Below, piece by piece: positions 1 to 39,287 of a stretch of DNA of 39,287 nucleotides. This DNA comes from Escherichia phage vB_EcoP_PAS61, in sequence record OQ921333.1; one strand, given 5' to 3'. How positions within the stretch are numbered: the first letter of the stretch is position 1; each line of letters starts with the position of its first letter. The position numbers were made by a program, and so were the translations under genes. Under the pieces are notes generated by a model that saw only the letters and a list, made by a program, of their open reading frames with translations, was not told the origin of the DNA and ran no database searches.

Positions 1-150
1 TTTCCGGTGACGGTATATAAAACGGTACGAGGAAAATTGAGTTTTTGAAAAATGTTATCACTCAATTGGTTATGGTGTCCGTAAATAATTGAGTGGGAAT
101 GATTAACAGCTAACTCATAGCAACTCATTCCTATTCAGATAGTAATTTAA

Positions 151-181
151 CCCTCTGTTTTTACAGGGGGTTTTTGTTTTT
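151..181 (+). terminator. Rho-independent terminator-like hairpin (CCCTCTG / CAGGGGG) followed by TTTTTGTTTTT; would end a + strand transcript entering from the left
   Basis: Stem-loop with U-run seen directly in sequence. Confidence 0.45.
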
Positions 182-237
182 ATGTATTCATTTCTATTCA
201 CTCTACACCATATTTTTCGGCGGTACAGGTGACGGTA

Positions 238-252
238 TTACCTTAAAGGTAT
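238..252. promoter_or_regulatory. TTACC-N5-GGTAT near-palindrome (14/15 match to the dispersed TTACC-N5-GGTAA motif) overlapping a TATACT -10-like hexamer upstream of int
   Basis: ttaccttaaaggtat at 238-252; tatact at 250-255. Confidence 0.35.
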
Positions 253-294
253 ACTCTCATACCGTCATGAAAATGGTTTCTATACGGGTGAATT

Positions 295-1551
295 GTGCTT
301 ACCGATACAAAATTAAAAAACCTCAAGCCGCAGGACAAACTGTACAAGGTCTCCGATCGTGACGGGCTGTATGTAGCTGTGCTTACGTCAGGAACGGTCT
401 CGTTTCGCTATGACTACCGTATCAACGGTCGCCGCGAAACACTGGTAATCGGGCAGTATGGGCGTGACGGTATCAGTCTGGCAGAAGCGCGAGAAGAACT
501 GATTGCTGCAAAGAAGCTGCTTAAAGCAGGCCAGTCGCCGGCTGCGGCTAAACGTGACGGTATCAAAAAGATTCGTGGTGCCGAGACGTTTGCGGTACAT
601 ACCGACAGTTATATGAAACACGTCATCCTGGCTGACAGTACCCGCGCAATGAAGCAGTCGGTGATCGACCGTGACATACTTCCGGTTCTTGGCAACAAAA
701 TGATGGCTGAAATTACCACATCGATGGTTCGTGATTTGTGTGACCGGATTGTCGAACGCGGTGGCCGTGCAACAGCAGTACAGGCCAGGGAGATCATCAG
801 CAGCGTATACCGTCACGCCAATGACCGTGGTCATGGTTTGTTTAATCCTGCGGCTGACATTAAACCTTCGTCTATCGCCATATTTAAACCACGAGAGCGA
901 ACACTGACACCAGAAGAAATTGGCCTGTTCTTCCGCACGCTGGATGCCATTGGTGCTATGGGCACTATGAAAATGGCTTTAAAGCTGGTGCTTATCACTA
1001 TGGTTCGTAAAGGCGAATTCACTAATGCAACGTGGGACGAAATAGATTTTAAAAAATGGACATGGACAATTCCTTCAGACCGCATGAAGGGAAGCCGGGC
1101 GCACGTTATTTACCTGCCTAAACAGGCACAGGATATATTGGTTGGGTTGCAGATGTGCGCTGGTGGAAGTGAATATCTGGTTCCTGGTCGTTACAATTTC
1201 CGGAAGCCATTATCTAATGCCGCGCTGAACTCTCTGATCGACAGAACGGTGAAAATAATAAATGAAGATGGTGAGCATATTCAGGACTTCACCGTACACG
1301 ATATGCGCCGTACAGCAAGTACGTTGTTGCATGAGGCTGGTTATCCTTCAGACTGGATTGAAAAGGCTCTGGCACATGAGCAGAAAGGTGTGCGCGCCGT
1401 ATATAACAAAGCGGAATACGCCAGACAGCGCGCCTACATGTTGCAGCAGTGGGCCGATATGATTGATTCCTGGATTAACGGGGAGCATACGGATCTGATT
1501 CCGTTCTCCCCGTCGAAGTTTGAGAGGTGGATGGAAGACAGTAATAAATAA
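295..1551 (+). CDS. int: Tyrosine site-specific integrase (P4-like family), GTG start
   Basis: 418 aa ORF; N-terminal LTDTKLKNLKP...YKVSDRDGLYV motif typical of P4-type integrases; C-terminal HDMRRTASTLL...Y catalytic region; located at the prophage end. Confidence 0.9.
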   Translation: MLTDTKLKNLKPQDKLYKVSDRDGLYVAVLTSGTVSFRYDYRINGRRETLVIGQYGRDGISLAEAREELIAAKKLLKAGQSPAAAKRDGIKKIRGAETFAVHTDSYMKHVILADSTRAMKQSVIDRDILPVLGNKMMAEITTSMVRDLCDRIVERGGRATAVQAREIISSVYRHANDRGHGLFNPAADIKPSSIAIFKPRERTLTPEEIGLFFRTLDAIGAMGTMKMALKLVLITMVRKGEFTNATWDEIDFKKWTWTIPSDRMKGSRAHVIYLPKQAQDILVGLQMCAGGSEYLVPGRYNFRKPLSNAALNSLIDRTVKIINEDGEHIQDFTVHDMRRTASTLLHEAGYPSDWIEKALAHEQKGVRAVYNKAEYARQRAYMLQQWADMIDSWINGEHTDLIPFSPSKFERWMEDSNK

Positions 1552-1553
1552 TT

Positions 1554-2213
1554 CTATCCTTCCTGGACTTTGGTAAGCGTCAGATTTCCGCAGAACACTG
1601 CGCCGGTGTCGATGTACATCTGGTTTGCATACACCAGTGGGTGATGTGCTGGCGTATGACCGAAGATGAACAAATCGGCACCGGTTATCTCCGAGACAAT
1701 ACCGTCCTGCGCGTCGCTAACCCGCTCACGATTCCATATCACCATTTCTTCTGGTACTGGCTTATCGAATGCGTATTCGTTGTGCGGGTAGTCTGCGTGA
1801 CAGATGACGACCTTCTTATTGCCGGTAACCAGTTCGATAATCATCGGGAGGTTGGTAATCTTTGGCAGAAGGTATTTGAGTTGCACATCCTGCTCAGAAT
1901 CAAGTTGGTGCCACCATCCACCGCCGTTTGACATCCAATGTCCGAAACTTCCGCCGTTGACCAGTGCATCCAGCATCATCTGCTCATGGTTGCCACGAAC
2001 AGCTCGGAACCACGGCATAGTAATCAAATCCAGGCATTCGACGTTTTCAGCGCCGCGGTCAACAAGGTCACCAACGGAAATAAGTAAATCGCGCGCCGGG
2101 TCGAATGAAACTTTGTCGAGTTCGTTCATCAGCAGCGTGTAGCACCCATGCAGATCGCCGACGACGAAGATATTGCACCAGTCAGCGCCATTGATGCGTT
2201 GATATAGGTTCAT
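1554..2213 (-). CDS. Serine/threonine protein phosphatase (calcineurin-like metallophosphoesterase, lambda PPase-like)
   Basis: GDLHGC, GDLVDRG and GNHE metallophosphatase motifs; start chosen at internal ATG 2213 whose codon overlaps the upstream gene stop (ATGA), GGGAG RBS. Confidence 0.8.
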
Positions 2214-2860
2214 GCTGCACGCTCCCGCCCCTGGTTGTCTATTGGTGACACCGGAGCATTGCTGAATGCATTTGTTAATCCGCCAATATCCAACGCGTAT
2301 CCAGGGTGTAGTTGCACTGCCGGGTCTTCGCACTGATTACCCCAAACATCGAAGCCATGAGACGTCTGGCGGGCGAACAGTTCAATGCGAGAAACATCGC
2401 CTAACAATTGCACAAGTTTTTCACGAACGACATCTGGTTTTCTTGAATGCTCAAGCCGCGGTGCGGTAAATGACTGAACGATCCATGCATTAATGCGTGG
2501 AGGTAGTTTTCCCTTTACTGCAAACAGGCAATCTTCACTATTGGCGCGAGTCATGTGTCCCATACCCATAACCAGTTTATCTGGTTGTCGACTACCACAT
2601 TTTATCCACGTGAAGCCCTTCATGGTCATCAGACGGAATCCCCAGGCTTCAACAACTTTTAGCGCTTCGAGTGGTTGTGTTGGCACCCACCACATGGCCA
2701 ACAGACAGTTTTCATCGGCCAAATCCCACACAGGAAGGCGGCAGATGTCCATCACACTCATAACCGGATATTTAAAACTGGCACCGCGATTACCATCTGC
2801 GGCTTTGTCCCGGTATACCCAGGGTGGATCTGCATAGATTAGTGTGTATTTCTTAGTCAT
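2210..2860 (-). CDS. MT-A70 family N6-adenine DNA methyltransferase
   Basis: 216 aa; DPPW motif (IYADPPWVY) characteristic of MT-A70/Dam-like N6-adenine methyltransferases. Confidence 0.8.
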
Positions 2861-3152
2861 AAACCACCCCGCAACATCCTATACCGCTATAGTCTCCACG
2901 GCGAAGGCCGTTACCTTTTGTGATACATTGGTCCCTGCGAACCGCGATCCTTGCACGCTCAACATCACCAGAAGCAACATCCATACACTGAAGCCAAAGG
3001 TGAGCGGCAATGCGGAACTGCCCTTTTTTCTCTCTTTCAATCGCGCGTTTTTCGATCTCTATCGCCGCAGGAGTAACGGCGACAATCTTTGACGGACTGC
3101 GCATTGAAACCTTATTCATGTGATATTTTTCAAGTCGGCTTAACTTTCTCAC
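2853..3152 (-). CDS. Hypothetical protein (early-left operon)
   Basis: 99 aa ORF overlapping the methyltransferase start by 8 nt; GTG start with GAGG upstream; no recognisable motif. Confidence 0.4.
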   Translation of the reverse strand: MRKLSRLEKYHMNKVSMRSPSKIVAVTPAAIEIEKRAIEREKKGQFRIAAHLWLQCMDVASGDVERARIAVRRDQCITKGNGLRRGDYSGIGCCGVVYD

Positions 3153-3261
3153 TTAATCCAACCCTCTCTGAAAATTAATGCCAGCAGATAAAGCCATGCT
3201 GAAACAGAGGCCAGGAATAAGTACCATCCTGACCATTTGATCCAGTGCCTTAGCAGCGCAC

Positions 3262-3510
3262 TCATGCAGCGTTGCTCACGGGACGATATACACGTTGCTG
3301 AACAGGAGGTTTTTTACCCTGGAACTCTGCCGGGCTTGCTGCCTGACGTTCATCAAGCCAACGCTCAACTTCGTCACGGTTCCATGCGCAGCGTTTGTCA
3401 GTGATATACCAGCGTTTAGGAAATTCCCCTGCGCGCTCCATACGGTCGATAGTGCTCCATGACAGTGGCACCACCGCCAGGAGTTCCTTCTTACCTAATG
3501 CACCTTTCAT
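3262..3510 (-). CDS. AlpA-family HTH regulator / excisionase-like protein
   Basis: 82 aa; LSWSTIDRMERAGEFPKRWYITDKRCAWNRDEVERWL resembles AlpA/Xis-type winged HTH proteins. Confidence 0.65.
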   Translation of the reverse strand: MKGALGKKELLAVVPLSWSTIDRMERAGEFPKRWYITDKRCAWNRDEVERWLDERQAASPAEFQGKKPPVQQRVYRPVSNAA

Positions 3511-3559
3511 AAATACCTCTCTTGGTTGCAGTGCGGCGCGTGTGGCGCCGCGGTGGTGG

Positions 3560-4441
3560 TTACATAGATGTTTCGTTTAATTCTTCCCGACGAACGCTGT
3601 AAACGTCGGTGGCTTTTGCCAGTAGTTCGTCATCATCTGAAAGTTTTTGTGCAATGTATTTGTAAGCCTTATCCAGTTCGGAGACAGTGCTGTAATTCAT
3701 CGCTGCGCTGGTAAAGGCCATCAGCATTTCTTCTGGATCACGGCTATCCGCTTTACGCGTTTGCTCATCAGGCTTTTTCACTGGTTTAGCGTTGATCAGA
3801 CTGTTCATTCCCGCAGCAGTAGTTGTTTGCGGAGTAATGTCTCGTTCAACGCGCGGTGTCGTTTCCTGTAATTCGTCAGGGGTGTAAACACCGAGAAGTA
3901 CATCAGGAGCGTGCAGACGAGCCCATCGTTTCGTGCAAAGATAGGCAAGTTGCTGGCGCGGATCCTGTTCCCACAATGGAGAGTTACGCACTCCGGCTTG
4001 CGCCATACTGATGGTAAGCTCACGTGGTTCTGCTTCTCCTTTAAGAACTGCTGACACAGTTACCGTCAGATTCGGTGATTTATCTGTTTTGCCGTTAACA
4101 TTCGACCAGTCACCGCTCCAGCGATAATTCAGGCGTGTCGCTAGCAGGCTGGAAGAGGATACGACCGCGTTTACCAACTGTGCTTCGTAGCCTAACGTTC
4201 CGTTTACCACATGCGTTTTCTGCGCCACGGCGAAAGGGTTCATTCCCCACTGTGCCGCCTGCATGGTCACCGCCAGGCAATCGGCAGGTTTGCCTTCAAG
4301 ATGTTTCGGTACAGTCGCTTTGCTTTGTGACATCAACTCCGCGAAACGCACCAGTTGATTCATGCCCTCGGGGCTGAAGATTGCCGCAGCAGTGCCTACA
4401 GTTGCGCCTGGTTGTGATGTGATTGCGATATCATTGCTCAT
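3560..4441 (-). CDS. RecT/Red-beta family single-strand annealing protein
   Basis: 293 aa; segment VERDITPQ recalls the lambda Bet C-terminal region (from memory); paired with an upstream exonuclease via ATGA overlap. Confidence 0.55.
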   Translation of the reverse strand: MSNDIAITSQPGATVGTAAAIFSPEGMNQLVRFAELMSQSKATVPKHLEGKPADCLAVTMQAAQWGMNPFAVAQKTHVVNGTLGYEAQLVNAVVSSSSLLATRLNYRWSGDWSNVNGKTDKSPNLTVTVSAVLKGEAEPRELTISMAQAGVRNSPLWEQDPRQQLAYLCTKRWARLHAPDVLLGVYTPDELQETTPRVERDITPQTTTAAGMNSLINAKPVKKPDEQTRKADSRDPEEMLMAFTSAAMNYSTVSELDKAYKYIAQKLSDDDELLAKATDVYSVRREELNETSM

Positions 4442-5259
4442 ACGTACATATCCTGTTTACGTGCCCAGTCAGGGCGTTTAATAATTTCCACTCCGCCCCA
4501 TTCATCGTTGATGCGGCATTCGTGATAGGTATTCAGATCCCGGCGGAACAGAGCGTGCCCGGCATCGACATCCGGCGCATCCAGCTCGAACACGCGTACC
4601 GGATACCGACCACAATCAATGCTTTCGCTCACGGCAAGAAAGAAAAAACCATGCGGCTGACCAGTAACCCTCATTGCGCCTTCGCGGTACATTGCGTCCT
4701 GCACGTGGTAGCGGAATTCCTCGATGTGGCGTGCAAAACGGTCCATATCTGCAACCTTTTTCACGTCGACGATCACGTTGTGCTCGTTCAGCCATTTGTC
4801 TGGACGAATTCGGCACAACTCACCCGTCTCTTCATCGTTCCAGTACATTGATGCTTCGCAGTAACCAGGTGCTTCCAACATCCAGCGCGCCGCCGGATGA
4901 GCCATTGCGCTATCACGCATCAGCTCCAGTTTTCGCCACTGCTCGACATCAAGTACCGTAATACCCATATCCGCCACATCACGAAGAAATGCTTCTTCGT
5001 GAGCTTTACCTTGTTTTGTCCGACGATCGAATTTCGGTGAAACGATGAAGCGTTTGTCGAATTCTCCAGGCTCCAGAAGCAGACAGTGCAATGCGGTTCC
5101 CATATCCAGTGCAGACTTTTTCTCTTCGTCTTCTGGTGCTGCCTGAACCCATTTAAGAAGCGCCGGATTCTTGGCAACCATGTCCAGTTGCGACTTACTC
5201 ACGCCGTCACCGGCGTGGTAGTCTTCGTTGCTGATGTCGAAATAAATTCCCGGCTTCAT
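4438..5259 (-). CDS. PD-(D/E)XK exonuclease (RecE/YqaJ-like recombination exonuclease)
   Basis: 273 aa; DISNEDYH N-terminus, GTALHCLLLE and VIVDVKKV (D-x-K) motifs typical of PD-(D/E)XK phage exonucleases. Confidence 0.7.
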   Translation of the reverse strand: MKPGIYFDISNEDYHAGDGVSKSQLDMVAKNPALLKWVQAAPEDEEKKSALDMGTALHCLLLEPGEFDKRFIVSPKFDRRTKQGKAHEEAFLRDVADMGITVLDVEQWRKLELMRDSAMAHPAARWMLEAPGYCEASMYWNDEETGELCRIRPDKWLNEHNVIVDVKKVADMDRFARHIEEFRYHVQDAMYREGAMRVTGQPHGFFFLAVSESIDCGRYPVRVFELDAPDVDAGHALFRRDLNTYHECRINDEWGGVEIIKRPDWARKQDMYV

Positions 5260-5555
5260 GCCGCGTCCCTCTGCCCATCAAGCTGATCCGCCAGATCCCA
5301 GCGGGCGATAATTGCCATTGCCTCTCGCCGGTAGGCATCCATTAGTTCTTCGAACTCAGGGCTGTCTTTAGCGGCCTCCAGTACTTCCTGGCGAACGCCT
5401 TTGCCTGTTACAACGTCGAAAGTTGAGGCCAGTTGATGAAGTCGGATGCTCTCAATCAGTTCAACTTGTCGGTCATATAGCTGTTCTGACAGACGGTAGT
5501 CCTTGTCGAATGCCAGCATGATTTTTTGAAGATTTTTCTGCTGATTAACGTTCAT
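5256..5555 (-). CDS. Hypothetical protein
   Basis: ORF in track; start moved to internal ATG (MNVNQQ) preceded by GGAGGG RBS. Confidence 0.5.
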   Translation of the reverse strand: MNVNQQKNLQKIMLAFDKDYRLSEQLYDRQVELIESIRLHQLASTFDVVTGKGVRQEVLEAAKDSPEFEELMDAYRREAMAIIARWDLADQLDGQRDAA

Positions 5556-5557
5556 TA

Positions 5558-5710
5558 TCAGCCCTCCCATATCTCGTTATCGTTGGCTACATCGCGAGCT
5601 TCTTTGCTGACGAAAGCCCACTTAATGCCTTCCTGTAAGGTGCGGAACTTCCAGCTCATGAATCCGCATGCAGTAACGCAGTACCAACCGTTGATGATTT
5701 TCCACTGCAT
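5558..5710 (-). CDS. Small hypothetical protein (50 aa, Trp/Cys-containing), first gene of the early-left operon
   Basis: Hand translation MQWKIINGWYCVTACGFMSWKFRTLQEGIKWAFVSKEARDVANDNEIWEG; GAGGT RBS 9 nt upstream; stop abuts next gene RBS; below ORF-track size cutoff. Confidence 0.35.
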   Translation of the reverse strand: MQWKIINGWYCVTACGFMSWKFRTLQEGIKWAFVSKEARDVANDNEIWEG

Positions 5711-5729
5711 AACTTGTTACCTCGGTCTG

Positions 5730-5806
5730 TTACCGTTGAGGTAATAATCATGCGTATATGGTTTGATGTCAATAGATATGAGTTAAAAAAATTACCCGTT
5801 AGGTAA
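5730..5806 (-). promoter_or_regulatory. Early-left promoter region (pL-like): minus-strand -35 TTGACA (5772-5767), -10 GATTAT (5749-5744), flanked by two TTACC-N5-GGTAA operator-like palindromes (5730-5744, 5792-5806)
   Basis: Hexamers and palindromes read directly; 17-nt spacer. Confidence 0.5.
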
Positions 5807-5812
5807 TCGAAT

Positions 5813-5841
5813 AGGCAATAAAAAAGCCGCCATAAGGCGGC
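5813..5841 (-). terminator. Rho-independent terminator downstream of the repressor gene (GCCGCC-ATAA-GGCGGC followed by U-run on minus strand)
   Basis: Perfect 6-bp GC stem with flanking A/T run. Confidence 0.55.
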
Positions 5842-5863
5842 TTACTTACTGAAAAATATGGTT

Positions 5864-6448
5864 TTATTGTTTGTTTTTTTCGTTCTGGTTGATGACAAAT
5901 TCAATGTAACTTTCGATCTTTGCTTTCTCGGTTTCGGGTAACAATGCGTAGCGCGAGCGATCATAGTTGATGGTCGCAGGGTCGTGCGGGTGAATCAGTA
6001 ATTCATAGCCGTGACGCCCGAATGCGGATGCAACATTCTCCAGGGTGGAAATGGAAACGCTGACCTCATTGTTTAACAGGCGGCTGATTGTCACCTGGGC
6101 TACGCCGGATGCGCGGTGAAGTTTTCCCTGTGTTGAAAGGTCGCGGCTTTCGCTCATCCAGCGTTCCAGGTTGTGAGCCGCCAGCTGGCCAATGTCGCTT
6201 GGGCCGACAGGCTGAAAACCTTCCTGAGAAAGCGAGCGATCGATATCAAGCCAGTTACGGGGTTTATTGGCGGCAGCTTCAATTTTTCGCGCAACCTGGT
6301 CGCCGATAACCTTCTTGCCAAGAGCCCAGCGGTTTACCAGATTTGCCTGAGTTCCAAGTTTTTCTGCCATCCGCGTCTGAACACCATTGAATTCACGGTC
6401 GATCAAGTCGTTGAGATTTTGCCTGCGGACGTCCTGGATACTTTTCAT
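5864..6448 (-). CDS. Putative prophage repressor (CI-like role) with two helix-turn-helix regions; no obvious LexA-like S24 peptidase domain
   Basis: 194 aa; HTH-like segments GVQTRMAEKLGTQANLVNRW and GKLHRASGVAQVTISRLLNNE; divergent from a Cro-like gene across an operator-rich intergenic region. Confidence 0.55.
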   Translation of the reverse strand: MKSIQDVRRQNLNDLIDREFNGVQTRMAEKLGTQANLVNRWALGKKVIGDQVARKIEAAANKPRNWLDIDRSLSQEGFQPVGPSDIGQLAAHNLERWMSESRDLSTQGKLHRASGVAQVTISRLLNNEVSVSISTLENVASAFGRHGYELLIHPHDPATINYDRSRYALLPETEKAKIESYIEFVINQNEKNKQ

Positions 6449-6503
6449 TTTCTGGAAAATCGCCTCATATATGAATCGGTAGATGATTCAATTTAAAGCA
6501 ATA

Positions 6504-6590
6504 TTACCCAACAGGTAAATGCACCCCATAGGTAACTATCCTTGATTTTTGTTACCTTATGGGTGAATATTTATTATCTGAAATAAATAT
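6504..6590. promoter_or_regulatory. Divergent immunity promoter/operator region (oR-like): TTACCCAACAGGTAA (6504-6518), inverted GGTAAC/GTTACC half-sites (6524-6566), TTGATT -35-like hexamer (6542-6547), AT-rich palindrome TATTTATT-N6-AATAAATA (6568-6589)
   Basis: Motifs read directly from sequence between the repressor (-) and Cro-like (+) genes. Confidence 0.5.
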
Positions 6591-6602
6591 CAGGCAATAG
6601 CT

Positions 6603-6833
6603 ATGAGCGATAACGGACATTTCGATTTCAAAAAGCACTGGCTTGCACTTACTCCGGATGAGCGTGAAGCCTTCGCACAGGAAGCCGGAACGACGAGTCA
6701 CTATATCCAGACTCACTTAACAGGTAAGCGCAAAATGCCAGGTAAAGTATTGATGAATGGGCTTTTTAAAGCCTGTAAATCAAGACAATGGTTGCGCTCA
6801 AAAGCAGAACTGGCATACTTCTTCTACTCATGA
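6603..6833 (+). CDS. Putative Cro-like early regulator (position-based call)
   Basis: 76 aa ORF transcribed divergently from the repressor immediately after the operator region; weak HTH-like segment. Confidence 0.4.
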   Translation: MSDNGHFDFKKHWLALTPDEREAFAQEAGTTSHYIQTHLTGKRKMPGKVLMNGLFKACKSRQWLRSKAELAYFFYS

Positions 6834-6983
6834 TATCCAGCCACAACCCTCTGTAGACCGCCATCCGGCGGTCTTTTCATATCTATTCGCACCTCAAAGG
6901 TAATAAAAAACCAAATCTGGTTGATCTTTTTTTTGTGTCAGCACAAAATAACCGTAATCCCAATACTAATAACAGGGCTTACC

Positions 6984-7184
6984 ATGGAAATCATTACACG
7001 TATTGATGCCGCAAAGCGCGGACTTAAACGCTACTACACCGGAAAACCATGTAAGCACGGACATGACAGTGAACGCTGGGTTTACAACGGACACTGTGTT
7101 GAGTGCACCATGGAATCAAACCGTCGCATCAGGGCAGAGATTAAGCAGATCATGATTAATTCCTCCCCACAACATTCAAGCTGA
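6984..7184 (+). CDS. Small zinc-ribbon protein (CxxH...CxxC), possible early regulator
   Basis: GKPCKHGH...NGHCVEC motif; start moved to MEIITRID ATG. Confidence 0.45.
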   Translation: MEIITRIDAAKRGLKRYYTGKPCKHGHDSERWVYNGHCVECTMESNRRIRAEIKQIMINSSPQHSS

Positions 7185-7199
7185 TAGCGGAGATTAATC

Positions 7200-8015
7200 A
7201 TGAGCAGACATGCAACAGATTGGGCCTGGGAGACAGATCCAGGTAGCTCGTCATTAAAGCTCATACTGCTCTCGATGGCTGACAGAGCCGATGAATATAA
7301 CCTCTGCTACCCCAGCATAGAACGCCTCGTTAAAGACACCTGCTTGAATAAAAAAACCGTACAGGCCGGGCTTATATCGCTCATGAAAATGGGGCTTATT
7401 TCAGATACCGGAGAGAGAAAGGGAGCGACGAAAAGAGTGCGGGTTTTCTCTCTTAATATAACCAAAAAAGGGAACATTAAAGGCAACCTAGATGGGTGTA
7501 ATGAACCCGAAAACGGTAATGTTCCCAAAAACGGGAATATACCCAAAAACGGGATGTTGAATGATCCCAAAAACGGGATGTTGAATGATCCCAAAAACGG
7601 GATCCAGAACCAGTCATATAACCAGTCATTTAACCAAGAGAGGGAGAGCAGGACAAAAACCGGGGATTCTGTGCCTCATGACCCCGGCGCAAACAACGCC
7701 GTGATGAATAACTTTGTTCCTCCTGGTGGGCCAGGGCAATTAGGCAAATTTGTCATGCATGAACAATGGCAGCCATCAGATGACTTTCTTCGGAAAAGCT
7801 CATTGCAGGGAATCTACCTGGACAGTCTGCCAACGGCACAGGAACTTGCAGAGTTCAGAATTTACTGGATGGCTGAGGGTAAGGCATACCATCAGGCACA
7901 GTGGGAGCAGAAGCTGGCAAGGCGGCTGCAGATTAGCAGACAGAAGCAATCAACATTACCTGATAACAACGTTCCGCACTGGAACAGCCCTGAAGCATGG
8001 GAGGATTTCTTGTGA
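7200..8015 (+). CDS. Replication initiator (lambda O-like role) with N-terminal HTH domain; contains origin iterons
   Basis: 271 aa; N-terminal HTH-like region; internal PKNG repeat encoded by DNA iterons; directly coupled to a lambda P-like gene. Confidence 0.65.
   Translation: MSRHATDWAWETDPGSSSLKLILLSMADRADEYNLCYPSIERLVKDTCLNKKTVQAGLISLMKMGLISDTGERKGATKRVRVFSLNITKKGNIKGNLDGCNEPENGNVPKNGNIPKNGMLNDPKNGMLNDPKNGIQNQSYNQSFNQERESRTKTGDSVPHDPGANNAVMNNFVPPGGPGQLGKFVMHEQWQPSDDFLRKSSLQGIYLDSLPTAQELAEFRIYWMAEGKAYHQAQWEQKLARRLQISRQKQSTLPDNNVPHWNSPEAWEDFL
7506..7602. repeat. Putative origin of replication: five iterons CCC(A/G)AAAACGG(G/T)A spaced 18-24 bp, including a perfect 24-bp tandem repeat (7551-7574 / 7575-7598)
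   Basis: Direct repeats at 7506, 7524, 7542, 7566, 7590 read from sequence; location inside the initiator gene as in lambda ori. Confidence 0.7.
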
Positions 8016-8797
8016 ACAACGTTTTTACCGCGATACAAAACCGTGACGGAGAAGCCCTTTCTCGCATGTCAGGTTATGAGCATCAGTACACCAACAATGA
8101 CAACGTGGTGAACATGTCAGCAGAGAGGCTTGTTGATGCCCTTTTCAAACAGCTGAAACAACTGTTTCCGGCGGCAGTGGTAACCAACCTGAAGACGCCA
8201 GAGCAGGAAGTTGCTGCAAAACAGCAGTGGATTGCTGCGTTTGCCGAAGGGGGGATCCGAACCCGTGAACAGGTTTCTGCTGGTATGCGCCACGCCCGCG
8301 CCAGTGAATCTCCGTTCTGGCCGTCGCCAGGGCAATTTATCAAGTGGTGTAAAGACAGCAAGATGGTTCTTGGCGTCACCATTGACGATGTGATGGCGGA
8401 GTTTCATCGGTACAGCAAGGAAAAAAGTTTATATCCTGGTGGTCCCGAAAGATTCCCGTGGCGGCATCCGGTTATGTACTGGGTCGTATGTGATACCCGC
8501 CGTGCAATGTATCAGCGCCAGCTTAGCGAGATTGAAGTTGAGAAACACGCGCGCAGGCTGCTCGATGATTGGGCGAAAAAGGTGGCTTCCGGACAGCAGA
8601 TACCCGATCCGGTGATCAGCATACAGGCAAAGCCAGAGCCCATGAGTACACCTCCGGACACAGGGAGAGACGTTTACCATCCACCAGGGCGAAGTTTCGG
8701 GTGCATGCCTAACGCCGCCACCCTTGGGGGAATAACACCGGCGCAGTGGCTGATGGAGGAATACAGGCGGGGAAAGGCGGCAGGATTTATCAAGTAA
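8012..8797 (+). CDS. Replication protein P-like (helicase loader)
   Basis: Similarity from memory to lambda P (FPA...Q.EV...QW..AF.E.GI.T.EQV.AGMR.AR....PF.PSPGQF..WC); GTG start overlapping upstream stop (GTGA) with GGAGG RBS. Confidence 0.75.
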   Translation: MNNVFTAIQNRDGEALSRMSGYEHQYTNNDNVVNMSAERLVDALFKQLKQLFPAAVVTNLKTPEQEVAAKQQWIAAFAEGGIRTREQVSAGMRHARASESPFWPSPGQFIKWCKDSKMVLGVTIDDVMAEFHRYSKEKSLYPGGPERFPWRHPVMYWVVCDTRRAMYQRQLSEIEVEKHARRLLDDWAKKVASGQQIPDPVISIQAKPEPMSTPPDTGRDVYHPPGRSFGCMPNAATLGGITPAQWLMEEYRRGKAAGFIK

Positions 8798-8834
8798 TAC
8801 CAGCGCGATAGCGCATTTTTTTACGCCTCAACAA

Positions 8835-8911
8835 TTACCTATAAGGTAACAAAATATTCTAAACTCTATTGATTTCGTGTCTTATGTGGTTTTTAATTAC
8901 CTTAGAGGTAA
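8835..8911 (+). promoter_or_regulatory. Promoter/operator region: TTACCTATAAGGTAA (8835-8849), -35 TTGATT (8869-8874), spacer containing TTATGTGGTT, -10 TTTAAT (8892-8897), TTACCTTAGAGGTAA (8897-8911) overlapping the RBS of the downstream gene
   Basis: Motifs read directly. Confidence 0.45.
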
Positions 8912-8914
8912 ATC

Positions 8915-9262
8915 ATGAGAAAACAGATACAGGCTCTTGGTCGACTCAAAACAGGCCAGATGAACAAAACAGAATCTGCGTATTGCCAGCACCTTGAGCA
9001 GCGTAAACGTGCAGGGGAAATCGCCTGGTATCGATTCGAGGGTATCAAGCTGCGGTTAGCTGACAACACGTTCTATACGCCCGATTTCGCTGTGATGCTC
9101 GCCACCGGAGAGATGGAACTGCACGAAGTGAAAGGGGGATTCTGGACCGACGACGCCAGGGTGAAAACCAAAGTAGCCGCAGATCAGTATCCGTTCCGAA
9201 TCATCGGGGTAACGGTTAAACCAAAGAAAGCAGGTGGCGGCTGGAACATCGAAGAGTTCTGA
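8915..9262 (+). CDS. DUF1064-like phage protein (possible nuclease/resolvase-like)
   Basis: 115 aa; YCQHLEQRKRAGEI..YRFEG..L....FYTPDF pattern recalled as DUF1064. Confidence 0.5.
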   Translation: MRKQIQALGRLKTGQMNKTESAYCQHLEQRKRAGEIAWYRFEGIKLRLADNTFYTPDFAVMLATGEMELHEVKGGFWTDDARVKTKVAADQYPFRIIGVTVKPKKAGGGWNIEEF

Positions 9263-9323
9263 ATCGACGATCTTTTTAGTTATCAATGTAATCAATAAGT
9301 TATGTGGATAAGCGAGGGTAAAG

Positions 9324-9971
9324 ATGGAAAGTAATATCAAAGGGTTAGTTGCCGCCGGGCATGAGATGGCTTCGGAACTGAAAGCAGAATGTGGTGCCGT
9401 TGATATGCGCAGTATGGCAAAGCTGATCAGCGATTTGGCAACGCAACTGGAAGTGCAACTGGTGCGTGCTAATGCGCTGGCCGAAGACCAGCAGAAAGCG
9501 ATTGAGTCAATTAAGCAGGCTGATTCAACTGTTAAGTTGGCGCACGAGAAGTTTTCGGCGCTTGCGGCGGAGAATGAACTGGCTCGTAAGGCAGTTAAGG
9601 CATTCTGCGATGTTGTTGGCGACAACACCGAGGTTATCGCTGAGGAGGTTGGGCGAGATGGCGTTCTGGTTATTTTGAAGGCCATGAAGGCAACAGGAAA
9701 TATGTCAGCCACCGACGCTTTCCTGGCTGAAATTCGTGCGGAAGCACGCAACGAGGGGATTAACTATACCGCCAGCCGTCTTGCTGCTGCGTTCAATCAC
9801 GGATTTATCAATAAGTCTTTGCGTGAAGTTTTCGACGTTACACGCATGATTTTGTCAGCGAAAGAAGAGTTGGCTAATGAAGCGCATCCGATTGATGGCC
9901 TGTCTGGTGAATATGCGGAGAAATCCCTTGAAGAATGGGCGGAACAGATTCGCAAAGGAGGCAGCCAGTGA
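9324..9971 (+). CDS. Hypothetical protein
   Basis: 215 aa ORF, Ala/Glu-rich, no recognised motif. Confidence 0.5.
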   Translation: MESNIKGLVAAGHEMASELKAECGAVDMRSMAKLISDLATQLEVQLVRANALAEDQQKAIESIKQADSTVKLAHEKFSALAAENELARKAVKAFCDVVGDNTEVIAEEVGRDGVLVILKAMKATGNMSATDAFLAEIRAEARNEGINYTASRLAAAFNHGFINKSLREVFDVTRMILSAKEELANEAHPIDGLSGEYAEKSLEEWAEQIRKGGSQ

Positions 9972-10564
9972 GCAAGATTGACTATCAGGCACTGCGTGAG
10001 ATAGCAAAACAGGCAACACAAAGCGAATGGGTCGCATTTATTTCGCCGGGTACTGGTACGTATGCGGTGCATACGCCCGGTGATAAACGATGTGAAGACG
10101 TTATCAAATGGACCGGCTTTGATGGACAGAAAAATGCAGAGAACAACGCTCGTTATATCGCAGCTTTCAACCCTGAAGTAGTGCAGGCGCTGCTGGATGA
10201 ACGGGAATCCCAAAACAAGCGTATTGCAGAACTGGAGAAAAGCGAAGAGCAACTCATTAACGAGCGTGACCATGCTGAGTCTGCTTTAGATGATATGTAC
10301 TTTGCAGCAACCGGTAACAGGCCGGAGTGGAGCAACTGGTTCGGCTTTTCAGATGCTGTCGATGCCGTGGTTGACAGAATTGCTGATTTAGAAGCTAAAC
10401 AGCCATCGCCAGTAGTACCGGAAGGACTGGTTAAAGCAGTGCGCTTCTATGAACAGGTTAAGCGTGAAAATCCGCCAGTCGAAACCGGAGCATGGAAAGA
10501 CGCTGTTGACTGGGTGCTCAAAGAGGCTTGCCAGGTTGTAAACACTGGCATCAAAGGAGAGTGA
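9968..10564 (+). CDS. Ead/Ea22-like phage protein
   Basis: GTG start overlapping upstream stop after GGAGG; coiled-coil central region; family call from memory. Confidence 0.5.
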   Translation: MSKIDYQALREIAKQATQSEWVAFISPGTGTYAVHTPGDKRCEDVIKWTGFDGQKNAENNARYIAAFNPEVVQALLDERESQNKRIAELEKSEEQLINERDHAESALDDMYFAATGNRPEWSNWFGFSDAVDAVVDRIADLEAKQPSPVVPEGLVKAVRFYEQVKRENPPVETGAWKDAVDWVLKEACQVVNTGIKGE

Positions 10565-10565
10565 G

Positions 10566-10757
10566 ATGAACGGACAAATATCAATTGTTCGACCGGGAGC
10601 ATGTGACGATCGCGAGATACGCATGATTATTCGTCTGGCGAGGGGGAAAACAATAACTGCTCTCATTACTCCAGAAAATCTCGCATTAGCATTAACAGGA
10701 AAGTCAGACCTGCCAGTAGAGCTAAAACTGCGAAATGTTGAGATTAAGGTGAAATAG
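10566..10757 (+). CDS. Small hypothetical protein
   Basis: 63 aa ORF tightly packed between neighbours. Confidence 0.45.
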   Translation: MNGQISIVRPGACDDREIRMIIRLARGKTITALITPENLALALTGKSDLPVELKLRNVEIKVK

Positions 10758-10758
10758 C

Positions 10759-11457
10759 ATGAATTCTATTACCAAAGAACGTATCGAATTATTCATTAAA
10801 AATCCGCTTGAAAACGGGCTTACCCGTGGCGAACAAATGGAACTGGCACGAATTGCACTGGCATCACTGGCAGCAGTATCGGATGAACGAGCAGCCTATG
10901 AATTATTTATGGAGAAGCGTTTCGGGGAATCTGTAGATCGCCGCAGGGCGAAAAATGGTGATAGAGAATACATGGCATGGGATATGGCGCTTGGCTGGAT
11001 TATCTGGTGTCACCGCGCCGCCATGCTTCAGGGAGGCCAACCTGTAAACCAAACTTACAACTTGCCAGAATTAATCGAAGGCATGGAAGTTTCCATTGAT
11101 GTAAGCACTTGTGATGCTGATTTAGGTAATCGCTATTTCGGCACCGTCACCGAGGCGTTAGAACTTGATACTGCCAAGAATGGTTACATCCTCCTGGTTC
11201 AGGACGCAGAGCCAAACTTCGATGTAAATGGCAACTCTCCGGTAACTCCGGATAGTTGGATAAGCTGTAGTGAGCGAATGCCAGGCGATGGTCAGCACGT
11301 AATTATTTTATGTGATGGCACATTCGTTCTTTATGCGCAATATCGAGATGGAGAGTTTTTCGATATTGTCCGCAATGGTGATGAATTTTTCGAAACACAG
11401 AGTCGCAATGTAACCGACTGGATGCCGCTGCCAGAACCGCCGCAGGAGATGAAGTAA
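10759..11457 (+). CDS. DUF551 domain protein
   Basis: C-terminal WISCSERMP...DWMPLPEPP pattern typical of DUF551 phage proteins. Confidence 0.55.
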   Translation: MNSITKERIELFIKNPLENGLTRGEQMELARIALASLAAVSDERAAYELFMEKRFGESVDRRRAKNGDREYMAWDMALGWIIWCHRAAMLQGGQPVNQTYNLPELIEGMEVSIDVSTCDADLGNRYFGTVTEALELDTAKNGYILLVQDAEPNFDVNGNSPVTPDSWISCSERMPGDGQHVIILCDGTFVLYAQYRDGEFFDIVRNGDEFFETQSRNVTDWMPLPEPPQEMK

Positions 11458-11741
11458 TGGACTCCTTCGCGAAATATACGATTATTGACTGGATAGCATT
11501 CCTTCAGGTTTTGCTCATCTGGTTTTATATGGCTTACAGGAGTGGACAGTGGATTGTCGATGTAGCCTGTAGCAAGGGATGGCGTTGGTGGAACCGAAAG
11601 AATAAAAAAGCACTGGCATTGGATTCGTTTTACGAAGCATTCAATCTTAACAGCCTTCAGCCTGGTTCTGTCGTTGTAGTCACCACTCAAAGCGGCATGA
11701 CGATACAAATTCACAAGCCAAAGGAGGAAGGTCGTGGCTAA
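11457..11741 (+). CDS. Hypothetical protein with N-terminal hydrophobic segment
   Basis: 94 aa ORF; ATGA-type overlap with upstream gene. Confidence 0.45.
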   Translation: MDSFAKYTIIDWIAFLQVLLIWFYMAYRSGQWIVDVACSKGWRWWNRKNKKALALDSFYEAFNLNSLQPGSVVVVTTQSGMTIQIHKPKEEGRG

Positions 11742-12015
11742 CCTGCAACTTGCCGTCAAAGGTGAATACTTCGATGCCATGATTCGTGGAGAGAAAACGG
11801 AAGAGTATCGCTTGTGTAATGACTACTGGAATAAGCGAATTATGTTCCGCGAGTATGGCCGCCTGATTATCACAAAGGGATATCCGAAGCGCGACGATTC
11901 CAGCCGCAGAATTGATGTTCCGTATGAAGGGTATGAAATCAAGACAATCACACATCCGCACTTCGGCGATAAACCGGTAAAGGTGTACGCGATAAAGGTG
12001 AATATTGATGGCTAA
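11734..12015 (+). CDS. Small hypothetical protein (possibly ASCH-like)
   Basis: GTG start after AGGAGG RBS; weak family resemblance only. Confidence 0.4.
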   Translation: MANLQLAVKGEYFDAMIRGEKTEEYRLCNDYWNKRIMFREYGRLIITKGYPKRDDSSRRIDVPYEGYEIKTITHPHFGDKPVKVYAIKVNIDG

Positions 12016-12346
12016 ATCAGCAGCAGAGCGCAAAGCCGCTCAGAGAGCCAGACAAGCTGCATCTGGTGTGCGTAAGCTGGAAATTGTGCTTGATGCTCAG
12101 GAAATTGAAATGCTGGAGCGTAACTGTGCCACGCGTCGCCCCGGGCGTGCGCCTTACGAATTTGGTGAGTATATAGCGTTACTGATCCGCCAGGATGATG
12201 CACGCGTGCGCGGGCGTATAAAATCGATCAGCAGAAAATGTTGCGGTAAGTGCGGCGAGAGAGTTCCAGTTAATTCATGCCCGTGTAATGGTGACTCGCA
12301 ATGCTGGGTGACTAAAGGCTGGCATGAAACGAAATTAATAGTGTGA
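12008..12346 (+). CDS. Cys-rich zinc-finger protein immediately upstream of the late operon; candidate late-gene regulator/antiterminator (Q-like role)
   Basis: 112 aa; CCGKCGERVPVNSCPCNGDSQC cluster; stop codon overlaps the GTGACATGTCAC palindrome; followed by an intrinsic terminator and then the terminase genes. Confidence 0.45.
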   Translation: MAKSAAERKAAQRARQAASGVRKLEIVLDAQEIEMLERNCATRRPGRAPYEFGEYIALLIRQDDARVRGRIKSISRKCCGKCGERVPVNSCPCNGDSQCWVTKGWHETKLIV

Positions 12347-12395
12347 CATGTCACGAGTAGATTATGCATGATGAATTTGATGGGTTTTGAATACT

Positions 12396-12421
12396 GCCGC
12401 CAACTATGGCGGCTTTATTTT
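12396..12421 (+). terminator. Rho-independent terminator (GCCGCC-AACTAT-GGCGGC + TTTATTTT) between early-right and late genes (tR'-like position)
   Basis: Perfect 6-bp GC stem plus U-run. Confidence 0.6.
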
Positions 12422-12464
12422 GCATGGTACTATTACCACAACGGTAACTATTACCACGGTGGTT

Positions 12465-13061
12465 ATGATGCCTGCTGAACCTAAAACCTATAAACGCAAA
12501 TCAACGCAATTTAAGCCACTAACAGCAATGCAGGAGGCTTATTGCCAGTCATACATCAAAACGCCTGAAAACCAGACTCAGGCAGCGATTAACGCAGGGT
12601 TCTCCCCAAATACAGCGGCAGTTAAAGCCAGTGTCATGATGCGCGATGAACGCATTCAAAAACGGATTGCCGAGTTGATGGAGGAGCGCAACAAACGAAT
12701 GCGCGTCAGTGCTGATTACGTTCTCATGCGCCTGGTGGAGATCGACCAGATGGACGTGATCGACATCCTCAACGACGATGGGAGCCTTAAACCAATCCGT
12801 GAGTGGCCGAAAATCTGGCGCACTACGCTTAGTGGCTTTGATCTGTCATCGACCATCATGAACATGAACGAGGATTCGATAGAGACAATCCTCAAAAAAA
12901 TTAAATGGCCTGACAAGGTGAAGAACCTTGAGCTGATTGGTAAGCATGTTGATGTCAACGCGTTCAAAGAACGTCTGGATGTTAATGTGAATGTGACAAT
13001 TGCTGATCGCATAGCAGCAGCCAGGAAGCGACTCAAAGAACGTCAGGATGGTAATCAGTGA
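12465..13061 (+). CDS. Terminase small subunit
   Basis: Position immediately upstream of and translationally coupled to terminase large subunit; basic N-terminal region; start moved to ATG after the terminator. Confidence 0.65.
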   Translation: MMPAEPKTYKRKSTQFKPLTAMQEAYCQSYIKTPENQTQAAINAGFSPNTAAVKASVMMRDERIQKRIAELMEERNKRMRVSADYVLMRLVEIDQMDVIDILNDDGSLKPIREWPKIWRTTLSGFDLSSTIMNMNEDSIETILKKIKWPDKVKNLELIGKHVDVNAFKERLDVNVNVTIADRIAAARKRLKERQDGNQ

Positions 13062-14533
13062 CAGATACAGCGTTATCTCCTGAAGAGCAGTTGATCGAGG
13101 ATATTGCAGGGTTCACTCACGATCCGCTTGGCTATGCCCTCTATGCGTTCCCGTGGGGGGAAGAGGGGACTGAACTGGCACATGCTACCGGCCCACGTCA
13201 GTGGCAGGCTGATGCGTTCCGAGAGATACGTGATCACCTGCAGAATCCAGAGACGCGCTATCAGCCGCTTATGCTGGCACGCGCTTCTGGTCACGGTATT
13301 GGTAAATCCGCATTCATCTCAATGCTGATCAACTGGGGCATGTCCACTTGCGAGGATTGTAAGGTCGTGGTGACCGCCAACACCGACAACCAGCTACGAA
13401 CGAAGACCTGGCCGGAAATTATCAAGTGGTCGAACCTTGCTATCACGAAAGACTGGTTTACCTGTACCGCTACCGCGATGTACAGCAATGATCCTGGGCA
13501 CGACAAGCGGTGGCGAGCTGACGCAATCCCCTGGTCTGAGCACAACACTGAGGCATTCGCCGGACTACACAACGAGCGCAAACGCATCATCGTGGTATTC
13601 GATGAAGCGTCGAACATTGCGGATCTGGTGTGGGAAGTTGCTGAGGGGGCGCTAACGGACGAAGACACTGAGATTATCTGGGTGGCGTTCGGAAACCCTA
13701 CACGTAACACCGGGCGTTTCCGCGAATGTTTCCGCAAATATAAACACCGCTGGAAAACTGCGCAGATTGACAGCCGGACGGTGGAAGGCACTAACAAACA
13801 GCAGTTGCAGAAATGGGTTGATGACTACGGGGAAGACAGCGACTTCGTTAAAATCCGTGTGCGCGGCATATTCCCTGATGCATCTGAATTGCAGTTTATC
13901 CCTACCGGTCTTACTGATGAGGCAATGAAACGGGTGGTAACCGCTGCGCAGGTTGCACATGCTCCGGTGATAATCGGCGTTGACCCGGCATACTCAGGCG
14001 TTGATGACGCGGTGATATACCTGCGGCAGGGGCTGCACAGTAAGGTGCTATGGACTGGTAACAAGACCACCGACGATCTGATTATGGCGAAGCGTATCGC
14101 TGACTTTGAAGACCAGTATCAGGCTGACGCGGTGTTCATCGACTTCGGTTACGGAACCGGTTTGAAGTCAATCGGTGATGGCTGGGGACGTACATGGCAA
14201 CTTGTTCCGTTCGGCGGTGCGTCCACTGACCCGCAGATGCTTAACAAGCGTGGGGAGATGTTCAACTCATGTAAGACATGGCTGAGGCTGGGCGGCATGC
14301 TGGATGACCAGGAAACTGCAGACGACCTGTCAGCGGCAGAGTACAAAGTTCGTGTGGACGGTAAAATCGTTATCGAACCGAAGGAAGATATCAAGGAGCG
14401 GCTTGGGCGTTCGCCGGGTAAAGGCGATGCGCTACTGCTGACGTTTGCTTTCCCTGTGTCGAAGCGTCTGCGAATTCCTGGGCAGCAGAACCAGCAAGGC
14501 AAGGCCATCACAGATTATGACCCGTATGCTTAA
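13058..14533 (+). CDS. Terminase large subunit
   Basis: 491 aa; Walker A-like ARASGHGIGKS; GTG start overlapping terS stop. Confidence 0.9.
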   Translation: MTDTALSPEEQLIEDIAGFTHDPLGYALYAFPWGEEGTELAHATGPRQWQADAFREIRDHLQNPETRYQPLMLARASGHGIGKSAFISMLINWGMSTCEDCKVVVTANTDNQLRTKTWPEIIKWSNLAITKDWFTCTATAMYSNDPGHDKRWRADAIPWSEHNTEAFAGLHNERKRIIVVFDEASNIADLVWEVAEGALTDEDTEIIWVAFGNPTRNTGRFRECFRKYKHRWKTAQIDSRTVEGTNKQQLQKWVDDYGEDSDFVKIRVRGIFPDASELQFIPTGLTDEAMKRVVTAAQVAHAPVIIGVDPAYSGVDDAVIYLRQGLHSKVLWTGNKTTDDLIMAKRIADFEDQYQADAVFIDFGYGTGLKSIGDGWGRTWQLVPFGGASTDPQMLNKRGEMFNSCKTWLRLGGMLDDQETADDLSAAEYKVRVDGKIVIEPKEDIKERLGRSPGKGDALLLTFAFPVSKRLRIPGQQNQQGKAITDYDPYA

Positions 14534-14584
14534 TCCGCTGGTGGGGATAATGTCGTTGATATCCTCTGATGAGGATAAAACAAA

Positions 14585-14610
14585 GCCAGCTCATCGGCTG
14601 GCTGTTTGTG
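14585..14610. terminator. Bidirectional terminator-like hairpin (GCCAGC-TCATCG-GCTGGC) with U-rich flanks, between terminase large subunit and the antisense moron
   Basis: Stem-loop read directly; adjacent to GTGACATGTCAC palindrome at 14608-14619. Confidence 0.45.
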
Positions 14611-14623
14611 ACATGTCACGGTG

Positions 14624-15046
14624 TTAGAAGGTTATTTTATCGAATGCGGCGTTGATTGCCTTGGCGTCCTGCTCAGCACCAACCACATCAAGTAAAGATC
14701 TTTTACTAAGCACTTCAGCCAGGCATTGTAACTTCATGTTGTATAAGTTTTCGCGCATGTAATCATCATCACTTTTTTCTTTGGCGTATACAGCGCGAGA
14801 AATATCAAACACATTGCCTTTTTCCATTTCAGTTTTCTGCGCTGAAATCCAGTCATGGCAAGTAACTCCTATTCCATGGTCATCGCTAAGCGTTAACCCG
14901 GCAAGTCGCTCACCTGGAATTGCTTCATAAAGCATTTCATTTCCTGCAAAAACACCATAAAAAATTGAGTCATCACCCTGAACAATGCGTACATATTTGC
15001 ACGGCCATTCATTTAGATATTTAGCTAGCATGTCGGCTGTTTTCAT
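14624..15046 (-). CDS. Moron gene of unknown function (antisense to the late operon)
   Basis: 140 aa ORF with balanced composition on the opposite strand between terminase and portal, downstream of a tRNA and an intrinsic terminator. Confidence 0.55.
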   Translation of the reverse strand: MKTADMLAKYLNEWPCKYVRIVQGDDSIFYGVFAGNEMLYEAIPGERLAGLTLSDDHGIGVTCHDWISAQKTEMEKGNVFDISRAVYAKEKSDDDYMRENLYNMKLQCLAEVLSKRSLLDVVGAEQDAKAINAAFDKITF

Positions 15047-15056
15047 GATCTCACTT

Positions 15057-15081
15057 TAAAAAAATGCCCGGCGAACCGGGC
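15057..15081 (-). terminator. Rho-independent terminator (GCCCGG-CGAA-CCGGGC followed by U7 on the minus strand) downstream of the tRNA
   Basis: Perfect stem with 7-nt U-run on minus strand. Confidence 0.55.
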
Positions 15082-15211
15082 TGTACTGGTTTACAGCATG
15101 AAGTCATCGCAATGGCGTCCTGCTGTAAAAAGGGCGGTGATAGTTCTTCAAGGGAAACCATCACCGCCAAGCCCCTGGAACTTCTGGCATCACGGTCCTT
15201 AGGCGTGATTC

Positions 15212-15288
15212 TGGCGTGGCATGCAGGATTCGAACCTGCGACCAACCGCTTAGAAGGCGGTTGCTCTGTCCGACTGAGCTAATGCCAC
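15212..15288 (-). tRNA. tRNA-Arg (anticodon UCU), phage-encoded
   Basis: Hand-folded cloverleaf: acceptor GTGGCAT/ATGCCAC, D-stem GCTC/GAGC, anticodon stem ACCGC/GCGGT with loop CTTCTAA, T-arm GCAGG-TTCGAAT-CCTGC, discriminator G and encoded CCA. Confidence 0.85.
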
Positions 15289-15610
15289 AACGCTGAGAGC
15301 ACTTAGCCTGTTAAGGCGCCACACTTTGTCGCGGCTCCATAAATGCTCTCATCGTTGTACCCTCGTCTCTTCCGAGGCGTCACACCGAATCGCCGGGATG
15401 GTGAATCCCCGTGCGCGGAATAAAACCGCTCGACTTGCACATTCCGGCTACCTGGTTCGTTTGCCCGAGCAAGGGAGGGTGCCCCTTAAACGTATCCAGA
15501 CCGCTATCGGCGCATGTGCCATACGCCGTACTGCTCAAAATAAAAGCTCACTCCACCTGTTTAATTTAACGACAAGCCAGTCAGGTTAGTAACCAGAATG
15601 AGCTCTTTAG

Positions 15611-15677
15611 TTACCTGAAAGGTAATAATTCACGCGTTAAATGTCAACCTTCTACGATAAATAAATCATATGTGGTT
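15611..15677. promoter_or_regulatory. Regulatory region upstream of the portal module: TTACCTGAAAGGTAA (15611-15625), TTGACA on minus strand (15647-15642), CATATGTGGTT (15667-15677)
   Basis: Motifs read directly. Confidence 0.4.
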
Positions 15678-15715
15678 AAATTGGTAATAATTTAATTGCG
15701 TACGGAGTCATTGAT

Positions 15716-15922
15716 ATGTGCATGGGTAGCTCACCATCAGTGCCTGCAACACCAGAAGTTCAGGCAGCACCACAGGAGCAGGATGCCGCCGTTGTTGATG
15801 CCCGCGACGAAGAAACACGTCGCCGTCGCGCTGCTGCTGGTCGTAGTTCTACGCTGCTTACCGGTTCTCAGGGCGACACATCAACCGCTAATACCAGCGG
15901 TAAAACGCTGCTTGGTCAGTAA
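15716..15922 (+). CDS. Small Ala/Gly/Thr-rich hypothetical protein upstream of portal
   Basis: 68 aa; RBS context GGAGTCATTGAtATG nearly identical to that of the portal gene. Confidence 0.45.
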   Translation: MCMGSSPSVPATPEVQAAPQEQDAAVVDARDEETRRRRAAAGRSSTLLTGSQGDTSTANTSGKTLLGQ

Positions 15923-15936
15923 CCGGAGTCATTGAA

Positions 15937-18144
15937 ATGGCGGAAACAACTAAAGAGCGATTGAACAAACAGTTCGCACAACTTGAAAGCGAGCGTCAGT
16001 CGTTCGAGCCGCACTGGCGCGAGTTGAGTGATTACATCAACCCGCGTGGTTCCCGCTTTCTGACTTCTGAGGTCAACCGTAACGATCGACGCAATACACG
16101 CATTATTGATTCGACCGGGACTATGGCGGCGCGCACTCTCGCCAGCGGCATGATGTCAGGCATCACAAGCCCTGCGCGTCCGTGGTTTCGCCTGGCTACG
16201 CCAGATCCTGAAATGATGGATTATGGTCCTGTTAAGTTGTGGCTCGAGGCGGTGCAGAACCGCATGAACGATATGTTCAATAAGTCGAATCTCTACCAGT
16301 CTCTTCCGCAGTTATACGGAAGCCTCGGCACATACAGCACTGGTGCAATGGCGGTGCTGGAGGATGACGAGGACATCATTCGCACAATGCCATTCCCGAT
16401 AGGCAGTTACTACCTGGCTAACTCACCTCGTGGCAGTGTGGACACCTGTTTTCGCAAGTTCTCTATGACTGTTCGTCAGCTTGTTCAGGAGTTCGGGCTA
16501 AATAACGTCAGCGAATCCGTAAAAAGCATGTGGGAAAGCGGCACCTACGAGAAGTGGATTGACGTGATGCATTCGGTTTACCCGAACATTGACCGCGATA
16601 CATTGAAGCTGGATAGCAAGAACAAGCCATTCAAATCGGTTTATTACGAGGTTGGTGGCGATAACGACAAGTTGTTGCGTGAGTCCGGATTCACAAGCCC
16701 TGCGCGTCCGTGGTTTCGCCTGGCTACGCCAGATCCTGAAATGATGGATTATGGTCCTGTTAAGTTGTGGCTCGAGGCGGTGCAGAACCGCATGAACGAT
16801 ATGTTCAATAAGTCGAATCTCTACCAGTCTCTTCCGCAGTTATACGGAAGCCTCGGCACATACAGCACTGGTGCAATGGCGGTGCTGGAGGATGACGAGG
16901 ACATCATTCGCACAATGCCATTCCCGATAGGCAGTTACTACCTGGCTAACTCACCTCGTGGCAGTGTGGACACCTGTTTTCGCAAGTTCTCTATGACTGT
17001 TCGTCAGCTTGTTCAGGAGTTCGGGCTAAATAACGTCAGCGAATCCGTAAAAAGCATGTGGGAAAGCGGCACCTACGAGAAGTGGATTGACGTGATGCAT
17101 TCGGTTTACCCGAACATTGACCGCGATACATTGAAGCTGGATAGCAAGAACAAGCCATTCAAATCGGTTTATTACGAGGTTGGTGGCGATAACGACAAGT
17201 TGTTGCGTGAGTCCGGATTTGATGAGTTTCCAATTATGGCTCCGCGCTGGGAAGTTAATGGCGAAGATGTTTATGGATCATCATGCCCGGGTATGCTGGC
17301 GCTTGGACCTGTTAAGGCATTGCAGCTTCTCCAGAAGCGCAAGTCGCAGTTGATTGATAAAGCCACCAATCCGCCGATGGTTGCTCCGACTTCCCTCAAG
17401 AATCAGCGCGCCTCCCTTCTTCCTGGCGACATCACGTATATCGATCAGATTACTGGTCAGGATGGTTTCAGGCCTGCTTATCTGGTTAACCCCAGTACAG
17501 CAGATCTGGTAGCAGACATTCAGGACACTCGTCAAATCATTAACAGCGCCTACTTTGTCGATCTGTTCATGATGTTGCAGAACATCAATACCCGCTCGAT
17601 GCCTGTTGAAGCGGTGATCGAAATGAAAGAAGAAAAACTTCTGATGTTGGGGCCGGTTCTGGAGCGTCTGAACGACGAATGTCTTAACCCTCTCATTGAC
17701 CGCGCTTTCTCGATGATGGTGCGTAAAAACATGCTGCCGCCACCGCCTGACGCGATGGAAGGTATGCCCCTGAAGGTCGAATACATTTCCGTCATGGCTC
17801 AGGCGCAGAAGTCTATCGGCCTGTCCAGTCTGGCGTCCACGGTTAACTTCATTGGTCAACTTGCGCAAGCGAAACCAGAAGCTCTCGACAAACTCAACGT
17901 TGATCAGGCGATCGATGCATTCGCTGATATGTCCGGAGTGTCTCCAACCGTCATTGTTCCGCAGGAACAGGTTGAGCAGGCTCGCCAGCAACGGGCACAG
18001 CAACAACAGCAGCAACAAATGATGGCGATGGGGATGGCGGCGGCACAGGGTGCCAAGACGCTAAGCGAAGCTAAAACTTCGGATCCGAGTGTTTTGTCAG
18101 CTATGGCGAATGCAGTTAGTGGTCAGGGTGGGCAATCACAATGA
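15937..18144 (+). CDS. Portal (head-to-tail connector) protein, T7 gp8-like, carrying an internal in-frame 176-codon tandem duplication
   Basis: 735 aa; Gln-rich C-terminus recalls T7 gp8; position after terminase; internal duplicated segment TSPARPWF...LLRESGF. Confidence 0.8.
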   Translation: MAETTKERLNKQFAQLESERQSFEPHWRELSDYINPRGSRFLTSEVNRNDRRNTRIIDSTGTMAARTLASGMMSGITSPARPWFRLATPDPEMMDYGPVKLWLEAVQNRMNDMFNKSNLYQSLPQLYGSLGTYSTGAMAVLEDDEDIIRTMPFPIGSYYLANSPRGSVDTCFRKFSMTVRQLVQEFGLNNVSESVKSMWESGTYEKWIDVMHSVYPNIDRDTLKLDSKNKPFKSVYYEVGGDNDKLLRESGFTSPARPWFRLATPDPEMMDYGPVKLWLEAVQNRMNDMFNKSNLYQSLPQLYGSLGTYSTGAMAVLEDDEDIIRTMPFPIGSYYLANSPRGSVDTCFRKFSMTVRQLVQEFGLNNVSESVKSMWESGTYEKWIDVMHSVYPNIDRDTLKLDSKNKPFKSVYYEVGGDNDKLLRESGFDEFPIMAPRWEVNGEDVYGSSCPGMLALGPVKALQLLQKRKSQLIDKATNPPMVAPTSLKNQRASLLPGDITYIDQITGQDGFRPAYLVNPSTADLVADIQDTRQIINSAYFVDLFMMLQNINTRSMPVEAVIEMKEEKLLMLGPVLERLNDECLNPLIDRAFSMMVRKNMLPPPPDAMEGMPLKVEYISVMAQAQKSIGLSSLASTVNFIGQLAQAKPEALDKLNVDQAIDAFADMSGVSPTVIVPQEQVEQARQQRAQQQQQQQMMAMGMAAAQGAKTLSEAKTSDPSVLSAMANAVSGQGGQSQ
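16163..17218 (+). repeat. Perfect tandem direct duplication, 2 x 528 bp (16163-16690 and 16691-17218), inside the portal gene
   Basis: Nucleotide-level identity read across both copies; the ORF-track translation repeats the same 176 aa. Confidence 0.9.
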
Positions 18145-18437
18145 CAGATTACGAAGACGATCAACTGAAAGAAGAAAACGCCCGTAAGCAACGTGACATG
18201 GCACAGCGTGAAATTGATGACATTCGCTTTGTCATGAGCAGTGAACAGGGGCGTCGCGTTGTCTGGTCGGTGCTGGAGAAAGGCCGTGTGTTTTCCGCTA
18301 TCTCACCGATGGACGCTATGGCAATGGCATTTAATGAGGGGCAACGCAATCTGGCGCTGGAACTGTTTCAGCGCGTTATGGCGCATTGCCCTGAACAGTA
18401 TTTGAAGATGGCCAAAGAGGCCAGTGAACAGGAGTGA
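18141..18437 (+). CDS. Hypothetical protein (between portal and scaffold)
   Basis: 98 aa ORF; ATGA overlap with portal stop. Confidence 0.5.
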   Translation: MTDYEDDQLKEENARKQRDMAQREIDDIRFVMSSEQGRRVVWSVLEKGRVFSAISPMDAMAMAFNEGQRNLALELFQRVMAHCPEQYLKMAKEASEQE

Positions 18438-18439
18438 TC

Positions 18440-19135
18440 ATGAATTTATTTGAGCGTTTGCTGTATAGCCGTCTTTGCAATGAGCAACCAGTCGATGGTG
18501 GAGCAGCTCCGGCTGCGTCAGAACCGTCAGCGCCTGCAGGTGATAACCCTGCTCCAGTTGGTGATCCATCACAACAGGAAGGTGATAAGCGACAACCTGT
18601 TGCTGATGGCGATAAACCTGCTGATGACAAAAAGCCTGAAAACGATAAGCAGGATGAAAAAAAGGACGGCGATAAACCAGAGGGTGCGCCTGAGAAGTAC
18701 GAGTTTCAGGCTGCCGAAGGCGTAGAGCTGGATACAGAAGCGTTGAAGGAATTCGAGCCGGTGGCGCGAGAACTTAACCTGACCAACGAGCAAGCGCAAA
18801 AGCTGGTTGATGCTTATCCGAAGATTCTGGCAGGTGTTCAGCAGCGCCAGGCAGAAGCCTGGCAGAAAACAACCGAGCAGTGGGCTGCGGATGTAAAAGC
18901 TGACAAAGAAATCGGTGGCGACAAGTTGATTTCTAACCTTAGCGCCGCACAGCGTGCGCTTGACCAGTTCGGGACACCTGAACTCAAAGAATATCTGAAC
19001 ACCACCGGGCTGGGTAATCACCCTGATCTGGTCAAAACGTTCGTGAAAATCGGAAAGGCGATGTCTGAAGATGGCATGGTCACCGGTGGTAATGAAGGCC
19101 AGCGTAGTGCGGCCGAAGTGCTCTATGGCAAATAA
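18440..19135 (+). CDS. Scaffolding protein (putative)
   Basis: Acidic low-complexity N-terminal half (D/E/K/P-rich), position immediately upstream of major capsid gene. Confidence 0.6.
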   Translation: MNLFERLLYSRLCNEQPVDGGAAPAASEPSAPAGDNPAPVGDPSQQEGDKRQPVADGDKPADDKKPENDKQDEKKDGDKPEGAPEKYEFQAAEGVELDTEALKEFEPVARELNLTNEQAQKLVDAYPKILAGVQQRQAEAWQKTTEQWAADVKADKEIGGDKLISNLSAAQRALDQFGTPELKEYLNTTGLGNHPDLVKTFVKIGKAMSEDGMVTGGNEGQRSAAEVLYGK

Positions 19136-19143
19136 GAGAGGAA

Positions 19144-20136
19144 ATGACAATGTCTGTTAAAGGCTTAACTGCGCTAACGCTGGCTGACTGGGGTAAGCGC
19201 GTCGATCCAAACGGGAAAGTCGATAAGATTATCGAGCTTCTCGGTCAAACTAACCCGATCCTTCAGGATATGCCTTTTGTCGAAGGGAACCTTCCTACCG
19301 GACACCGAACCACCATTCGTTCTGGTTTACCTTCAGCTACCTGGCGTTTGCTGAACTATGGCGTACAGCCAAGCAAATCAACCACAGTGCAGGTAACCGA
19401 TTCCGTGGGCATGCTGGAAACCTATGCTGAAGTCGATAAGTCACTGGCTGATCTGAACGGCAATACCGCCGAATTCCGCCTGTCTGAAGACCGCGCATTT
19501 ATTGAAGCGATGAATCAGCAGATGGCGCAGACGCTGTTTTATGGTGATTCCAGCGTTAACCCTCAGCAGTTTATGGGACTGTCCTCCCGCTATTCCAGCC
19601 TGTCTGCGGGTAATGCTCAGAACATCATTGATGCTGGTGGCACGGGTACAGATAACACCTCAATCTGGTTAGTGGTGTGGGGCGAAAACACCGTGCATGG
19701 CATCTTCCCGAAAGGGCAGAAGGCTGGCATCCAGATGGAAGATAAAGGCCAGGTGACACTGGAAGATGCTAATGGCGGCAAGTACGAAGGCTATCGCACC
19801 CATTACAAATGGGACAACGGACTTGCTCTGCGTGACTGGCGTTATGTTGTTCGCATTGCAAATATCGATGTCAGCAATCTTTCAGAACCTTCCTCTGCCG
19901 CAAATATTGCGAAGTTGATGGTTAAAGCACTACATCGCATTCCAAACCGTGGCATGGGCCGCCCGGTGTTCTACATGAACCGCACTGTAGGCCAGGCTCT
20001 TGATCTGCAGTCTCTGGAGAAAACATCTCTGGCTATCAGCGTAAAAGAGACTGAAGGCGAGTGGTGGACTTCATTCCGTGGTGTACCAATCCGTGAAACT
20101 GATGCGCTTCTGGAAACAGAAGCCCGCGTGGTGTAA
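19144..20136 (+). CDS. Major capsid protein
   Basis: 330 aa; position after scaffold; strong RBS; followed by stem-loop. Confidence 0.8.
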   Translation: MTMSVKGLTALTLADWGKRVDPNGKVDKIIELLGQTNPILQDMPFVEGNLPTGHRTTIRSGLPSATWRLLNYGVQPSKSTTVQVTDSVGMLETYAEVDKSLADLNGNTAEFRLSEDRAFIEAMNQQMAQTLFYGDSSVNPQQFMGLSSRYSSLSAGNAQNIIDAGGTGTDNTSIWLVVWGENTVHGIFPKGQKAGIQMEDKGQVTLEDANGGKYEGYRTHYKWDNGLALRDWRYVVRIANIDVSNLSEPSSAANIAKLMVKALHRIPNRGMGRPVFYMNRTVGQALDLQSLEKTSLAISVKETEGEWWTSFRGVPIRETDALLETEARVV

Positions 20137-20187
20137 CGCCTGTTATTAACCTGTGGGTCGTAACAGACCCACTAATGGAGAAAGAAG

Positions 20188-20625
20188 ATGATCACCGACA
20201 AACTGTTGATGTTCTCCGAAGCTCAGGCGGTTACGAATACCGCGGCTTCTACTGACGTAATCGATCTCGGTCCAATTGACGGAAAACGTCGTGATATCGG
20301 CGTGGGTTACCCGCTTGAGTTTTGGGCGCTGGTTAACACAGCCGCCGCGGCAAGCGGTGATGCAACTGTAAACATCCAGTTGCAGACGAGTGAGAATAAC
20401 AGCTCATGGACCACTATTTATGATAGTGGCGCACTGGCAAAGACCGCCCTGACAGCAGGTAAACGAGTTGTTTCTGCAAAGGTGCCTGCCGGTGTTCAGC
20501 GATATCTGCGTGTTAACTACTCCGTCGCAACTGGCCCACTAACGGCTGGCGAATTCACTGCGGGTATCAGTCTTGATGTTGATGCCAATACGCCGTATCC
20601 GATCCGCTCAAAAGTAACTGGTTAA
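20188..20625 (+). CDS. Hypothetical virion protein (possible capsid decoration/staple protein by position)
   Basis: 145 aa ORF directly downstream of the capsid gene. Confidence 0.45.
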   Translation: MITDKLLMFSEAQAVTNTAASTDVIDLGPIDGKRRDIGVGYPLEFWALVNTAAAASGDATVNIQLQTSENNSSWTTIYDSGALAKTALTAGKRVVSAKVPAGVQRYLRVNYSVATGPLTAGEFTAGISLDVDANTPYPIRSKVTG

Positions 20626-20635
20626 GGTGATATCG

Positions 20636-20971
20636 ATGTCAGGTGAGAAACCAAGATACCGCGTTCTGCGCCTCTCTCATATCCATAACACGCTGTGGCC
20701 GGAGGGGGCAGAAATCGAATACGAAGGTGAGCCTGGTAGCGCACTGGAACCTGTTAACGATGCGGCCAGACAGGCAAAAGCAAAAGTTGCAGGAAAGGTG
20801 TCAATGGCAGCAACCAGCACCAAAATCATCAACGATGTGTCAGATGATGGTGAACTGGATAAGCTCCGTGAAGAGTACGAATTGCTCTTTAACGAGAAGC
20901 CACACCATAACGCCAAAGCCGAAACGCTCCGCGAGAAGATCGCAGATAAGCGTAAAGAACTGGGCGTGTAA
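20636..20971 (+). CDS. Hypothetical protein
   Basis: ORF with ATG 8 nt after AAGG; followed by intrinsic terminator. Confidence 0.5.
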   Translation: MSGEKPRYRVLRLSHIHNTLWPEGAEIEYEGEPGSALEPVNDAARQAKAKVAGKVSMAATSTKIINDVSDDGELDKLREEYELLFNEKPHHNAKAETLREKIADKRKELGV

Positions 20972-20988
20972 GCCTCGCGGATCAGACA

Positions 20989-21010
20989 AGGGGCTTCGGC
21001 CCCTTTATTG
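20989..21010 (+). terminator. Rho-independent terminator inside the late region (GGGGC-TTCG-GCCCC + TTTATTG)
   Basis: Perfect GC stem with UUCG tetraloop and U-run. Confidence 0.6.
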
Positions 21011-21021
21011 CAGGAGTGTAT

Positions 21022-21345
21022 ATGGAACTCGTAAACCTCAAAACCGGCACTGACAGCTACCAGGATGAGAGCGGAGAAACCAGAACTCGCGATGAATACC
21101 CGTGGGGGCTGTGCATCACTCTTAATAACGACACATTGAATAAGCTGAAGGCGCAACCTCAGGGCGTCGGAACAGAAGTGATGATAACTGCAAAGGCTGT
21201 TATTCGAGGCCTGTCTGCCAGAGAAACTGACGATGGTGTTAATCGCAGCGCCGATCTGCAGATCACTGATATGGCGATCGCTCCTGTTTCCGGGGATGTA
21301 GAAAAATCAGCGGCTGAAACTCTGTACGGCAATGGGGGGGAGTAA
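21022..21345 (+). CDS. Hypothetical structural protein
   Basis: ORF with AGGAG RBS directly after terminator. Confidence 0.5.
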   Translation: MELVNLKTGTDSYQDESGETRTRDEYPWGLCITLNNDTLNKLKAQPQGVGTEVMITAKAVIRGLSARETDDGVNRSADLQITDMAIAPVSGDVEKSAAETLYGNGGE

Positions 21346-21950
21346 TGGCCTCTGTAGTAGAGATCTGTAATCGTGCGCTGTCCAATATTGGCAACAGCCG
21401 CAGCATTAACAGCCTGACGGAAGCCAGCAAGGAAGCGGGGGAATGTTCGCTGCACTTTGAGGCCTGCCGTGATGCTGTGCTTTCTGATTTTGACTGGAAC
21501 TTTGCTACCAAACGCGTGGCGCTTGCAGATACGAGCAATCCACCGCCTGACTGGGAATATGCGTACCAATACCCGTCAGATTGTCTGCGCATTACTGAAA
21601 TTATGCTTCCTGGTGTACGCAATCCAACAGCAGCAATGCGCGTCCAGTACGAAGTGGGTGCAGACACAAACGGAACAGGAAAGTTGATCTACACAGACCA
21701 GCCGCAGGCATGGCTCAAGTATGTCTCTCGCGTTTCAGATGTAAACATGTTTGATGCCATTTTTATGGAGGCGCTGGCCTGGCGTCTTGCGGCAGCCATT
21801 AACATGGCGCTGACTGGGAATGCAGACCTCGGTACGTTTGCCCTCAATATGTACAATCGCGTGATTCTTAGTGCTGGCTCGCATAGCCAGAATGAATCAC
21901 AGGAACCTCAGCCGCCGGTTGATGAGTTTACCATTGCGAGGTTGTCCTGA
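21345..21950 (+). CDS. Tail tubular protein A-like (T7 gp11-like adaptor)
   Basis: 201 aa; size, position and N-terminal character resemble T7 gp11 (from memory); TAATG overlap. Confidence 0.5.
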   Translation: MASVVEICNRALSNIGNSRSINSLTEASKEAGECSLHFEACRDAVLSDFDWNFATKRVALADTSNPPPDWEYAYQYPSDCLRITEIMLPGVRNPTAAMRVQYEVGADTNGTGKLIYTDQPQAWLKYVSRVSDVNMFDAIFMEALAWRLAAAINMALTGNADLGTFALNMYNRVILSAGSHSQNESQEPQPPVDEFTIARLS

Positions 21951-24421
21951 TGGCTATCAGTTGGATCCAGCCCAGCTTTGCTGGTGGTGAGATTGGACCG
22001 TCGTTGTACGGACGTATCGACATGGCGAAGTACCAGGTGGCATTGCGCAAGTGCGATAACTTTATCGTGCGGCAGTATGGCGGCGTTGAGAATCGACCTG
22101 GTACGCGTTTTGTCGGTGCCGCCAAATACCCAAATCGGAAATGCCGCCTGATCCCGTTCCAGTTCTCGACGGTTCAGACCTATGCTCTGGAGTTCGGACA
22201 CCAGTACATGCGCGTTATCAAAGATGGTGCGTTGGTGCTGAACAGCAGCAATGTTATTTATGAAATTGCCACGCCATATACTGAAGCCGATCTGTTCCGA
22301 ATTAAATTTACGCAAAGCGCCGACGTGCTTACGCTGGTTCACCCGGCATACCCGCCGAAAGAGTTGCGCCGCTATGCGCATGACAACTGGCAACTGGTTG
22401 ATGTGGTAACGAAGAACGGGCCATTTGAAGATATCAATATTGACGAGTCAGTGACGGTTTATGCCAGCGCCAGCACCGGGACAATTACGTTAACGGCAAG
22501 CGCCTCTATTTTTGGCGCGGAGCAGGTAGGCAAATTGTTCTATCTGGAACAGCCTGCAGTGGATTCTGTGCCGGTATGGGAAACCAGTAAGAGTACGTCG
22601 ATTGGCGATATTCGCCGTGCAGACAGTAACTACTATCGCGCCGTTACAGCAGGAAAAACAGGCACTTTGCGCCCTTCGCATACAGAAGGCACATCATGGG
22701 ATGGCTGGGGGGGCTCCGGTGATGATGATACTGGCATTGAGTGGGAGTATCTGCACAGTGGTTTTGGCATTGCCCGTATAACTGCTGTAAATGGCACTAC
22801 TGCAACTGCTGAGGTGATTTCCTATATCCCTTCGCAGGTCGTTGGCGAGGATAATGCCAGCTATAAATGGGCTAAATATGCCTGGAACAGTGTTAATGGT
22901 TATCCTGGCACTGTTGTTTATTATCAACAGCGTCTTTACTTCGCCGCATCGACTGCGTTCCCTCAGACTATCTGGGCCAGCCGTACTGGGGATTATAAGG
23001 ATTTTGGCAAAAGCAATCCTACGCAGGATGACGACAGAATTATCTACACCTATGCCGGGCGTCAGGTTAATGAGATCCGTCACCTGATTGATGTTGGTTC
23101 GCTGGTGGCACTGACTTCCGGAGGTGAGTACGTCATCACCGGCGACCAGAACAAAGTGTTAACCCCATCATCATTTGCATTCAGCTCTCAGGGATCAAAT
23201 GGCTCGAGCAATGTCCCACCAATTGCCGTGGCGAATATTGCTCTGTTCGTCCAGGAGAAAGGCAGTGTTGTCCGTGATCTGGCCTACTCATTCGATGTTG
23301 ACGGCTATCAGGGGAACGACCTGACCATCCTTGCCAATCATCTTTTTCAGAAGCACAGCATTGTTGACTGGTGCTTCTCTATTGTCCCTTACTCCAGCGC
23401 CTTCTGCATTCGTGATGACGGTAAATTACTGGTGATGACCTATTTGCGTGATCAGCAGGTTTTTGCATGGGCACCACAATCCAGTACCGGAAAATATGAA
23501 AGCACATGCAGTATCAGCGAAAAAAATGAAGATGCGGTGTATTTCGTCGTTAACCGAACCGTTAACGGGCAAACAGTGAGATACATCGAGCGACTGTCCA
23601 GCCGTTTATTTACCAGCGATGAAGATGCTTTCTTTGTTGATTCTGGCCTTAGCTATGATGGAAGAAATACGTCTGACAGAACGATGACCATCACTGGTGG
23701 TTCTGGCGAATGGGATTACCGCGCGGAATATACAATCAGTATTTCTGGTGGTGCGTACTTCACCAGTAGTGATGTCGGTGCGCAACTACAGTTCCCTTAT
23801 ATCGGAACTGATCCTGGTACTGGCGATGAAGTGTCAAAAGAATTACGTTGCGACATTATTTCTATAACCAGCAACACCGCTGTAGTGGTTCGTGCTAACA
23901 GGAACGTCCCGCCATCCCTCAGGAATGTGGCCACCACGAACTGGCAGATGGCGCGCCGGACATTTGGAGGCCTGTCTCATCTTGAAGGCCAGACCGTAAA
24001 CATTCTCTCTGATGCGAACGTGGAACCACAGAAAGTGGTTTCCGGAGGTGCCGTCACGCTGGAATCACCGGGGGCTGTTGTGCACATCGGCCTGCCAATA
24101 ACTGCTGAATTCGAAACACTGGATATCAACATTAACGGACAGGAAACGCTGCTGGACAAAAAACAGGTGATCCCGTCCGTTACTCTGGTTGTGAATGCCA
24201 GTCGCGGCATCTGGGCGACTACGCCCGGCGGTAAATGGTACGAATATCCACAGCGTGAATTCGAGTTCTACGATGATCCTGTTGATGACGCTACCGGAAA
24301 AGTAGAAGTGAAACTGGACAGTAACTGGGGCAAAAACGGACGTGTAAGAATCCGTCAGCTTGACCCGTTGCCGCTGTCTGTTCTTGCCGTTATTCCTCGC
24401 CTTACTGTTGGGGGGGTCTGA
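21950..24421 (+). CDS. Tail tubular protein B-like (T7 gp12-like nozzle)
   Basis: 823 aa; size and gene order after gp11-like protein. Confidence 0.55.
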   Translation: MAISWIQPSFAGGEIGPSLYGRIDMAKYQVALRKCDNFIVRQYGGVENRPGTRFVGAAKYPNRKCRLIPFQFSTVQTYALEFGHQYMRVIKDGALVLNSSNVIYEIATPYTEADLFRIKFTQSADVLTLVHPAYPPKELRRYAHDNWQLVDVVTKNGPFEDINIDESVTVYASASTGTITLTASASIFGAEQVGKLFYLEQPAVDSVPVWETSKSTSIGDIRRADSNYYRAVTAGKTGTLRPSHTEGTSWDGWGGSGDDDTGIEWEYLHSGFGIARITAVNGTTATAEVISYIPSQVVGEDNASYKWAKYAWNSVNGYPGTVVYYQQRLYFAASTAFPQTIWASRTGDYKDFGKSNPTQDDDRIIYTYAGRQVNEIRHLIDVGSLVALTSGGEYVITGDQNKVLTPSSFAFSSQGSNGSSNVPPIAVANIALFVQEKGSVVRDLAYSFDVDGYQGNDLTILANHLFQKHSIVDWCFSIVPYSSAFCIRDDGKLLVMTYLRDQQVFAWAPQSSTGKYESTCSISEKNEDAVYFVVNRTVNGQTVRYIERLSSRLFTSDEDAFFVDSGLSYDGRNTSDRTMTITGGSGEWDYRAEYTISISGGAYFTSSDVGAQLQFPYIGTDPGTGDEVSKELRCDIISITSNTAVVVRANRNVPPSLRNVATTNWQMARRTFGGLSHLEGQTVNILSDANVEPQKVVSGGAVTLESPGAVVHIGLPITAEFETLDININGQETLLDKKQVIPSVTLVVNASRGIWATTPGGKWYEYPQREFEFYDDPVDDATGKVEVKLDSNWGKNGRVRIRQLDPLPLSVLAVIPRLTVGGV

Positions 24422-24885
24422 TGATCGATGTTCGAATTATTCCCGCTACCGAAGAGCATCTTCAGATGATTTTGCCGGATGTTCGTCAGGCTGATATTGA
24501 CGAACTGTATGCGGTATCGCTGATGACTACCGAAGATGCGCTGCGTGTTGGTCTGCGCACTGCGACTATGGCCTGGTCAGGGTTCGCGAACGGAGAACTG
24601 GTAACCATGTTTGGTGTATCTCCGGCGTCAATGATCGGTGGCAATGGTACACCCTGGCTGGTCGGAACCAGCCGTATTGAAAAATATCAGAAGACATTTC
24701 TTCGCCACTGCCGCCCTGTATTGCAGCAGATGCTGGCAGTTTATCCGCGCCTGGAAAACTACGTCGACGAGCGAAACCATGTTGCCAAAGCATGGCTGCA
24801 CTGGCTTGGATTCAGGCTTGAAGAAGCCGCGCCTTATGGTGCTCTTGGTCTTAATTTCCACAGATTTCACATGGAGAGAAAATAA
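24421..24885 (+). CDS. Internal virion protein (small)
   Basis: 154 aa; position between tail tube and large internal proteins; ATGA overlap. Confidence 0.45.
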   Translation: MIDVRIIPATEEHLQMILPDVRQADIDELYAVSLMTTEDALRVGLRTATMAWSGFANGELVTMFGVSPASMIGGNGTPWLVGTSRIEKYQKTFLRHCRPVLQQMLAVYPRLENYVDERNHVAKAWLHWLGFRLEEAAPYGALGLNFHRFHMERK

Positions 24886-25430
24886 TGTGCGATCCGGTTA
24901 TTGCTGGTGGCGCAATGCTCGCCATGAGTGGCATTCAGGCATACACCCAGTACCAACAGGGAAAGTATGCCTCGAAGGTTGCAGAAGCGAACGCAGATAT
25001 AGCCACTGCTCAGGCAAATGATGCAATAAACAGAGGTAACGCTGAAGCTGAGCAACGGCGCAGAGAGACCCGACAGCGGCTTGGTACACAGGCGGCGACA
25101 ATGGGGGCGACCGGCGCTGATTTATCTACCGGTAACGCGCTGGATATATTTGGCGACACTGCCCAGTTTGGCGCTCTTGATTCGCTAACGACGGTGAATA
25201 ACGCGCAACGCGAGGCTTACGGTTATCAGGTTCAGGCTGCCAACTATAAAGCAGAAGCCAGTTCAGCCCGTAAACAGGGGAATGTGGGAGCAGCAACAAC
25301 ATTGCTCACTGCGCCTCTGAAGGCATACGGTGCGTACCAGATGTTTGGTGGGACGTGGAGTCCGTTTACTCAAAGCACTCCTGCGCCAATCGGGGCAGCA
25401 GCAGGAACCAGATTACCCGGAGGATTATAA
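24885..25430 (+). CDS. Internal virion protein (Ala/Gly/Gln-rich)
   Basis: 181 aa; translationally coupled both sides. Confidence 0.45.
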
Positions 25431-28237
25431 TGCCAGTCGTACCAACAGTATCCGGACGTCAGGTTGAGAGCCGTGGAGTTCAGTCAGCAGGCTTGCAGAC
25501 GTTTTCTCAGCCAGGTATTGGTGATGCTTTTGTTCGGGCAGGGGCAGAGGCTATTGATGTTTTTGGTCAGGCAAAACAGCGTGCCAATATCGCTCTGGCT
25601 CAGGAGGCATCTCTTAACCTCAGTCAGATAAGCAGCGATCTGCTGAATAACCCTGAAACAGGTTTGCTTAACCTGAAAGGGAAAAATGCTATTGGAAAAG
25701 GTCAGGAGTATACGCAGCAGTTTGATGCTCAGGTCGAACAACTGGCTATGTCGCTGCCGGATGAACAGGCTCGTAATGCTTTCATGCAGCAGGCGCAGCA
25801 GCAGCGCATTCAGTTCACTACGCAGGCCGGGCGGCACGAGATAGGGCAAATCAATGCCTACGAAGAAGGACAGTTTCAGGCGACGCTGCTGAACAATGGT
25901 AAAAATGCCGCAGCATTGTATGGCGACAACGCCGCATACGTATTGGCTAATAAGCAAACTTTCCAGCAAATTGAGGATTACGGCATTGCACATGGCTGGA
26001 GCGACGAGCAAATCCAGGCCAAGAAAATCGAGTTTAAAGAGAAGGTTGCTGATGCTGCATTGTCCCAGTGGTCGGCAAACAATGCGATCTCATTTATCCA
26101 AAGTAATGGCGAGTTAAGCGATACTGCTGCTGGATCAAAGCGGGCTATTGTTAATCCTTATGGCGGAGAGCCAAAGTCCACAAAGGGAATGGTTGTTCAA
26201 GGAAATATTAATCTCTTCAACCGCCCATCTGTCAAAAATGAAGATGGGACTATCAGTACCGTTCGAACAATTTCTATAGGCACAGAAGCTGGAGAAGTTC
26301 TCATTCCCACCGTCAGTGATGATGGAAAATTGCTTTCCGATGACGAAGCTATTGCTCTGTATGAAAAAACTGGAAAACACCTTGGAATATTCGATAACCC
26401 TGAGAATGCGACCGCCTATGCTGAGAAACTTCACGAACAGCAGGATCAGTATTACGTAAAAGGTGGTGCTCGCGGTATCCGTAATAACAACCCTGGAAAT
26501 CTCGAATACAGCAAAACTAATCCGTGGGTAGGCCAGACCGGTGATGATGGTCGATTTGCTAAATTCGAAACACCTGAGCACGGGATTCGTGCATTAGGGC
26601 GTAACCTGATGTCGTATCAGCGGCAGGGTATCGATACCGTCAGCGAGATAATTAATCGCTGGGCACCGCCTACTGATAAAAATGACACTATGTCGTATAT
26701 CAAAGCAGTGTGCGAACAACTTGGCGTTTCTGCTGATGAGCCTCTCGATGCATCAAATCCTGATACCCTGAAGGCGCTTTGTGCAGCCATTATCCATCAT
26801 GAGAACGGTAGTCAGCCATACAGTGATCAGCAGTTAACTGCTGGTGTCAGTGCAGCACTTGGTTTATCAACAATTCCAACCAACACCAAACGCTATACCG
26901 GTAATGCAGCATTCGATGCGGCATCTCCTGAGGCTCAGGCAAGTTTTATGCGACAGGCGGATCAACTGCGTCGGCAGCAGCAGGCTGAATATAAAACGAT
27001 AATTGACAGCAAGGTTCGCGATGCGACGGCTGCGTATATGCGTGGCGTTGAATTTCCTAACCCACCTGGTGAGGCTGATTTTATTGCAGCTTATGGTGTC
27101 AGAGAAGGAAACCTGCGATATACCGAGTTTAAGAATACGCAGATCGCCGGACAGTATATAGGCTCTTTCCGCAACATGCCGACAAGCAGCATTACAGCAT
27201 ATGTTGAGCAATTACGCCCGGATACTGGTGAGACAGGGGAGGGTTATGCGGCACGAGCCGCTCTTTATGACAACGTTGTGTCGGCTGCAAGTCAGGTGAT
27301 AAAGCAGCGACAGGCTGATCCTGTACAGTTCTCTCTTGCCGCCGGACAGGCAAAGCCTATCGACATGAGCAATAAGGATAACTTTGGACAGAGCGTTGCC
27401 TTGCGTGCTGCTCAGGTCAGTGACCTTGCTAAGTCATATGGCACTCCACTGACGTTCTTTTCCAAAGACGAGGCCAATCAGATCGGTGTTTTCTTTCGTG
27501 ATGCGCCCGTTTCCCAACAGGCAGCATATCTCGATACCATCAGGCAGAGCACTGGTGGTGGGCAGGTGTATATGTCAGCACTACAGCAGATCAGTGCCAA
27601 CGCTCCATCTGCTGCCGTTGCCGGGATACTGATGGATAAGCCAGGTGGTATTTTGGCAGAAAAAAACTGGTTTAATCCGGATGTTTCCGTGTCTCCAGAA
27701 ACCGCTGCGCAGACAATTCTTGCTGGCGCGGCGGCTCGTAAAGGTACTGATGACGCGAAAGGTATTCCGATGCCTAAAGATGCTGATCTTCGCCTTGAGT
27801 TTTCTGACATGGTGAAGGATGCATTTGCTGGTGATGCTCAGGGGGCATCAATGGCATACGAGATCGCAAAGGACTATTACGCTGGTGTGATGGCGAAAAA
27901 AGGCGTGGTATCAGGCGAAATTGACAATGATATCTGGAAACAGGCTGTTAACGTAGCTACAGGTGGCGTGCATGACTATAACGGAATGGGGAATGTTCTT
28001 TTGCCGTGGGGAATGTCTGCAGAGCAATTCGATAAGCAGGTTAATCAGGCTTGGAATGAACAAGTTGTTGGCACAGGGATAAAAACACCGCCTGGTCAGT
28101 ATGGTTTGCAAAGTTACGGCGATAGTCAGTACCTGGTGAAACTTGGTACTGGTTATCTGCTAAAAGATGATGGTTCTCCCGTTGTTCTTGATCTGACACA
28201 GAAGCGTCAGAGATTCTCCGGAGATATTCCGCAATGA
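25430..28237 (+). CDS. Large internal virion/ejection protein, possibly with a cell-wall-degrading domain
   Basis: 935 aa; central conserved-looking block [15 protein letters not shown]...[14 protein letters not shown]; start set at ATG overlapping upstream stop with GGAGGA RBS. Confidence 0.6.
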
Positions 28238-30036
28238 GTTACTTTGGCCTTAATCCAGTAAACCAGAATCAGCAGCTTGACGAAGCAGCATCAAATCCAG
28301 TTGGCTTTAACAGCGATGTTGGTTTTTTCGACAATGCTGTAGGAGCGGCATTGTCTGGTTTGTACTCCGGGCTGGTGGCAAAGCCAGATCAGTTTCTATG
28401 GGCAGGGATGGATAAAATCGTATCCCCGATTGCTCAGCTTGTTAACGAAAACACCTCGCTCAATGACACTTCAGTTTCATACATTGCTGAGCAGAGAAAA
28501 CTAGCAGAGCAGCAGGTTAAGCGGCTGACGCCTGATGCCGCGACAACCGGAACCGCCGGGCAGGTCCTTTATGGGTTGTTCGATATGGGCGGGCAGGCTG
28601 TTGTCGGTACAACGCTCGGTGGTCCTGTCGGAGGTGCTGCGGCGGTAACTTCTCTACAGGGTTTTTCTGAGTTTGAACGGTTGACAGCACAGGGTGTTGA
28701 TTTCAGGACGGCGCAGGAAGCGGGATTAGTGCAGGGTATTACTGCTGGTGCCGGAACACTGATCCCTATGAGCCTCGGGTTACGTGCTGGTGGTGCGCTG
28801 GCGGAAGGTGTGGCGGCTCAGCTTGCGCGGACGGGTGAAAGTTCAGTGCGACGCGCCGCAGCAACAGCAGTACGTGCAACGCCAGATATTGCCTATGCCG
28901 CAGGTACAAATATTGCGTTCGGTATGGCACAGCGTGGGCTTACTGCAAAAACGCTTCGTGATGGTGGCTATAGCGAAATGGCTAACCAGTATGATGTGTT
29001 GGATCGACAGGCAATTGCTATTGATGCTGTTCTTGGGGTGGCGTTTGGTGGTGTCGGCAGATTTATTAACTCTCGCGGCGAGTCTACAAGCGCACCAAAT
29101 TTTTCACCAGTTGATATTGATGCTGCACTGGCGGCGAATGCCGCTCATCATGCTGAAATTGATATTGCTCCCGGCGTTCCGATCAACGTGCTTTCGCGTA
29201 ATTCGCACATTCAGGCTCTGCGAAAAGCCATGTCTGATGTTAGCCAGGGGAGACCTGTAGACGTTGCCAGCATTGTTGAGTCTGCATCTTTCAGTGAAAT
29301 TCCTGGGCGCAAGAGTCTGCTGTCTCAGGCAGTTAATGAGGCTCTGTCATCTGTAGATGATGGAGTAACGGCGCGCGCTATAGAAAATCGGTTGCTTGAA
29401 GAACAGGCCGCGCAGCTTTTGTCGCGTGGCGATAGACAGGTTTACCAGTCTGAAATCGCTAATAGCCAACGAATTATTGAAAATCTCACTGAACAGCGCG
29501 CACAAATTCTTGCAGAAGAGCCAACCGGTAGCGGTAAGGCTTTATCTCGTGCTCGATCAGATAAACAGGCCAGACTTCGCGATATTGACCAACGAATCCG
29601 GCAGGCACAAGAACGCCTGGAATTTTCTCGTAACGCGTTGGCGCCGCACGAGCCTGGAGGTCAGTTTTTTGAAGCTCGAGCAGAACTGGCACGACGACAG
29701 CAGGCAGAAAGTGAACTTAATGCTCAGGCTGTTTCATTCTATAAAACAGCAGAGGTCAGGACGCCAGACGAAGTAGCTCCTTTTGAGCCCGGTAAGATAT
29801 TGCAACAGACAGAACAAAAAATGATGGCAGATCCGGCAGGAGATATTGATCTGCGTATAGCTGAAGACTCGCTGCTTGAATCTCCGGACATGATAATCAC
29901 CGTGCTGGATGATGATGGTAATCCACAATCGCGCAGTGCGCGTGAAGTACTGGATGAAGCGAACAGGGAAAGTGAGCAGGCAATACAGGATTCCAGCCTG
30001 TTTGATGTCGCTGTGGCGTGTTTCTTGAGAGGTTAA
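28234..30036 (+). CDS. Internal virion/ejection protein
   Basis: 600 aa; Ala/Gly-rich with predicted hydrophobic stretches; gene order. Confidence 0.55.
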
Positions 30037-30041
30037 ATTAA

Positions 30042-32516
30042 ATGAGACAGGAATGTATACAAGCGGTCCAGCAGGCGGCGCAGCGCACGTTAACGGCGCG
30101 AGAAATACAGAACATTGAAGACCGCATTTATCGAAATATGCGCTCCATTGCTCGTGATGACCCGATGTCGTGGAGACAACTTTCCGAATCAGAGCGGCTA
30201 TATCGTGCAGCACAATTGGCATCTGAAGAATTACAGCGAGAAGCGGCATTAAAGAAACGTCGTGTGGCCCTCACTATAGCCGCACGTCAGAGATTGGATA
30301 AATTTATCAATAGCTATCAAGGGGCTGATGGGAAACTTGGCGCTCTTAACCGTACTATTGCTTTTAATGCAGACGGTAAATCGAATTTCCTCTCTGTTGA
30401 GTCCAGAACAAAAGCCACTCGTGATTATGCATTGAGTCAATTGCAGGAGGCATTCGAAGCAGTTGATCCTCGCTTTTTTGTTCTGTTTGAAGATGAAGCG
30501 GGCGTACGTGACCTGGTATATGAAATGCGAGGGCAAAATACTGGCAATGCTAAAGCAAGAAAAGGTGCTAAGGCGTGGAGAGAAGTGACAGATCTACTGC
30601 GCCGCCGGTTTAATGATGCTGGTGGGGACATTGGCTATCTCGAAAACTGGGGGATCCCTCAACATCATTCTATGGAAAAGGTTGGGGCGGTATCAAAGGA
30701 TAAGTGGGTTAGCGATGTTATAGGTAAGCTGGATCGCAAATATTATATCCGAGCCGATGGACAACTGATGAACGATGCCGAGTTGTCTGCATTTCTTGGA
30801 GAGGCTTATAACACGATCGCTACTGGTGGGCTGAATAAGCTTACTGATACCGGAATGCGAATTTCCGGCGCACGTGCTAACCGTGGTAATGCATCACGAC
30901 AGATACATTTCAAAGATGCAGATTCCTATCTGCAATATCAGCAACTTTATGGCGATCGCTCTCTATGGGAAATCATAGTCGGTCACCTGGAAGGTATCAG
31001 TAAAGATATTGCACTGGTGGAAACATATGGCCCAAACCCCGATCATGTTTTCCGCTCTCTTCTTGATCAGGTTAAGGCAGAAACGGCAACTGCTAACCAG
31101 AGTAAAACCGGTAAAGTCGAGCGGCTGGCGAACAACACAGAGAATCTGTACAACTTTATTTCCGGAAAGACACAGCCTGTAGCGAATCCGCACATCGCGC
31201 GATGGTCTGACAATATCCGCAACTGGCTGGTTGCCAGCAGACTCGGATCCGCGTTGCTGTCATCGTTCTCTGATCTTGGAACCATGTATCTGTCTGCGAA
31301 GGTTACCAACCTTCCAATGAACCAGTTATTCCGCAACCAGCTTGAAGCTATGGACCCAACGAACCGTACAGAACTTGCGCGGGCGCGCCGCGCTGGTCTG
31401 GCGATGGAATCTCTACTTGGCAGCGTTAACCGCTGGGCGATGGATAATATGGGGCCGTCAGTGTCTCGTTGGGCGGCAACGGCGGTAATGCGTGCCAGTG
31501 GGCTTACAGCATGGTCAGATGCGCACAAGCGCGCCTATGGCGTAACCATGATGGGAAGCCTGGGAGAAGTAGTGTCACGGACACCAGACCTTCGTAGCCT
31601 CGATGACTCTGATTTTCGTATCCTGAAAAGCAAAGGGATTACTGACACAGACTGGAGCGTATGGAAGTTGGCGCAACAGGAGGACTGGGGGAACGGTAAT
31701 AATACGATGCTGACACCGGAAAGCATTATGCGTATCCCTGATTCAGCAGTTAAACATCTTGGTGAGCCTGAACGCGTGAAATTTGAGGCAATGCGTAAAC
31801 TGCTCGGTGCCGTAACTGAAGAAGTTGATATGGCTGTTATTACACCGGGAGCACGTGAGCAACTGATAACCGGTTCTGGTATTCAGCGTGGAACATGGAA
31901 AGGTGAATTAACGAGAAGTGTTTTCCTGTTTAAATCGTTCCCTATCTCGGTTGTTATGCGTCACTGGTCACGCGCTATGGGTATGCCGTCTGCTGGTGGG
32001 CGTGCGGCATATATTGCGACGTTTATTGCCAGTACGACCATTCTTGGCGCTTTGTCGCAGCAACTTAACGACCTTGCGTCTGGTCGTAATCCTCGAGAGA
32101 TGACAGGAGAAGATGCCGCAAAATTCTGGCTTGGTGCTCTACTGAAAGGTGGTGGTCTTGGCCTTTACGGTGACTTTTTATTGTCAGATCACACTAGGTA
32201 CGGAAGCGGCGCGCTGGCATCGATGCTTGGCCCGGTAGCTGGTCTGGTTGATGACGTAGTGAAGATTGCTCAGGGCATACCGTTAAATGCTGTGGAAGGG
32301 AAGAATGAGCAGACTGGTGGTGATCTGGTTAAGCTGGGGAAAGGTCTGATGCCAGGTGCGAATCTCTGGTACTTAAAGGCGGCTCTCGATCACATGATCT
32401 TTAACCAGATGCAGGAGTATTTTTCACCAGGTTATTTGCGTAAAATGGAGCAACGTTCGAAGAAAGAGTTTAACCAGACATACTGGTGGCGACCACAGGA
32501 TGTCACTCCGCAATAA
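30042..32516 (+). CDS. Internal virion/DNA-ejection protein
   Basis: 824 aa; last gene of the injection block, followed by terminator. Confidence 0.55.
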   Translation: MRQECIQAVQQAAQRTLTAREIQNIEDRIYRNMRSIARDDPMSWRQLSESERLYRAAQLASEELQREAALKKRRVALTIAARQRLDKFINSYQGADGKLGALNRTIAFNADGKSNFLSVESRTKATRDYALSQLQEAFEAVDPRFFVLFEDEAGVRDLVYEMRGQNTGNAKARKGAKAWREVTDLLRRRFNDAGGDIGYLENWGIPQHHSMEKVGAVSKDKWVSDVIGKLDRKYYIRADGQLMNDAELSAFLGEAYNTIATGGLNKLTDTGMRISGARANRGNASRQIHFKDADSYLQYQQLYGDRSLWEIIVGHLEGISKDIALVETYGPNPDHVFRSLLDQVKAETATANQSKTGKVERLANNTENLYNFISGKTQPVANPHIARWSDNIRNWLVASRLGSALLSSFSDLGTMYLSAKVTNLPMNQLFRNQLEAMDPTNRTELARARRAGLAMESLLGSVNRWAMDNMGPSVSRWAATAVMRASGLTAWSDAHKRAYGVTMMGSLGEVVSRTPDLRSLDDSDFRILKSKGITDTDWSVWKLAQQEDWGNGNNTMLTPESIMRIPDSAVKHLGEPERVKFEAMRKLLGAVTEEVDMAVITPGAREQLITGSGIQRGTWKGELTRSVFLFKSFPISVVMRHWSRAMGMPSAGGRAAYIATFIASTTILGALSQQLNDLASGRNPREMTGEDAAKFWLGALLKGGGLGLYGDFLLSDHTRYGSGALASMLGPVAGLVDDVVKIAQGIPLNAVEGKNEQTGGDLVKLGKGLMPGANLWYLKAALDHMIFNQMQEYFSPGYLRKMEQRSKKEFNQTYWWRPQDVTPQ

Positions 32517-32525
32517 GGATGAGAA

Positions 32526-32666
32526 ATGATTGCTTTTATTCTTGTTGTGTTTGCGCTTGTTGCACTTGGCGTTATGAACCGTAAATGTATCATTGACGAT
32601 GGCGAATTTGCTGTTGCAGTTATTTTGATATTATCTGGTGTAGCAGGGTACATAGGCTTGTCATAA
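32526..32666 (+). CDS. Small hydrophobic membrane peptide (46 aa)
   Basis: Hand translation MIAFILVVFALVALGVMNRKCIIDDGEFAVAVILILSGVAGYIGLS; AAGGA RBS 6 nt upstream; below ORF-track cutoff. Confidence 0.4.
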   Translation: MIAFILVVFALVALGVMNRKCIIDDGEFAVAVILILSGVAGYIGLS

Positions 32667-32686
32667 CGTGAGCGTGACATGTCACA

Positions 32687-32712
32687 GGCCGCTTTCGCGG
32701 CCTTTAAATTTA
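32687..32712 (+). terminator. Rho-independent terminator (GGCCGC-TTTC-GCGGCC + U-rich tail) ending the injection operon
   Basis: Perfect 6-bp GC stem plus U-run; GTGACATGTCAC palindrome directly upstream. Confidence 0.6.
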
Positions 32713-32967
32713 CCGGGTTTGTTTTCGTAATTGTTCGGCACAATAGTCGAGATGTGTTTGCAGATCCTGCATAGACATCTGTGAGCTGGTGACGTAGTTA
32801 ATCAGTGCAGTCAGTTCGGCAAGTGGGCCATCGACATTAAATCCATCCTTATCGAGATCCCGGAGTAATTTCATCAAGTGCGATCCATCCACCAGTGACC
32901 TGACGCCTCCCGGCGTGTGAATCCTTTCGGTAAATCCGTCTTCCAGTGGATAGTGATACTGCTGCAT
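32710..32967 (-). CDS. Moron gene of unknown function (85 aa) with its own promoter/operator
   Basis: Start moved to internal ATG (MQQYHYPLEDG) with GGAG RBS; upstream 41 codons of the track ORF run through AT-rich regulatory sequence. Confidence 0.5.
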   Translation of the reverse strand: MQQYHYPLEDGFTERIHTPGGVRSLVDGSHLMKLLRDLDKDGFNVDGPLAELTALINYVTSSQMSMQDLQTHLDYCAEQLRKQTR

Positions 32968-33004
32968 CTTATCTTCTCCATGCAATAACTGTATATTTAT
33001 ACAG

Positions 33005-33098
33005 TAGCAAATAATTTGTTTGCTATCCAGCACGTTTTGCAAATTACCAGAAAGGTAATATCTATTCTTATTCACAGTCTTTCTATCCATATGTGGTT
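33005..33098. promoter_or_regulatory. Regulatory region between moron and tailspike: perfect palindrome TAGCAAA-N7-TTTGCTA (33005-33025), TTACCAGAAAGGTAA (33044-33058), CATATGTGGTT (33088-33098)
   Basis: Motifs read directly. Confidence 0.45.
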
Positions 33099-33162
33099 TT
33101 TCAGGTAATAGAATAACTAGATATGCGGCGCAACGGGTGCTGCGACTATCTGGAGATTTAAC

Positions 33163-35400
33163 ATGACGGTCTCAACCGAAGTTGACCACAACGAATACAC
33201 AGGTAACGGCGTTACAACATCATTTCCGTATACCTTTAGGGTTTTCAAGGAATCTGATCTGGTAGTACAGGTGGTTGACTTGAACGAGAATATCACTGTG
33301 CTGGTTCTTGATACTGATTACACAGTTACAGGGGCTGGAGGATATAACGGCGGCAATGTAATTCTGTCGAAGGCGTTGGCTAACGGTTATCAGATTTCTA
33401 TATCACGAGAGCTGCCGGTTACGCAGGAAACAGATCTACGCAATCAAGGCAAGTTCTTTGCAGAGGTGCATGAGGATGCGTTTGATAAGCTAACGATGTT
33501 GATCCAGCAGGTTAGAAGTTGGTTTAGCTTGGCGCTTCGCAAGCCGTCATTCGTGGCAAACTATTATGATGCGCTTAACAATTACATCAGAAATTTGCGT
33601 GACCCGTTACTTCCGCAGGATGCTGCAACAAAGAATTATGCTGATGAGCTTAGCGCAAATAACACGTCACACACTGATTTTCTCTTTAGCAGAACGCTGA
33701 GAACTGCGGAAGAAATACCACAACTACCTTCCATTGAGTTCAGAAGAAACAAAATCATCGGGATGGATAACGATGGCAATCCGATAATGCTTGTTCCTGA
33801 GTCAGGATCAGCTTCTGATGTTTTAATTGAGTTGGCAAAACCAACTGGTGCTTCATACATAGGGATCCCTAAAGGAGGGTTTCTATCAGACGTTTTATAC
33901 TATTCCACCCCTAAAGAATTCGGTGGGGTTGGCGATGGTATTACTGATGATACGGCAGCGATTGTTGCAGCAGTAAATACCGGATTGCCATTGGTCTTAT
34001 GTGGTGGTAAATGGCGGATAACATCCACTATAGAGCTTCCTGATTGTTATGCAGTGGACGCAAGATGTTCTCACATTATAGCTGATACCGGTTTTCAGCC
34101 TGTTTTTTTATTTAAGGGAAAAAACTATGGGCTTCATTATGCTGGTGGTCTTGTAACAGGAACCGCCAGTTCATTCATGTATATTGAAGGTGAGACTGAC
34201 GTTCCTACGACCAGTAACCAATATGCAAAATTGGTTGAGTTGTATGGTGTGAATATTTCTTCAAAAACCATTATAACCTCACTGATAATGAAAAAAGCAG
34301 TTCGGCAGATATTTATTGATTCATGTTTTTTCTACTCTAAAAATGGCATTGAAGCAGAGGGAAAAACAGTTGAGATTACAATTGACAAATCAATAATATA
34401 CGGTTCAACAGCAGACACTGACAGTTTTGGCATCAAGCTTTCTAGCACAGGTGGAACCAGGTTTTACAACGAAGGATGGCATATTTCAGATTCTACTATT
34501 GATAACTTTGCTAACACGCTTGATTTGGCTGATATATTTGTATTTACAGTTAGTAAAGGTTATGTTGCATGCAATGCGACAACGGCATATGCTGTTACTA
34601 TCAGACCACCAACCACAACAACGCATACTCGAGAAATTCAATTTGATGGTGTTCTTGGCGGAAAAATTAGATTTCTTGATACAGTTTCTGGTCAGACAAT
34701 ATTTCACACAAAAATTTCTGGTGAGATTACAAACTGCAAACAGGGAACTTGTCTTTCCATAGGAGCAAATGCCGCAGGAATTGATATTAGAAGCCTGAGA
34801 GTTACTTCCTCACCTGGATGTACATTATCATCAGTAGCAAATGGATCAGCAAACATTAATTATTCTGATATTTCTACTGATTCATCTTTGGCTGCAGGTA
34901 TTATCTTCAATGGTGAAGCAGGTGGTAATTGCTCAATATCAGACTACCTGTACTCAGGGACTGGAGAGGCGTTATCACTTGCTAGGCCGGTTAAGCTTTC
35001 CAATGTTCCTACAGTTGGTAGCGAAACTTTGAATTGGTCTATAAAGTACGATTATGTATCTGCATCAAAAGATGTCGCAGTTGGAGCATACATAAACCAA
35101 CTTCAAATGACTATTGCAAGATATAGTAAGATAGAGATCAATATAAATCTTTCATATTCTGGGGGCGCAGAGAGCAATGCCCAGGCAATTGGAATAACAG
35201 CTCCTACTGGAGTGGTTCTGCCAAATGGTACAAACTCGATGCTGTTCACATTACCAGCAACGGCGGGATCATTGACTATGAGCATTGTTGCTACAACAAC
35301 GCTAGACTTCAAGAACCTGTCATTCAGCATCGATAACAGAGCTGGTAACCAACTGCGGATTTTGGCCGGTTCCCACTTGTCTGTATCGCTGGCTAACTGA
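33163..35400 (+). CDS. Tailspike protein: T7 gp17-like N-terminal adaptor domain plus beta-helix (pectate-lyase-like) receptor-binding/depolymerase body
   Basis: 745 aa; N-terminus TGNGVTTSFPYTFRVF...DTDYTV; GGVGDGITDDTAAI motif typical of right-handed beta-helix tailspikes; AT-rich. Confidence 0.75.
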   Translation: MTVSTEVDHNEYTGNGVTTSFPYTFRVFKESDLVVQVVDLNENITVLVLDTDYTVTGAGGYNGGNVILSKALANGYQISISRELPVTQETDLRNQGKFFAEVHEDAFDKLTMLIQQVRSWFSLALRKPSFVANYYDALNNYIRNLRDPLLPQDAATKNYADELSANNTSHTDFLFSRTLRTAEEIPQLPSIEFRRNKIIGMDNDGNPIMLVPESGSASDVLIELAKPTGASYIGIPKGGFLSDVLYYSTPKEFGGVGDGITDDTAAIVAAVNTGLPLVLCGGKWRITSTIELPDCYAVDARCSHIIADTGFQPVFLFKGKNYGLHYAGGLVTGTASSFMYIEGETDVPTTSNQYAKLVELYGVNISSKTIITSLIMKKAVRQIFIDSCFFYSKNGIEAEGKTVEITIDKSIIYGSTADTDSFGIKLSSTGGTRFYNEGWHISDSTIDNFANTLDLADIFVFTVSKGYVACNATTAYAVTIRPPTTTTHTREIQFDGVLGGKIRFLDTVSGQTIFHTKISGEITNCKQGTCLSIGANAAGIDIRSLRVTSSPGCTLSSVANGSANINYSDISTDSSLAAGIIFNGEAGGNCSISDYLYSGTGEALSLARPVKLSNVPTVGSETLNWSIKYDYVSASKDVAVGAYINQLQMTIARYSKIEININLSYSGGAESNAQAIGITAPTGVVLPNGTNSMLFTLPATAGSLTMSIVATTTLDFKNLSFSIDNRAGNQLRILAGSHLSVSLAN

Positions 35401-35507
35401 TGATGTTATGACATGGATGTCAAATGATTCAGCGTATGAAATGGAATGGTAGTCGCTTTCGTGCTATAACCTGCTGATTCGTTTACTGAGCAGACTTGAA
35501 CATTGTA

Positions 35508-37364
35508 ATGAAAGTTAATAACTTCAGATATGACATTAACGGATTAAGGGCATTAGCAGTTATCTCTGTTGTTGCTTATCATTTTTCTGCAGACTTCCTT
35601 CCTGGTGGATTTGTCGGTGTTGATGTATTTTTTGTCATATCCGGGTTTTTGATGACCTCAATTATTTTTAGAGGAATTAGCAATAATAACTTTTCTGTCT
35701 TTAATTTCCTGAAAGCCAGAGCGAAAAGGATAGTCCCTGCGCTAACATTTGTTGTTGGTTTGGTGCTGATCGGCGGATATCTTTGTTTTGATGCTATGTC
35801 ATATAAAATAGCTGGAGACCATGCGCTTTCAAGCCTGCTATTCTACTCTAATTATTTTTACGAGGCTGAAGCTGGGTACTTTGATGCTGAATCAAAAGCA
35901 AAGGTTCTTCTTCATACCTGGTCACTATCTGTTGAGTGGCAGTTTTATATAATATATCCGATTGTCTTGTTTTTCCTGAGCAAGGTAATTTCATTAAAGC
36001 AGTTAAAGATATTTATACTGGTGCTTGCCATAGCATCTTTTTCTTATTGCGTGTATGTGACAAAAGTAAACCCCATATCGTCTTACTTCATGATATATAG
36101 TAGGGCTTGGGAAATGATGCTCGGTGGCATCGCTTTTCTATACCCATTAAATGTTAATGAAAATAAGCGAAGATACATTGAATTCATTGGGCTGGCACTC
36201 ATAGTTGTTTCAATGATGGCAATTGATGATAAAACACCGTGGCCTGGAAAGATGGCGCTAATACCTGTCCTTGGTGCCTATCTTGTCATTCTTGCAAAAA
36301 GCAATAACACAATCCTGTCTGGAGAATTAATAAATAGACTAGGGCTGTGGTCTTATTCAATATATCTTATTCATTGGCCTGTGCTTGTTTTTTCACATAA
36401 AATGAACGTGGATTTACCATTTATATGGTATTTTTCATTTGTATTGATATTCTCATTTATAACATATGAGATAATTGAAAAAAGAAGAAGTTACGGAAGG
36501 GGTGCTGTTTTTGTTTTCATCATGGCTGTAGCAGCGTCGTGGTACGTTGGAATAGATGGTGTTGCTGACAGGATTAATAATCAGGAATACAAAATATCAA
36601 AACCGCAATTCAGGGCAAAATACGAAGGTCACCTTGGCATTCATTCAACAGAGGAAGTTAAGTATTTCAACAGTAATGAAAATAACTTTGAATACATCCT
36701 TATTGGTGATAGCCATGCCAGACACTACTATGCCTACATTCAGGATTCAGGTGCTAAGGTTGCATCGTTCGCAGTTGATGGGTGTGAGGTAACAAAGCAC
36801 TTTATGAGTCCCATTGGATGGTCAGAGAAGACAAGAGCTATGTGTGCCAGCAGGTATAAAAAAGCCGTTGACTTCATTAACTCACATCCAGGAAAGCCGG
36901 TTATATGGTCCATGCTATGGAGGGGTGGCGTGATCGGTGAGCCAATAAACGATGGTGAAACAAATCCAAACGACATTATCAGTGAGATGGCATTCTTCCT
37001 GGAAGACATCAAATCCTCTGGTTCTTCGCTATTTATTATTGGAGACACTCAGGGCAGTGACAGAATTATGTTCGAGTGTCTTGCAGGGCAAGATCTGCCA
37101 ATCAATAAGATACTTAATCGCTGTGAAACGACTCAGAAGGAAAAGAAATTCCCTATAAGTGAACGGTTTAAAGAATTTGCATCGAAGCACAGCAATGTTC
37201 ATTTTATCGATCCTACGCCAGCGTTATGCCGCGATGGTGAGTGCGTGATTGTTTATGATGGTATGCCTGTATATACCGATAACGATCACTTTACTAAACA
37301 ATGGTCTATTAATGTCGGTTCATTCATTTTCAATAAAATCAGAGAAACTCAACATACTGATTAA
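35508..37364 (+). CDS. Acyltransferase-3 family membrane O-acetyltransferase with C-terminal SGNH domain (OafA/Oac-like; likely O-antigen acetylation)
   Basis: RYDINGLRALAV..VV.YHF N-terminus typical of acyltransferase 3; multiple TM segments; C-terminal GDSHA SGNH motif; alternative TTG start at 35496. Confidence 0.85.
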   Translation: MKVNNFRYDINGLRALAVISVVAYHFSADFLPGGFVGVDVFFVISGFLMTSIIFRGISNNNFSVFNFLKARAKRIVPALTFVVGLVLIGGYLCFDAMSYKIAGDHALSSLLFYSNYFYEAEAGYFDAESKAKVLLHTWSLSVEWQFYIIYPIVLFFLSKVISLKQLKIFILVLAIASFSYCVYVTKVNPISSYFMIYSRAWEMMLGGIAFLYPLNVNENKRRYIEFIGLALIVVSMMAIDDKTPWPGKMALIPVLGAYLVILAKSNNTILSGELINRLGLWSYSIYLIHWPVLVFSHKMNVDLPFIWYFSFVLIFSFITYEIIEKRRSYGRGAVFVFIMAVAASWYVGIDGVADRINNQEYKISKPQFRAKYEGHLGIHSTEEVKYFNSNENNFEYILIGDSHARHYYAYIQDSGAKVASFAVDGCEVTKHFMSPIGWSEKTRAMCASRYKKAVDFINSHPGKPVIWSMLWRGGVIGEPINDGETNPNDIISEMAFFLEDIKSSGSSLFIIGDTQGSDRIMFECLAGQDLPINKILNRCETTQKEKKFPISERFKEFASKHSNVHFIDPTPALCRDGECVIVYDGMPVYTDNDHFTKQWSINVGSFIFNKIRETQHTD

Positions 37365-37465
37365 GATCCCTCCGTTATTTGGTATCTAGGTAACATGTAA
37401 CCACATATGGTTTATAGTGTATGATGAACTCACCAACTAAGGGGGTTCTTCATGCACATTAAACG

Positions 37466-37879
37466 GTGGTCGTTATGTCAGCCGGGCTAACCAGTGAGTC
37501 TTTAAATCAGTGGCTTAGCATGGGTTCGCTTGCTGCGGTAATCGCAGGAGTTCCGCCAGAGGTGGCGCTCGGCGCTCTGGCGGGTGCGGTAATTTTTGTT
37601 ACCTCGGCAGTCGAATACCCGATCCGCCGCCGGGTTCTCCTGTCGGTGCTCAGCTTCTTCTGCGGCCTTCTCTTCTACAAACCCACAGCAACATTCCTCA
37701 TCGGATTAGCTTCCTCTTTCCCTGGCATCACCACAGATATGTTTGAGAAAGGGGTTGCGTACTCAGCCGGCGCTTTCGTGTCAGCAATCGTCGCAGTGCG
37801 CATTGGCATCTGGCTTTATCACCGTTCCGACAATCCACGCGAGTTAATCCCGGGGAGAAAAGACGATGGTAACGCATGA
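37466..37879 (+). CDS. Holin-like membrane protein
   Basis: 137 aa with several hydrophobic helices, first gene of lysis cassette; GTG start (alternative ATG at 37475). Confidence 0.55.
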   Translation: MVVMSAGLTSESLNQWLSMGSLAAVIAGVPPEVALGALAGAVIFVTSAVEYPIRRRVLLSVLSFFCGLLFYKPTATFLIGLASSFPGITTDMFEKGVAYSAGAFVSAIVAVRIGIWLYHRSDNPRELIPGRKDDGNA

Positions 37880-38174
37880 GTTTTTTTTGCTTATCACCAA
37901 TGCAGTTATTTGTACTGGCATAGCAATTCGTGTTGTCACATTCCGGCGTAACGGATCTCAACATCGAAGATGGGGGGGGTGGCTTGCTTATTTCCTGATT
38001 GTTGCTGCGGCCAGTATTCCGGTTCGTGTTGCCTATGCAATCTGGTTCCGCACGCCAATGGCTGTGGATTTATCTGAGGTCATTATCAACGCTGTCATGC
38101 TCGCTGCGGTTATTAAAACGCGCGGTAACGTCGTTCAAATTTTCAAAGTATCGAGGTCTAAACATGGAGATTAA
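37866..38174 (+). CDS. Second small membrane protein (holin/antiholin-like)
   Basis: 102 aa, about 3 hydrophobic segments, overlaps neighbours at both ends. Confidence 0.5.
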
Positions 38175-38793
38175 ACAATTCCAGCGAGCTGCTGGTATTA
38201 GCGAGGCGCTGGCCGCACGCTGGTTCTCGCATATAACTTCTGCGATGAAAGAGTTTGGTATCAGCAAACCAGAAGATCAGGCAATGTTTATTGCTCAGGT
38301 CGGGCATGAGTCTGGAGGCTTCACCCGGTTGCAGGAAAATTTCAACTACAGCGTCACCGGACTGGCTAACTTCGTTCGTGCCGGTCGTCTCACTCAGGGA
38401 CAAGCCAACGCACTGGGTCGCCGTGCTGGTGAACCACCATTGCCACTCGAGCGCCAGCGCGCGATCGCAAATCTGGTATACAGCAAACGCATGGGGAACA
38501 ATGCCCCCGGCGATGGCTGGAATTACCGAGGTCGCGGACTTATCCAGATTACCGGTTTGAATAACTATCGTGACTGCGGAAACGGCTTGAAAGTGGACTT
38601 GCTGGAGAATCCTGAACTGCTGGCGCAGGACGAATACGCGGCTCGTAGCGCGGCGTGGTTCTTTGCCAGCAAAGGATGCATGAAGTATACCGGTGATATT
38701 GCACGTGTAACTCTGATTATCAATGGTGGCCGGAACGGCATCGACGACCGGCGCGCGCGGTACGTCACTGCCAGTAAGGTGCTGGCTATATGA
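38164..38793 (+). CDS. Endolysin, glycoside hydrolase family 19 (chitinase-like lysozyme)
   Basis: [17 protein letters not shown]19 signature and [12 protein letters not shown] region; start moved to ATG after GAGG. Confidence 0.8.
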
Positions 38794-39287
38794 TCTGGGC
38801 ATTCGTAAAAGCATATTGGAAACAGCTGCTTATCGTGTTGATGCTTGCTGCTCTGTTCATCGTCGGAGTGGTTGCCTGGAATATACACGGCAGCCGCCAG
38901 TACGATGCCGGGTATGCGCGGGCACAGGAAGATCAGAAACAGGCTGATGATAAGGCCAGGTCACAACGTGATCAGGAGAAAACACAAATTGAACGTGAAG
39001 CACAATACCGTATCGATGTGGCGCGTGTTGATGCTGAGCATGCTAATGCCGCTGCTGACAGCCTGCGCGCCGAGCTTGACAAAACCAAGCGACTCGCCGA
39101 ACACTATACCGGATCTTTCCCCACTGGCACGCCAGCCAGCAAGGTCATCGGTGTGCTCGCCGACATGCTTGAAGAAAGCAATCGAGTTTACAACGCAACA
39201 GCAGCTGAGGCTGAAAAGTATCGGATTGCAGGAGAATCCTGCGAACAGCAATACGATTCACTGAAGAAGCAAAAATCGTGGCACTGA
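38790..39287 (+). CDS. Rz-like i-spanin
   Basis: N-terminal TM segment then charged coiled-coil region; ATGA overlap with endolysin stop; embedded Rz1-like ORF. Confidence 0.7.
39016..39264 (+). CDS. Rz1-like o-spanin lipoprotein embedded in +1 frame of Rz
   Basis: Signal/lipobox [17 protein letters not shown] followed by Pro-rich segment; start codon uncertain (39016 or 39031). Confidence 0.5.
   Translation: MWRVLMLSMLMPLLTACAPSLTKPSDSPNTIPDLSPLARQPARSSVCSPTCLKKAIEFTTQQQLRLKSIGLQENPANSNTIH

Follow-up and report, generated by a model that had tools for sequence, protein, structure and literature searches.

Ribbon-helix-helix (RHH) repressors such as Arc, Mnt, CopG and MetJ, and the antitoxins MazE, ParD and TacA, have a β-strand-helix-helix core and, as dimers, use their paired β-strands to bind short palindromic or repeated operators, with copies beside the regulator's own gene. 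In the lambda Q module, the gene of a small zinc-containing regulator lies just upstream of the late (terminase) genes, and its binding element is embedded in a promoter that has a proximal pause element and is followed by the terminator tR'. The RinA, ArpU and Ltr family comprises late regulators of Gram-positive phages that are encoded just upstream of terS, with the cognate DNA site between regulator and terS. DksA/TraR C4 zinc fingers have a long helix-CxxCG-C-helix layout with a CxxC-x17-CxxC cysteine pattern. [quoted passage not shown]

Here, we analyze a 12-bp palindrome, GTGACATGTCAC, in Escherichia phage vB_EcoP_PAS61 (OQ921333.1; the window, the whole stretch of 39,287 nucleotides, is a phiV10/epsilon15-like (Uetakevirus) prophage), together with the regulator encoded at 12008-12346. 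The regulator shares with RHH repressors the predicted β-strand-helix-helix core and a short palindrome with copies beside its own gene, but it adds a C-terminal Cys4 zinc knuckle and, at the N-terminus, a conserved helix rich in arginine; its putative primary operator lies on the stop codon and not at a promoter, and further putative operators stand beside terminators. The order regulator (12008-12346), site (12343-12354), terminator (12396-12421) and terS (12468) is that of the lambda Q module, whereas there is no conserved promoter or pause element around the site and additional sites are present at operon ends; this gene order is confined to the present lineage and is not seen in ZF40, N15 or P2-like phages. 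Pfam, PHROG, PDB sequence and fold searches gave no homology to Q-lambda, Q21 or Q82. As with RinA, ArpU and Ltr, the gene directly precedes terS with a (predicted) cognate site between them, but the proteins are unrelated, no promoter is evident after site 1, and the PHROG 536 family to which the regulator belongs is not beside terS in other lineages. The zinc-finger half aligns weakly with TraR and YbiI in layout but does not have the DksA/TraR cysteine pattern. Finally, the palindrome equals consensus matS minus one central base, with identical GTGAC/GTCAC half-sites but with a length of 12 bp and a spacer of 2 in place of 13 bp and 3.

Palindrome copies and their setting

The features needed to follow the argument are listed below (site 1 to site 3 are palindrome copies 1 to 3).

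12008..12346, plus strand: regulator gene, 112 aa, PHROG 536, predicted RHH protein with Cys4 zinc knuckle
12343..12354: palindrome copy 1, GTGACATGTCAC, overlapping the regulator stop codon
12396..12421, plus strand: terminator 1 (GCCGCCAACTATGGCGGC followed by TTTATTTT), between the regulator gene and terS, -12.6 kcal/mol
12432..12466: two prophage-repressor operator-like motifs, ATTACC-N5-GGTAAT, directly before the terS start at 12468
12468..14533, plus strand: terS (12468-13061) and terL (13058-14533), from Pfam Terminase_2 and the phiV10 and TL-2011b annotations
14574..14603, minus strand: hairpin 2 (hairpin 14584-14603, strong minus-strand T-tract 14574-14583), 4 nt from site 2
14608..14619: palindrome copy 2, between hairpin 2 and the stop of the antisense cargo gene
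14624..15046, minus strand: antisense cargo gene, PHROG 4846, whose transcript crosses copy 2 into the terminator
32526..32666, plus strand: 46-aa membrane-protein gene, PHROG 7892 (phiV10 p21, "putative integral membrane protein")
32674..32685: palindrome copy 3, abutting terminator 3
32686..32712, plus strand: terminator 3 (AGGCCGCTTTCGCGGCCT followed by TTAAATTT), -13.2 kcal/mol
32710..32967, minus strand: convergent anti-repressor-like (ant-like) gene, PHROG 450/1760, C-terminal part

The palindrome occurs exactly at these three positions, against 0.00 copies expected (0 in 100 dinucleotide-preserving shuffles), which bears out the claim of a sequence-only reading that three perfect copies are not a chance outcome. 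The relaxed form GTGACNNGTCAC likewise gives three matches in the window against 0.03 expected, and a 14-mer, TGTGACATGTCACG, is common to all three copies, on the plus strand at sites 1 and 2 and on the minus strand at site 3. A one-mismatch copy at 18193, within a coding region and missing from epsilon15, is probably due to chance. The general form of the motif is GTGAC-N2-GTCAC.

The regulator gene is the last of the early-right/nin-like block, and its TGA stop (12344-12346) falls within copy 1. Copies 1 and 2 bound the terS/terL block, and copy 3 follows the final gene (32526..32666) of the virion operon of ~17 kb. A consensus scan with folding finds a GC-rich hairpin with a T-tract beside every copy (-12.6, -12.9 and -13.2 kcal/mol), with the copy always on its upstream side. 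Terminator 1 (hairpin 12396-12413, then a plus-strand T-tract) begins 41 nt past site 1. Hairpin 2 is predicted from the same scan and folding to end transcription of the antisense cargo gene, and on the plus strand it has only a weak GTTTGTG U-tail. Terminator 3 (hairpin 32686-32703, then a plus-strand T-tract) also serves the convergent ant-like gene, whose likely start is at 32967 with a LexA box at 32987-33006. The order of gene stop, palindrome and terminator proposed earlier thus stands for sites 1 and 3, and for the antisense gene at site 2, but not for terL, where the plus-strand order is terL stop, hairpin with its weak tail, and palindrome; the antisense gene as partner of site 2 is supported by Tyrion, where the site comes after this gene rather than after terL. 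Hardly any room is left for a promoter between terminator 1 and terS; the consensus scan gave a weak 9/12 promoter-like match overlapping site 1, and sequence homologous to 12432..12466 is annotated in epsilon15 as a repressor binding site.

Conservation among Uetakevirus relatives

On inspection of relatives, the palindrome proved to be kept at homologous positions and not missing from them. Epsilon15 and Tyrion, whose terminase genes are ~80% identical to those of the window, carry all three sites exactly, at the same positions and within diverged flanking DNA, and phiV10 carries copies 2 and 3 exactly, its record beginning inside copy 1. Among related IMG/VR loci, 75 of 79 have an unaltered copy 1. 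Of 80 related loci, 56 have a second GTGAC-N2-GTCAC at ~2.2-4.4 kb past copy 1, which reads GTGACATGTCAC in 55 and GTGACGTGTCAC in one, and 9 further loci have a single substitution there. Copy 3 is kept in phiV10, epsilon15, Tyrion, TL-2011b, BUCT711 and BUCT554; in TL-2011b an ant gene has been inserted ahead of it. BUCT711 and BUCT554 have an inserted SOS-controlled gene that separates site 1 from terS, and tight terminator coupling at site 1 is therefore dispensable.

The same comparison raises the idea that cargo genes are swapped at the palindrome, which would then be a mosaic-junction or recombination sequence or belong to a mobile terminator cassette. Close to sites 2 and 3, a few bases away at most, homology between relatives breaks off; the antisense genes that end immediately after site 2 in the related loci are of at least 7 different kinds; and the TL-2011b left flank differs right up to site 3. 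However, functional islands kept between variable cargo give the same pattern passively, no recombinase accompanies the palindrome, and a length of 12-14 bp is too short for the known tyrosine-recombinase core sites. The idea also leaves the stop-codon-linked copy and the promoter-side sites unexplained, and we consider it very improbable.

Linkage of the site to one gene across unrelated phages

Across phage lineages the motif accompanies a single gene, that of the PHROG 536 regulator. In ~24 of 33 non-redundant homologues the site overlaps the TGA stop or is no more than ~10 nt from it (exception L140, where it lies 30 nt within the ORF), and the lineages with a stop-linked site span Uetakevirus, N15, P2-like, lambdoid and Vibrio phage-plasmid genomes. 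These genomes have 1-4 copies, mostly 2-3, against ~0.03 expected. The stop overlap at offset -4 recurs in N15, Yersinia P2-like, Vibrio and other lineages: N15 has three copies of CGTGACTGGTCACG, one across the gp46 stop, in a Yersinia P2-like phage GTGACGCGTCAC lies on the homologue's stop, and of the Vibrio elements K233 has three copies while L092 and L093 have two each, one of these at the stop. Of the three copies of TGTGACATGTCACA in the ZF40 myovirus, one is 2 nt past the homologue's stop, and an Aeromonas phage has three of GTGACCGGACAC. VP882 has neither the regulator gene nor the site. In the reverse direction, among 80 IMG/VR chunks of ~9 kb each that were retrieved by the 14-mer alone, 21 encode the regulator, mostly adjoining the site.

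Since gene and site co-occur in this way, we predict that GTGACATGTCAC is very probably the DNA docking site of the 12008-12346 protein. The suspicion that this zinc-finger gene is connected with the palindrome thereby gains strong support from unrelated phages.

The same observations weigh on the proposal that a host factor (MatP, SlmA, CRP or another) binds the palindrome and that its nearness to a phage gene is incidental. The SlmA site is GTGAGTACTCAC; this candidate was rejected, as the palindrome departs from it at 4 of 12 positions, with CATG in place of GTAC at positions 5-8. The resemblance of the palindrome to 13-bp matS, and its sharing with the SlmA site of the outer 4 bp, which are common to matS and SlmA sites (PMC3116907), speak for a host factor. 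The spacing, however, is wrong for matS (2 bp and not 3) and for CRP, for which TGTGA-N6-TCACA needs N6 where the palindrome has N4, so that the earlier exclusion of CRP is upheld. A host factor also does not account for the fact that in five unrelated lineages the same phage gene has the site at its stop codon, or for the joint absence of site and gene from VP882, and is a highly unlikely explanation.

The regulator protein

No Pfam or NCBIfam model matches the window protein above threshold. Three Vibrio homologues have a precomputed assignment to PF10723 (RepB-RCR_reg), and a direct scan recovers it in one member only (E=0.034). In the structural model, an N-terminal β-strand is followed by two helices, as in RHH proteins, and the best matches of the model in a fold search are of the RHH superfamily; the protein thus models as an RHH DNA binder with a Cys4 zinc knuckle. 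The residues of the predicted RHH β-strand differ between lineages while the half-site is constant, and recognition of the site may therefore rest on the N-terminal helix. The C-terminal half has weak profile similarity to TraR and YbiI (E=0.14-0.4); PF01258 (DksA/TraR) gave no match in the Pfam scan.

The RHH core and the matS-like half-sites suggest a further possibility, that the regulator is a MatP-like architectural protein bridging its sites into loops, tethering phage DNA, or unloading MukBEF/Wadjet-type SMC complexes, with secondary effects on transcription. The sites are few and dispersed, as in MatP systems, and the same host clades are concerned: all hosts seen are Enterobacterales, Vibrio or Aeromonas, which possess MatP. 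Several of the carriers, namely N15 and Vibrio elements with a site beside the ParA/iteron region, are phage-plasmids. Prophages avoid true 13-bp matS (PMC3603311), and GTGACNNNGTCAC (matS) is not found in the window, even with 1 mismatch allowed. Against this, similarity to MatP is non-significant (hhalign E=0.46, with the RHH alone aligned), and in place of the MatP four-helix bundle and C-terminal coiled coil the model has one N-terminal helix and the zinc knuckle. Unlike MatP, the regulator is a phage product whose own gene has a site at its stop codon, and a stable architectural complex would be poorly placed at sites that are transcribed. Sampling may account for the host-range argument, and half-site identity with one among several hundred known regulators could be coincidence. 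A MatP-like role is accordingly rather improbable.

A site in DNA or in RNA

Across lineages the half-sites are invariant, with no covariation, while the center is free (AT, TG, CA, GC, AC, AG, GG, CC or CT), and the single-base natural variants in related loci are uncompensated. The corresponding RNA would form a stem of 4-5 bp at sites 1 and 2 that is missing from the minimum-energy fold at site 3. Because of this conservation pattern and the weak RNA fold, the data indicate a double-stranded DNA operator and not an RNA hairpin. An N/nut-type RNA site, which has a conserved loop and a covarying stem, was rejected on the same grounds, as the "stem" here would be invariant and the "loop" variable, and the suggestion of an RNA processing hairpin is likewise not supported. 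That the element acts as RNA (a processing site, a 3'-end stabilizer or a boxB-like target of the N-terminus) could be argued from the transcription of the palindrome just ahead of terminators, from the arginine-rich helix of the regulator and from the short stem itself. The Aeromonas version GTGACCGGACAC, however, disrupts the stem in all three of its copies, and no Rfam family matches the element; such a role is barely credible.

Possible action on RNA polymerase

If the regulator binds DNA at these sites, its effect on transcription has to be read from their placement. Of 89 independent contexts, 19 repeat the order of palindrome, hairpin and T-tract, and clean terminators face the palindrome only if bidirectional; unidirectional ones never do. 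Pairing with terminators, as first proposed, is thus recurrent but not universal, as no terminator is near the sites of ZF40, N15 or the Aeromonas phage. In this last phage, the three best sigma-70 matches within 3 kb include two whose ends are 14-16 nt ahead of a site; one of these two is predicted to be placed to drive the regulator gene, and here the site separates the sigma-70-type match from the gene's ribosome-binding site. In lineage L173, a tandem pair of sites immediately precedes the ribosome-binding site of the regulator gene and is itself preceded by an A/T-rich TATAAAT that was read by eye as a -10 element, where a consensus scan found no promoter; across 24 lineages, no -10-like element is found at a constant distance from the site.

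The consistent order of palindrome, hairpin and T-tract suits a polymerase-modifying factor and therefore favors an explanation in which the DNA-bound protein passes to RNA polymerase at the palindrome and allows read-through of the next terminator, in the manner of Q. Such a switch would, at site 1, link early transcription with terS/terL and, at site 3, link the tail-fiber and lysis genes with the virion operon. The order is found at all three sites here, the regulator stands directly upstream of terS with a terminator and almost no promoter room between, no Q homologue or late activator is annotated in the phiV10 or epsilon15 records, and the C-terminal half weakly resembles the RNA-polymerase-binding TraR. 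This resemblance, however, is non-significant and not recovered by fold search, the gap between site and terminator ranges from 0 to 41 nt, and some sites have no nearby terminator. At site 2, read-through would make little sense, extending the antisense cargo transcript into antisense terL. The sites before the regulator's ribosome-binding site, one of them after a sigma-70-type match, resemble repressor operators, and the family coexists with Q (in N15 and, from sequence, probably in ZF40-like phages) and with Ogr (in P2-like phages). Relief of termination is therefore unlikely. Of the original idea of a site for an antitermination or termination factor, the link to the zinc-finger gene survives, while a dedicated antitermination role is a less probable reading.

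A repressor or roadblock is suggested instead, because in two other lineages sites immediately precede the ribosome-binding site of the regulator gene; we hold this effect only tentatively, at odds a little short of even. Autoregulation is likewise suggested by the copies that adjoin the regulator's own gene. At site 3, upstream of a strong terminator that ends a heavily transcribed late operon, a roadblock would have no obvious benefit.

A proposed regulator-bound operator at transcription-unit boundaries

As a whole, our best explanation is that the palindrome is a regulator-bound DNA operator acting on passing RNA polymerase, to which we assign a probability of about one half. A dimer of the 112-aa RHH protein would recognize the two GTGAC half-sites, 2 bp apart. 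Copy 2 would mark the junction between terL and the antisense cargo gene, and copy 3 that between the virion operon and the SOS-controlled ant-like gene; RNA polymerase crossing these junctions would be the likeliest target of the bound dimer. Acting as a repressor or roadblock, the dimer would curb the regulator's own expression and, after accumulating in early lytic growth, would insulate or gate the three unit boundaries. Binding of the site by this protein and not by another factor, blocking and not assistance of polymerase, and this timing are what we infer. The protein and its site are an undescribed pair found in many unrelated temperate phages, in which the gene and its primary site are inherited together as a module, the TGA stop being itself a component of the site.

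The palindrome in the prophage and its relatives

The window is a phiV10/epsilon15-like (Uetakevirus) prophage in which the 12-bp palindrome GTGACATGTCAC has exact matches at 12343, 14608 and 32674 and no others. The exact sequence occurs in 0 of 100 dinucleotide-preserving shuffles, and its relaxed form, GTGACNNGTCAC, gives 3 matches in the window against 0.03 expected. With three exact copies that also recur in epsilon15 and Tyrion, the repeated element picked out by the sequence-only reading is both real and conserved. A one-mismatch copy at 18193 lies within a coding region, is missing from epsilon15 and is probably due to chance.

Copies of the palindrome in the window and the adjoining hairpins
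12343-12354, copy 1, overlapping the TGA stop codon of 12008-12346 (+), the final gene of the early-right block
12396-12413, + strand, hairpin and T-tract, 41 nt past copy 1
14584-14603, hairpin with a strong T-tract on the minus strand, 4 nt from copy 2
14608-14619, copy 2, with the terL hairpin on one side and a convergent cargo gene on the other
32674-32685, copy 3, after the final virion-operon gene
32686-32703, + strand, hairpin and T-tract, abutting copy 3

All three hairpins beside the exact copies are GC-rich and carry a T-tract. Copy 1 is followed by its terminator, two repressor-operator-like motifs and then terS and terL, and the terminator adjoining copy 3 also serves a convergent ant-like gene bearing a LexA box. 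This arrangement is best read as a set of Uetakevirus operators that would mark three transcription-unit boundaries beside terminators. The order of gene stop, palindrome and terminator, previously proposed for every copy, holds at copy 2 for the antisense gene 14624-15046 and not for terL; we assign it to the antisense gene because the strong T-tract is on the minus strand, and in Tyrion the site likewise comes after the antisense gene, in agreement with this assignment.

Epsilon15 and Tyrion (~80% identity over the terminase genes) have three exact copies at unchanged positions within different flanks. In phiV10 copies 2 and 3 are exact and the record begins inside copy 1, at window position 12347, the first base past the last gene's stop codon. 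A genome end or pac/cos site was rejected on the presence of three copies and on the occurrence of the palindrome in cos and headful phages alike. Of the 80 IMG/VR relatives compared, 79 cover copy 1, which 75 of them carry unchanged and four with one substitution; a second GTGAC-N2-GTCAC lies ~2.2-4.4 kb downstream in 56 of the 80 (55 as GTGACATGTCAC, one as GTGACGTGTCAC), and 9 further relatives differ there by a lone uncompensated substitution. At least seven distinct antisense genes end directly after the second site. Copy 3 is kept in TL-2011b, there after an inserted ant gene, and in BUCT711 and BUCT554. The latter two phages also have a gene inserted between copy 1 and terS and preceded by a canonical LexA box, TACTGT-N8-ACAGTA (BUCT711 ~365-430, BUCT554 ~8190-8258); by our reading its product would be UmuD/S24-peptidase-like.

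Neighboring signals in the window

The motif ATTACC-N5-GGTAAT, the prophage-repressor binding site in the epsilon15 annotation, occurs ten times with 0-2 mismatches (237, 5729, 5791, 6503, 8834, 8896, 12432, 12450, 15610 and 33043); its sequence differs from the palindrome, which was accordingly rejected as a prophage repressor operator. Besides those in the immunity region, there are copies directly preceding terS, the portal block and the tail-fibre gene, and therefore the prophage repressor may directly touch each late block. About 45 nt past repressor-operator-like motifs, and a short distance before several gene starts, is a motif (T)ATGTGGTT(T) (near 8880-8895, 15660-15680 and 33088-33100; variant GGTGGTTAT before terS at 12457-12466), which may serve as a promoter or translation signal specific to the phage. 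Just upstream of 32967, where the antisense anti-repressor-like gene is likely to start, comes a LexA (SOS) box that is nearly perfect, AACTGTATATTTATACAGTA, at 32987-33006; internal Met42 is probably the true start of the listed ORF, 32710-33090. A tRNA-Arg(TCT) gene, 15212-15288 (-), lies between terL and the portal block in the variable region of antisense cargo, with terminator-like hairpins nearby on the minus strand at 15168-15133 and 15081-15066. G+C falls to 0.385-0.43 over 33000-37000, against ~0.50 elsewhere, across two large genes (33163-35400 and 35496-37364) that by position make up the tail-fibre region; such a drop would fit a module exchanged horizontally.

A probable regulator gene linked to the site

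The 112-aa product of 12008-12346, modelled as a ribbon-helix-helix (RHH) core with a C-terminal Cys4 zinc knuckle, belongs to PHROG 536; neither Pfam nor NCBIfam assigns it to a family. Its C-terminal half gives a weak profile match to TraR and YbiI (E 0.14-0.4), a similarity that fold searches did not support. The hundreds of PHROG 536 members come from E. coli, Salmonella, Klebsiella, Yersinia, Vibrio and Aeromonas prophages, and every listed phage bearing a homologue has the motif, though the phages are quite different.

Sites in phages bearing regulator homologues
ZF40 (Pectobacterium myovirus): TGTGACATGTCACA, three copies, one 2 nt past the homologue's stop
N15: CGTGACTGGTCACG, three copies, one on the gp46 stop
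Yersinia P2-like phage: GTGACGCGTCAC, on the homologue's stop
Vibrio sequence K233: three copies, none at the homologue's stop
Vibrio phage-plasmids L092 and L093: two copies each, one at the homologue's stop
Aeromonas phage: GTGACCGGACAC, three copies, one just before the regulator gene

In ~24 of 33 non-redundant homologues the site is at offset -4, where the stop codon supplies site positions 2-4, or within ~10 nt of the stop; one exception (L140) has it 30 nt inside the ORF. The linkage also appears from the opposite direction, with 21 of 80 IMG/VR chunks (~9 kb each) fetched solely through the 14-mer, the palindrome with its shared flanking bases, encoding the regulator. VP882, a related phage-plasmid with a Q protein, has neither gene nor site, and Aeromonas relatives were not found in IMG/VR. 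On these comparisons the palindrome is most plausibly the operator of an as yet uncharacterised RHH/zinc-knuckle regulator of phages, and the regulator with its stop-codon-linked site would form a module common to many temperate phages with Enterobacterales, Vibrio or Aeromonas hosts.

In the two Vibrio phage-plasmids (L092 39250-39335, L093 23980-24068) the second site is flanked by iteron-like repeats (AGCACGAAAGCACGAAA, beside ParA) on one side and by a bidirectional terminator on the other. In some IMG/VR contigs (L130 ~1300-1420, L169 ~10800-10870) full and half sites (CATGTCAC, TGTGACAT, GTGAC) cluster within 60-80 bp; such clusters suggest cooperative multi-dimer operators in some lineages.

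DNA site or RNA element

Across lineages the half-sites are unchanging and the two bases between them are free to vary. Natural variants among the IMG/VR relatives are uncompensated, and the Aeromonas form, GTGACCGGACAC, disrupts the would-be stem in all three copies. Such an RNA stem would have only 4-5 bp, and it is missing from the minimum-energy fold at copy 3. These patterns indicate that the palindrome works as a DNA site, not as RNA. A known RNA family was rejected, the Rfam matches being to tRNA-Arg only. A promoter -35 element (GTGACA) was likewise rejected: it yields a single weak 9/12 match, at site 1, other lineages lack a -10 at constant distance, and sites 2 and 3 adjoin hairpins.

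Possible modes of action

The regulator would act at the palindrome as a repressor or roadblock, to which we give a probability of about 0.45-0.5. RHH proteins are autorepressors as a rule. Of the best three sigma-70 matches within 3 kb of Aeromonas phage DNA, two stop 14-16 nt short of a site, and one of them precedes, and is a candidate driver of, the regulator gene. Another regulator-bearing sequence (L173) has two tandem sites just upstream of the regulator's ribosome-binding site and downstream of an A/T-rich TATAAAT, which by eye we read as a probable -10; a consensus scan of this stretch found no promoter. ZF40 and N15 have additional sites within early operons. One N15 site (28490-28561) is ~25 bp upstream of a sigma-70-like TTGACG-N18-TAGAGT, picked by eye, and ~110 nt upstream of the annotated terminator preceding genes 32-30, which we take to be the antirepressor region under small-RNA control.

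The sequence-only reading had instead suggested that a site-bound factor modulates the terminator that follows. A GC hairpin with a T-tract does lie 0-41 nt past the site in 19 of 89 non-redundant contexts (scored by an energy-based scan, since a simpler finder misses the imperfect stems at site 2 of epsilon15 and Tyrion), the only clean terminators facing the site are bidirectional ones, and the window phage has hardly any space for a terS promoter past terminator 1. However, the gap between site and terminator is not constant, the direction to be regulated makes little sense at site 2, the BUCT phages tolerate an inserted gene between site 1 and terS, and ZF40, N15 and the Aeromonas phage have sites without nearby terminators. 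We regard relief of termination as unlikely.

A universal late activator was rejected because carriers have their own Q or Ogr (Q, gp40, in N15; Ogr in the P2-like phage; probably an own Q in ZF40-like phages) and because xis-int follows the regulator gene in some lineages. ZF40-like phages have nin-like genes after the regulator and, by our reading of the sequence, probably Q as well. The gene, site, terminator and late genes are arranged much as in the lambda Q module; unlike that module, the phage site lacks promoter and pause elements and the regulator lacks Q homology.

The palindrome also resembles matS, the DNA site of host MatP, being exactly one base shorter than this 13-bp site (GTGACATTGTCAC). 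Prophages avoid true matS (PMC3603311), and none is present in the window. The protein-site pair departs from MatP/matS in site length and domain architecture, and the regulator resembles MatP in structure alone, the hhalign E value being 0.46; an architectural role like that of MatP is the least probable of the three leading mechanisms. Also improbable is that the regulator is a phage counterpart or antagonist of MatP-MukBEF, or a new DNA-tethered factor gating intrinsic terminators at operon boundaries; the MatP-MukBEF variant could, for example, bridge phage DNA or eject MukBEF/Wadjet SMC-type complexes from phage and phage-plasmid DNA. The weight beyond the three leading mechanisms is spread over minor rivals. 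Identity as a SlmA site was rejected, and we agree with the earlier judgement that the palindrome is not a CRP site.

Significance

The literature searched does not mention the 12-mer GTGACATGTCAC or describe the protein-site pair; this gene-plus-site module is widespread in phages and without description in that literature. PHROG 536, a "hypothetical protein" family, gains a function that can be tested and an exact target on DNA. Three control points are pinpointed in phiV10/epsilon15-type phages, which serve as reporter and typing phages for E. coli O157 and Salmonella, and engineered changes near terS, past terL or past the virion operon could damage them. That the palindrome falls one base short of matS raises a concrete question: whether phage regulators and the host machinery for chromosome organisation engage in cross-talk or deliberately avoid each other. 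Were the regulator to modulate termination, it would represent a new route to operon-boundary control.

Follow-up and report, generated by a model that had tools for sequence, protein, structure and literature searches.

What is a single tRNA gene doing on the antisense strand between the packaging and head genes of a temperate phage? We analysed the locus within the window, the whole 39,287-nt stretch of Escherichia phage vB_EcoP_PAS61 (OQ921333.1), which is a phiV10/epsilon15-like temperate podophage integrating at guaA. An earlier note, made from the letters alone, had read here a 77-nt cloverleaf with anticodon UCU and an encoded CCA on the minus strand, and our results bear out this reading. 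ARAGORN finds one tRNA in the whole window, a tRNA-Arg with anticodon tct, at exactly 15212..15288 on the minus strand. The Rfam tRNA model scores 73.3 bits on the same positions against a gathering score of 29 (E = 2.4e-14), and the alignment spans model positions 1-71 of 71 with standard pairs at all stem positions. By both programs the sequence has the cloverleaf of a bacterial elongator tRNA-Arg(UCU) of the argU type, and the gene itself encodes the CCA, its 3' end being ...AUGCCAC-G-CCA. The E. coli arginyl-tRNA synthetase (ArgRS) recognises A20, C35, U36 and A/G73; the phage tRNA presents A20 (D loop AGUCGGACA), the anticodon UCU and a discriminator G, and its 7-nt anticodon loop CUUCUAA (UCU, U33, A37) is the same as that of K-12 argU. 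This confirms 15212-15288 as a genuine full-length phage-borne tRNA-Arg(UCU) gene. The gene map also agrees with the position between terminase and portal that had been claimed: the large terminase (13058..14533, plus strand) lies on one side and gp3/portal (15716.. and 15937.., plus strand) on the other, so that the tRNA runs antisense to the genes for packaging and head and has terminators on its 3' side. An apparent portal duplication also lies in this region, around 16155-17210.

Compared with K-12 argU, the phage tRNA is identical at 63 of 77 positions, including the whole T arm. Three acceptor pairs and two anticodon-stem pairs are exchanged, all of them compensated to Watson-Crick pairs, and all but four of the differences fall in stem pairs. 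The acceptor stem reads GUGGCAU in the phage and GCGCCCU in K-12 argU, a difference that the earlier note had stated correctly. Its suggestion that the gene is a tRNA of a phage lineage and no captured att fragment also holds, given a complete gene, compensated stem changes and a distance of 15 kb from attP and the integrase. Judged by this alignment, the phage tRNA is a stem-compensated homologue of argU. In Salmonella and Klebsiella phage relatives 72-74 of the 77 positions are retained while the adjacent leader drops to 69-71% identity, a difference which indicates purifying selection on the tRNA.

The tRNA-Arg itself is already known. E. coli 118UI has a copy of 100% identity under the annotation tRNA-Arg, and E. 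coli copies in the phiV10-like/SPN1S-like Uetakevirus group are 98.7% to 100% identical. Relatives carry the same annotated gene in the same place, without material difference (O157 typing phages 9 and 10, phiv142-3, vB_EcoP_ZX5, SPN9TCW and SPC32H/N), and the vB_EcoP_ZX5 paper states 'One tRNA' (PMC9782041). About 9% of complete E. coli records contain the phage tRNA at an identity of at least 95%. Taken alone it has little weight, being one more rare-codon tRNA in a temperate phage; its surroundings weigh more, and their new part is a leader RNA module. The earlier note mentions neither the repressor-controlled unit described below, nor its ~300-nt leader and second terminator, nor the annotation and publication of the tRNA in relatives.

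The tRNA-Arg is no stand-alone gene: it is cargo of a repressor-controlled leftward unit between terL and gp3/portal (Table 1). The hexamer TACCTT is the predicted -10 of its promoter, with transcription expected to start near 15612, and in divergent loci a TTGACA-N17-TAxxxT likewise stands directly upstream of the leader RNA. The window has eight copies of the operator, each within an intergenic control region; chance would yield ~0.04. The epsilon15 record annotates homologous sites as repressor-binding, three of them beside the repressor gene. A degenerate second site lies 62 bp from O1 within a block that is invariant across 7 phages, and the 62-bp spacing recurs in the operator pairs 5730/5792 and 8835/8897. 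A consensus promoter scan did not call the leftward promoter, because its -10 fits only 3/6 consensus positions; this weak -10 counts against the unit as we propose it.

Downstream of the tRNA, the terminator of the earlier note exists (T2) but turns out to be the second of two, since T1 starts 43 nt past the tRNA 3' end and is the nearer one. The T1 stem covaries among phages (GAUGG/CUAUC, GGCAG/CUGACC, ACCAG/CUGGU) and has a homologue in the lambdoid phage mEp460. The U-run of T2 ends at 15058, 11 nt ahead of the ATG (15046) of an accessory ORF, and homology to phiV10 breaks at ~15076. The content of this accessory slot varies: epsilon15 and O157 typing phage 9 carry Phage_gp49_66 there, and Klebsiella phage ST512-KPC3phi13.3 has a Tad2-like anti-Thoeris domain. 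A PADLOC search of the cargo ORFs gave no convincing match, with weak coiled-coil-type matches for one relative. Together, the promoter-like site, the encoded CCA and the terminators downstream are consistent with expression of the tRNA.

Table 1 Features of the leftward unit, ordered along its direction of transcription (window coordinates).
Feature	Position	Strand	Remarks
Degenerate second operator-like site	15673..15687	.	TTACCAATTTAACCA on minus strand; adjoins gp3 start
-35 hexamer TTGACA of leftward promoter	15642..15647	-	Invariant in 7 relatives; 17-nt spacer to TACCTT
Predicted -10 hexamer TACCTT	15619..15624	-	T, A and final T fit consensus; read from sequence
Operator O1	15611..15625	.	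Inverted repeat TTACC-N5-GGTAA; overlaps -10 and +1 of leftward promoter
P0, optional long hairpin	15542..15608	-	Transcript 5' end; seen in MFE fold
Leader 5' domain	15361..15530	-	~170 nt; helices P1-P4 and pseudoknot (P3b loop CACC with GGUG)
Leader 3' domain	15289..15360	-	Variable insert; closing helix GAGAGCAUU/AGUGCUCUC
tRNA-Arg(UCU)	15212..15288	-	77 nt, encoded CCA; anticodon 15252-15254
T1 terminator	15127..15168	-	14-bp hairpin (15168 to 15133), then CUUUUU
Invariant block	15103..15129	-	UUUACAGCAGGACGCCAUUGCGAUGAC; between T1 and T2; invariant in 7/7 Uetakevirus sequences including epsilon15
T2 terminator	15058..15081	-	GCCCGG-UUCG-CCGGGC (stem 15081 to 15066), then AUUUUUUU
Variable accessory ORF	14624..15046	-	140 aa, phrog_4846; downstream of T1 and T2
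T3 terminator-like hairpin	14577..14603	-	After accessory ORF; ends leftward unit before terL

The leader 5' domain is a conserved structured RNA with strong covariation and a pseudoknot. It occurs once in the window (nhmmer E = 5.9e-35), and its structure comprises 8 helical segments plus the pseudoknot. Compensatory changes are seen in 13 of its 27 consensus pairs, and pairing is kept in 98.3% of cells compared with 91.1% in shuffles, a level that 0/500 shuffles reach. The pseudoknot pair is C-G in 116 sequences and A-U in 4. Strand asymmetry is evident, G·U occupying 427 cells and A·C 16. The P1 loop GCACAU and J2/3 AUGUGC also offer six complementary bases, whose rare variants are uncompensated, and we do not claim a second pseudoknot. 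The flanking elements vary more: P0 is present in some relatives and missing in SPN9TCW and several genome loci. The closing helix of the 3' domain covaries (for example GAUGACUU/GAGUCAUC and GAGAGUA/UACUCUC) and ends 6 nt short of the tRNA +1, and the junction of CGUU with GUGG is retained irrespective of the cargo behind the leader.

Several other identities were considered for this element. A search of the whole window against Rfam 15, including the C4, DicF, tmRNA, RNase P, riboswitch and EAR models, gave no leader match at gathering score; on 15289-15640 there was no match with E <= 10, and the mEp460 copy of the leader gave chance-level matches only. No paper came up when the full-text literature was searched for the leader motifs, and we found no annotation of the leader either. 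A protein gene (the 87-aa window ORF 15326..15589 on the plus strand; gp36/gp37 of mEp460) is rejected because domain lengths are spread evenly over the three residues modulo 3 (44/40/31), no frame is open across all copies, the sole PHROG match is weak (E = 0.0014), conservation takes the form of contiguous invariant blocks, and G·U cells outnumber A·C cells as given above. In several records the leader is covered by spurious opposite-strand 'hypothetical proteins'. The same strand-specific G·U pairs rule out a DNA-level site such as pac or an origin. Partial likenesses to motifs of RNase P RNA, the T-box and RfaH ops/JUMPStart (CGGGUAGCC, a UGGC loop, and GGGUAGCC against GGCGGTAG) were accompanied by no model match and set aside. 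We also discarded a boxA-like reading of the 3' closing strand (UGCUCUUU), which is paired and covaries to the unrelated GAGUCAUC and UACUCUC.

The leader is far more widespread than the tRNA behind it. It is present in 1,824/5,426 complete E. coli genomes, about a third, and in lambdoid phages it heads early operons behind a repressor-controlled promoter (loci L046, L143 and mEp460). The 5' domain is also found in phage P1, between trnI and ban, and in Shiga-toxin (Stx2c) and cdtI phages. Only 26-30 of the ~125 leader-bearing loci have the tRNA, and the function of the leader is therefore independent of it. A GUGGUGAA... element takes the place of the tRNA at ~46 distinct loci; it has a cloverleaf-like four-way-junction fold and an acceptor-like stem, lacks an Rfam tRNA match and folds only marginally better than shuffles (z = -1.84). 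A further 35 distinct loci have neither 3' domain nor tRNA. A census of terminators downstream of the leader does not discriminate between strands (80 vs 71 of 111 loci) and carries no weight in our argument; in the same census the first terminator-like sites cluster 300-450 nt downstream of the leader.

For the tRNA, the codon-usage comparison proposed in the earlier note gives 6.46 AGA per 1000 codons in the window, 6.94 and 6.00 in two more tRNA-bearing genomes, 4.22 in the tRNA-less epsilon15 and 1.03 in flanking host genes; this sets three tRNA-bearing genomes, which are not independent, against one without, on a host baseline of only 1,947 codons. AGA is counted 13 times in the tailspike, 11 times in the O-antigen acyltransferase and 6 and 8 times in two internal virion genes, with none in terminase, portal and capsid. 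The acyltransferase is the gene richest in AGA/AGG, which make up 11 and 8 of its 23 arginine codons. Codon supply in lytic growth is the best-supported role of the tRNA-Arg, because AGA stands at ~6.5 against ~1 per 1000 codons and is concentrated in tailspike, acyltransferase and internal virion genes. The rare-codon boost to late translation suggested earlier is thus plausible, as AGA is about six times commoner than in flanking host genes and clusters in late tail genes. As the structural proteins of top abundance lack AGA, genes of moderate expression would be the ones to profit. It also counts against codon supply that the acyltransferase, being a lysogenic-conversion gene, is expressed at a time when the tRNA unit should be repressed. 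Epsilon15 has lost the tRNA and most of the leader in an exact 394-nt deletion bounded by 13-nt direct repeats, and the tRNA is missing from Tyrion too; since epsilon15 is a viable laboratory phage, the tRNA-Arg is dispensable.

Our preferred explanation, to which we give a somewhat better than even chance, is that a functional argU-type tRNA rides as cargo in a repressor-controlled leftward unit with a structured leader and supplies AGA decoding. The unit would run from a sigma-70 promoter (TTGACA-17-TACCTT) under its operator through the ~300-nt leader, the tRNA, T1/T2 and the ORF to T3, the leader itself being ordered as optional P0 hairpin, pseudoknotted 5' domain and 3' domain with closing helix. 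We infer that the unit would be silent in the lysogen and fire upon infection or induction. RNase P, by cutting at the tRNA +1, would free the leader, and the 3' trailer would be trimmed to the encoded CCA. Charging by ArgRS is to be expected, because A20, C35, U36 and G73 are all kept. The extra tRNA could then lift the capacity for AGA, a codon rare in the host and ~6x commoner in the phage, chiefly to the benefit of tailspike, internal virion proteins and O-antigen acyltransferase. Most likely the leader acts in cis on its own transcript, where it might bring about put-like antitermination at T1 and T2, letting polymerase reach the accessory ORF, or serve as a platform for processing or stability.

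The exchanged stems raise the alternative that the tRNA serves counter-defence, as a nuclease-resistant stand-in for host tRNA-Arg(UCU) whose altered acceptor and anticodon stems escape a host or competitor nuclease while its unchanged loops keep decoding and charging. We consider this unlikely, although the pattern of differences from argU, confined to stem pairs bar four positions with the functional loops kept, speaks for it, and the gene sits in an early accessory slot that in the Klebsiella relative holds the Tad2-like gene. Neutral drift of a functional tRNA also yields compensated stem changes, and the cargo ORFs lack a convincing PADLOC match. We know of no E. coli phage-defence nuclease specific for tRNA-Arg(UCU), which counts against this role; colicin D cleaves tRNA-Arg, but it is a bacteriocin. 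A precedent is the lone tRNA-Thr of temperate phage 21, which protects against P2 OLD, resistance having been mapped by experiment to anticodon-stem changes (PMC12445682). It has also been proposed in general that phage tRNAs evade tRNA-targeting defences (PMC10264068), but that eLife proposal depends on loop mutations, and the anticodon loop here is that of the host. SPN9TCW, which has the tRNA, and epsilon15 with its 394-nt deletion offer a natural contrast between codon supply and counter-defence.

The architecture of the locus might instead mean that the tRNA is mainly structural, an RNase P site fixing where the leader ends or where the downstream RNA begins, with decoding secondary. The closing helix that stops just short of the tRNA +1, the junction kept with any cargo, and the cloverleaf-like element that replaces the tRNA at ~46 loci all point in this direction; so does P1, in which the leader begins 14 nt past the trnI CCA. 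The P1 c4 and P4 CI RNAs are matured by RNase P. However, a processing site needs none of the UCU anticodon loop, A20, G73, T loop and encoded CCA that are conserved across three host genera. The substitute element, moreover, has no Rfam tRNA match and folds barely better than shuffles, and the 35 loci devoid of both 3' domain and tRNA do without such a handle. We therefore regard a mainly structural role as decidedly improbable. Processing and decoding are not mutually exclusive.

It is very improbable that the tRNA acts in lysogenic conversion, raising AGA decoding for rare-codon genes of the host or for the prophage acyltransferase. The abundance of the tRNA in complete E. coli records and the AGA/AGG content of the lysogen-expressed acyltransferase would fit, as would the enhancement of APEC fitness by prophage phiv142-3, in work cited by the ZX5 paper (PMC9782041). 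Against this, the operator over the -10 and +1 predicts repression in the lysogen, and tests of growth, stress, adhesion and virulence revealed no phenotype of the ZX5 lysogen (PMC9782041).

Lastly, tRNA genes are common phage integration targets and argU itself abuts the DLP12 integrase. In the window, the attP core (88-104) lies beside the integrase (295..1551), with the full-length tRNA-Arg 15 kb away inside the morphogenesis region, neither at a prophage end or the integrase nor overlapping the att core. The integration target of the phage group is the 3' end of guaA and no tRNA gene (PMC9782041), and a related prophage directly follows guaA in E. coli 22-245. An integration relic, whether att fragment or substitute for a prophage-disrupted host tRNA gene, has next to no probability left: the attP position and the guaA target rule out the fragment, and integration at guaA refutes the compensation that the earlier note had entertained.

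Returning to the preferred reading of the tRNA as cargo, what is the leader that carries it? We see an even chance that 15361-15530 represents an undescribed phage ncRNA family, a mobile modular leader of repressor-controlled early operons acting as antiterminator or processed stable RNA, of which the tRNA is one of several cargos. Such a family would span unrelated temperate phages (Uetakevirus, lambdoid phages including Stx2c and cdtI, and P1-like phage-plasmids), always on the sense strand. As an antiterminator, it would reprogramme RNA polymerase independently of factors and form a new structural class; otherwise it would be excised by tRNA-processing enzymes to yield a stable RNA directed at a conserved host target. 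Despite its presence in P1, Shiga-toxin phages, cdt phages and roughly one in three complete E. coli genomes, the module has apparently gone unannotated. Should it prove to be a cis-acting antiterminator of a new kind, or a regulatory RNA released by processing, this would account for how these phages express early accessory genes and anti-defence genes from behind terminators, and some of the best-studied phage genomes would gain an RNA gene.

The closest functional comparison, for the leader only, is with putL/putR of HK022, cis-acting, factor-independent antiterminator RNAs. Like put, the leader lies in sense orientation right behind a repressor-controlled early promoter, with intrinsic terminators and then genes after it; this position is found in the window and, among lambdoid loci, in L046, L143 and mEp460, and in P1 the element is internal to the operon. 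The architecture differs: putL and putR are two adjacent stem-loops of ~70 nt, the leader domain has ~170 nt, four helices and a pseudoknot. Homology to put is rejected, as the leader and the HK022 immunity region are not similar in sequence (nhmmer against HK022 24000-37000, E = 0.63; P1 positive control, 1.1e-31), and put-like antitermination is a candidate activity by analogy. The P1 ban operon is likewise an early operon, controlled by the C1 repressor, which strings together tRNAs and RNA elements (dicF-like region, trnA, trnT, trnI). There the element follows a tRNA, whereas in the window it precedes one; it has no 3' domain and continues directly into the translation start of ban, and the P1 record shows no feature for it in the trnI-ban gap at 71023-71191.

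For the tRNA, the ileZ-argN-argO cluster of Stx-converting lambdoid phages also provides temperate enterobacterial rare-codon tRNAs, including a tRNA-Arg(UCU). However, argN and argO belong to another lineage (51/77 and 58/77 identical to the phage tRNA) and another location, clustered in the late region upstream of stx and without the leader RNA found here. E. coli argU, a chromosomal gene adjoining the DLP12 integrase, shares with the phage tRNA the anticodon, the length of 77 nt, A20, G73 and the encoded CCA; unlike argU, the phage gene has a ~300-nt structured leader in front and a phage operator in place of a host promoter.

The only tRNA gene in the 39,287-nt window is, according to ARAGORN, a tRNA-Arg with anticodon tct, and the Rfam tRNA model aligns to 15215..15288 over its full length with zero non-standard pairs (73.3 bits, gathering score 29, E = 2.4e-14). 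The earlier note had placed a tRNA with a UCU anticodon and an encoded CCA on this strand, at these coordinates and between terminase and portal, and had proposed a tRNAscan-SE or ARAGORN search as the check; the positive call, the Rfam fold and the sequence bear out every element of this observation. The terminator assigned to the gene exists as well, but it is the second of two (T2) and not the sole one, as T1 lies nearer.

The same position carries a tRNA-Arg annotation in the GenBank/RefSeq records of O157 typing phages 9 and 10, phiv142-3, SPN9TCW, SPC32H/N, Klebsiella phage ST512-KPC3phi13.3 and many E. coli chromosomes, and the ZX5 paper annotates one tRNA. Of 20,395 E. coli records, 505 contain a copy that is at least 95% identical, and tRNA-Arg is the annotation given to one copy with 100% identity. 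The tRNA itself is thus already known and ordinary. The interesting part is the structured leader beside it, outside the coordinates of the earlier note and apparently undescribed.

Features of the window and of related loci
Feature	Coordinates	Strand	Remarks
attP core	88-104		ATTGAGTGGGAATGATT; start of window
Tyrosine integrase	295..1551
TTACC-N5-GGTAA copies	5730, 5792, 6504, 8835, 8897, 12433, 15611, 33044		intergenic control regions
T2	15081->15066	minus	stem, then AUUUUUUU
Invariant 27-nt block	15103-15129	minus	UUUACAGCAGGACGCCAUUGCGAUGAC; T1-T2 gap
T1	15168->15133	minus	14-bp hairpin, then CUUUUU; 43 nt past tRNA
tRNA-Arg	15212..15288	minus	GUGGCAUUAGCUCAGUCGGACAGAGCAACCGCCUUCUAAGCGGUUGGUCGCAGGUUCGAAUCCUGCAUGCCACGCCA; anticodon at 15252-15254
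Leader 5' domain	15530->15361	minus	single copy
Inverted repeat TTACC-N5-GGTAA	15625-15611		over -10 and +1
-10 TACCTT	15624-15619	minus	17-nt spacer after TTGACA
-35 TTGACA	15647-15642	minus	invariant control region
Portal gene	15937..18144		in-frame 528-nt tandem duplication, 16155-16682 and 16683-17210
epsilon15 13-nt repeat	L002 2672-2684		TTCCCTTGATGCT
SPN9TCW 13-nt direct repeats	L004 2732-2744 and 3126-3138		TTCCCTTGATGCT
ST512-KPC3phi13.3 Tad2-like protein	L005:1897-2418		Thoeris anti-defence 2
Tyrion GUGGUGAA element	L007 ~1990-2200
mEp460 5' domain	L156:2501-2676
mEp460 GUGGUGAA element	L156:2738-2876
P1 5' domain	NC_005856.1 71023-71191		begins 14 nt past trnI CCA, runs into ban start

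The best K-12 chromosomal match to the window tRNA is argU, between fimZ and intD, with 63 of 77 positions identical. Both have the anticodon loop CUUCUAA, the same T arm, A20 and G73. An acceptor stem unlike that of argU had been noticed from the sequence, and three of its pairs are indeed swapped with full compensation (U2-A71, G4-C69 and A6-U67 in the window, C-G in argU), as are two anticodon-stem pairs. Versions from Salmonella and Klebsiella phages are identical at 72-74 of 77 positions, their changes creating G·U pairing or putting A at discriminator position 73, while the flanking leader in the same phages keeps only 69-71% identity, which indicates purifying selection on the gene as a tRNA. 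Stx-phage tRNA-Arg genes (51/77 and 58/77 identity) belong to a different lineage.

The tRNA is dispensable, since it is missing from epsilon15 and Tyrion, in agreement with the Tyrion paper. SPN9TCW keeps a pair of 13-nt direct repeats, and epsilon15 differs by an exact deletion of 394 nt between them that removed half of T1 together with the tRNA and the greater part of the leader.

phiV10, TL-2011b, vB_EcoP_ZX5 and the O157 typing phages 9 and 10, which belong to the genus Uetakevirus (epsilon15-like podophages), match the region at 98% identity. Aligned along the tRNA strand, seven relatives present a constant order: the gp3 start, an invariant control region, ~300 nt of block-conserved sequence, the tRNA, T1, an invariant 27-nt block (7/7 Uetakevirus sequences, including epsilon15), T2 and a variable ORF. 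The portal ORF of the window is 735 aa long where relatives have 559 aa, with residues ~74-249 present twice; a duplication that the phage tolerates, a defective prophage or an artefact of assembly could each account for it.

A consensus promoter scan did not call the leftward promoter of the control region because its -10 matches at only 3/6 positions. The inverted repeat that overlaps it occurs eight times in the window against ~0.04 expected, every copy being intergenic and one lying between repressor-like and cro-like ORFs. Two pairs of copies are spaced by exactly 62 bp, the spacing that also separates 15611 from a degenerate copy at 15673, and the epsilon15 record labels homologous sites as targets of repressor binding, three of which lie next to the repressor gene. 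We infer from these sites that the leftward promoter is under repressor control. The dispersed operators point to one repressor directly controlling many operons, like C1 in P1.

Here the ORF after T2 encodes a 140-aa phrog_4846 protein; the slot is filled by Phage_gp49_66 proteins in both epsilon15 and O157 typing phage 9 and, in ST512-KPC3phi13.3, by one with a Tad2-like domain, a variation that suggests an early accessory or counter-defence locus. No terminator-like site was found after terL on the + strand of 14400-16000, and late rightward transcription may therefore continue across the leader, the tRNA and the accessory ORF in antisense; the epsilon15 annotators assigned an RNase III site to this gap.

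A search with an 18-nt leader motif recovered at least 120 IMG/VR loci, and a tRNA lies downstream in only 30 of 124 motif-bearing loci. A second motif is present in 24 bacterial contigs, one a chance match, from at least 12 Enterobacteriaceae genera. In an alignment of 120 distinct leader sequences RNAalifold predicts 27 pairs, and 13 of these show compensatory changes on both sides. Paired cells amount to 98.3%, compared to 91.1 ± 0.2% in shuffles and 25-57% with partners slid, and compensatory cells number 221 where 53.5 are expected; 0 of 500 shuffles equalled the observed value in any of the five measures. The excess of G·U over A·C cells (427 vs 16) indicates that the structure exists on the tRNA strand only, that is, as RNA.

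Within the conserved 5' domain of ~170 nt, the P3b loop (C/A)ACC pairs with a downstream GGU(G/U) to form a pseudoknot: GGUU is found in 4/4 AACC sequences, from at least three lineages, and in 0/116 CACC sequences (C-G 116, A-U 4, unpaired 0), and mEp460 provides a fifth case of this covariation. In divergent loci, P4 covaries around a GAAGAG(A/U) loop (CCUCG/CGAGG, CCAGG/CCUGG, CCGG/CCGG, CCCCG/CGGGG). The closing helix of the 3' domain also covaries and ends 6 nt 5' of the tRNA. The leader matches no Rfam family, and a literature search for its motifs found no paper. A coding role was considered and rejected; ORFs on the opposite strand that some records list as hypothetical proteins (window 15326..15589 (+); mEp460 gp36/gp37) are probably spurious, lying over non-coding RNA.

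Among 139 loci, 81 show the terL, leader, gp3-portal context. In the other 58 a CI-type repressor gene (HTH + Peptidase_S24) directly precedes the leader in the same orientation, with Cro and CII genes diverging on the opposite side and same-strand ORFs next. In mEp460 a promoter with two operators leads into the 5' domain, which is followed by an almost identical version of the window's 3' domain, a GUGGUGA...UCACCAC element, a T1-like terminator and the first early-left gene. BLAST adds P1, P7, D6, SJ46, RCS47, Stx2c-converting phages, cdtI phage and 1720a-02 as carriers of the 5' domain, whose range covers Uetakevirus, lambdoid (Stx2c, cdtI, mEp460) and P1-like phages. In P1 it belongs to the C1-controlled ban operon, with a dicF-like region and two more tRNAs, and the record carries zero annotated features over it. 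Of 5,426 complete E. coli genomes, 1,824 carry the domain (2,449 places, 547 on plasmids), with no annotated feature over it among the matches listed. One IMG/VR locus (IMGVR_UViG_2791355294_000005, oriented 6653-6805 and 7458-7612) has tandem 5' domains ~800 nt apart.

Among distinct loci the next element is tRNA-Arg(UCU) in 26 and the GUGGUGAA element in ~46, while 35 have no 3' domain. The GUGGUGAA...UCACCAC element, which replaces the tRNA after the 3' domain, is predicted to form a cloverleaf-like four-way junction with an acceptor-like stem; it is not recognised as a tRNA, and may be a tRNA-like processing signal.

Codon counts over ORFs of at least 100 aa give 6.46 AGA and 4.22 AGG per 1000 codons in the window. 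The tRNA-bearing E. coli 22-245 prophage and SPN9TCW have 6.94 and 6.00 AGA, epsilon15, without the tRNA, 4.22, and host genes flanking the prophage 1.03, a baseline of only 1,947 codons. The AGA-rich genes are a low-GC tailspike (13 AGA), an O-antigen acyltransferase (Acyl_transf_3 + SGNH), whose 23 Arg codons include 11 AGA and 8 AGG, and the genes of two internal virion proteins, with 6 and 8 AGA; terminase, portal and major capsid genes have zero. This pattern fits rare-codon supply, if thinly, and to that extent the late-translation boost proposed in the earlier note.

The unit comprises a canonical tRNA that has every ArgRS identity element, a conserved upstream RNA structure on the same strand, operators and terminators, in an AGA-rich genome. 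Infection or induction would free the operator and allow leftward transcription from ~15612, RNase P cleavage at tRNA +1 would part leader from tRNA, the trailer would be trimmed to the encoded CCA, and the tRNA, once charged, would help to decode AGA in the genes for tail and internal virion proteins. We know of no defence nuclease specific for Arg(UCU), which counts against the tRNA being a nuclease-resistant replacement for the host one, as does an anticodon loop unchanged from argU. This alternative draws on differences from argU that are mostly confined to stems, on residence in a slot hosting anti-defence genes, and on an experimental precedent, the tRNA-Thr of phage 21 against P2 OLD (PMC12445682). 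The tRNA might also serve the leader as a handle for RNase P processing, or act as a lysogenic conversion trait. An origin as an integration relic is refuted, and with it compensation for an integration-disrupted host tRNA: the attP core lies elsewhere, by the integrase, the same core was shown to be the attP of phiV10, epsilon15 and ZX5 with the guaA 3' end as target (PMC9782041), and a related prophage of E. coli 22-245 lies directly 3' of guaA, so that the tRNA is unrelated to integration.

Because the 5' element works with either tRNA or ORF cargo, the leader is not a translational regulator, which leaves it to work at the level of transcription, through RNA processing or stability, or in trans. 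It could be a stable trans-acting RNA released by tRNA-processing enzymes, which we consider about as possible as the reading that we tentatively favour, a cis-acting antitermination element. The leader is no relative of HK022 put, in sequence or in architecture. The antitermination reading, itself some way short of probable, is favoured because the leader lies right after repressor-controlled early promoters and before terminators (T1 and T2 here, a T1-like hairpin in mEp460), which is the placement of nutL or putL in lambdoid phages.

Follow-up and report, generated by a model that had tools for sequence, protein, structure and literature searches.

Transcription termination is suppressed in cis by the put RNA, which acts via the zinc-binding domain of the RNA polymerase beta' subunit. 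In Bacillus, the EAR RNA, a structured leader RNA, enables RNA polymerase to ignore terminators over the length of a long operon, and GOLLD and ROOL are structured non-coding RNAs of unknown function that occur in phages and prophages, often beside tRNA genes. The put RNA of HK022 has been described as a cis-acting antiterminator that modifies the host RNA polymerase (PMC9378689). Specialists also suspect RNA-mediated antitermination in the N-less lambdoid phages related to 2H10 (PMC12315714), and 2H10 carries the element that is the subject of the present analysis.

The window, i.e., the whole stretch of 39,287 nucleotides that was analyzed, is a phiV10/epsilon15-like (Uetakevirus) prophage, of which positions 15000-15950 share 98% identity with phiV10, the O157 typing phages 9 and 10, TL-2011b, and ZX5. 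The segment under study, 15289-15715, consists of two parts, namely a promoter/operator block (15611-15715) and a structured RNA on the minus strand (15289-15610); the features of the locus are compiled in Table 1. The first-pass annotation had described the segment as relatively GC-rich. This applies to the 174-nt core of the RNA (59.8%), but neither to the segment as a whole (47.5%, compared with 48.7% for the window) nor to the promoter block (30.5%). Its statement that the segment contains no credible ORF was borne out, since only short ORFs were present (87 aa on the plus strand with a TTG start, and 26, 45, 52, and 52 aa), none of which is conserved.

Table 1. Features of the locus between the accessory ORF and the portal gene
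Feature	Position	Strand	Details
Accessory (moron) ORF, 140 aa	15046-14624	minus	Start codon 20 nt past second terminator
Second intrinsic terminator	15066-15081	minus	GCCCGG-UUCG-CCGGGC, then AUUUUUUU
First terminator-like hairpin past tRNA	15133-15168	minus	14-bp stem, then CUUUUUAC
tRNA-Arg(UCU)	15212-15288	minus	Anticodon TCT; ARAGORN; Rfam tRNA 73 bits
P6, long closing hairpin	15289-15356	minus	Between core and tRNA; last pair uses tRNA nucleotide +1 (15288)
Core of structured RNA, 174 nt	15357-15530	minus	Between the two accessory hairpins; reads into tRNA-Arg(UCU)
P5	15377-15361	minus	Loop GAAGAGA
P4	15409-15395	minus	Loop CACC pairs with GGUG 15386-15383 (H-type pseudoknot)
P3	~15429-15415	minus	Variable hairpin
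Invariant 19-nt strand	15452-15434	minus	GGUAGCCGGAAUGUGCAAG
P2 domain	15500-15451	minus	15500-15497 pairs with 15454-15451; encloses variable hairpins
Joining strand after P1		minus	Invariant AGCGGUC
P1	15528-15508	minus	CGGCGUAU-GGCAC-AUGCGCCG
P0, 5' hairpin	15542-15607	minus	Uetakevirus versions only
Operator palindrome TTACC-N5-GGTAA	15611-15625		TTACCTGAAAGGTAA; overlaps leftward -10 and predicted start
Predicted leftward promoter	15647-15619	minus	-35 TTGACA 15647-15642, 17-nt spacer, -10 TACCTT 15624-15619
Near-invariant AT-rich block	15650-15715	plus	CATATGTGGTT 15667-15677, GGTAATAAT, GGAG ribosome-binding site of gp3-like gene
68-aa gp3-like ORF	15716-15922	plus	Next real gene; precedes portal
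Portal gene	from 15937		After 68-aa gp3-like ORF

A protein-coding function, exerted by the 87-aa plus-strand ORF (15326-15589) or another small ORF, could be suspected from the fact that, in 70 loci, an overlapping ORF of 60 aa or more is present on this strand of the element and that several phage records annotate a hypothetical protein at the site. However, at least one stop codon interrupted the 87-aa frame in 58 of 93 distinct homologous cores, the two variable domains of the element differ in length across all three mod-3 classes, and substitutions track base pairing. Furthermore, the frame starts with TTG and lacks a Shine-Dalgarno sequence, and RefSeq dropped the corresponding phiV10 gene model, p05 being missing between p04 and p06. 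A protein-coding gene is refuted by these comparative data and retains practically no credence; the 87-aa ORF is noise, as had been proposed initially.

The alignment of nine Uetakevirus-like genomes revealed that invariant blocks alternate with variable, length-polymorphic segments in 15289-15610, a pattern characteristic of structured RNAs. The covariance model R1 scored 165 bits at the core, the sole copy in the window. The inverted repeats noted earlier do exist and correspond to helices that covary. Folded thermodynamically by itself, the core was unremarkable (z = -0.3); the case for an RNA rests on covariation and not on energy. Palindromic segments such as GGCACATGTGCC were observed in some members of the RNA family.

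The exact 19-mer (15434-15452) matched at least 120 IMG/VR contigs, and the matches listed provided 97 distinct core sequences. The invariance of the 19-mer is partly due to this way of gathering sequences; mEp390, BUCT708, and SopranoGao, which were recovered by BLAST or the model, retain it. In the 97 sequences, 96.1% of the cells were paired, versus 26 to 46% when the partners were slid by 1 to 3 columns. Changes on both sides of a pair were found in 270 cells, compared with 94 ± 12 in shuffles, none of 500 shuffles reaching the observed value; phylogeny is ignored in both controls, slid partners and shuffles. Covariation was detected in P1 (68 G-C and 29 A-U), P2 (51 U-A and 46 C-G), three pairs of P4, four pairs of P5, and the pseudoknot (74 C-G and 23 A-U).

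The structure was validated with 26 distinct sequences, taken from annotated phages and from species-representative (GTDB) genomes, on which its derivation had not drawn. In an alignment fitted to the four nested helices, 97.6% of the cells were paired and 11 pairs covaried (0 of 500 shuffles). The pseudoknot is absent from the covariance model, yet it was 100% paired in these 26 sequences, with one position being C-G in 20 and A-U in 6 of them. Five helices, including the H-type pseudoknot, are thus strongly supported by compensatory changes. This comparison with related regions, a check that the first-pass annotation had itself put forward, supported the helices in both sets (97 and 26 sequences) and revealed no conserved ORF.

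Canonical pairs made up 95.5% on the minus strand as compared with 85.4% on the plus strand, a difference that corresponds to 293 G·U cells. Since G·U pairs are canonical on the minus strand only, the RNA was assigned to this strand, which is also that of the tRNA. In accordance, all 52 tRNAs located within 700 nt of the element at homologous loci are co-directional with it. The strand test and the broken 87-aa frame together indicate that the element is a leftward-transcribed RNA and not a protein gene. The palindromic segments mentioned above, the location between terminase and portal in Uetakeviruses, and the position immediately ahead of the gene for the ban helicase in P1 would also suit a function at the DNA level, i.e., the binding of proteins, a signal for packaging or replication, or the formation of hairpins by single-stranded DNA. 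We regard this as highly improbable, because the 293 G·U pairs are A·C mismatches on the other strand, because the compensatory changes preserve pairing and not sequence, pseudoknot included, and because the orientation of the element follows that of the surrounding transcription unit in three unrelated genome architectures.

The core is flanked by two accessory hairpins. P6 has a fold of -31.6 kcal/mol (z = -5.1), and its stem, which contains a conserved A·G mismatch, is paired in approximately 80 to 95% of 109 homologues. Both strands of this stem are altered in Klebsiella phage ST11-OXA245phi3.2, and the loop is variable, with insertions in relatives. The fold of P0 is weak on its own (z = -1.7); when the window is compared by eye with the Klebsiella and epsilon15 versions, the stem of P0 is seen to covary, and the epsilon15 record labels the equivalent hairpin as a site of RNase III processing. 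With respect to the core itself, RNAalifold proposed an alternative long-range helix, in which GCACAU in the P1 loop and 3' arm pairs with an invariant AUGUGC, along with flanking pairs. This helix and part of P1 are mutually exclusive, and it is outside the reach of covariation because all its bases are invariant. The pairing could correspond to a loop-strand tertiary contact or to an alternative conformer.

Upstream of the RNA, the block 15611-15715 was almost invariant in the alignment of the nine Uetakevirus-like genomes. The TTACC-N5-GGTAA site, the minus-strand TTGACA, and the motif CATATGTGGTT that had been reported there are all present, and the earlier position of TTGACA was right to within 1 nt. 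With up to one mismatch, 11 operator-like sites were found in the window, compared with 0.67 expected, and 15611-15625 is one of them. In the epsilon15 record, the identical 17-mer (ATTACC-N5-GGTAAT) is listed as a site bound by the repressor. Judged by its sequence, 15611-15625 can be classed as a Uetakevirus repressor operator, defined as a hyphenated palindrome that recurs at promoters throughout the genome. In the nine genomes, the leftward hexamers (TTGACA/TTGACC and TACCTT) are constant, as is their 17-nt spacing, the spacer sequence varies, and the -10 hexamer falls within the palindrome given as the repressor operator for epsilon15. This predicted promoter, from which transcription would start near 15612, scores below the threshold of our consensus promoter scan.

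In the rightward direction, the motif CATATGTGGTT is present in three exact copies in the window, and CATATGTGGTT-N5-GGTAATA is common to 15650-15715 and the region upstream of the 33163 operon (copy at 33088). The sigma-70 consensus scan did not provide any match in 15650-15715. This block probably serves as a promoter or activator site for rightward transcription of the gp3-portal operon. The initial proposal of a portal-operon promoter is thus plausible in view of the near-invariance in nine genomes and the motif shared with the 33163 operon, and it is weakened by the lack of a sigma-70 consensus match.

Sequence comparisons place the core in a widespread RNA family of temperate Enterobacterales phages, of which we found no description. 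BLAST and the covariance model identified full-length copies in phages P1, P7, D6, and SJ46, in cdtI and the Stx2a and Stx2c converting phages, in 2H10, Ayreon, mEp390, and mEp460, as well as in Stenotrophomonas phage BUCT708 and Klebsiella phage SopranoGao. The O157 typing phages also carry the element. It is present in 1,638 of 5,426 complete E. coli genomes (~30%), including 258 plasmid sites. In one-genome-per-species representatives, the exact 19-mer was found in 24 loci, all of them in Enterobacterales except two dubious MAGs. A single copy was present in 159 of 160 loci, the remaining locus (L026) containing two tandem copies on the same strand, and no second, putR-like copy was found among them. 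The conserved blocks persist in the phages Tyrion and ST11-OXA245phi3.2, which have no tRNA, and partly in epsilon15, a viable phage in which the tRNA and the 3' half of the element have been lost. The first-pass suggestion of a small RNA or structured leader that is transcribed together with the tRNA is well supported by the five covarying helices, the strand of the G·U pairs, the co-directional tRNAs, and the operator-overlapped leftward promoter. Seen only as a tRNA-linked leader, it is described too narrowly, since the family is autonomous, widespread, and also found without any tRNA.

The inspection of annotations and databases provided little information on this family. The Rfam scan proposed initially (Rfam 15, 14900-16000, E up to 10) matched the tRNA alone and no known family at the element. 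Similarly, the P1, cdtI, and Stx2a_WGPS2 loci (E up to 1) showed nothing at the element and only tRNAs, C4, and isrK elsewhere. A full-text search for the invariant sequence in both orientations returned only unrelated C. elegans primers, and no mention of the RNA was found in the literature on phiV10, epsilon15, ZX5, P1 ban, and the Stx regulatory regions. Among the 25 E. coli records listed, nothing is annotated under the element except the adjacent tRNA-Arg, and in the phage records listed, the site is either empty or covered by a hypothetical protein or some other incidental annotation. CPS-53, the only K-12 prophage examined, has kept yfdP-yfdT and lacks the element, which may explain why K-12 transcriptomics missed the RNA. 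It may also have been overlooked because prophage intergenic regions are often ignored and a spurious ORF masks the element.

The element is always in sense orientation within repressor-controlled early units, namely, lambdoid PL leaders, the P1 ban operon, and the Uetakevirus tRNA unit. The Uetakevirus terL...portal context accounts for less than half of the loci among the matches listed. In some 53 loci, the gene immediately preceding the element, and on its strand, codes for a CI-like S24 repressor; at lambdoid loci, divergent cII-like and O-like genes are found upstream and yfdP/yfdQ/yfdR-like early-left genes downstream. This is illustrated by cdtI, where the cI stop codon is followed by an intrinsic terminator, a TTGACA-16-CATAAT promoter flanked by an inverted repeat, the core, which begins ~50 nt past the -10 hexamer, then P6 and a terminator-like hairpin, the first ORF starting 376 nt after the core. 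In P1, the element is inside the C1-controlled ban operon, ~2.3 kb from Pban, with trnI ending 14 nt before it and ban starting 93 nt after it, and the terminator scan detected no terminator between the element and ban. In SopranoGao, it is located after the lysis genes. A tRNA-Arg(TCT) lies 50 to 150 nt downstream on the same strand in 32 loci, and a tRNA-Ile2 (CAT) 0 to 25 nt upstream on the same strand in 18 loci.

A terminator-like hairpin was detected in 48 of 54 distinct lambdoid loci, at a median distance of 230 nt downstream of the core, and none of the 54 contains a strong sigma-70 promoter after it. Over all loci, terminator-like sites were present in 84% on the sense strand and in 58% on the antisense strand, a moderate enrichment. 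The untranslated RNA preceding the first gene measures between 316 and 467 nt. The consensus promoter scan was weakly informative, with a match in 41 loci as compared with 30 in shuffled sequence. In the window, both terminators (15168-15133 and 15081-15066) separate the tRNA-Arg from the 140-aa accessory (moron) ORF, and the sigma-70 consensus scan found no promoter between them and this ORF. The first downstream genes showed neither a Pfam N family nor an arginine-rich N-terminus, which is a weak negative because N proteins are diverse.

The terminators downstream, the aptamer-like size, the multi-helix junction, the pseudoknot, and the invariant joining strands are reminiscent of a riboswitch-like sensor or attenuator, in which the core would act as the receptor for a metabolite, ion, tRNA, or protein and would alternate between two folds to control downstream termination or RNA stability. 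The alternative helix proposed by RNAalifold, exclusive with part of P1, would fit such a switch. This reading is unlikely, in that the cargo is unrelated between contexts (tRNA, ban, and yfdP/yfdQ-like genes), the bases of the alternative helix are all invariant, and no known riboswitch model matches. Moreover, the nearest terminator is at a median distance of 230 nt across variable sequence, so that there is no adjacent expression platform.

The main alternative, somewhat doubtful in our opinion, is a stable RNA acting in trans. RNase P at the tRNA and RNase E or RNase III on the flanking sides would release it from the early transcript, and it would then bind or sequester a factor of the host or the phage, for instance by serving as an anti-defence decoy or by regulating a host enzyme. 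The RNA has a compact form with a pseudoknot and invariant loops, and the same-strand tRNAs that abut it (tRNA-Ile2 and tRNA-Arg, in the 18 and 32 loci given above) mean that processing sites are built in. The annotation of the 5' hairpin as an RNase III site in epsilon15 points in the same direction, as does the accessory nature of the element, which is mobile among unrelated phages and dispensable in epsilon15. The terminator-like hairpin 200 to 400 nt downstream could be its own terminator. However, P1 has no dedicated terminator directly after the core, with ban following 93 nt on, and the lambdoid copies fill the leader of the only promoter that serves the early-left genes.

The layout of promoter, RNA, untranslated leader with terminators, and genes, the absence of N, and the shared invariant single strands make an RNA that modifies the polymerase the most economical explanation. 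The invariance of single-stranded segments in phages that share no protein indicates a conserved host target. We thus infer that a cis-acting RNA modifying the host RNA polymerase, by antitermination or Rho resistance, is the most economical mechanism. It is in agreement with the layout of HK639, whose putL-like RNA is unrelated, and with the suspicion voiced for the N-less relatives of 2H10. In its specific form, our preferred reading is that the element is a cis-acting, put-like processive antitermination RNA that is not homologous to put, to which we tentatively assign a probability of about 0.4. Leftward transcription would start near 15612 at the operator-overlapped promoter, and the transcript would run through P0, the core from 15530 to 15357, and P6 into the tRNA-Arg(UCU). 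The nascent RNA would act in cis on the host transcription elongation complex in a put-like manner, and the RNA polymerase modified in this way would proceed through the long untranslated leader and past the terminators beyond it, in the present case the two terminators before the 140-aa accessory (moron) gene. In broader terms, it is fairly probable that the element represents a previously unrecognized phage RNA class with a function of its own, either an antiterminator unrelated to put or an RNA that targets Rho, an RNase, or a defence system, shared horizontally by lambdoids, P1-like phage-plasmids, and Uetakeviruses.

A number of observations speak against antitermination. The P1 copy lies about 2.3 kb away from its promoter, with no terminator detected ahead of ban, the copy of SopranoGao follows the lysis genes, and epsilon15 tolerates the loss of the 3' half. 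There is one copy per phage, the enrichment of terminators on the sense strand is moderate, and the downstream terminators could be those of the RNA gene itself.

If these interpretations are correct, a common and highly conserved pseudoknotted RNA is present in much-studied mobile elements of E. coli, namely, P1 and the Stx2a, Stx2c, and cdt phages. Many lambdoid phages have no N antiterminator, and the element occupies the site at which the explanation for their early-left expression would be expected. An antiterminator of this kind would be a second, structurally independent case of RNA-only control of RNA polymerase and could affect the induction biology of Shiga-toxin phages. It would also be a structurally new form of a known type of system; otherwise, the family would be an orphan RNA class with a conserved host target. 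In either case, the spurious "hypothetical protein" calls over the element are corrected.

Of the described RNAs of phages and prophages, GOLLD and ROOL differ from the element, which is much smaller, has no Rfam match, is located in early-operon leaders, and, by exact 19-mer, is confined to Enterobacterales. The mode of action proposed here is like that of EAR, a comparison that is functional only, as the two RNAs belong to unrelated host clades, have unrelated folds, and show no similarity in sequence. The element also resembles lambda nutL/nutR in its position in the PL leader of lambdoid genomes; unlike lambda nut, it is followed by no N-like protein, and its structure is far larger than the boxB hairpin. 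A lambda-type nut site was rejected, since no boxA-like match with up to 3 mismatches was found within 15212-15715. A resemblance to ops/RfaH (GGTAGC) was also discarded, because key ops positions differ by eye and the Rfam JUMPstart model gave no match.

Homology to put was rejected as well: R1, with filters off, had no match at the annotated putL-like RNA of HK639. There was also none in the HK022 stretch compared, in which the presence of putL is unconfirmed. The put RNA has ~70 nt and two stem-loops and occurs as a left/right pair (putL/putR), whereas the core has 174 nt (~2.5-fold), at least five helices plus the pseudoknot, and a single copy per phage. Unlike put, the element family is also found in P1, in Uetakeviruses beside tRNAs, and after lysis genes. 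The promoter-proximal position shared with put was observed in cdtI and the window, P1 being the exception. The HK639 annotation shows the same layout, with pL followed by an antiterminator RNA and then terminators. Like put in HK022 and HK639, the element is a sense-strand RNA located soon after a repressor-controlled early promoter in N-less temperate phages, followed by terminators and then by early genes.

Just the 5' part of the structured RNA element is kept in epsilon15 (AY150271.2), where it scores 36.9 bits with the covariance model, and this phage has lost the tRNA-Arg. The hairpin that the epsilon15 annotation lists as an RNase III site is the counterpart of P0, the 5' hairpin of the element. 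Two copies on the same strand, separated by approximately 650 nt, were observed in a viral contig (L026). A perfect copy was also present in two MAGs labelled Oscillospiraceae and Bacillota (L145 and L157; 163 bits in L157), which is probably due to the wrong binning of enterobacterial phage contigs. In phiV10, the plus-strand "hypothetical protein" PhiV10p04 overlaps the minus-strand tRNA-Arg gene, and equivalent CDSs lie over this gene in TL-2011b and EC.W1-9. The tRNA was left unannotated in all three records, and these CDSs are probably spurious gene calls.

In the lambdoid phages cdtI and Stx2a_WGPS2, Rfam matches (60 to 84 bits) place a C4 antisense RNA together with isrK. This pair belongs to the rightward early region, and the new element to the left side of the same phages. 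The prophage CPS-53 of Escherichia coli K-12 has kept the early-left genes yfdP-yfdT; its yfdO/yfdP interval contains a repeat-rich segment (GATTTTGACGGGTCA-like repeats) instead of the element-bearing leader.

Coordinates of features in the window and in homologous loci
Feature	Sequence	Position	Strand
CATATGTGGTT-N5-GGTAATA	Window	15667-15693, 33088-33115	
CATATGTGGTT-N5-GGTAATA, further occurrences	Window	8881, 37399	-
TTACC-N5-GGTAA	Window	238, 5730, 5792, 6504, 6552, 8835, 8897, 12433, 12451, 15611, 33044	
Portal ORF	Window	15937-18144	
Tandem duplication	Window	16155-17210	
boxA-like site, TGCTCTTTAACGA	Window	20883-20895	+
Partial element	epsilon15 (L004)	1710-1795	
Element copies	L026	3998-4154, 4806-4959	
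PhiV10p04	phiV10 (L001)	1457-1708	+
C4 and isrK	cdtI (L131)	777-965	
C4 and isrK	Stx2a_WGPS2 (L132)	708-896	
Repeat-rich segment	CPS-53 (L162)	5248-5604	

Within the structural operon of the window, the portal ORF contains an in-frame tandem duplication of 528 bp, whose copies are 99 to 100% identical. Because of this duplication, the portal protein comprises 735 amino acids, as compared to 559 in relatives. The duplication may have been created by misassembly, or it may be a prophage-inactivating mutation. The structural operon also harbors a site that differs at a single position from the boxA consensus of rrn and lambda, a similarity that may be due to chance.

Upstream of both rightward structural operons, namely, gp3-portal and that of the ORF at 33163, we found the motif CATATGTGGTT-N5-GGTAATA. 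It is unlike a sigma-70 -35 element and may be a late promoter or an activator site.

The window contains 11 TTACC-N5-GGTAA palindromes, the predicted repressor operators, as compared to 0.67 expected. These palindromes are located at ORF starts or just upstream, on the early side of the genome as well as on the late side. Hence, almost all promoters of the phage may be under the control of a single DNA-binding protein, in a manner resembling that of C1 in phage P1.

Follow-up and report, generated by a model that had tools for sequence, protein, structure and literature searches.

A perfect in-frame tandem repeat in the portal gene of Escherichia phage vB_EcoP_PAS61, very probably an artefact of record building

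The deposited genome of Escherichia phage vB_EcoP_PAS61 (OQ921333.1; 39,287 nt, analysed here over its full length and referred to as the window) encodes a portal protein in which one long segment is present twice. This raises the question whether the repeat belongs to the phage or to the way in which its record was built. PAS61 is a temperate Uetakevirus from bovine samples (Pas et al. 2024, PMC11522302) and falls into the phiV10/epsilon15-like group. A preliminary description of the locus had reported a perfect in-frame tandem duplication of 528 bp in the portal gene and had offered three origins for it, namely a very recent duplication, an assembly artefact, and an engineered or defective prophage. 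In this study, the repeat, its occurrence in related genomes, the lengths of related portal proteins and the history of the record were examined.

The repeat and the portal gene that carries it

Positions 16163-16690 and 16691-17218 of the window (both on the plus strand) are identical over 528 nt with 0 mismatches, strictly tandem and without a spacer, in agreement with the preliminary description. The identity extends by 1 nt to the right (the T at 16691 equals the T at 17219) and by 0 nt to the left, leaving 1 nt of microhomology at the junction. Self-BLAST of the window aligned 16163-16691 with 16691-17219 at 100% and returned this as the sole long repeat in the window; Tandem Repeats Finder did not call it, because its longest period is 500. 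A perfect repeat of 528 nt within 39 kb cannot have originated by chance. The sole sequence created by the duplication is the novel junction …GAGTCCGGATT/CACAAGCCCTG… (16671..16710, plus strand; the slash marks the join), which is seamless and contains no foreign, vector or scar sequence.

The repeat lies within the open reading frame at 15937..18144 (plus strand), whose 735-aa product matches exactly the sequence of WMX18986.1 ('head-to-tail connector protein', UniRef A0AA51VIP0) of PAS61. With its first base at the second position of codon 76 and a length of 176 codons, the repeat preserves the frame. Portal residues 77-252 (TSPARPWF...LLRESGF), encoded by copy 1, reappear as residues 253-428, encoded by copy 2, and the junction codon, TTC, still specifies Phe. 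As deposited, the protein has 735 aa and a computed mass of 82.6 kDa; with one copy removed it has 559 aa and 62.4 kDa, which bears out the expectation of about 559 aa in the preliminary description. A repeat length that is a multiple of three would be expected of an artefact one time in three and would be required of a real duplication in a viable phage, and to that extent it speaks against an artefact. Only a real duplication would give rise to the junction peptide of the 735-aa product, …LLRESGFTSPAR….

The assignment as a portal is supported by profile matches and by gene position. The 735-aa protein matches the Pfam family PF12236 (Head-tail_con) with 825.5 bits (cut-off 27) and phrog_332 with 1100 bits, in both cases in two stretches, and the second PF12236 stretch restarts at profile position 71, at residue 252 of the protein. 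The match covers the whole profile, as for podovirus-type portals of the T7 gp8 / epsilon15 gp4 family. The gene lies between the large terminase gene (13058..14533, plus strand; phrog_2 and phrog_5902; annotated as 'terminase' in E. coli MLI109) and the genes of a Bbp19-like protein, a protease/scaffold protein and the major capsid protein (18141..20136, plus strand; PF25181 and PF20911, with phrog_458 for the protease), and it is the sole portal gene of PAS61. The head module is otherwise normal: small and large terminase, portal, Bbp19-like protein, protease and major capsid protein are present, and all genes of the module other than the portal gene are intact. The repeat is located 3.8 kb downstream of the small-terminase gene, terS. 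A portal of this subfamily would be expected to have a single, co-linear copy of the fold in about 555-561 aa, from which the deposited protein departs with 735 aa; with one copy removed, it is co-linear at 559 aa.

The duplicated segment corresponds to PF12236 profile positions ~71-247. In T7 gp8, the N-terminal part of the chain, upstream of the stem helices, forms the portal wing together with chain parts that come later (PMC6702177). Profile coordinates against T7 gp8 would place the segment in the N-terminal part of the wing. Most likely it is not a self-contained domain, because the wing also uses later chain parts. Among solved structures, the nearest is 8CK0, which tblastn identified as the portal of Cobetia marina phage Carin-1, and phmmer aligned the 556-aa chain 8CK0_A with E = 4.6e-178 over residues 2-547, co-linearly and with gaps of one residue only. 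A literature search found no paper citing 8CK0. AlphaFold2 models were unusable both for the 735-aa protein without an alignment (pLDDT 36) and for P0034, a homologue of 559 aa that was supplied with 40 aligned homologues at 79-94% identity (pLDDT 35).

Single copies in relatives and in the portal family

Related phages carry the segment once. Over positions 15500-18600 of the window, 35 phage records match, and among the matches listed all 30 that cover the repeat have one copy. In all full-length matches listed, the relatives span 2,573 nt where PAS61 has 3,101, exactly 528 fewer. Phages phiV10, phiv142-3, TL-2011b and ZX5 are 98.1-98.6% identical to PAS61 over this interval. The same portal gene is found, at up to 99.7% identity, in 541 E. 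coli records from 538 of 5,426 complete genomes, and all E. coli matches listed are single-copy. The closest relative is a prophage of E. coli MLI109, in which the portal gene is annotated with 1,680 nt and 559 aa (WP_000852414.1). When one copy is removed from the PAS61 gene, it differs from the MLI109 allele by 1 nt in 1680 (L223S). Aligned as deposited, PAS61 gives two BLAST segments that overlap by 529 nt on the MLI109 reference, and on this alignment the overlap reads as the signature of a clean duplication.

The junction itself was searched with a 40-mer, with which megablast can seed only where the junction exists; a 100-nt junction query was uninformative, as the half-matches of single-copy genomes were merged into one place. 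Neither the 5,426 complete E. coli genomes nor the 50,697 phage records contained a match to the 40-mer, and exact searches of IMG/VR, GTDB species representatives and JGI metagenome contigs with a junction 30-mer likewise found nothing. Among the independent sequences searched, none contains the junction, as would be expected of an artefact. A genuine duplication would be recognised from more than one independent sequence, or from spanning reads or PCR, and the junction was found in OQ921333 only.

The lengths of related portal proteins, a comparison which the preliminary description had recommended, also set PAS61 apart. Among ~15 billion proteins, the 735-aa sequence is a singleton cluster, and the 99%-identical cluster of 559 aa holds 2,332 sequences. 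In the best 120 of 6,420 clusters (E ≤ 1e-20), 118 have 555-561 aa; the two exceptions are PAS61 itself, with 735 aa, and a portal-capsid fusion. An exhaustive HMMER search was made over 1.84 billion representatives, from which 150 clusters, down to 40% identity, were listed. Full-length portal relatives among these 150 representatives have 536-615 aa, and none of the 150 is a duplicated portal. The sole two-stretch match among them (P0121) is an internal deletion. Rearranged alleles of this portal occur in E. coli genomes, namely the deletion in P0121 and a portal-capsid fusion (P0008).

Both breakpoints of the PAS61 repeat fall within motifs that do not vary among 40 homologues (79-94% identity), GMMSGI/TSPARPWF and LLRESGF/DEFPI (slashes mark the breakpoints). 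Judged from these alignments, their placement appears to suit an arbitrary cut better than a domain boundary.

Making of the record and origin of the repeat

PAS61 forms plaques of 1 mm with a halo on E. coli A11-1675; its DNA was sequenced from Nextera XT libraries with 2x150-nt MiSeq reads and assembled with MIRA 4.0.2 (PMC11522302). Long reads, PCR, a check by read mapping and an analysis of the termini are all absent from that publication, which also does not mention the portal and cites no read archive accession. Reads of 150 nt cannot span a perfect repeat of 528 nt. Thus, the reads were shorter than the repeat and the assembly was reported without independent validation, as an artefact of this kind would presuppose. 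It should be added that MIRA is in principle able to rebuild a true two-copy repeat from doubled coverage and junction reads, a point that speaks against an artefact.

The ends of the record were evidently chosen. Its first gene is the integrase gene (295..1551, plus strand; phrog_1), with the record starting 294 nt upstream of it, and its last is the gene of an Rz-like spanin (38790..39287, plus strand; phrog_312), whose stop codon ends with the last base of the record, the window closing on …GGCACTGA. The records of HEMP4, TL-2011b and phiv142-3, which are in prophage order, likewise start or end within ~100 nt of the first base of the window. Since no assembler picks an integrase gene as the first and a spanin stop codon as the last element, the contig must have been cut and its former ends rejoined by hand. 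Therefore, a man-made join exists somewhere inside the record, as an artefact of hand-chosen boundaries and internally joined contig ends would presuppose.

The sister genomes PAS7 and PAS59 from the same study were scanned and contain no internal perfect duplication. PAS59 has a terminal repeat of 275 nt, and terminal repeats were annotated by the authors of that study. We considered whether this repeat could be an over-extended MIRA contig and rejected the idea, as a repeat is annotated at the corresponding place in a relative, phage NC-B; the 275-nt repeat is probably genuine and correctly handled. An error in the pipeline would therefore not be systematic, because neither sister genome has an internal duplication and the terminal repeat of PAS59 appears to be genuine. 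A literature search on DNA packaging in Uetakevirus yielded nothing usable.

Taken together, the tandem duplication is very probably an artefact of record building, produced by redundant contig ends that were left untrimmed before rotation or by an equivalent short-read misassembly. The virion DNA of this phage group would assemble as a circle, and an overlap-based short-read assembler such as MIRA could then extend its linear contig beyond the full length of the genome, so that the same stretch stands at both ends. Here, the redundant stretch would be the 528 nt inside the portal gene, so that the original contig would have had overlapping ends that met at 16690/16691. When the contig was re-oriented to prophage order, with the integrase first and the spanin last, it would have been cut and its old ends joined. 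With the redundant end left untrimmed, the two copies would come to lie next to each other and be perfectly identical, as they are in the record, and annotation would have read straight through because 528 is divisible by 3. The real phage would possess an ordinary portal of 559 aa. Contigs that extend beyond 100% of permuted or terminally redundant genomes, with the redundancy kept after re-orientation, are described in the Phage Annotation Guide (PMC8785237). We favour this origin on the basis of the short-read-only MIRA assembly, the hand-rotated record, a junction unique to that record, and a collapsed gene that is 1 nt away from a natural allele. Of the origins proposed in the preliminary description, the assembly artefact is thus the one that gained most. 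The phage itself probably has a genome of 38,759 bp, in place of the 39,287 bp deposited, and a portal of 559 aa.

The main alternative is a real and recent tandem duplication in the PAS61 lineage, generated by illegitimate recombination or replication slippage, and we regard it as unlikely. It would enlarge the portal by 176 residues (20 kDa per subunit, at 12 per virion), with one copy seated in the wing as in an ordinary portal and the other looping out. Several observations are compatible with this. The repeat is in frame and its junction codon remains Phe, the 1 nt of microhomology would suit illegitimate recombination, one intact copy of every conserved motif is retained, and the deposited consensus of a viable phage contains two copies. 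The portal gene does rearrange, as the P0121 deletion and the P0008 portal-capsid fusion in E. coli demonstrate, and the laboratory that deposited PAS61 resolved the 275-nt terminal repeat of PAS59 and introduced no internal duplication into PAS7 or PAS59. However, the junction occurs in no other record, all matches listed from the 541 records of E. coli and the 35 of phages are single-copy, and neither the best 120 of 6,420 clusters nor the 150 representatives, which reach down to 40% identity, include a further member of comparable length. The breakpoints interrupt invariant motifs instead of falling between domains, the segment would not be a self-contained domain, and two copies are not directly proved by reads of 150 nt. 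It would be remarkable for the sole portal of a phage with normal plaques to carry twelve extra segments of 20 kDa, and to our knowledge no tandem duplication is known inside the portal gene of a viable phage. A RecT-family gene is annotated in close relatives of PAS61, and in a phage with such relatives a perfect repeat of 528 nt would be unstable and would be expected to collapse quickly by homologous recombination. Hence, of the very recent duplication suggested in the preliminary description, the preserved frame stands, and the duplication as an event in the phage became improbable in view of the tight lengths in the family and the breakpoints in invariant motifs.

It is far less probable still that the virion DNA truly has the 528 nt as a direct repeat at its ends, which would have double coverage and would have been misplaced internally on rotation. 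Such an error has been described for terminally repetitive phages (PMC8785237), and the study that yielded PAS61 annotated terminal repeats in PAS59. Nevertheless, a terminal repeat would coincide with the physical ends of the genome or with the packaging start; the repeat of PAS61 lies inside the portal open reading frame, so that these ends would fall within a late gene that is essential, 3.8 kb beyond terS, and no record of a full-length relative starts or ends there or carries such a repeat. The genome length of epsilon15 is reportedly described as 'non-redundant', which would point to permuted terminal redundancy and away from fixed repeats. Finally, an engineered construct or a defective prophage with a broken portal, which had also been proposed, can practically be dismissed. 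The abnormal gene length alone would suggest it; the genome comes from a phage that was isolated through the plaques it forms on E. coli A11-1675, the junction is seamless and has neither vector nor scar sequence, and the other genes of the module are intact.

Consequences and comparison with known portals and duplications

If the repeat is an artefact, as we favour, the consequences concern data quality only. OQ921333 and WMX18986.1 (UniRef A0AA51VIP0) would need correction, intergenomic similarity values calculated from OQ921333 would be slightly off, and the 735-aa 'portal' would be unsuitable for representing the family or for use in training data. If it is real, PAS61, a viable temperate podovirus, would be one of few natural examples in which a phage portal accommodates a large internal duplication. 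The portal wing would then tolerate a large insertion, and the locus might show a central virion machine while a domain expands by duplication, with relevance to work on capsid assembly and to the engineering of portals for display.

In comparison with known systems, PAS61 is closest to the Uetakevirus phages phiV10, phiv142-3, TL-2011b and vB_EcoP_ZX5 and to the MLI109 prophage, with 98-99.7% nucleotide identity over positions 15500-18600. PAS61 and its Uetakevirus relatives have a common gene order (terL, tRNA-Arg, a small open reading frame, portal, Bbp19, protease, capsid). However, the relatives have one 528-nt segment and a portal of 559 aa, whereas PAS61 as deposited has two segments and 735 aa. 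The solved portals of Carin-1 (8CK0) and T7 (gp8) share the PF12236 fold with the PAS61 portal, and 8CK0 is co-linear with the single-copy protein. Neither of these structures has a repeated wing segment, whereas the 735-aa open reading frame of PAS61 contains a restart of the profile. The classical tandem duplications of phages lambda and T4 resemble the PAS61 repeat in being head-to-tail with minimal junction homology; they are unstable and were usually selected for genome length or gene dosage. The error type set out in the Phage Annotation Guide is like the PAS61 repeat in the identity and adjacency of the copies, in the absence of the repeat from relatives, in the use of short reads and in a hand-chosen start. 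Unlike the generic form of this error, the repeat in PAS61 has a length that keeps the reading frame.

Allelic difference in the portal gene

With one copy of the 528-nt repeat (copies at 16163-16690 and 16691-17218) removed, the PAS61 portal gene was compared with its closest allele, the single-copy 1680-nt portal gene of a prophage in E. coli strain MLI109. We observed a sole nucleotide difference, at portal nt 668, which corresponds to positions 16604 and 17132 of the window, one in each copy. As a result, residue 223 is Leu in the PAS61 portal and Ser in the MLI109 allele. The Leu223 nucleotide lies within the repeated segment and is carried by both copies. This is expected if the repeat is an assembly artefact and equally if it is a real duplication in the phage, and the shared change therefore does not discriminate between the two explanations.

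Other rearranged alleles of the PAS61-type portal are also known from E. coli assemblies, namely the homologues P0121 (366 aa) and P0008 (673 aa, a portal-capsid fusion). P0121 has an in-frame internal deletion that fuses …NIDR to AFSMM…, and neither of the two is a duplication. Presumably, both originate from decaying prophages or from misassemblies.

Genes upstream of the portal

The large terminase gene (13058-14533) was assigned by phrog_2 and phrog_5902 and is annotated as 'terminase' in RefSeq. Its product gave no Pfam match at E ≤ 0.001, and the large terminase of PAS61 appears to belong to a divergent terminase lineage. Between the large terminase and portal genes, the opposite strand (14624-15288) carries an ORF of 140 aa with unknown function (14624-15046, minus strand, phrog_4846) and a tRNA-Arg(TCT) gene (15212-15288, minus strand). 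An identical layout of tRNA-Arg and 140-aa ORF is found in the annotation of the MLI109 prophage, and the pair looks like a small conserved moron-like insert within the head module.

Further upstream, the O-like replication-initiator gene (7200-8015, phrog_1032) contains tandem repeats with units of 18, 24 and 12 nt at 7498-7636, the 24-nt unit being present in 2.6 perfect copies. By analogy with the lambda O gene, these repeats are probably origin iterons.

Repeats and a possibly split gene in the sister phages

Two sister phage genomes were reported in the same study as PAS61. In the T7-like PAS7 (OQ921331), a minus-strand CDS labelled 'modular polyketide synthase' is occupied throughout by a repeat array (10908-11373), whose units recur roughly every 15 nt and are 85-91% similar to one another. 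This label almost certainly misannotates a repeat region. In the PAS7 region 6741-10225, the DNA polymerase is covered by two overlapping CDSs, 7368-8582 and 8575-9729, which lie between two HNH endonuclease genes. This arrangement reflects either a genuinely split gene or an assembly frameshift.

In PAS59 (OQ921332), identical terminal repeats of 275 nt are annotated at 1-275 and 78925-79199. These are probably genuine, since phage NC-B has an annotated repeat in the equivalent region. Their length exceeds the 193 nt given as typical of kuraviruses in the SU7 paper.

Follow-up and report, generated by a model that had tools for sequence, protein, structure and literature searches.

A probable SOS-responsive antirepressor switch beside the tailspike gene of the epsilon15-like Escherichia phage vB_EcoP_PAS61

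The closest described counterpart of the locus analysed here is the Ant-Rep-LexA switch of Salmonella phage SPC32H (Kim & Ryu 2013, J Virol 87:11775; Kim et al. 2016, PNAS 113:E2480; PDB 5D50, 5D4Z). One published account describes that self-cleavage of LexA allows the antirepressor Ant to be made and that the repressor is then inhibited by protein-protein contact (PMC7380047). Two further reports describe that an Ant tetramer, by binding two Rep dimers, disrupts the Rep tetramer (PMC9638917), and that a C-terminal tetramerisation domain of Rep is the binding site of Ant (PMC9986798). In ZX5, a close relative, mitomycin C induces the phage and overexpression of ORF21 blocks lytic growth; the ZX5 paper credits induction to a Bro-N-type antirepressor and makes no mention of ant or its LexA box (PMC9782041).

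The DNA examined was a stretch of 39,287 nucleotides from Escherichia phage vB_EcoP_PAS61 (OQ921333.1), referred to below as the window, and the region of interest lies at 32526-33098. The taxonomy of the closest relatives identified the window as an epsilon15-like (Uetakevirus) temperate phage of E. coli. The original prediction had called it P22-like, which is the wrong family; when compared directly, P22 gp16, gp9 and C2 were without a match anywhere in the window. The individual features that had been listed for the region were all found where they had been placed. With a probability of roughly 0.88, we read the region as an SOS-responsive induction switch of this phage. The switch is of a kind already known and common, it is not a new immunity island, and it adds no new biology beyond SPC32H.

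The ant gene and its LexA box

The gene order in this part of the window is an 824-aa protein, a 46-aa membrane protein, a terminator, ant on the minus strand and the tailspike gene (33163-35400, plus strand; an open reading frame that relatives annotate as tailspike or tail fibre), and the order is identical in SPC32H. The ant and tailspike genes are divergent, whereas ant and the late operon converge on a terminator that they have in common.

The ant gene (32710-32967, minus strand) encodes an 85-aa product with 86.7% identity in tblastn to the SPC32H protein annotated "ant: anti-repressor protein". The product also matched PDB 5D50 chain E, "Anti-repressor protein", over residues 2-84 of 85 (E = 1e-46) and phrog_450 (E = 2.4e-47), and a dN/dS of 0.06 in comparison with SPC32H indicated purifying selection. 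A Shine-Dalgarno sequence GGAG, as read from the sequence, is located at 32976-32979 (minus strand), 8 nt before the ATG, and is invariant in 11/11 relatives. No Pfam antirepressor domain was found in the protein, no model for Ant exists in Pfam, NCBIfam or PADLOC, and searches of these three collections with the 85-aa and 46-aa proteins gave nothing meaningful (matches to DUF724, DUF5367 and UpsF were far below the cut-offs). Judged by these homologies the 85-aa protein, which had been put forward as a candidate for exclusion or immunity, is orthologous to a protein whose binding partner is the prophage repressor, and is not a candidate DNA-binding or exclusion protein. With a solved structure at 87% identity, we take the identity of the protein as settled.

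Directly upstream of ant, at 32987-33006, there is a near-consensus LexA (SOS) box, TACTGTATAAATATACAGTT on the ant strand, with the core CTGT-N8-ACAG at 32989-33004 and an all-A/T spacer. The box agrees at 18/20 positions with the 20-bp consensus TACTGTATATATATACAGTA. Its heterology index was about 1.8 and that of the next-best site in the window 9.4, both values being approximate. The top inverted repeat of the spacer between ant and the tailspike gene, ACTGTATA-TT-TATACAGT at 32988-33005, is this LexA box, which the original prediction did not include. In the alignment the box was kept in 11/11 relatives from four host genera, and the box of SPC32H aligns with it. Only two bases distinguish SPC32N from SPC32H, and one of these differences turns ACAG into AAAG in the homologous LexA box, and in 2013 Kim and Ryu reportedly described SPC32N as a derepressed variant in which a single LexA-box change accompanied derepression.

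The box ends 21 nt from the ant ATG and therefore any ant promoter must overlap it. A candidate ant promoter is located at 33001-33029 (minus strand), with a -35 element TGGATA (33029-33024), a 17-nt spacer and a -10 element TACTGT (33006-33001) that is itself the upstream arm of the LexA box. In a relaxed, conservation-based search this was the only hexamer pair in register across all 11 relatives, and the TGCTGGATAG block was also conserved in the alignment of these relatives. Compared with consensus the hexamers are weak (4/6 for TGGATA and 3/6 for TACTGT) and a standard promoter scan called no ant promoter. Both the position of the promoter and its overlap with the box are inferred.

Rep and the proposed course of induction

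The predicted target of Ant is the 194-aa prophage repressor Rep, encoded at 5864-6448 on the minus strand. PDB 5D50 chain A, "Repressor", matched Rep over its full length (E = 4e-42), and the identity between Rep and SPC32H Rep was 42% overall and 44% in the C-terminal, Ant-binding part. Rep is 100% identical to the repressors of ZX5 and phiV10. Pfam searches with Rep gave only helix-turn-helix families, and no peptidase S24 or self-cleavage domain was found. Ant was present in 34 and Rep in 35 phage records, with a nearly equal breakdown by host.

In the induction switch that we propose, host LexA would occupy 32987-33006 in the lysogen. The bound site would cover the -10 element of the candidate ant promoter together with the region where the transcript starts, and ant would therefore be silent under LexA. 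Rep, having no self-cleavage domain, would not sense RecA directly. Upon DNA damage LexA would cleave itself, the 85-aa Ant would be made, and Ant would bind Rep. As in the SPC32H homologue, an Ant tetramer would then split the Rep tetramer into two dimers, these would leave the DNA, and the release of Rep would derepress the lytic genes. The hairpin at 32686-32703 would end the ant transcript and that of the convergent late operon alike, and the 46-aa gene would be the last cistron of the late operon, encoding a small membrane protein.

It is assumed in this scheme that Ant (87% identical to its SPC32H counterpart) recognises the Rep of this phage, which is only 42% identical to that of SPC32H. 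Given the difference in conservation between the two proteins, Ant would recognise a wide range of Rep variants, and if so, such broad recognition would allow cross-induction between co-resident Uetakevirus prophages.

Other elements of the region and alternative readings

The 46-aa gene (32526-32666, plus strand) is the last cistron of the late structural/ejection operon, encodes two hydrophobic helices and has an SD-like AGGA/GGAT 8 nt upstream. Its product matched phrog_7892, a family without assigned function (E = 5.5e-33), and recurs at 85-98% identity in 14 phage records, under the annotation "putative integral membrane protein". The dN/dS in comparison with SPC32H was 0.19, indicating purifying selection as for ant. 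Between its stop codon and the terminator hairpin lies a 12-bp perfect palindrome, GTGACATGTCAC, at 32674-32685. It has three exact copies in the window, where only 0.17 would be expected even with one mismatch allowed, is found at the same three syntenic places in SPC32H and epsilon15, and is invariant in five phages with diverged flanks. The terminator follows at 32686-32712 and consists of the hairpin AGGCCGC-TTTC-GCGGCCT (32686-32703) and a T/A tract. It was found by a terminator scan, RNA folds of either strand came to about -17 to -18 kcal/mol, five phages differ in the loop but not in the stem, and the phiV10 and epsilon15 records annotate a terminator at this position. Rfam, searched at permissive thresholds over 32300-33300, yielded nothing beyond a snoRNA match at chance level (E = 0.37).

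According to the original prediction, the region is an immI-like island in which the two small genes serve exclusion or secondary immunity and the palindrome TAGCAAA-N7-TTTGCTA is bound as an operator. The position between ejection-type genes and the tailspike, as in the P22 map, is in accord with that reading, and so is the membrane-embedded 46-aa product, as many exclusion proteins are of this type. The proposed equivalence to sieA/mnt/arc/ant did not hold in the comparison with P22 SieA, Orf59a, Mnt, Arc and Ant, for which the best tblastn match in the window had E = 0.17 and nothing was found in 32400-33200. For the ribbon-helix-helix repressors Mnt and Arc the best value in the window was likewise 0.17, again with nothing in 32400-33200; P22 Ant reached 0.39 elsewhere in the window and SieA 5.4. 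The orthologue of the 85-aa protein binds a repressor and not DNA, and neither small protein matched any PADLOC family. The palindrome (33005-33025) corresponds in essence to the spacer of the candidate ant promoter. Within the 11-phage alignment it is confined to the four near-identical E. coli phages and missing from the seven others; the Salmonella, Enterobacter and Klebsiella relatives do not have it. When the 195-bp spacer was shuffled by dinucleotides, 18% of the shuffles contained a perfect inverted repeat whose arms had at least 7 bp, thus the palindrome is not significant, and there was no second copy in the window. It was rejected as an operator on conservation, chance level and copy number; the control site of the 85-aa gene would instead be the LexA box at 32987-33006. 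Taken together we consider an immI-like island very improbable. A narrower proposal, that the prophage expresses the 46-aa membrane protein as a moron-type factor for exclusion or lysogenic conversion, fits its small size, two transmembrane helices, conservation and directly following terminator, and the slot seems replaceable in the way of morons, since epsilon15 and BUCT554 have an unrelated 64-aa hydrophobic protein there. The gene, however, starts 9 nt after the stop codon of the 824-aa late gene, no promoter-like site was found within 600 bp upstream, with a GC content of about 0.39-0.43 it is only a little poorer in GC than its neighbours, and it matched no defence family in PADLOC and nothing in Pfam or NCBIfam. 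This proposal is therefore judged unlikely, and the earlier naming of the gene as an exclusion or immunity candidate was not borne out. Least credible of all is that the real gene is a 126-aa open reading frame starting at 33090, with the control sites inside its coding sequence. The 85-aa frame does begin at an internal ATG of this frame, which is open from 33090, but the crystallised and annotated homologue has 86 aa and aligns from residue 2, the ATG at 32967 is preceded at 8 nt by the conserved GGAG, and the extension would span the LexA box, the operator and blocks with insertions and deletions among the relatives. The extended frame was rejected on the 5D50 alignment and the alignment of the 11 relatives. 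The spacer between ant and the tailspike gene contains only one 30-aa open reading frame with a TTG start.

The inverted repeat ATTACC-N5-GGTAAT at 33043-33059 (TTACC-N5-GGTAA at 33044-33058) is a predicted Rep site belonging to a genome-wide family, with eight exact and three one-mismatch copies of TTACC-N5-GGTAA in the window compared with 0.67 expected, and 18 copies of this operator in SPC32H. Two TTACC-N5-GGT(A/G)A sites are located within 6504-6566, in the spacer between rep and the divergent gene in the cro position (6603-6833), and the one at 6552-6566 lies, as placed by eye, between a -35-like TTGATT and the A/T-rich -10 region of a rightward promoter. Further along the same spacer as the 33043-33059 site there is a candidate late-type tailspike promoter at 33086-33114 (plus strand), composed of CATATGTGGTT (33088-33098), 7 nt and TAATAG/TAGAAT (33106-33114). 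Three exact copies of CATATGTGGTT were found in the window, the other two preceding the gp3/portal operon and the lysis cassette; the promoter architecture is the same in SPC32H and the block is conserved in the 11 relatives. As a recurring motif, CATATGTGGTT looks like part of a late promoter. The inverted repeat and the CATATGTGGTT block would represent phage-wide operator and late-promoter systems, most likely serving the tailspike promoter.

An additional lock is conceivable, in which, besides the action of LexA, Rep bound at 33043-33059 represses ant or the divergent tailspike promoter, or the two together. This would agree with the strong over-representation of the operator family and the clustering of its copies around rep, with half-sites that are invariant and a spacer that is variable in the 11 relatives, with the GenBank protein_bind annotation "repressor" (itself a prediction) of the homologous epsilon15 site at 19895-19911, and with similar sites that precede the other two late-type motifs by 29-41 nt. 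Measured from its centre, however, the site is upstream of both predicted starts, by about 57 bp for ant and by about 70 bp for the tailspike gene, which would put the operator outside both promoter cores as these are presently positioned, and the single LexA-box change reported to go with derepression in SPC32N argues that Rep alone does not silence ant. We regard such a second lock as possible but doubtful. Tentatively, the spacer may carry, in addition to the LexA switch, further regulatory elements common to the genus, namely the Rep operator midway, the late element CATATGTGGTT and, on the terminator side, the palindrome GTGACATGTCAC. If this is true, the midway operator would be a second lock for Rep or a looping anchor between the divergent ant and tailspike promoters, CATATGTGGTT would be a late-promoter element common to three late transcription units, and the invariant GTGACATGTCAC, which at three syntenic operon ends directly precedes a terminator, could be a control site for termination or antitermination.

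Comparison with known systems

The comparison of this slot with P22 immI stood in one respect, since in both the tailspike gene is separated from the last ejection-protein gene by an antirepressor gene with its own control region, and failed in another, as the immI proteins are absent; the analogy is positional only. P22 Ant has 300 aa and is controlled by the phage's own Mnt, Arc and sar RNA and not by LexA, and P22 is SOS-inducible through cleavage of C2. In P22 ant points in the same direction as the tailspike gene, whereas it is divergent here, and sieA, a part of P22 immI, is not found here.

The antirepressors of coliphage 186 (Tum), Gifsy and Fels-2 follow a common logic with Ant, in that a non-cleavable repressor is inactivated by a small protein whose gene LexA represses (PMC7380047; PMC3121763). 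No sequence relationship to them was detected by family models, Ant being without a Pfam or NCBIfam match. Kim and Ryu are said to have described Ant as structurally distinct from these antirepressors.

Some E. coli relatives carry a second antirepressor of the Bro-N type (ZX5 ORF4, phiV10 p23), and in the ZX5 paper it is this second one that is regarded as functional (PMC9782041). The C-terminal ~78 residues of ZX5 ORF4, a two-domain protein of 231 aa, are 38% identical to Ant (E = 5e-13). In ZX5 and phiV10 the Bro-N gene is located just downstream of ant, and overexpression of ORF4 pushes ZX5 towards lytic growth (PMC9782041). No gene for a Bro-N-type antirepressor is present in the window, where the terminator directly follows ant.

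The identification of ant corrects an annotation, as the gene is listed as "hypothetical protein" in phiV10, ZX5 and RefSeq E. coli genomes, and 537 of 5426 complete E. coli genomes (~10%) carry a match to this stretch. A LexA-Ant-Rep switch would explain why these O-antigen-modifying prophages should be inducible by DNA-damaging agents.

In comparison with SPC32H, the host here is E. coli, Rep is only 42% identical, Ant is one residue shorter near the N-terminus (MQQY compared with MQRQY in SPC32H), and the promoter spacer differs, being palindromic here by chance. The likeness to the SPC32H switch extends over the orthologous Ant (87%), the equal gene order and orientation, a LexA box that is equally placed relative to the Shine-Dalgarno sequence and the ATG, the terminator and the GTGACATGTCAC palindrome in common, a homologous Rep of 194-198 aa with helix-turn-helix families only, and the TTACC-N5-GGTAA operator family that both phages have.

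An antirepressor gene in a Uetakevirus genome

The 85-aa minus-strand gene lies where the original prediction had put it (32967 to 32710); its ATG falls within a 126-aa open reading frame and has GGAG 8 nt upstream. Its product is 86.7% identical to the protein annotated 'ant: anti-repressor protein' in Salmonella phage SPC32H and its derepressed variant SPC32N, and it shares 96-99% identity with proteins that E. coli phage records call 'hypothetical'. It also matches the 86-aa chain E ('Anti-repressor protein') of the SPC32H Ant and Rep structure, PDB 5D50 (E=1e-46, residues 2-84), and phrog_450 (E=2.4e-47); Pfam, NCBIfam and PADLOC held no model for it. The alignment to 5D50 chain E fixes the ant start codon at 32967, and the start of the 126-aa frame at 33090 was therefore rejected. 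The dN/dS of ant was about 0.06 in comparison with SPC32H and epsilon15. The gene order is that of SPC32H genes 018 to 021: an 824-aa protein, a 46-aa membrane protein, a terminator, ant (minus strand) and the tailspike.

The region matches the Uetakevirus (epsilon15-like) temperate podophages phiV10, vB_EcoP_ZX5, SPC32H, epsilon15, Tyrion and Klebsiella relatives. The phage does not belong with the P22-like phages, where it had been placed: P22 gp16, gp9 and C2, as well as SieA, Orf59a, Mnt, Arc and Ant, gave no significant tblastn match in the entire window. The attachment core ATTGAGTGGGAATGATT occurs once, at 88-104, shortly before the integrase gene (295-1551), and is the Uetakevirus attP core of ZX5, phiV10 and epsilon15, with integration at guaA. 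Since the window extends from the att core to the lysis genes, it appears to be a complete phage genome cut open at att.

The small plus-strand gene (32526-32666), also correctly located beforehand, encodes a 46-aa protein conserved with 85-98% identity across 14 records that label it 'putative integral membrane protein'; the phiV10 record gives it two transmembrane helices, and it matches phrog_7892 (function unknown). Its dN/dS was 0.19, and epsilon15 and BUCT554 have an unrelated 64-aa hydrophobic protein in its slot. The gene begins 9 nt after the stop of the 824-aa late gene, lacks a promoter-like site on its upstream side and has the terminator behind it; the simplest view is that it forms the final cistron of the late operon. 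The superinfection exclusion role once proposed for it seems quite improbable.

The palindrome and terminator described after this gene are both present. The hairpin (32686-32703), GC-rich and followed by a T/A tract, lies between the convergent genes and folds on both strands, with a stem that is invariant and a loop that varies among five phages. Abutting it is the 12-bp palindrome GTGACATGTCAC (32674-32685), which stays unchanged even between diverged flanks and stands at three syntenic operon ends, in the window (12343-12354, 14608-14619 and 32674-32685), in SPC32H (2145, 19634 and 38629) and in epsilon15 (2142, 19517 and 39612). Every copy comes after a stop codon and, as transcription runs, ahead of a rho-independent terminator hairpin; the palindrome might act in termination or antitermination, or be bound by a protein.

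Candidate control sites of ant and of the tailspike gene

The perfect palindrome TAGCAAA-N7-TTTGCTA (33005-33025), originally proposed as an operator, does occur in the spacer between ant and the divergent tailspike gene (33163..35400, plus strand). In an alignment of 11 phages it is kept in four near-identical E. coli phages and in 0/7 others, the Salmonella, Enterobacter and Klebsiella relatives having unrelated non-palindromic sequence in its stead. An equally good inverted repeat arose in 18% of shuffled spacers, and the window holds no second copy. Given its poor conservation, the shuffling result and the single copy, we regard its symmetry as fortuitous and not as the mark of an operator; its position is that of the 17-nt gap in the candidate ant promoter.

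The best inverted repeat of the 195-bp spacer, unreported in the original prediction, is instead ACTGTATA-TT-TATACAGT at 32988-33005, a CTGT-N8-ACAG LexA box. On the ant strand it reads TACTGTATAAATATACAGTT and agrees with the E. coli consensus at 18/20 positions. Its heterology index was 1.8 versus 9.4 for the runner-up among 78,536 positions scored, values that are approximate and come from a matrix built on 19 E. coli LexA boxes. The runner-up, TGCTGTTCACATTACCAGCA at 35240-35259, is within the tailspike coding sequence and probably due to chance. When the 11 ant-tailspike spacers from Escherichia, Salmonella, Enterobacter and Klebsiella phages were aligned, the LexA box was one of four conserved blocks. 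It ends 21 nt from the ant ATG and 8 nt from the Shine-Dalgarno sequence, so any ant promoter must overlap it. The only hexamer pair in register in 11/11 spacers, TGGATA (33029-33024) and TACTGT (33006-33001) separated by 17 nt, is a candidate ant promoter; its -10 would coincide with the arm of the box that lies upstream. Two bases distinguish the deposited genomes of SPC32H and SPC32N, and one of these changes turns ACAG into AAAG in the homologous box. This agrees with Kim & Ryu (2013), who reportedly found that SPC32N makes Ant constitutively owing to a point mutation in the LexA box.

The motif CATATGTGGTT (33088-33098), rightly noted upstream of ant, also lies upstream of the tailspike gene, and the window has three exact copies of it, ahead of the gp3/portal operon, the tailspike and the lysis cassette. 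It belongs to a recurring arrangement of a TTACC-N5-GGTAA site, 29-41 nt, a CATATGTGGTT-type motif, 7 nt and a -10-like hexamer TAnnn(T/G/A), found at 15611-15700, 33043-33114 and 37380-37430 (also 8835-8911) and with identical architecture in SPC32H. We infer that CATATGTGGTT is part of a late-type tailspike promoter and not a control element of ant. The arrangement is a candidate late-promoter design, and its lack of a good -35 suggests that an activator is needed. A GC-rich block (33123-33143; GCGGCGCAACGGGTGCTGC here, GCGCGCCGGGCGC in SPC32H) closely precedes the tailspike ribosome-binding site; it is partly conserved in 11/11 relatives and may be a leader structure or binding site. After the tailspike, on the same strand, a 622-aa open reading frame with a TTG start (35496-37364) looks by eye like an O-antigen acyltransferase; SPC32H and phiV10 have oac at this position but on the opposite strand.

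The repressor and its predicted operators

A 194-aa minus-strand gene (rep, 5864-6448) was found by tblastn with 42% identity to SPC32H Rep, the prophage repressor. Its product matches 5D50 chain A ('Repressor') over the full length (E=4e-42), has only HTH domains and no peptidase S24 in Pfam, and shows 100% identity to the repressors of phiV10 and ZX5; overexpression of the ZX5 repressor leaves no free phage (PMC9782041). Ant and Rep occur in essentially one and the same set of phage records. According to three papers that cite the SPC32H work, Ant is made after LexA self-cleavage and inhibits the repressor through protein-protein contact (PMC7380047), two Rep dimers are bound per Ant tetramer and the Rep tetramer is broken up (PMC9638917), and the Ant binding site on Rep is the C-terminal tetramerisation domain (PMC9986798).

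The TTACC-N5-GGTAA site of the spacer (33044-33058) proved real and significant: the window has 8 exact and 3 one-mismatch copies versus 0.67 expected, and SPC32H has 18. The eleven copies lie at 238, 5730, 5792, 6504, 6552, 8835, 8897, 12433, 12451, 15611 and 33044, clustered next to rep and ahead of major transcription units, and among 11 relatives the half-sites are invariant and the central spacer variable. Seven such sites are annotated protein_bind 'repressor' in the epsilon15 GenBank record, including the homologue in the gp19-tailspike spacer. Read by eye, the copy at 6552-6566 is within the promoter for the gene in the cro position (6603-6833) beside rep; the copy near ant has its centre about 57 bp ahead of the predicted ant start and falls outside the cores of both divergent promoters. 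The centres of paired copies (5730/5792, 6504/6552, 8835/8897 and 12433/12451) are separated by 18, 48 or 62 bp, a spacing that may be related to Rep tetramer binding.

Ant shares 87% identity with its Salmonella-phage orthologue and Rep only 42% (49%, 32% and 44% in three segments), and the operator half-sites are the same in this phage and SPC32H. Taken together, this implies mosaic exchange of the immunity region, and one may ask how wide a range Ant-Rep recognition covers.

Distribution and relation to known switches

In several E. coli and Enterobacter relatives an additional gene, for a Bro-N 'anti-repressor', separates ant from the terminator; it is absent from the window, where its place would be 32686-32710. 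In ZX5 the C-terminal ~78 aa of ORF4 (1774-2469) are 38% identical to Ant (E=5e-13), and in phiV10 an Ant-like match is split across two reading frames (p22/p23, 2009-2688). The study of ZX5 dealt with the Bro-N-type antirepressor alone (PMC9782041). The ant module is common in E. coli, with a match in 537 of 5426 complete genomes, 60 of them with the same uninterrupted arrangement; ant is annotated as hypothetical in the matching genomes.

Judged from sequence, the locus is an SPC32H-type LexA-Ant-Rep switch, all the defining features that sequence can address having been found. The proposed equivalence to P22 immI stood for position and for encoding 'an antirepressor', and the likeness is limited to these, no immI component being homologous. 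The switch itself is already known, and the gain is a corrected annotation and a few candidate regulatory motifs. The 186 Tum and Gifsy antirepressors are its functional parallel.

Follow-up and report, generated by a model that had tools for sequence, protein, structure and literature searches.

A tailspike and predicted O-antigen acyltransferase in phage vB_EcoP_PAS61 form part of a cassette shared by unrelated temperate phages

Expression of the phiV10 oac gene alone modifies the O-antigen and abolishes both binding and plaque formation by phiV10 (PMC11854483). In the P22-like phage BTP1, the family II GtrC protein, which is OafB, confers protection against BTP1 and its tailspike by acetylating the rhamnose of the O-antigen, and Salmonella oafB genes carry signatures of Dam/OxyR phase variation upstream (PMC9558356). 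O-antigen acetylation by Oac (OacA) of Shigella phage Sf6 sterically blocks the phage's own endorhamnosidase tailspike; Sf6 Oac is an AT3-only enzyme encoded, as the title of a reference cited in this source indicates, beside the integrase gene rather than right behind the tailspike (PMC9558356). Tailspike modules are also swapped between phage genera, receptor-binding domains being placed onto genus-specific anchors (Pas et al. 2023, PMC10408124).

The window analyzed here comprises all 39,287 nt of the genome of vB_EcoP_PAS61, a published temperate phage of the genus Uetakevirus with E. coli O146:H21 as its host. The paper describing this phage reports haloed plaques on O146:H21 and a host range restricted to O146, and it has been suggested that the phage and its tailspike could serve as tools specific for O146. 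The region 33163–37364 contains only two long open reading frames, 33163–35400 and 35496/35508–37364, both on the plus strand, which encode the tailspike and an acyltransferase; the gene order is tailspike, acyltransferase, holin, holin and endolysin, as in phiV10 and TL-2011b. We consider it probable that this region is a host-range and lysogenic-conversion module, in which the acyltransferase masks the O-antigen receptor of the tailspike. The module is an ordinary one of a type already known: behind a tailspike that cuts the receptor comes a membrane enzyme, which most likely acetylates the same sugar coat and thereby makes the lysogen resistant to reinfection.

The GC content of the region is 0.400 (40.0%), compared with a mean of 0.499 (sd 0.011, minimum 0.474) for same-length windows elsewhere in the genome (n = 580), and the region thus lies ∼9 sd under the genome mean. 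GC content is 0.451 in the tailspike anchor (aa 1–170), 0.403 in the C-terminal part of the tailspike, 0.382 in the acyltransferase gene and 0.363 in its AT3 half, versus 0.496 in the left backbone and 0.526 in the lysis genes on the right. The dip has a sharp right edge at ∼37400, and its left onset is at ∼32300–32500, before the tailspike gene starts. A sequence-only reading of this DNA had judged by eye that the tailspike, and especially the acyltransferase gene, are more AT-rich than the structural genes to their left, and had suggested a GC window analysis; the computed values bear out both impressions and show that the composition is not uniform.

The tailspike gene (33163–35400, plus strand) encodes a 745-aa protein, which is identical to the vB_EcoP_PAS61 tailspike and matches the tail protein family phrog_1640 (E 2.4e-147). 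Its AlphaFold model (aa ∼250–745, pLDDT mostly 85–95) resembles the tailspikes of Sf6, CBA120 (TSP2–4) and HK620, and the receptor-binding domain is modelled as a right-handed beta-helix like those of glycosidase tailspikes. The N-terminal anchor domain (33163–33795, GC 0.44–0.45) is specific to the Uetakevirus backbone, being 92% identical in amino acids to the phiV10 and TL-2011b anchors and 33% identical to that of the Citrobacter podophage. It is followed by a linker motif, PESGSASDVLIELAKPTGASYIG (33796–33870, aa 212–236), which recurs in tailspikes whose receptor-binding domains are unrelated (phiV10, TL-2011b) and in those with other anchor types; in the published paper, the receptor-binding domain begins at aa 216. 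The receptor-binding beta-helix domain (33796–35400, plus strand, GC 0.402) belongs to an O146-type family, homologues of which occur on four different anchors. The seven proposed acidic active-site residues (E404, E437, D447, E491, E521, D541 and D573) are kept or conservatively replaced in 11 homologues, and the domain is under purifying selection (dN/dS 0.06–0.20). Distant homologues of the domain are found without an acyltransferase in a lytic SU10-like phage and a P22-like prophage.

The downstream gene (35508–37364, plus strand) encodes a 618-aa AT3-SGNH acyltransferase, a predicted O-antigen O-acetyltransferase. Residues 12–322 match Acyl_transf_3 (PF01757; E 1.9e-31, 109.7 bits, cut-off 31), residues 397–602 match SGNH (PF19040; E 2.5e-26, 93.3 bits, cut-off 27), and the protein falls into phrog_6705, an 'O-antigen acetylase' of the moron category (E 3.1e-148). 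Two groups of motifs are invariant in 73 homologues. The first comprises R14-x10-H25 in the first transmembrane helix and R71-A-K-R74 (RXXR) in the first cytoplasmic loop, R/K-X10-H and RXXR being essential residues of the AT3 family (PMC9558356); the second comprises the SGNH blocks I (G400-D-S402) and V (D591-N-D-H594), which align with GDS and DxxH of BTP1 GtrC/OafB. A search of the PDB by sequence alone gave no match, and the top Foldseek PDB match of the structural model (pLDDT 91.4) is 6SE1, the SGNH domain of OafB (E 3.1e-6, target TM 0.60). The topology was compared with an arrangement in which ten helices make up AT3 and an eleventh transmembrane helix puts SGNH outside the cytoplasm. 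The model has 12 helices of at least 15 residues ahead of residue 351, the last of which (330–350) runs straight into the SGNH domain, and the hydropathy peaks are compatible with this model, the helix count and topology being approximate. Selection on the gene is purifying (dN/dS 0.05–0.19, ∼0.1). With the full set of family motifs present, the protein is assigned by sequence to the OafA/OafB type of AT3-SGNH enzymes, and the proposal that an Oac/OafA-like acetyltransferase gene adjoins the receptor-binding protein gene is upheld by Pfam, motifs, PHROG and the model.

The start at ATG 35508 is backed by database gene calls and by the N-termini of 72 homologues (consensus MxxKxFRxDINGLRA), both of which disfavour the alternative TTG 35496 (622 aa). 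Anti-Shine-Dalgarno pairing is −1.9 kcal/mol ahead of either codon, compared with a median of −2.4 for random ATGs of the PAS61 genome and −5.8 to −8.1 for neighbouring phage genes. Both candidates are therefore at the random-ATG background, as expected from the earlier remark that neither has a strong ribosome-binding site.

By comparison with other phages, the receptor-binding domain and the acyltransferase gene are parts of a larger cassette (33796–37347, plus strand). This block is shared with a Citrobacter amalonaticus prophage (L005, positions 6289–9840) over 3,552 bp with no indels and 89.6% identity. A siphovirus-type prophage (L048) and two Uetakevirus copies (L012 and L051) have these three parts in the same order, again with a gap of 107 nt, so that Escherichia and Citrobacter together harbour the cassette in three temperate backbones unrelated to one another. 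The left recombination junction is at the linker motif, the block shared with L005 beginning at 33796, and homology to phiV10 and TL-2011b ends within the tailspike gene at ∼33646–33848. The right junction (37348–37398) extends from the last five acyltransferase codons, the L005 block ending at 37347, to the return of phiV10/TL-2011b homology at 37398. Sequence comparison therefore indicates a new feature of such modules, in that a strongly conserved spacer of 107 bases moves between unrelated E. coli and Citrobacter phages as a unit with the receptor-binding domain and the acyltransferase gene that flank it. Between PAS61 and L051, the acyltransferases are 99% identical and the receptor-binding domains 73% identical; these incongruent histories imply that the pairing of the two is not strictly clonal.

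These breakpoints and the block shared with an unrelated Citrobacter prophage substantiate the horizontal exchange proposed in the sequence-only reading, but its dating of the acquisition as recent, which was drawn from AT-richness, does not hold. The GC content of the cassette is ∼0.39–0.41 whatever the backbone (0.49 to 0.565), and tailspike receptor-binding domains and AT3 genes have GC contents of 0.30–0.42 in phiV10, TL-2011b, BTP1 and a P22-like prophage. AT-richness is therefore no evidence for recent acquisition, since comparable genes are AT-rich in all of these phages. The closest cassette copy in another backbone has already diverged by 10%.

The 107-nt intergenic spacer (35401–35507, plus strand) is under constraint. 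The five copies have no indels and 97 of 107 invariant sites, compared with 394 of 613 third-codon sites in the acyltransferase gene (binomial P 3.5e-10), and the PAS61 spacer is identical to that of the Citrobacter prophage at 107/107 positions. In sequence searches, the spacer occurs only together with the cassette. It contains a palindrome, TGACAT-GG-ATGTCA (35409–35422), a candidate protein-binding site that is invariant in all copies and present once per cassette locus, an exact second copy being absent from the phage. Further downstream is an extended −10-like element, TGcTATAAC (35462–35470, plus strand), a candidate promoter read from the sequence; it is invariant but weak, with C at position 6, and was passed over by a consensus promoter scan that needs T at this position. 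The spacer is most likely a control region of the acyltransferase gene, which would let expression proceed independently of the phage backbone.

It is possible, although we think it doubtful, that the conservation of the spacer is not regulatory and reflects either recent gene conversion or a homologous-recombination linker that shuffles alleles of the receptor-binding domain and the acyltransferase. The incongruent relationships of these two parts would fit this, as would the conserved island, which does not stop at the spacer but also covers the last ∼180 nt of the tailspike gene, and a stretch of 173 nt within the acyltransferase coding sequence over which PAS61 and L005 likewise have no mismatch. 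A canonical sigma-70 promoter scan of the spacer found none, an Rfam search of it gave no match and its RNA fold has z = −0.39, all of which agrees with a non-regulatory origin. However, the spacer ranks first or close to first in conservation in 9 of 10 pairwise comparisons, including pairs with acyltransferase dS of 0.4–0.7, and it is free of indels in every copy. Its variable sites are gathered in one 25-nt patch with an invariant block on either side, a pattern suggestive of functional elements at both ends of a tolerant linker. Taking the spacer as a control region, it may be speculated, tentatively, that the whole is a self-contained cassette to recognize a receptor and then mask it, which carries a backbone-independent control element (the spacer with its invariant palindrome and −10-like site). 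Selection would act on this cassette as one entity, its jumps between podovirus and siphovirus prophages would cross enterobacterial genera, and lysogenic conversion would be under the control of the spacer as a novel regulatory element.

PAS61-type phages exist as prophages in E. coli, where they adjoin yfgI-pdeF-ppx-ppk and are 100% identical across the compared 6.5–9.3 kb. An identical acyltransferase is carried by ∼470 public contigs, E. coli O146 being the name of some members of the cluster; among 5,426 complete E. coli genomes, no cassette copies were found. The proposed mechanism would begin with the beta-helix glycosidase tailspike binding and cutting the E. coli O146 O-antigen to start infection. 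The gene directly downstream would supply an acyltransferase located in the inner membrane, an AT3-SGNH enzyme of the OafA/OafB type. By analogy with this family, acetyl would be taken from cytoplasmic acetyl-CoA and brought through the membrane by the AT3 domain of the enzyme, and its periplasmic SGNH domain (Ser402/Asp591/His594) would then attach it to a hydroxyl group in the O-antigen repeat unit. O-antigen acetylation by the PAS61 enzyme is, on this analogy, the most likely activity. The modified O-antigen would escape binding and cleavage by this class of tailspikes, so that the lysogen would be seroconverted and superinfection-proof, and the receptor-binding domain, spacer and acyltransferase gene would travel jointly between unrelated temperate phages. 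The gene has the orientation of the late tailspike gene, and scans found no terminator, canonical sigma-70 promoter or Shine-Dalgarno site between the two, which counts against the lysogenic-conversion reading; expression of the acyltransferase in the lysogen is therefore a presumption.

The same arrangement would suit a late lytic gene expressed by read-through from the tailspike gene, whose product would act on O-antigen freshly exported by the infected cell, so that released virions would not be lost to debris or to cells already infected. The acyltransferase gene lies on the same strand as the tailspike and lysis genes, scans show no terminator-like site in 35401–35507 or 37365–37465, and the gene is co-directional with the tailspike in five of five cassette copies, in contrast to the phiV10 and Tyrion acyltransferase genes, which need independent transcription because they are on the opposite strand. 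We nevertheless regard this role as improbable as the main one, given that the gene is kept intact at dN/dS ∼0.1 in hundreds of prophage copies, that constraint on the spacer is comparable to that on coding sequence, although read-through by itself would call for no such constraint, and that characterized homologues act in lysogens. Late lytic and lysogenic-conversion roles can coexist. Acylation of another envelope glycan (enterobacterial common antigen, capsule or colanic acid, peptidoglycan or core) for host fitness or immune evasion, with the tailspike receptor irrelevant, is very improbable: AT3 and AT3-SGNH substrates are diverse and include peptidoglycan (PMC9558356), the sole NCBIfam match is a far sub-threshold mycobacterial acetyltransferase model, and an O-acetyl group on O146 is undocumented in the literature found, a review of O antigens noting for O146 lactyl-substituted glucose only, but the acyltransferase is repeatedly tied to one family of O-antigen-type receptor-binding domains in three unrelated backbones, its nearest relatives of known function by structure and sequence are O-antigen acetyltransferases, and the equivalent slot of phiV10 holds a proven O-antigen modifier.

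Under the lysogenic-conversion reading, a receptor-binding domain and a receptor-masking enzyme held in one cassette would account for the continued match of host range with superinfection immunity despite phage recombination, and the cassette supplies a compact, conserved non-coding element as a candidate for regulation. O146 is a common non-O157 serogroup of Shiga-toxin-producing E. coli. Should the O146 antigen be acetylated by this enzyme, lysogens of the PAS61 type would be resistant to the phage and to reagents based on its tailspike, and their typing with sera might give a different result; the PAS61 paper is silent on such resistance and does not mention the acyltransferase gene.

Compared with the described systems, the PAS61 acyltransferase resembles phiV10 Oac in genus (Uetakevirus), AT3 superfamily, position in the tailspike-to-holin slot and low GC content (0.31 for phiV10 oac). 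However, phiV10 Oac is a 338-aa, AT3-only protein encoded on the opposite strand, whereas the PAS61 enzyme has 618 aa, AT3 and SGNH domains and a gene co-directional with the tailspike. Similarity between the two is undetectable (BLASTP best E = 2.1), and orthology was rejected on this basis; with the TL-2011b O-acetyltransferase, identity is 25% in the AT3 domain only. The phiV10-like arrangement suggested previously thus stands for slot position and enzyme class and fails for sequence homology, and the two genes are, by their sequences, non-orthologous replacements in one slot, which acyltransferases occupy in other Uetakevirus-type contigs too. The two-domain architecture is shared with BTP1 GtrC/OafB and Salmonella OafA/OafB. 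BTP1 GtrC/OafB is 31% identical to the PAS61 enzyme over the full length, with R-x10-H, GDS and DxxH aligned, and its gene also adjoins the tailspike gene but is convergent with it. There are no GATC sites between 35268 and 35767, so the PAS61 spacer has none, in contrast to the Dam/OxyR signatures upstream of Salmonella oafB; phase-variable regulation of the gtrC/oafB kind was rejected for lack of these sites upstream of the acyltransferase gene. The closest homologue in a sequenced phage is the predicted acyltransferase of Enterobacter phage Tyrion (48% identity over 99% of the length), which occupies the same slot in a Uetakevirus-like backbone but is encoded on the strand opposite to the tailspike, next to another receptor-binding domain and without the PAS61 spacer. 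In the literature on tailspike exchange, no description was found of an exchange unit that includes a spacer and a modification gene. The exchange described by Pas et al. (2023) concerns the receptor-binding domain, whereas the PAS61 unit is larger and adds both the spacer and the modification gene.

The sequence-only reading had placed a tailspike and an Oac/OafA-like acetyltransferase at 33163-37364; these coordinates are exact, and domain content, intact motifs and modelled folds agree with both identifications. The first ~160 residues of the tailspike (gene at 33163-35400) are 92% identical to the anchors of phiV10 and TL-2011b, and DNA homology to these two phages stops within the gene, at 33646-33848. 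The AlphaFold model is confident over residues ~250-745 (pLDDT mostly 85-95) and matches the beta-helix depolymerase tailspikes of Sf6, CBA120 (TSP2-4) and HK620, the same resemblance that was described by the PAS61 authors (PMC11522302). The seven acidic residues of their proposed active site are conserved throughout the tailspike family.

The acyltransferase (35508-37364) possesses the Pfam domains Acyl_transf_3 and AT3-fused SGNH, and is matched over its full length by phrog_6705 ('O-antigen acetylase', E 3e-148). The AT3 motifs listed as essential in a review (PMC9558356) are present (R14-x10-H25, R71xxR74, GDS with S402, and D591xxH594) and are invariant in an alignment of 73 sequences, as are four cysteines of the SGNH domain. 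A sequence search of the PDB returned no matches, therefore a fold search was used; the model (pLDDT 91.4) has as its top solved-structure match the periplasmic domain of OafB, an O-antigen acetyltransferase from Salmonella (6SE1). GtrC/OafB of the P22-like phage BTP1, which acetylates O-antigen rhamnose and guards against the BTP1 tailspike (PMC9558356), aligns full-length at 31% identity. A scan of species-representative genomes for the origin of the gene found relatives with at most 54% identity. The dN/dS ratio is 0.05-0.19, and thus the gene is functional. Split or shortened versions occur in some E. coli isolates (P0129, P0131, P0133; 142 and 493 aa on one contig, or 427 aa), so that the gene is occasionally inactive in lysogens. 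The lack of a strong RBS noted at first holds for both candidate starts (TTG 35496, ATG 35508), neither of which has a Shine-Dalgarno sequence: anti-SD pairing is -1.9 kcal/mol for each, compared with a median of -2.4 for random ATGs and -5.8 to -8.1 for neighbouring genes. Database gene calls and homologue N-termini back ATG 35508.

The low GC content perceived by eye was borne out by computation: the module has a GC of 0.400, whereas same-size windows elsewhere average 0.499 (sd 0.011, minimum 0.474). The acyltransferase gene is, as claimed, especially AT-rich (0.382); the tailspike has a GC of 0.403 in its receptor-binding part and 0.451 in its N-terminal anchor. The dip has a sharp right edge near 37400; its left onset is already at ~32300-32500, and 32526-33162 is of low GC too. 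Upstream of the tailspike gene there is a terminator-like hairpin (32686-32703), and PAS61 lacks the Bro-N antirepressor and adjoining small genes found in phiV10 and TL-2011b between a 46-aa membrane-protein gene and an 85-aa gene upstream of the tailspike. The proposal that AT-richness marks recent acquisition is rejected, as low GC is a general trait of such genes: every comparator has AT-rich receptor-binding domains and AT3 genes (0.417 and 0.309 in phiV10, 0.414 and 0.302 in TL-2011b, 0.405 and 0.356 in BTP1), and a P22-like tailspike has a GC of 0.381. Since, in addition, the PAS61-type cassette keeps a GC of 0.39-0.41 in backbones of 0.49, 0.51 and 0.565, low GC is the mark of an exchangeable gene pool.

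The real evidence of horizontal exchange is mosaicism, not GC. The receptor-binding domain, a 107-nt spacer and the acyltransferase gene (33796-37347) form a 3,552-bp block that aligns without indels and at 89.6% identity with a prophage of Citrobacter amalonaticus (L005), the backbone of which is unrelated: it has an SLT protein, a different holin and lysozyme, and a terminase of T7 type that shares 77% identity with Yersinia phages YeP4-6, and none of its proteins matches PAS61. This arrangement of three parts, again with precisely 107 nt in the gap, recurs in a siphovirus-type Citrobacter prophage (L048), which carries a tape measure and the tailspike anchor PF18668, and in further Uetakevirus copies: L051 of Escherichia marmotae and L012/L058 of a metagenome. 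Citrobacter farmeri is also among the carriers. More remote homologues of the receptor-binding domain, in an SU10-like lytic phage (57%) and in an E. coli prophage of P22-like type (49%), have no acyltransferase beside them. At the left junction stands a linker motif, PESGSASDVLIELAKPTGASYIG, common even to tailspikes with unrelated receptor-binding domains, and the right junction falls within the final five codons of the acyltransferase gene.

The receptor-binding domain and acyltransferase have incongruent histories, being 73% and 99% identical, respectively, between PAS61 and the E. marmotae copy, and 92% and 86% between PAS61 and L005. Therefore recombination has occurred inside the cassette, and still the two families remain paired. 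The tailspike 3' end (35220-35400, last ~180 nt) is 82-90% invariant among cassette copies, like the acyltransferase gene, compared with about 50-65% for the remaining receptor-binding domain; breakpoints thus lie upstream of ~35220.

The conserved island, which starts about 180 nt 5' of the tailspike stop codon, continues through the spacer (35401-35507). Among five distinct copies the spacer has no indels and 97 of its 107 sites are invariant, compared with 84% of sites in the acyltransferase gene, 64% at its third-codon positions (binomial P 3.5e-10 against the spacer) and 51% in the receptor-binding domain. The spacers of PAS61 and L005 are identical (107/107), while dS of the acyltransferase in this pair is 0.24-0.56. 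Variable sites are grouped at 35430-35454, flanked on the 5' side by an invariant block with the palindrome TGACATGGATGTCA (35409-35422) and on the 3' side by an almost invariant block with a -10-like element, TGcTATAAC (35462-35470). We infer that the spacer acts at the DNA level to control the acyltransferase gene. It may otherwise be a recombination linker. The spacer was found only together with this cassette and does not precede the more distant homologues of the acyltransferase gene; its pattern is absent from species-representative genomes and present on one metagenome contig, of the L012 type.

A 17-codon ORF, MIQRMKWNGSRFRAITC (35424-35477, + strand), is open in all five cassette copies, overlaps the -10-like element and may have a leader-ORF role; as a conserved peptide it is unsupported, since every substitution is non-synonymous. 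A 14-codon ORF (35408-35452) is disrupted at the start or stop codon in three copies. Neither a canonical sigma-70 promoter nor a terminator was found in the spacer, and a promoter-like site at 35245-35272 has a non-conserved -10 hexamer. A structured RNA is rejected, given that Rfam gave no match up to E 5 and that the folding energy does not beat that of shuffled sequences (z = -0.39). Phase variation of the Dam/OxyR kind known from Salmonella oafB and a reused phage operator are likewise rejected, as the spacer has no GATC and the genome no second exact copy of the palindrome.

Beyond the module, ATG 37475 is the probable start of the Phage_holin_8-type gene (37466-37879, + strand): it gives the 134-aa protein called in the identical prophage, and its anti-SD pairing is -5.8 kcal/mol versus +1.7 for GTG 37466. 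Just upstream of the holin genes, 37398-37465 is conserved in phiV10, TL-2011b and about 60 E. coli genomes, and a promoter-like GTAACA-17-TATAGT (37390-37418) is a candidate lysis-gene promoter.

The 39,287-bp window is the whole genome of PAS61, and its tailspike has an exact UniProt entry under the name of this phage. PAS61 is a temperate Uetakevirus from cattle faeces, isolated on E. coli O146:H21 (host strain A11-1675), with phiV10 and phiv142-3 as nearest relatives; its published description makes no mention of the acyltransferase gene (PMC11522302). The genome also contains a tRNA-Arg (anticodon TCT; 15212-15288, - strand; ARAGORN; Rfam tRNA, 73 bits). Chromosomal prophages of E. coli match PAS61 at 100% identity over the 6.5-9.3 kb compared, neighbour yfgI-yfgH-yfgG-pdeF-ppx-ppk, and have their right end ~1.9 kb from the module. 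A search with 33600-37450 found the cassette in 0 of 5,426 complete E. coli genomes, and finished genomes seem to be without carriers; the exact acyltransferase is present on about 470 draft-assembly contigs.

Lysogenic conversion, in which the O146 antigen is O-acetylated and the receptor of the adjacent tailspike masked, is the most likely role of the module. What the analysis shows is the identity of the genes, their fold, linkage and selection, an intact catalytic machinery and the prophage state; the substrate, expression in lysogens and exclusion are what we infer. Its main weaknesses are that no promoter was identified and that the acyltransferase is co-oriented with the late genes.

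The likeness to phiV10 proposed at the outset stands for the slot between tailspike and holin, and fails for its occupant. The phiV10 oac, which expressed alone modifies O157 and stops binding and plaque formation (PMC11854483), lies on the opposite strand and encodes an AT3-only protein of 338 aa without detectable similarity to the PAS61 enzyme (E = 2.1), which rules out orthology. The TL-2011b slot gene is on the same strand and also AT3-only (368 aa; 25% identity). Several further Uetakevirus-type contigs have an acyltransferase in this slot, in either orientation, among them Enterobacter phage Tyrion, the closest phage homologue (48%). Another instance of an acyltransferase adjoining a tailspike is seen in Enterobacter kobei (L007, 1-4336), where a 64%-identical AT3-SGNH gene is convergent with an 809-aa beta-helix tailspike with a different receptor-binding domain, in a backbone with the same T7-type terminase as L005. 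The module is of a known kind, in a published phage, and the finding as first written is ordinary; the portable cassette of receptor-binding domain, spacer and acyltransferase, together with the constrained spacer, are modestly interesting additions.
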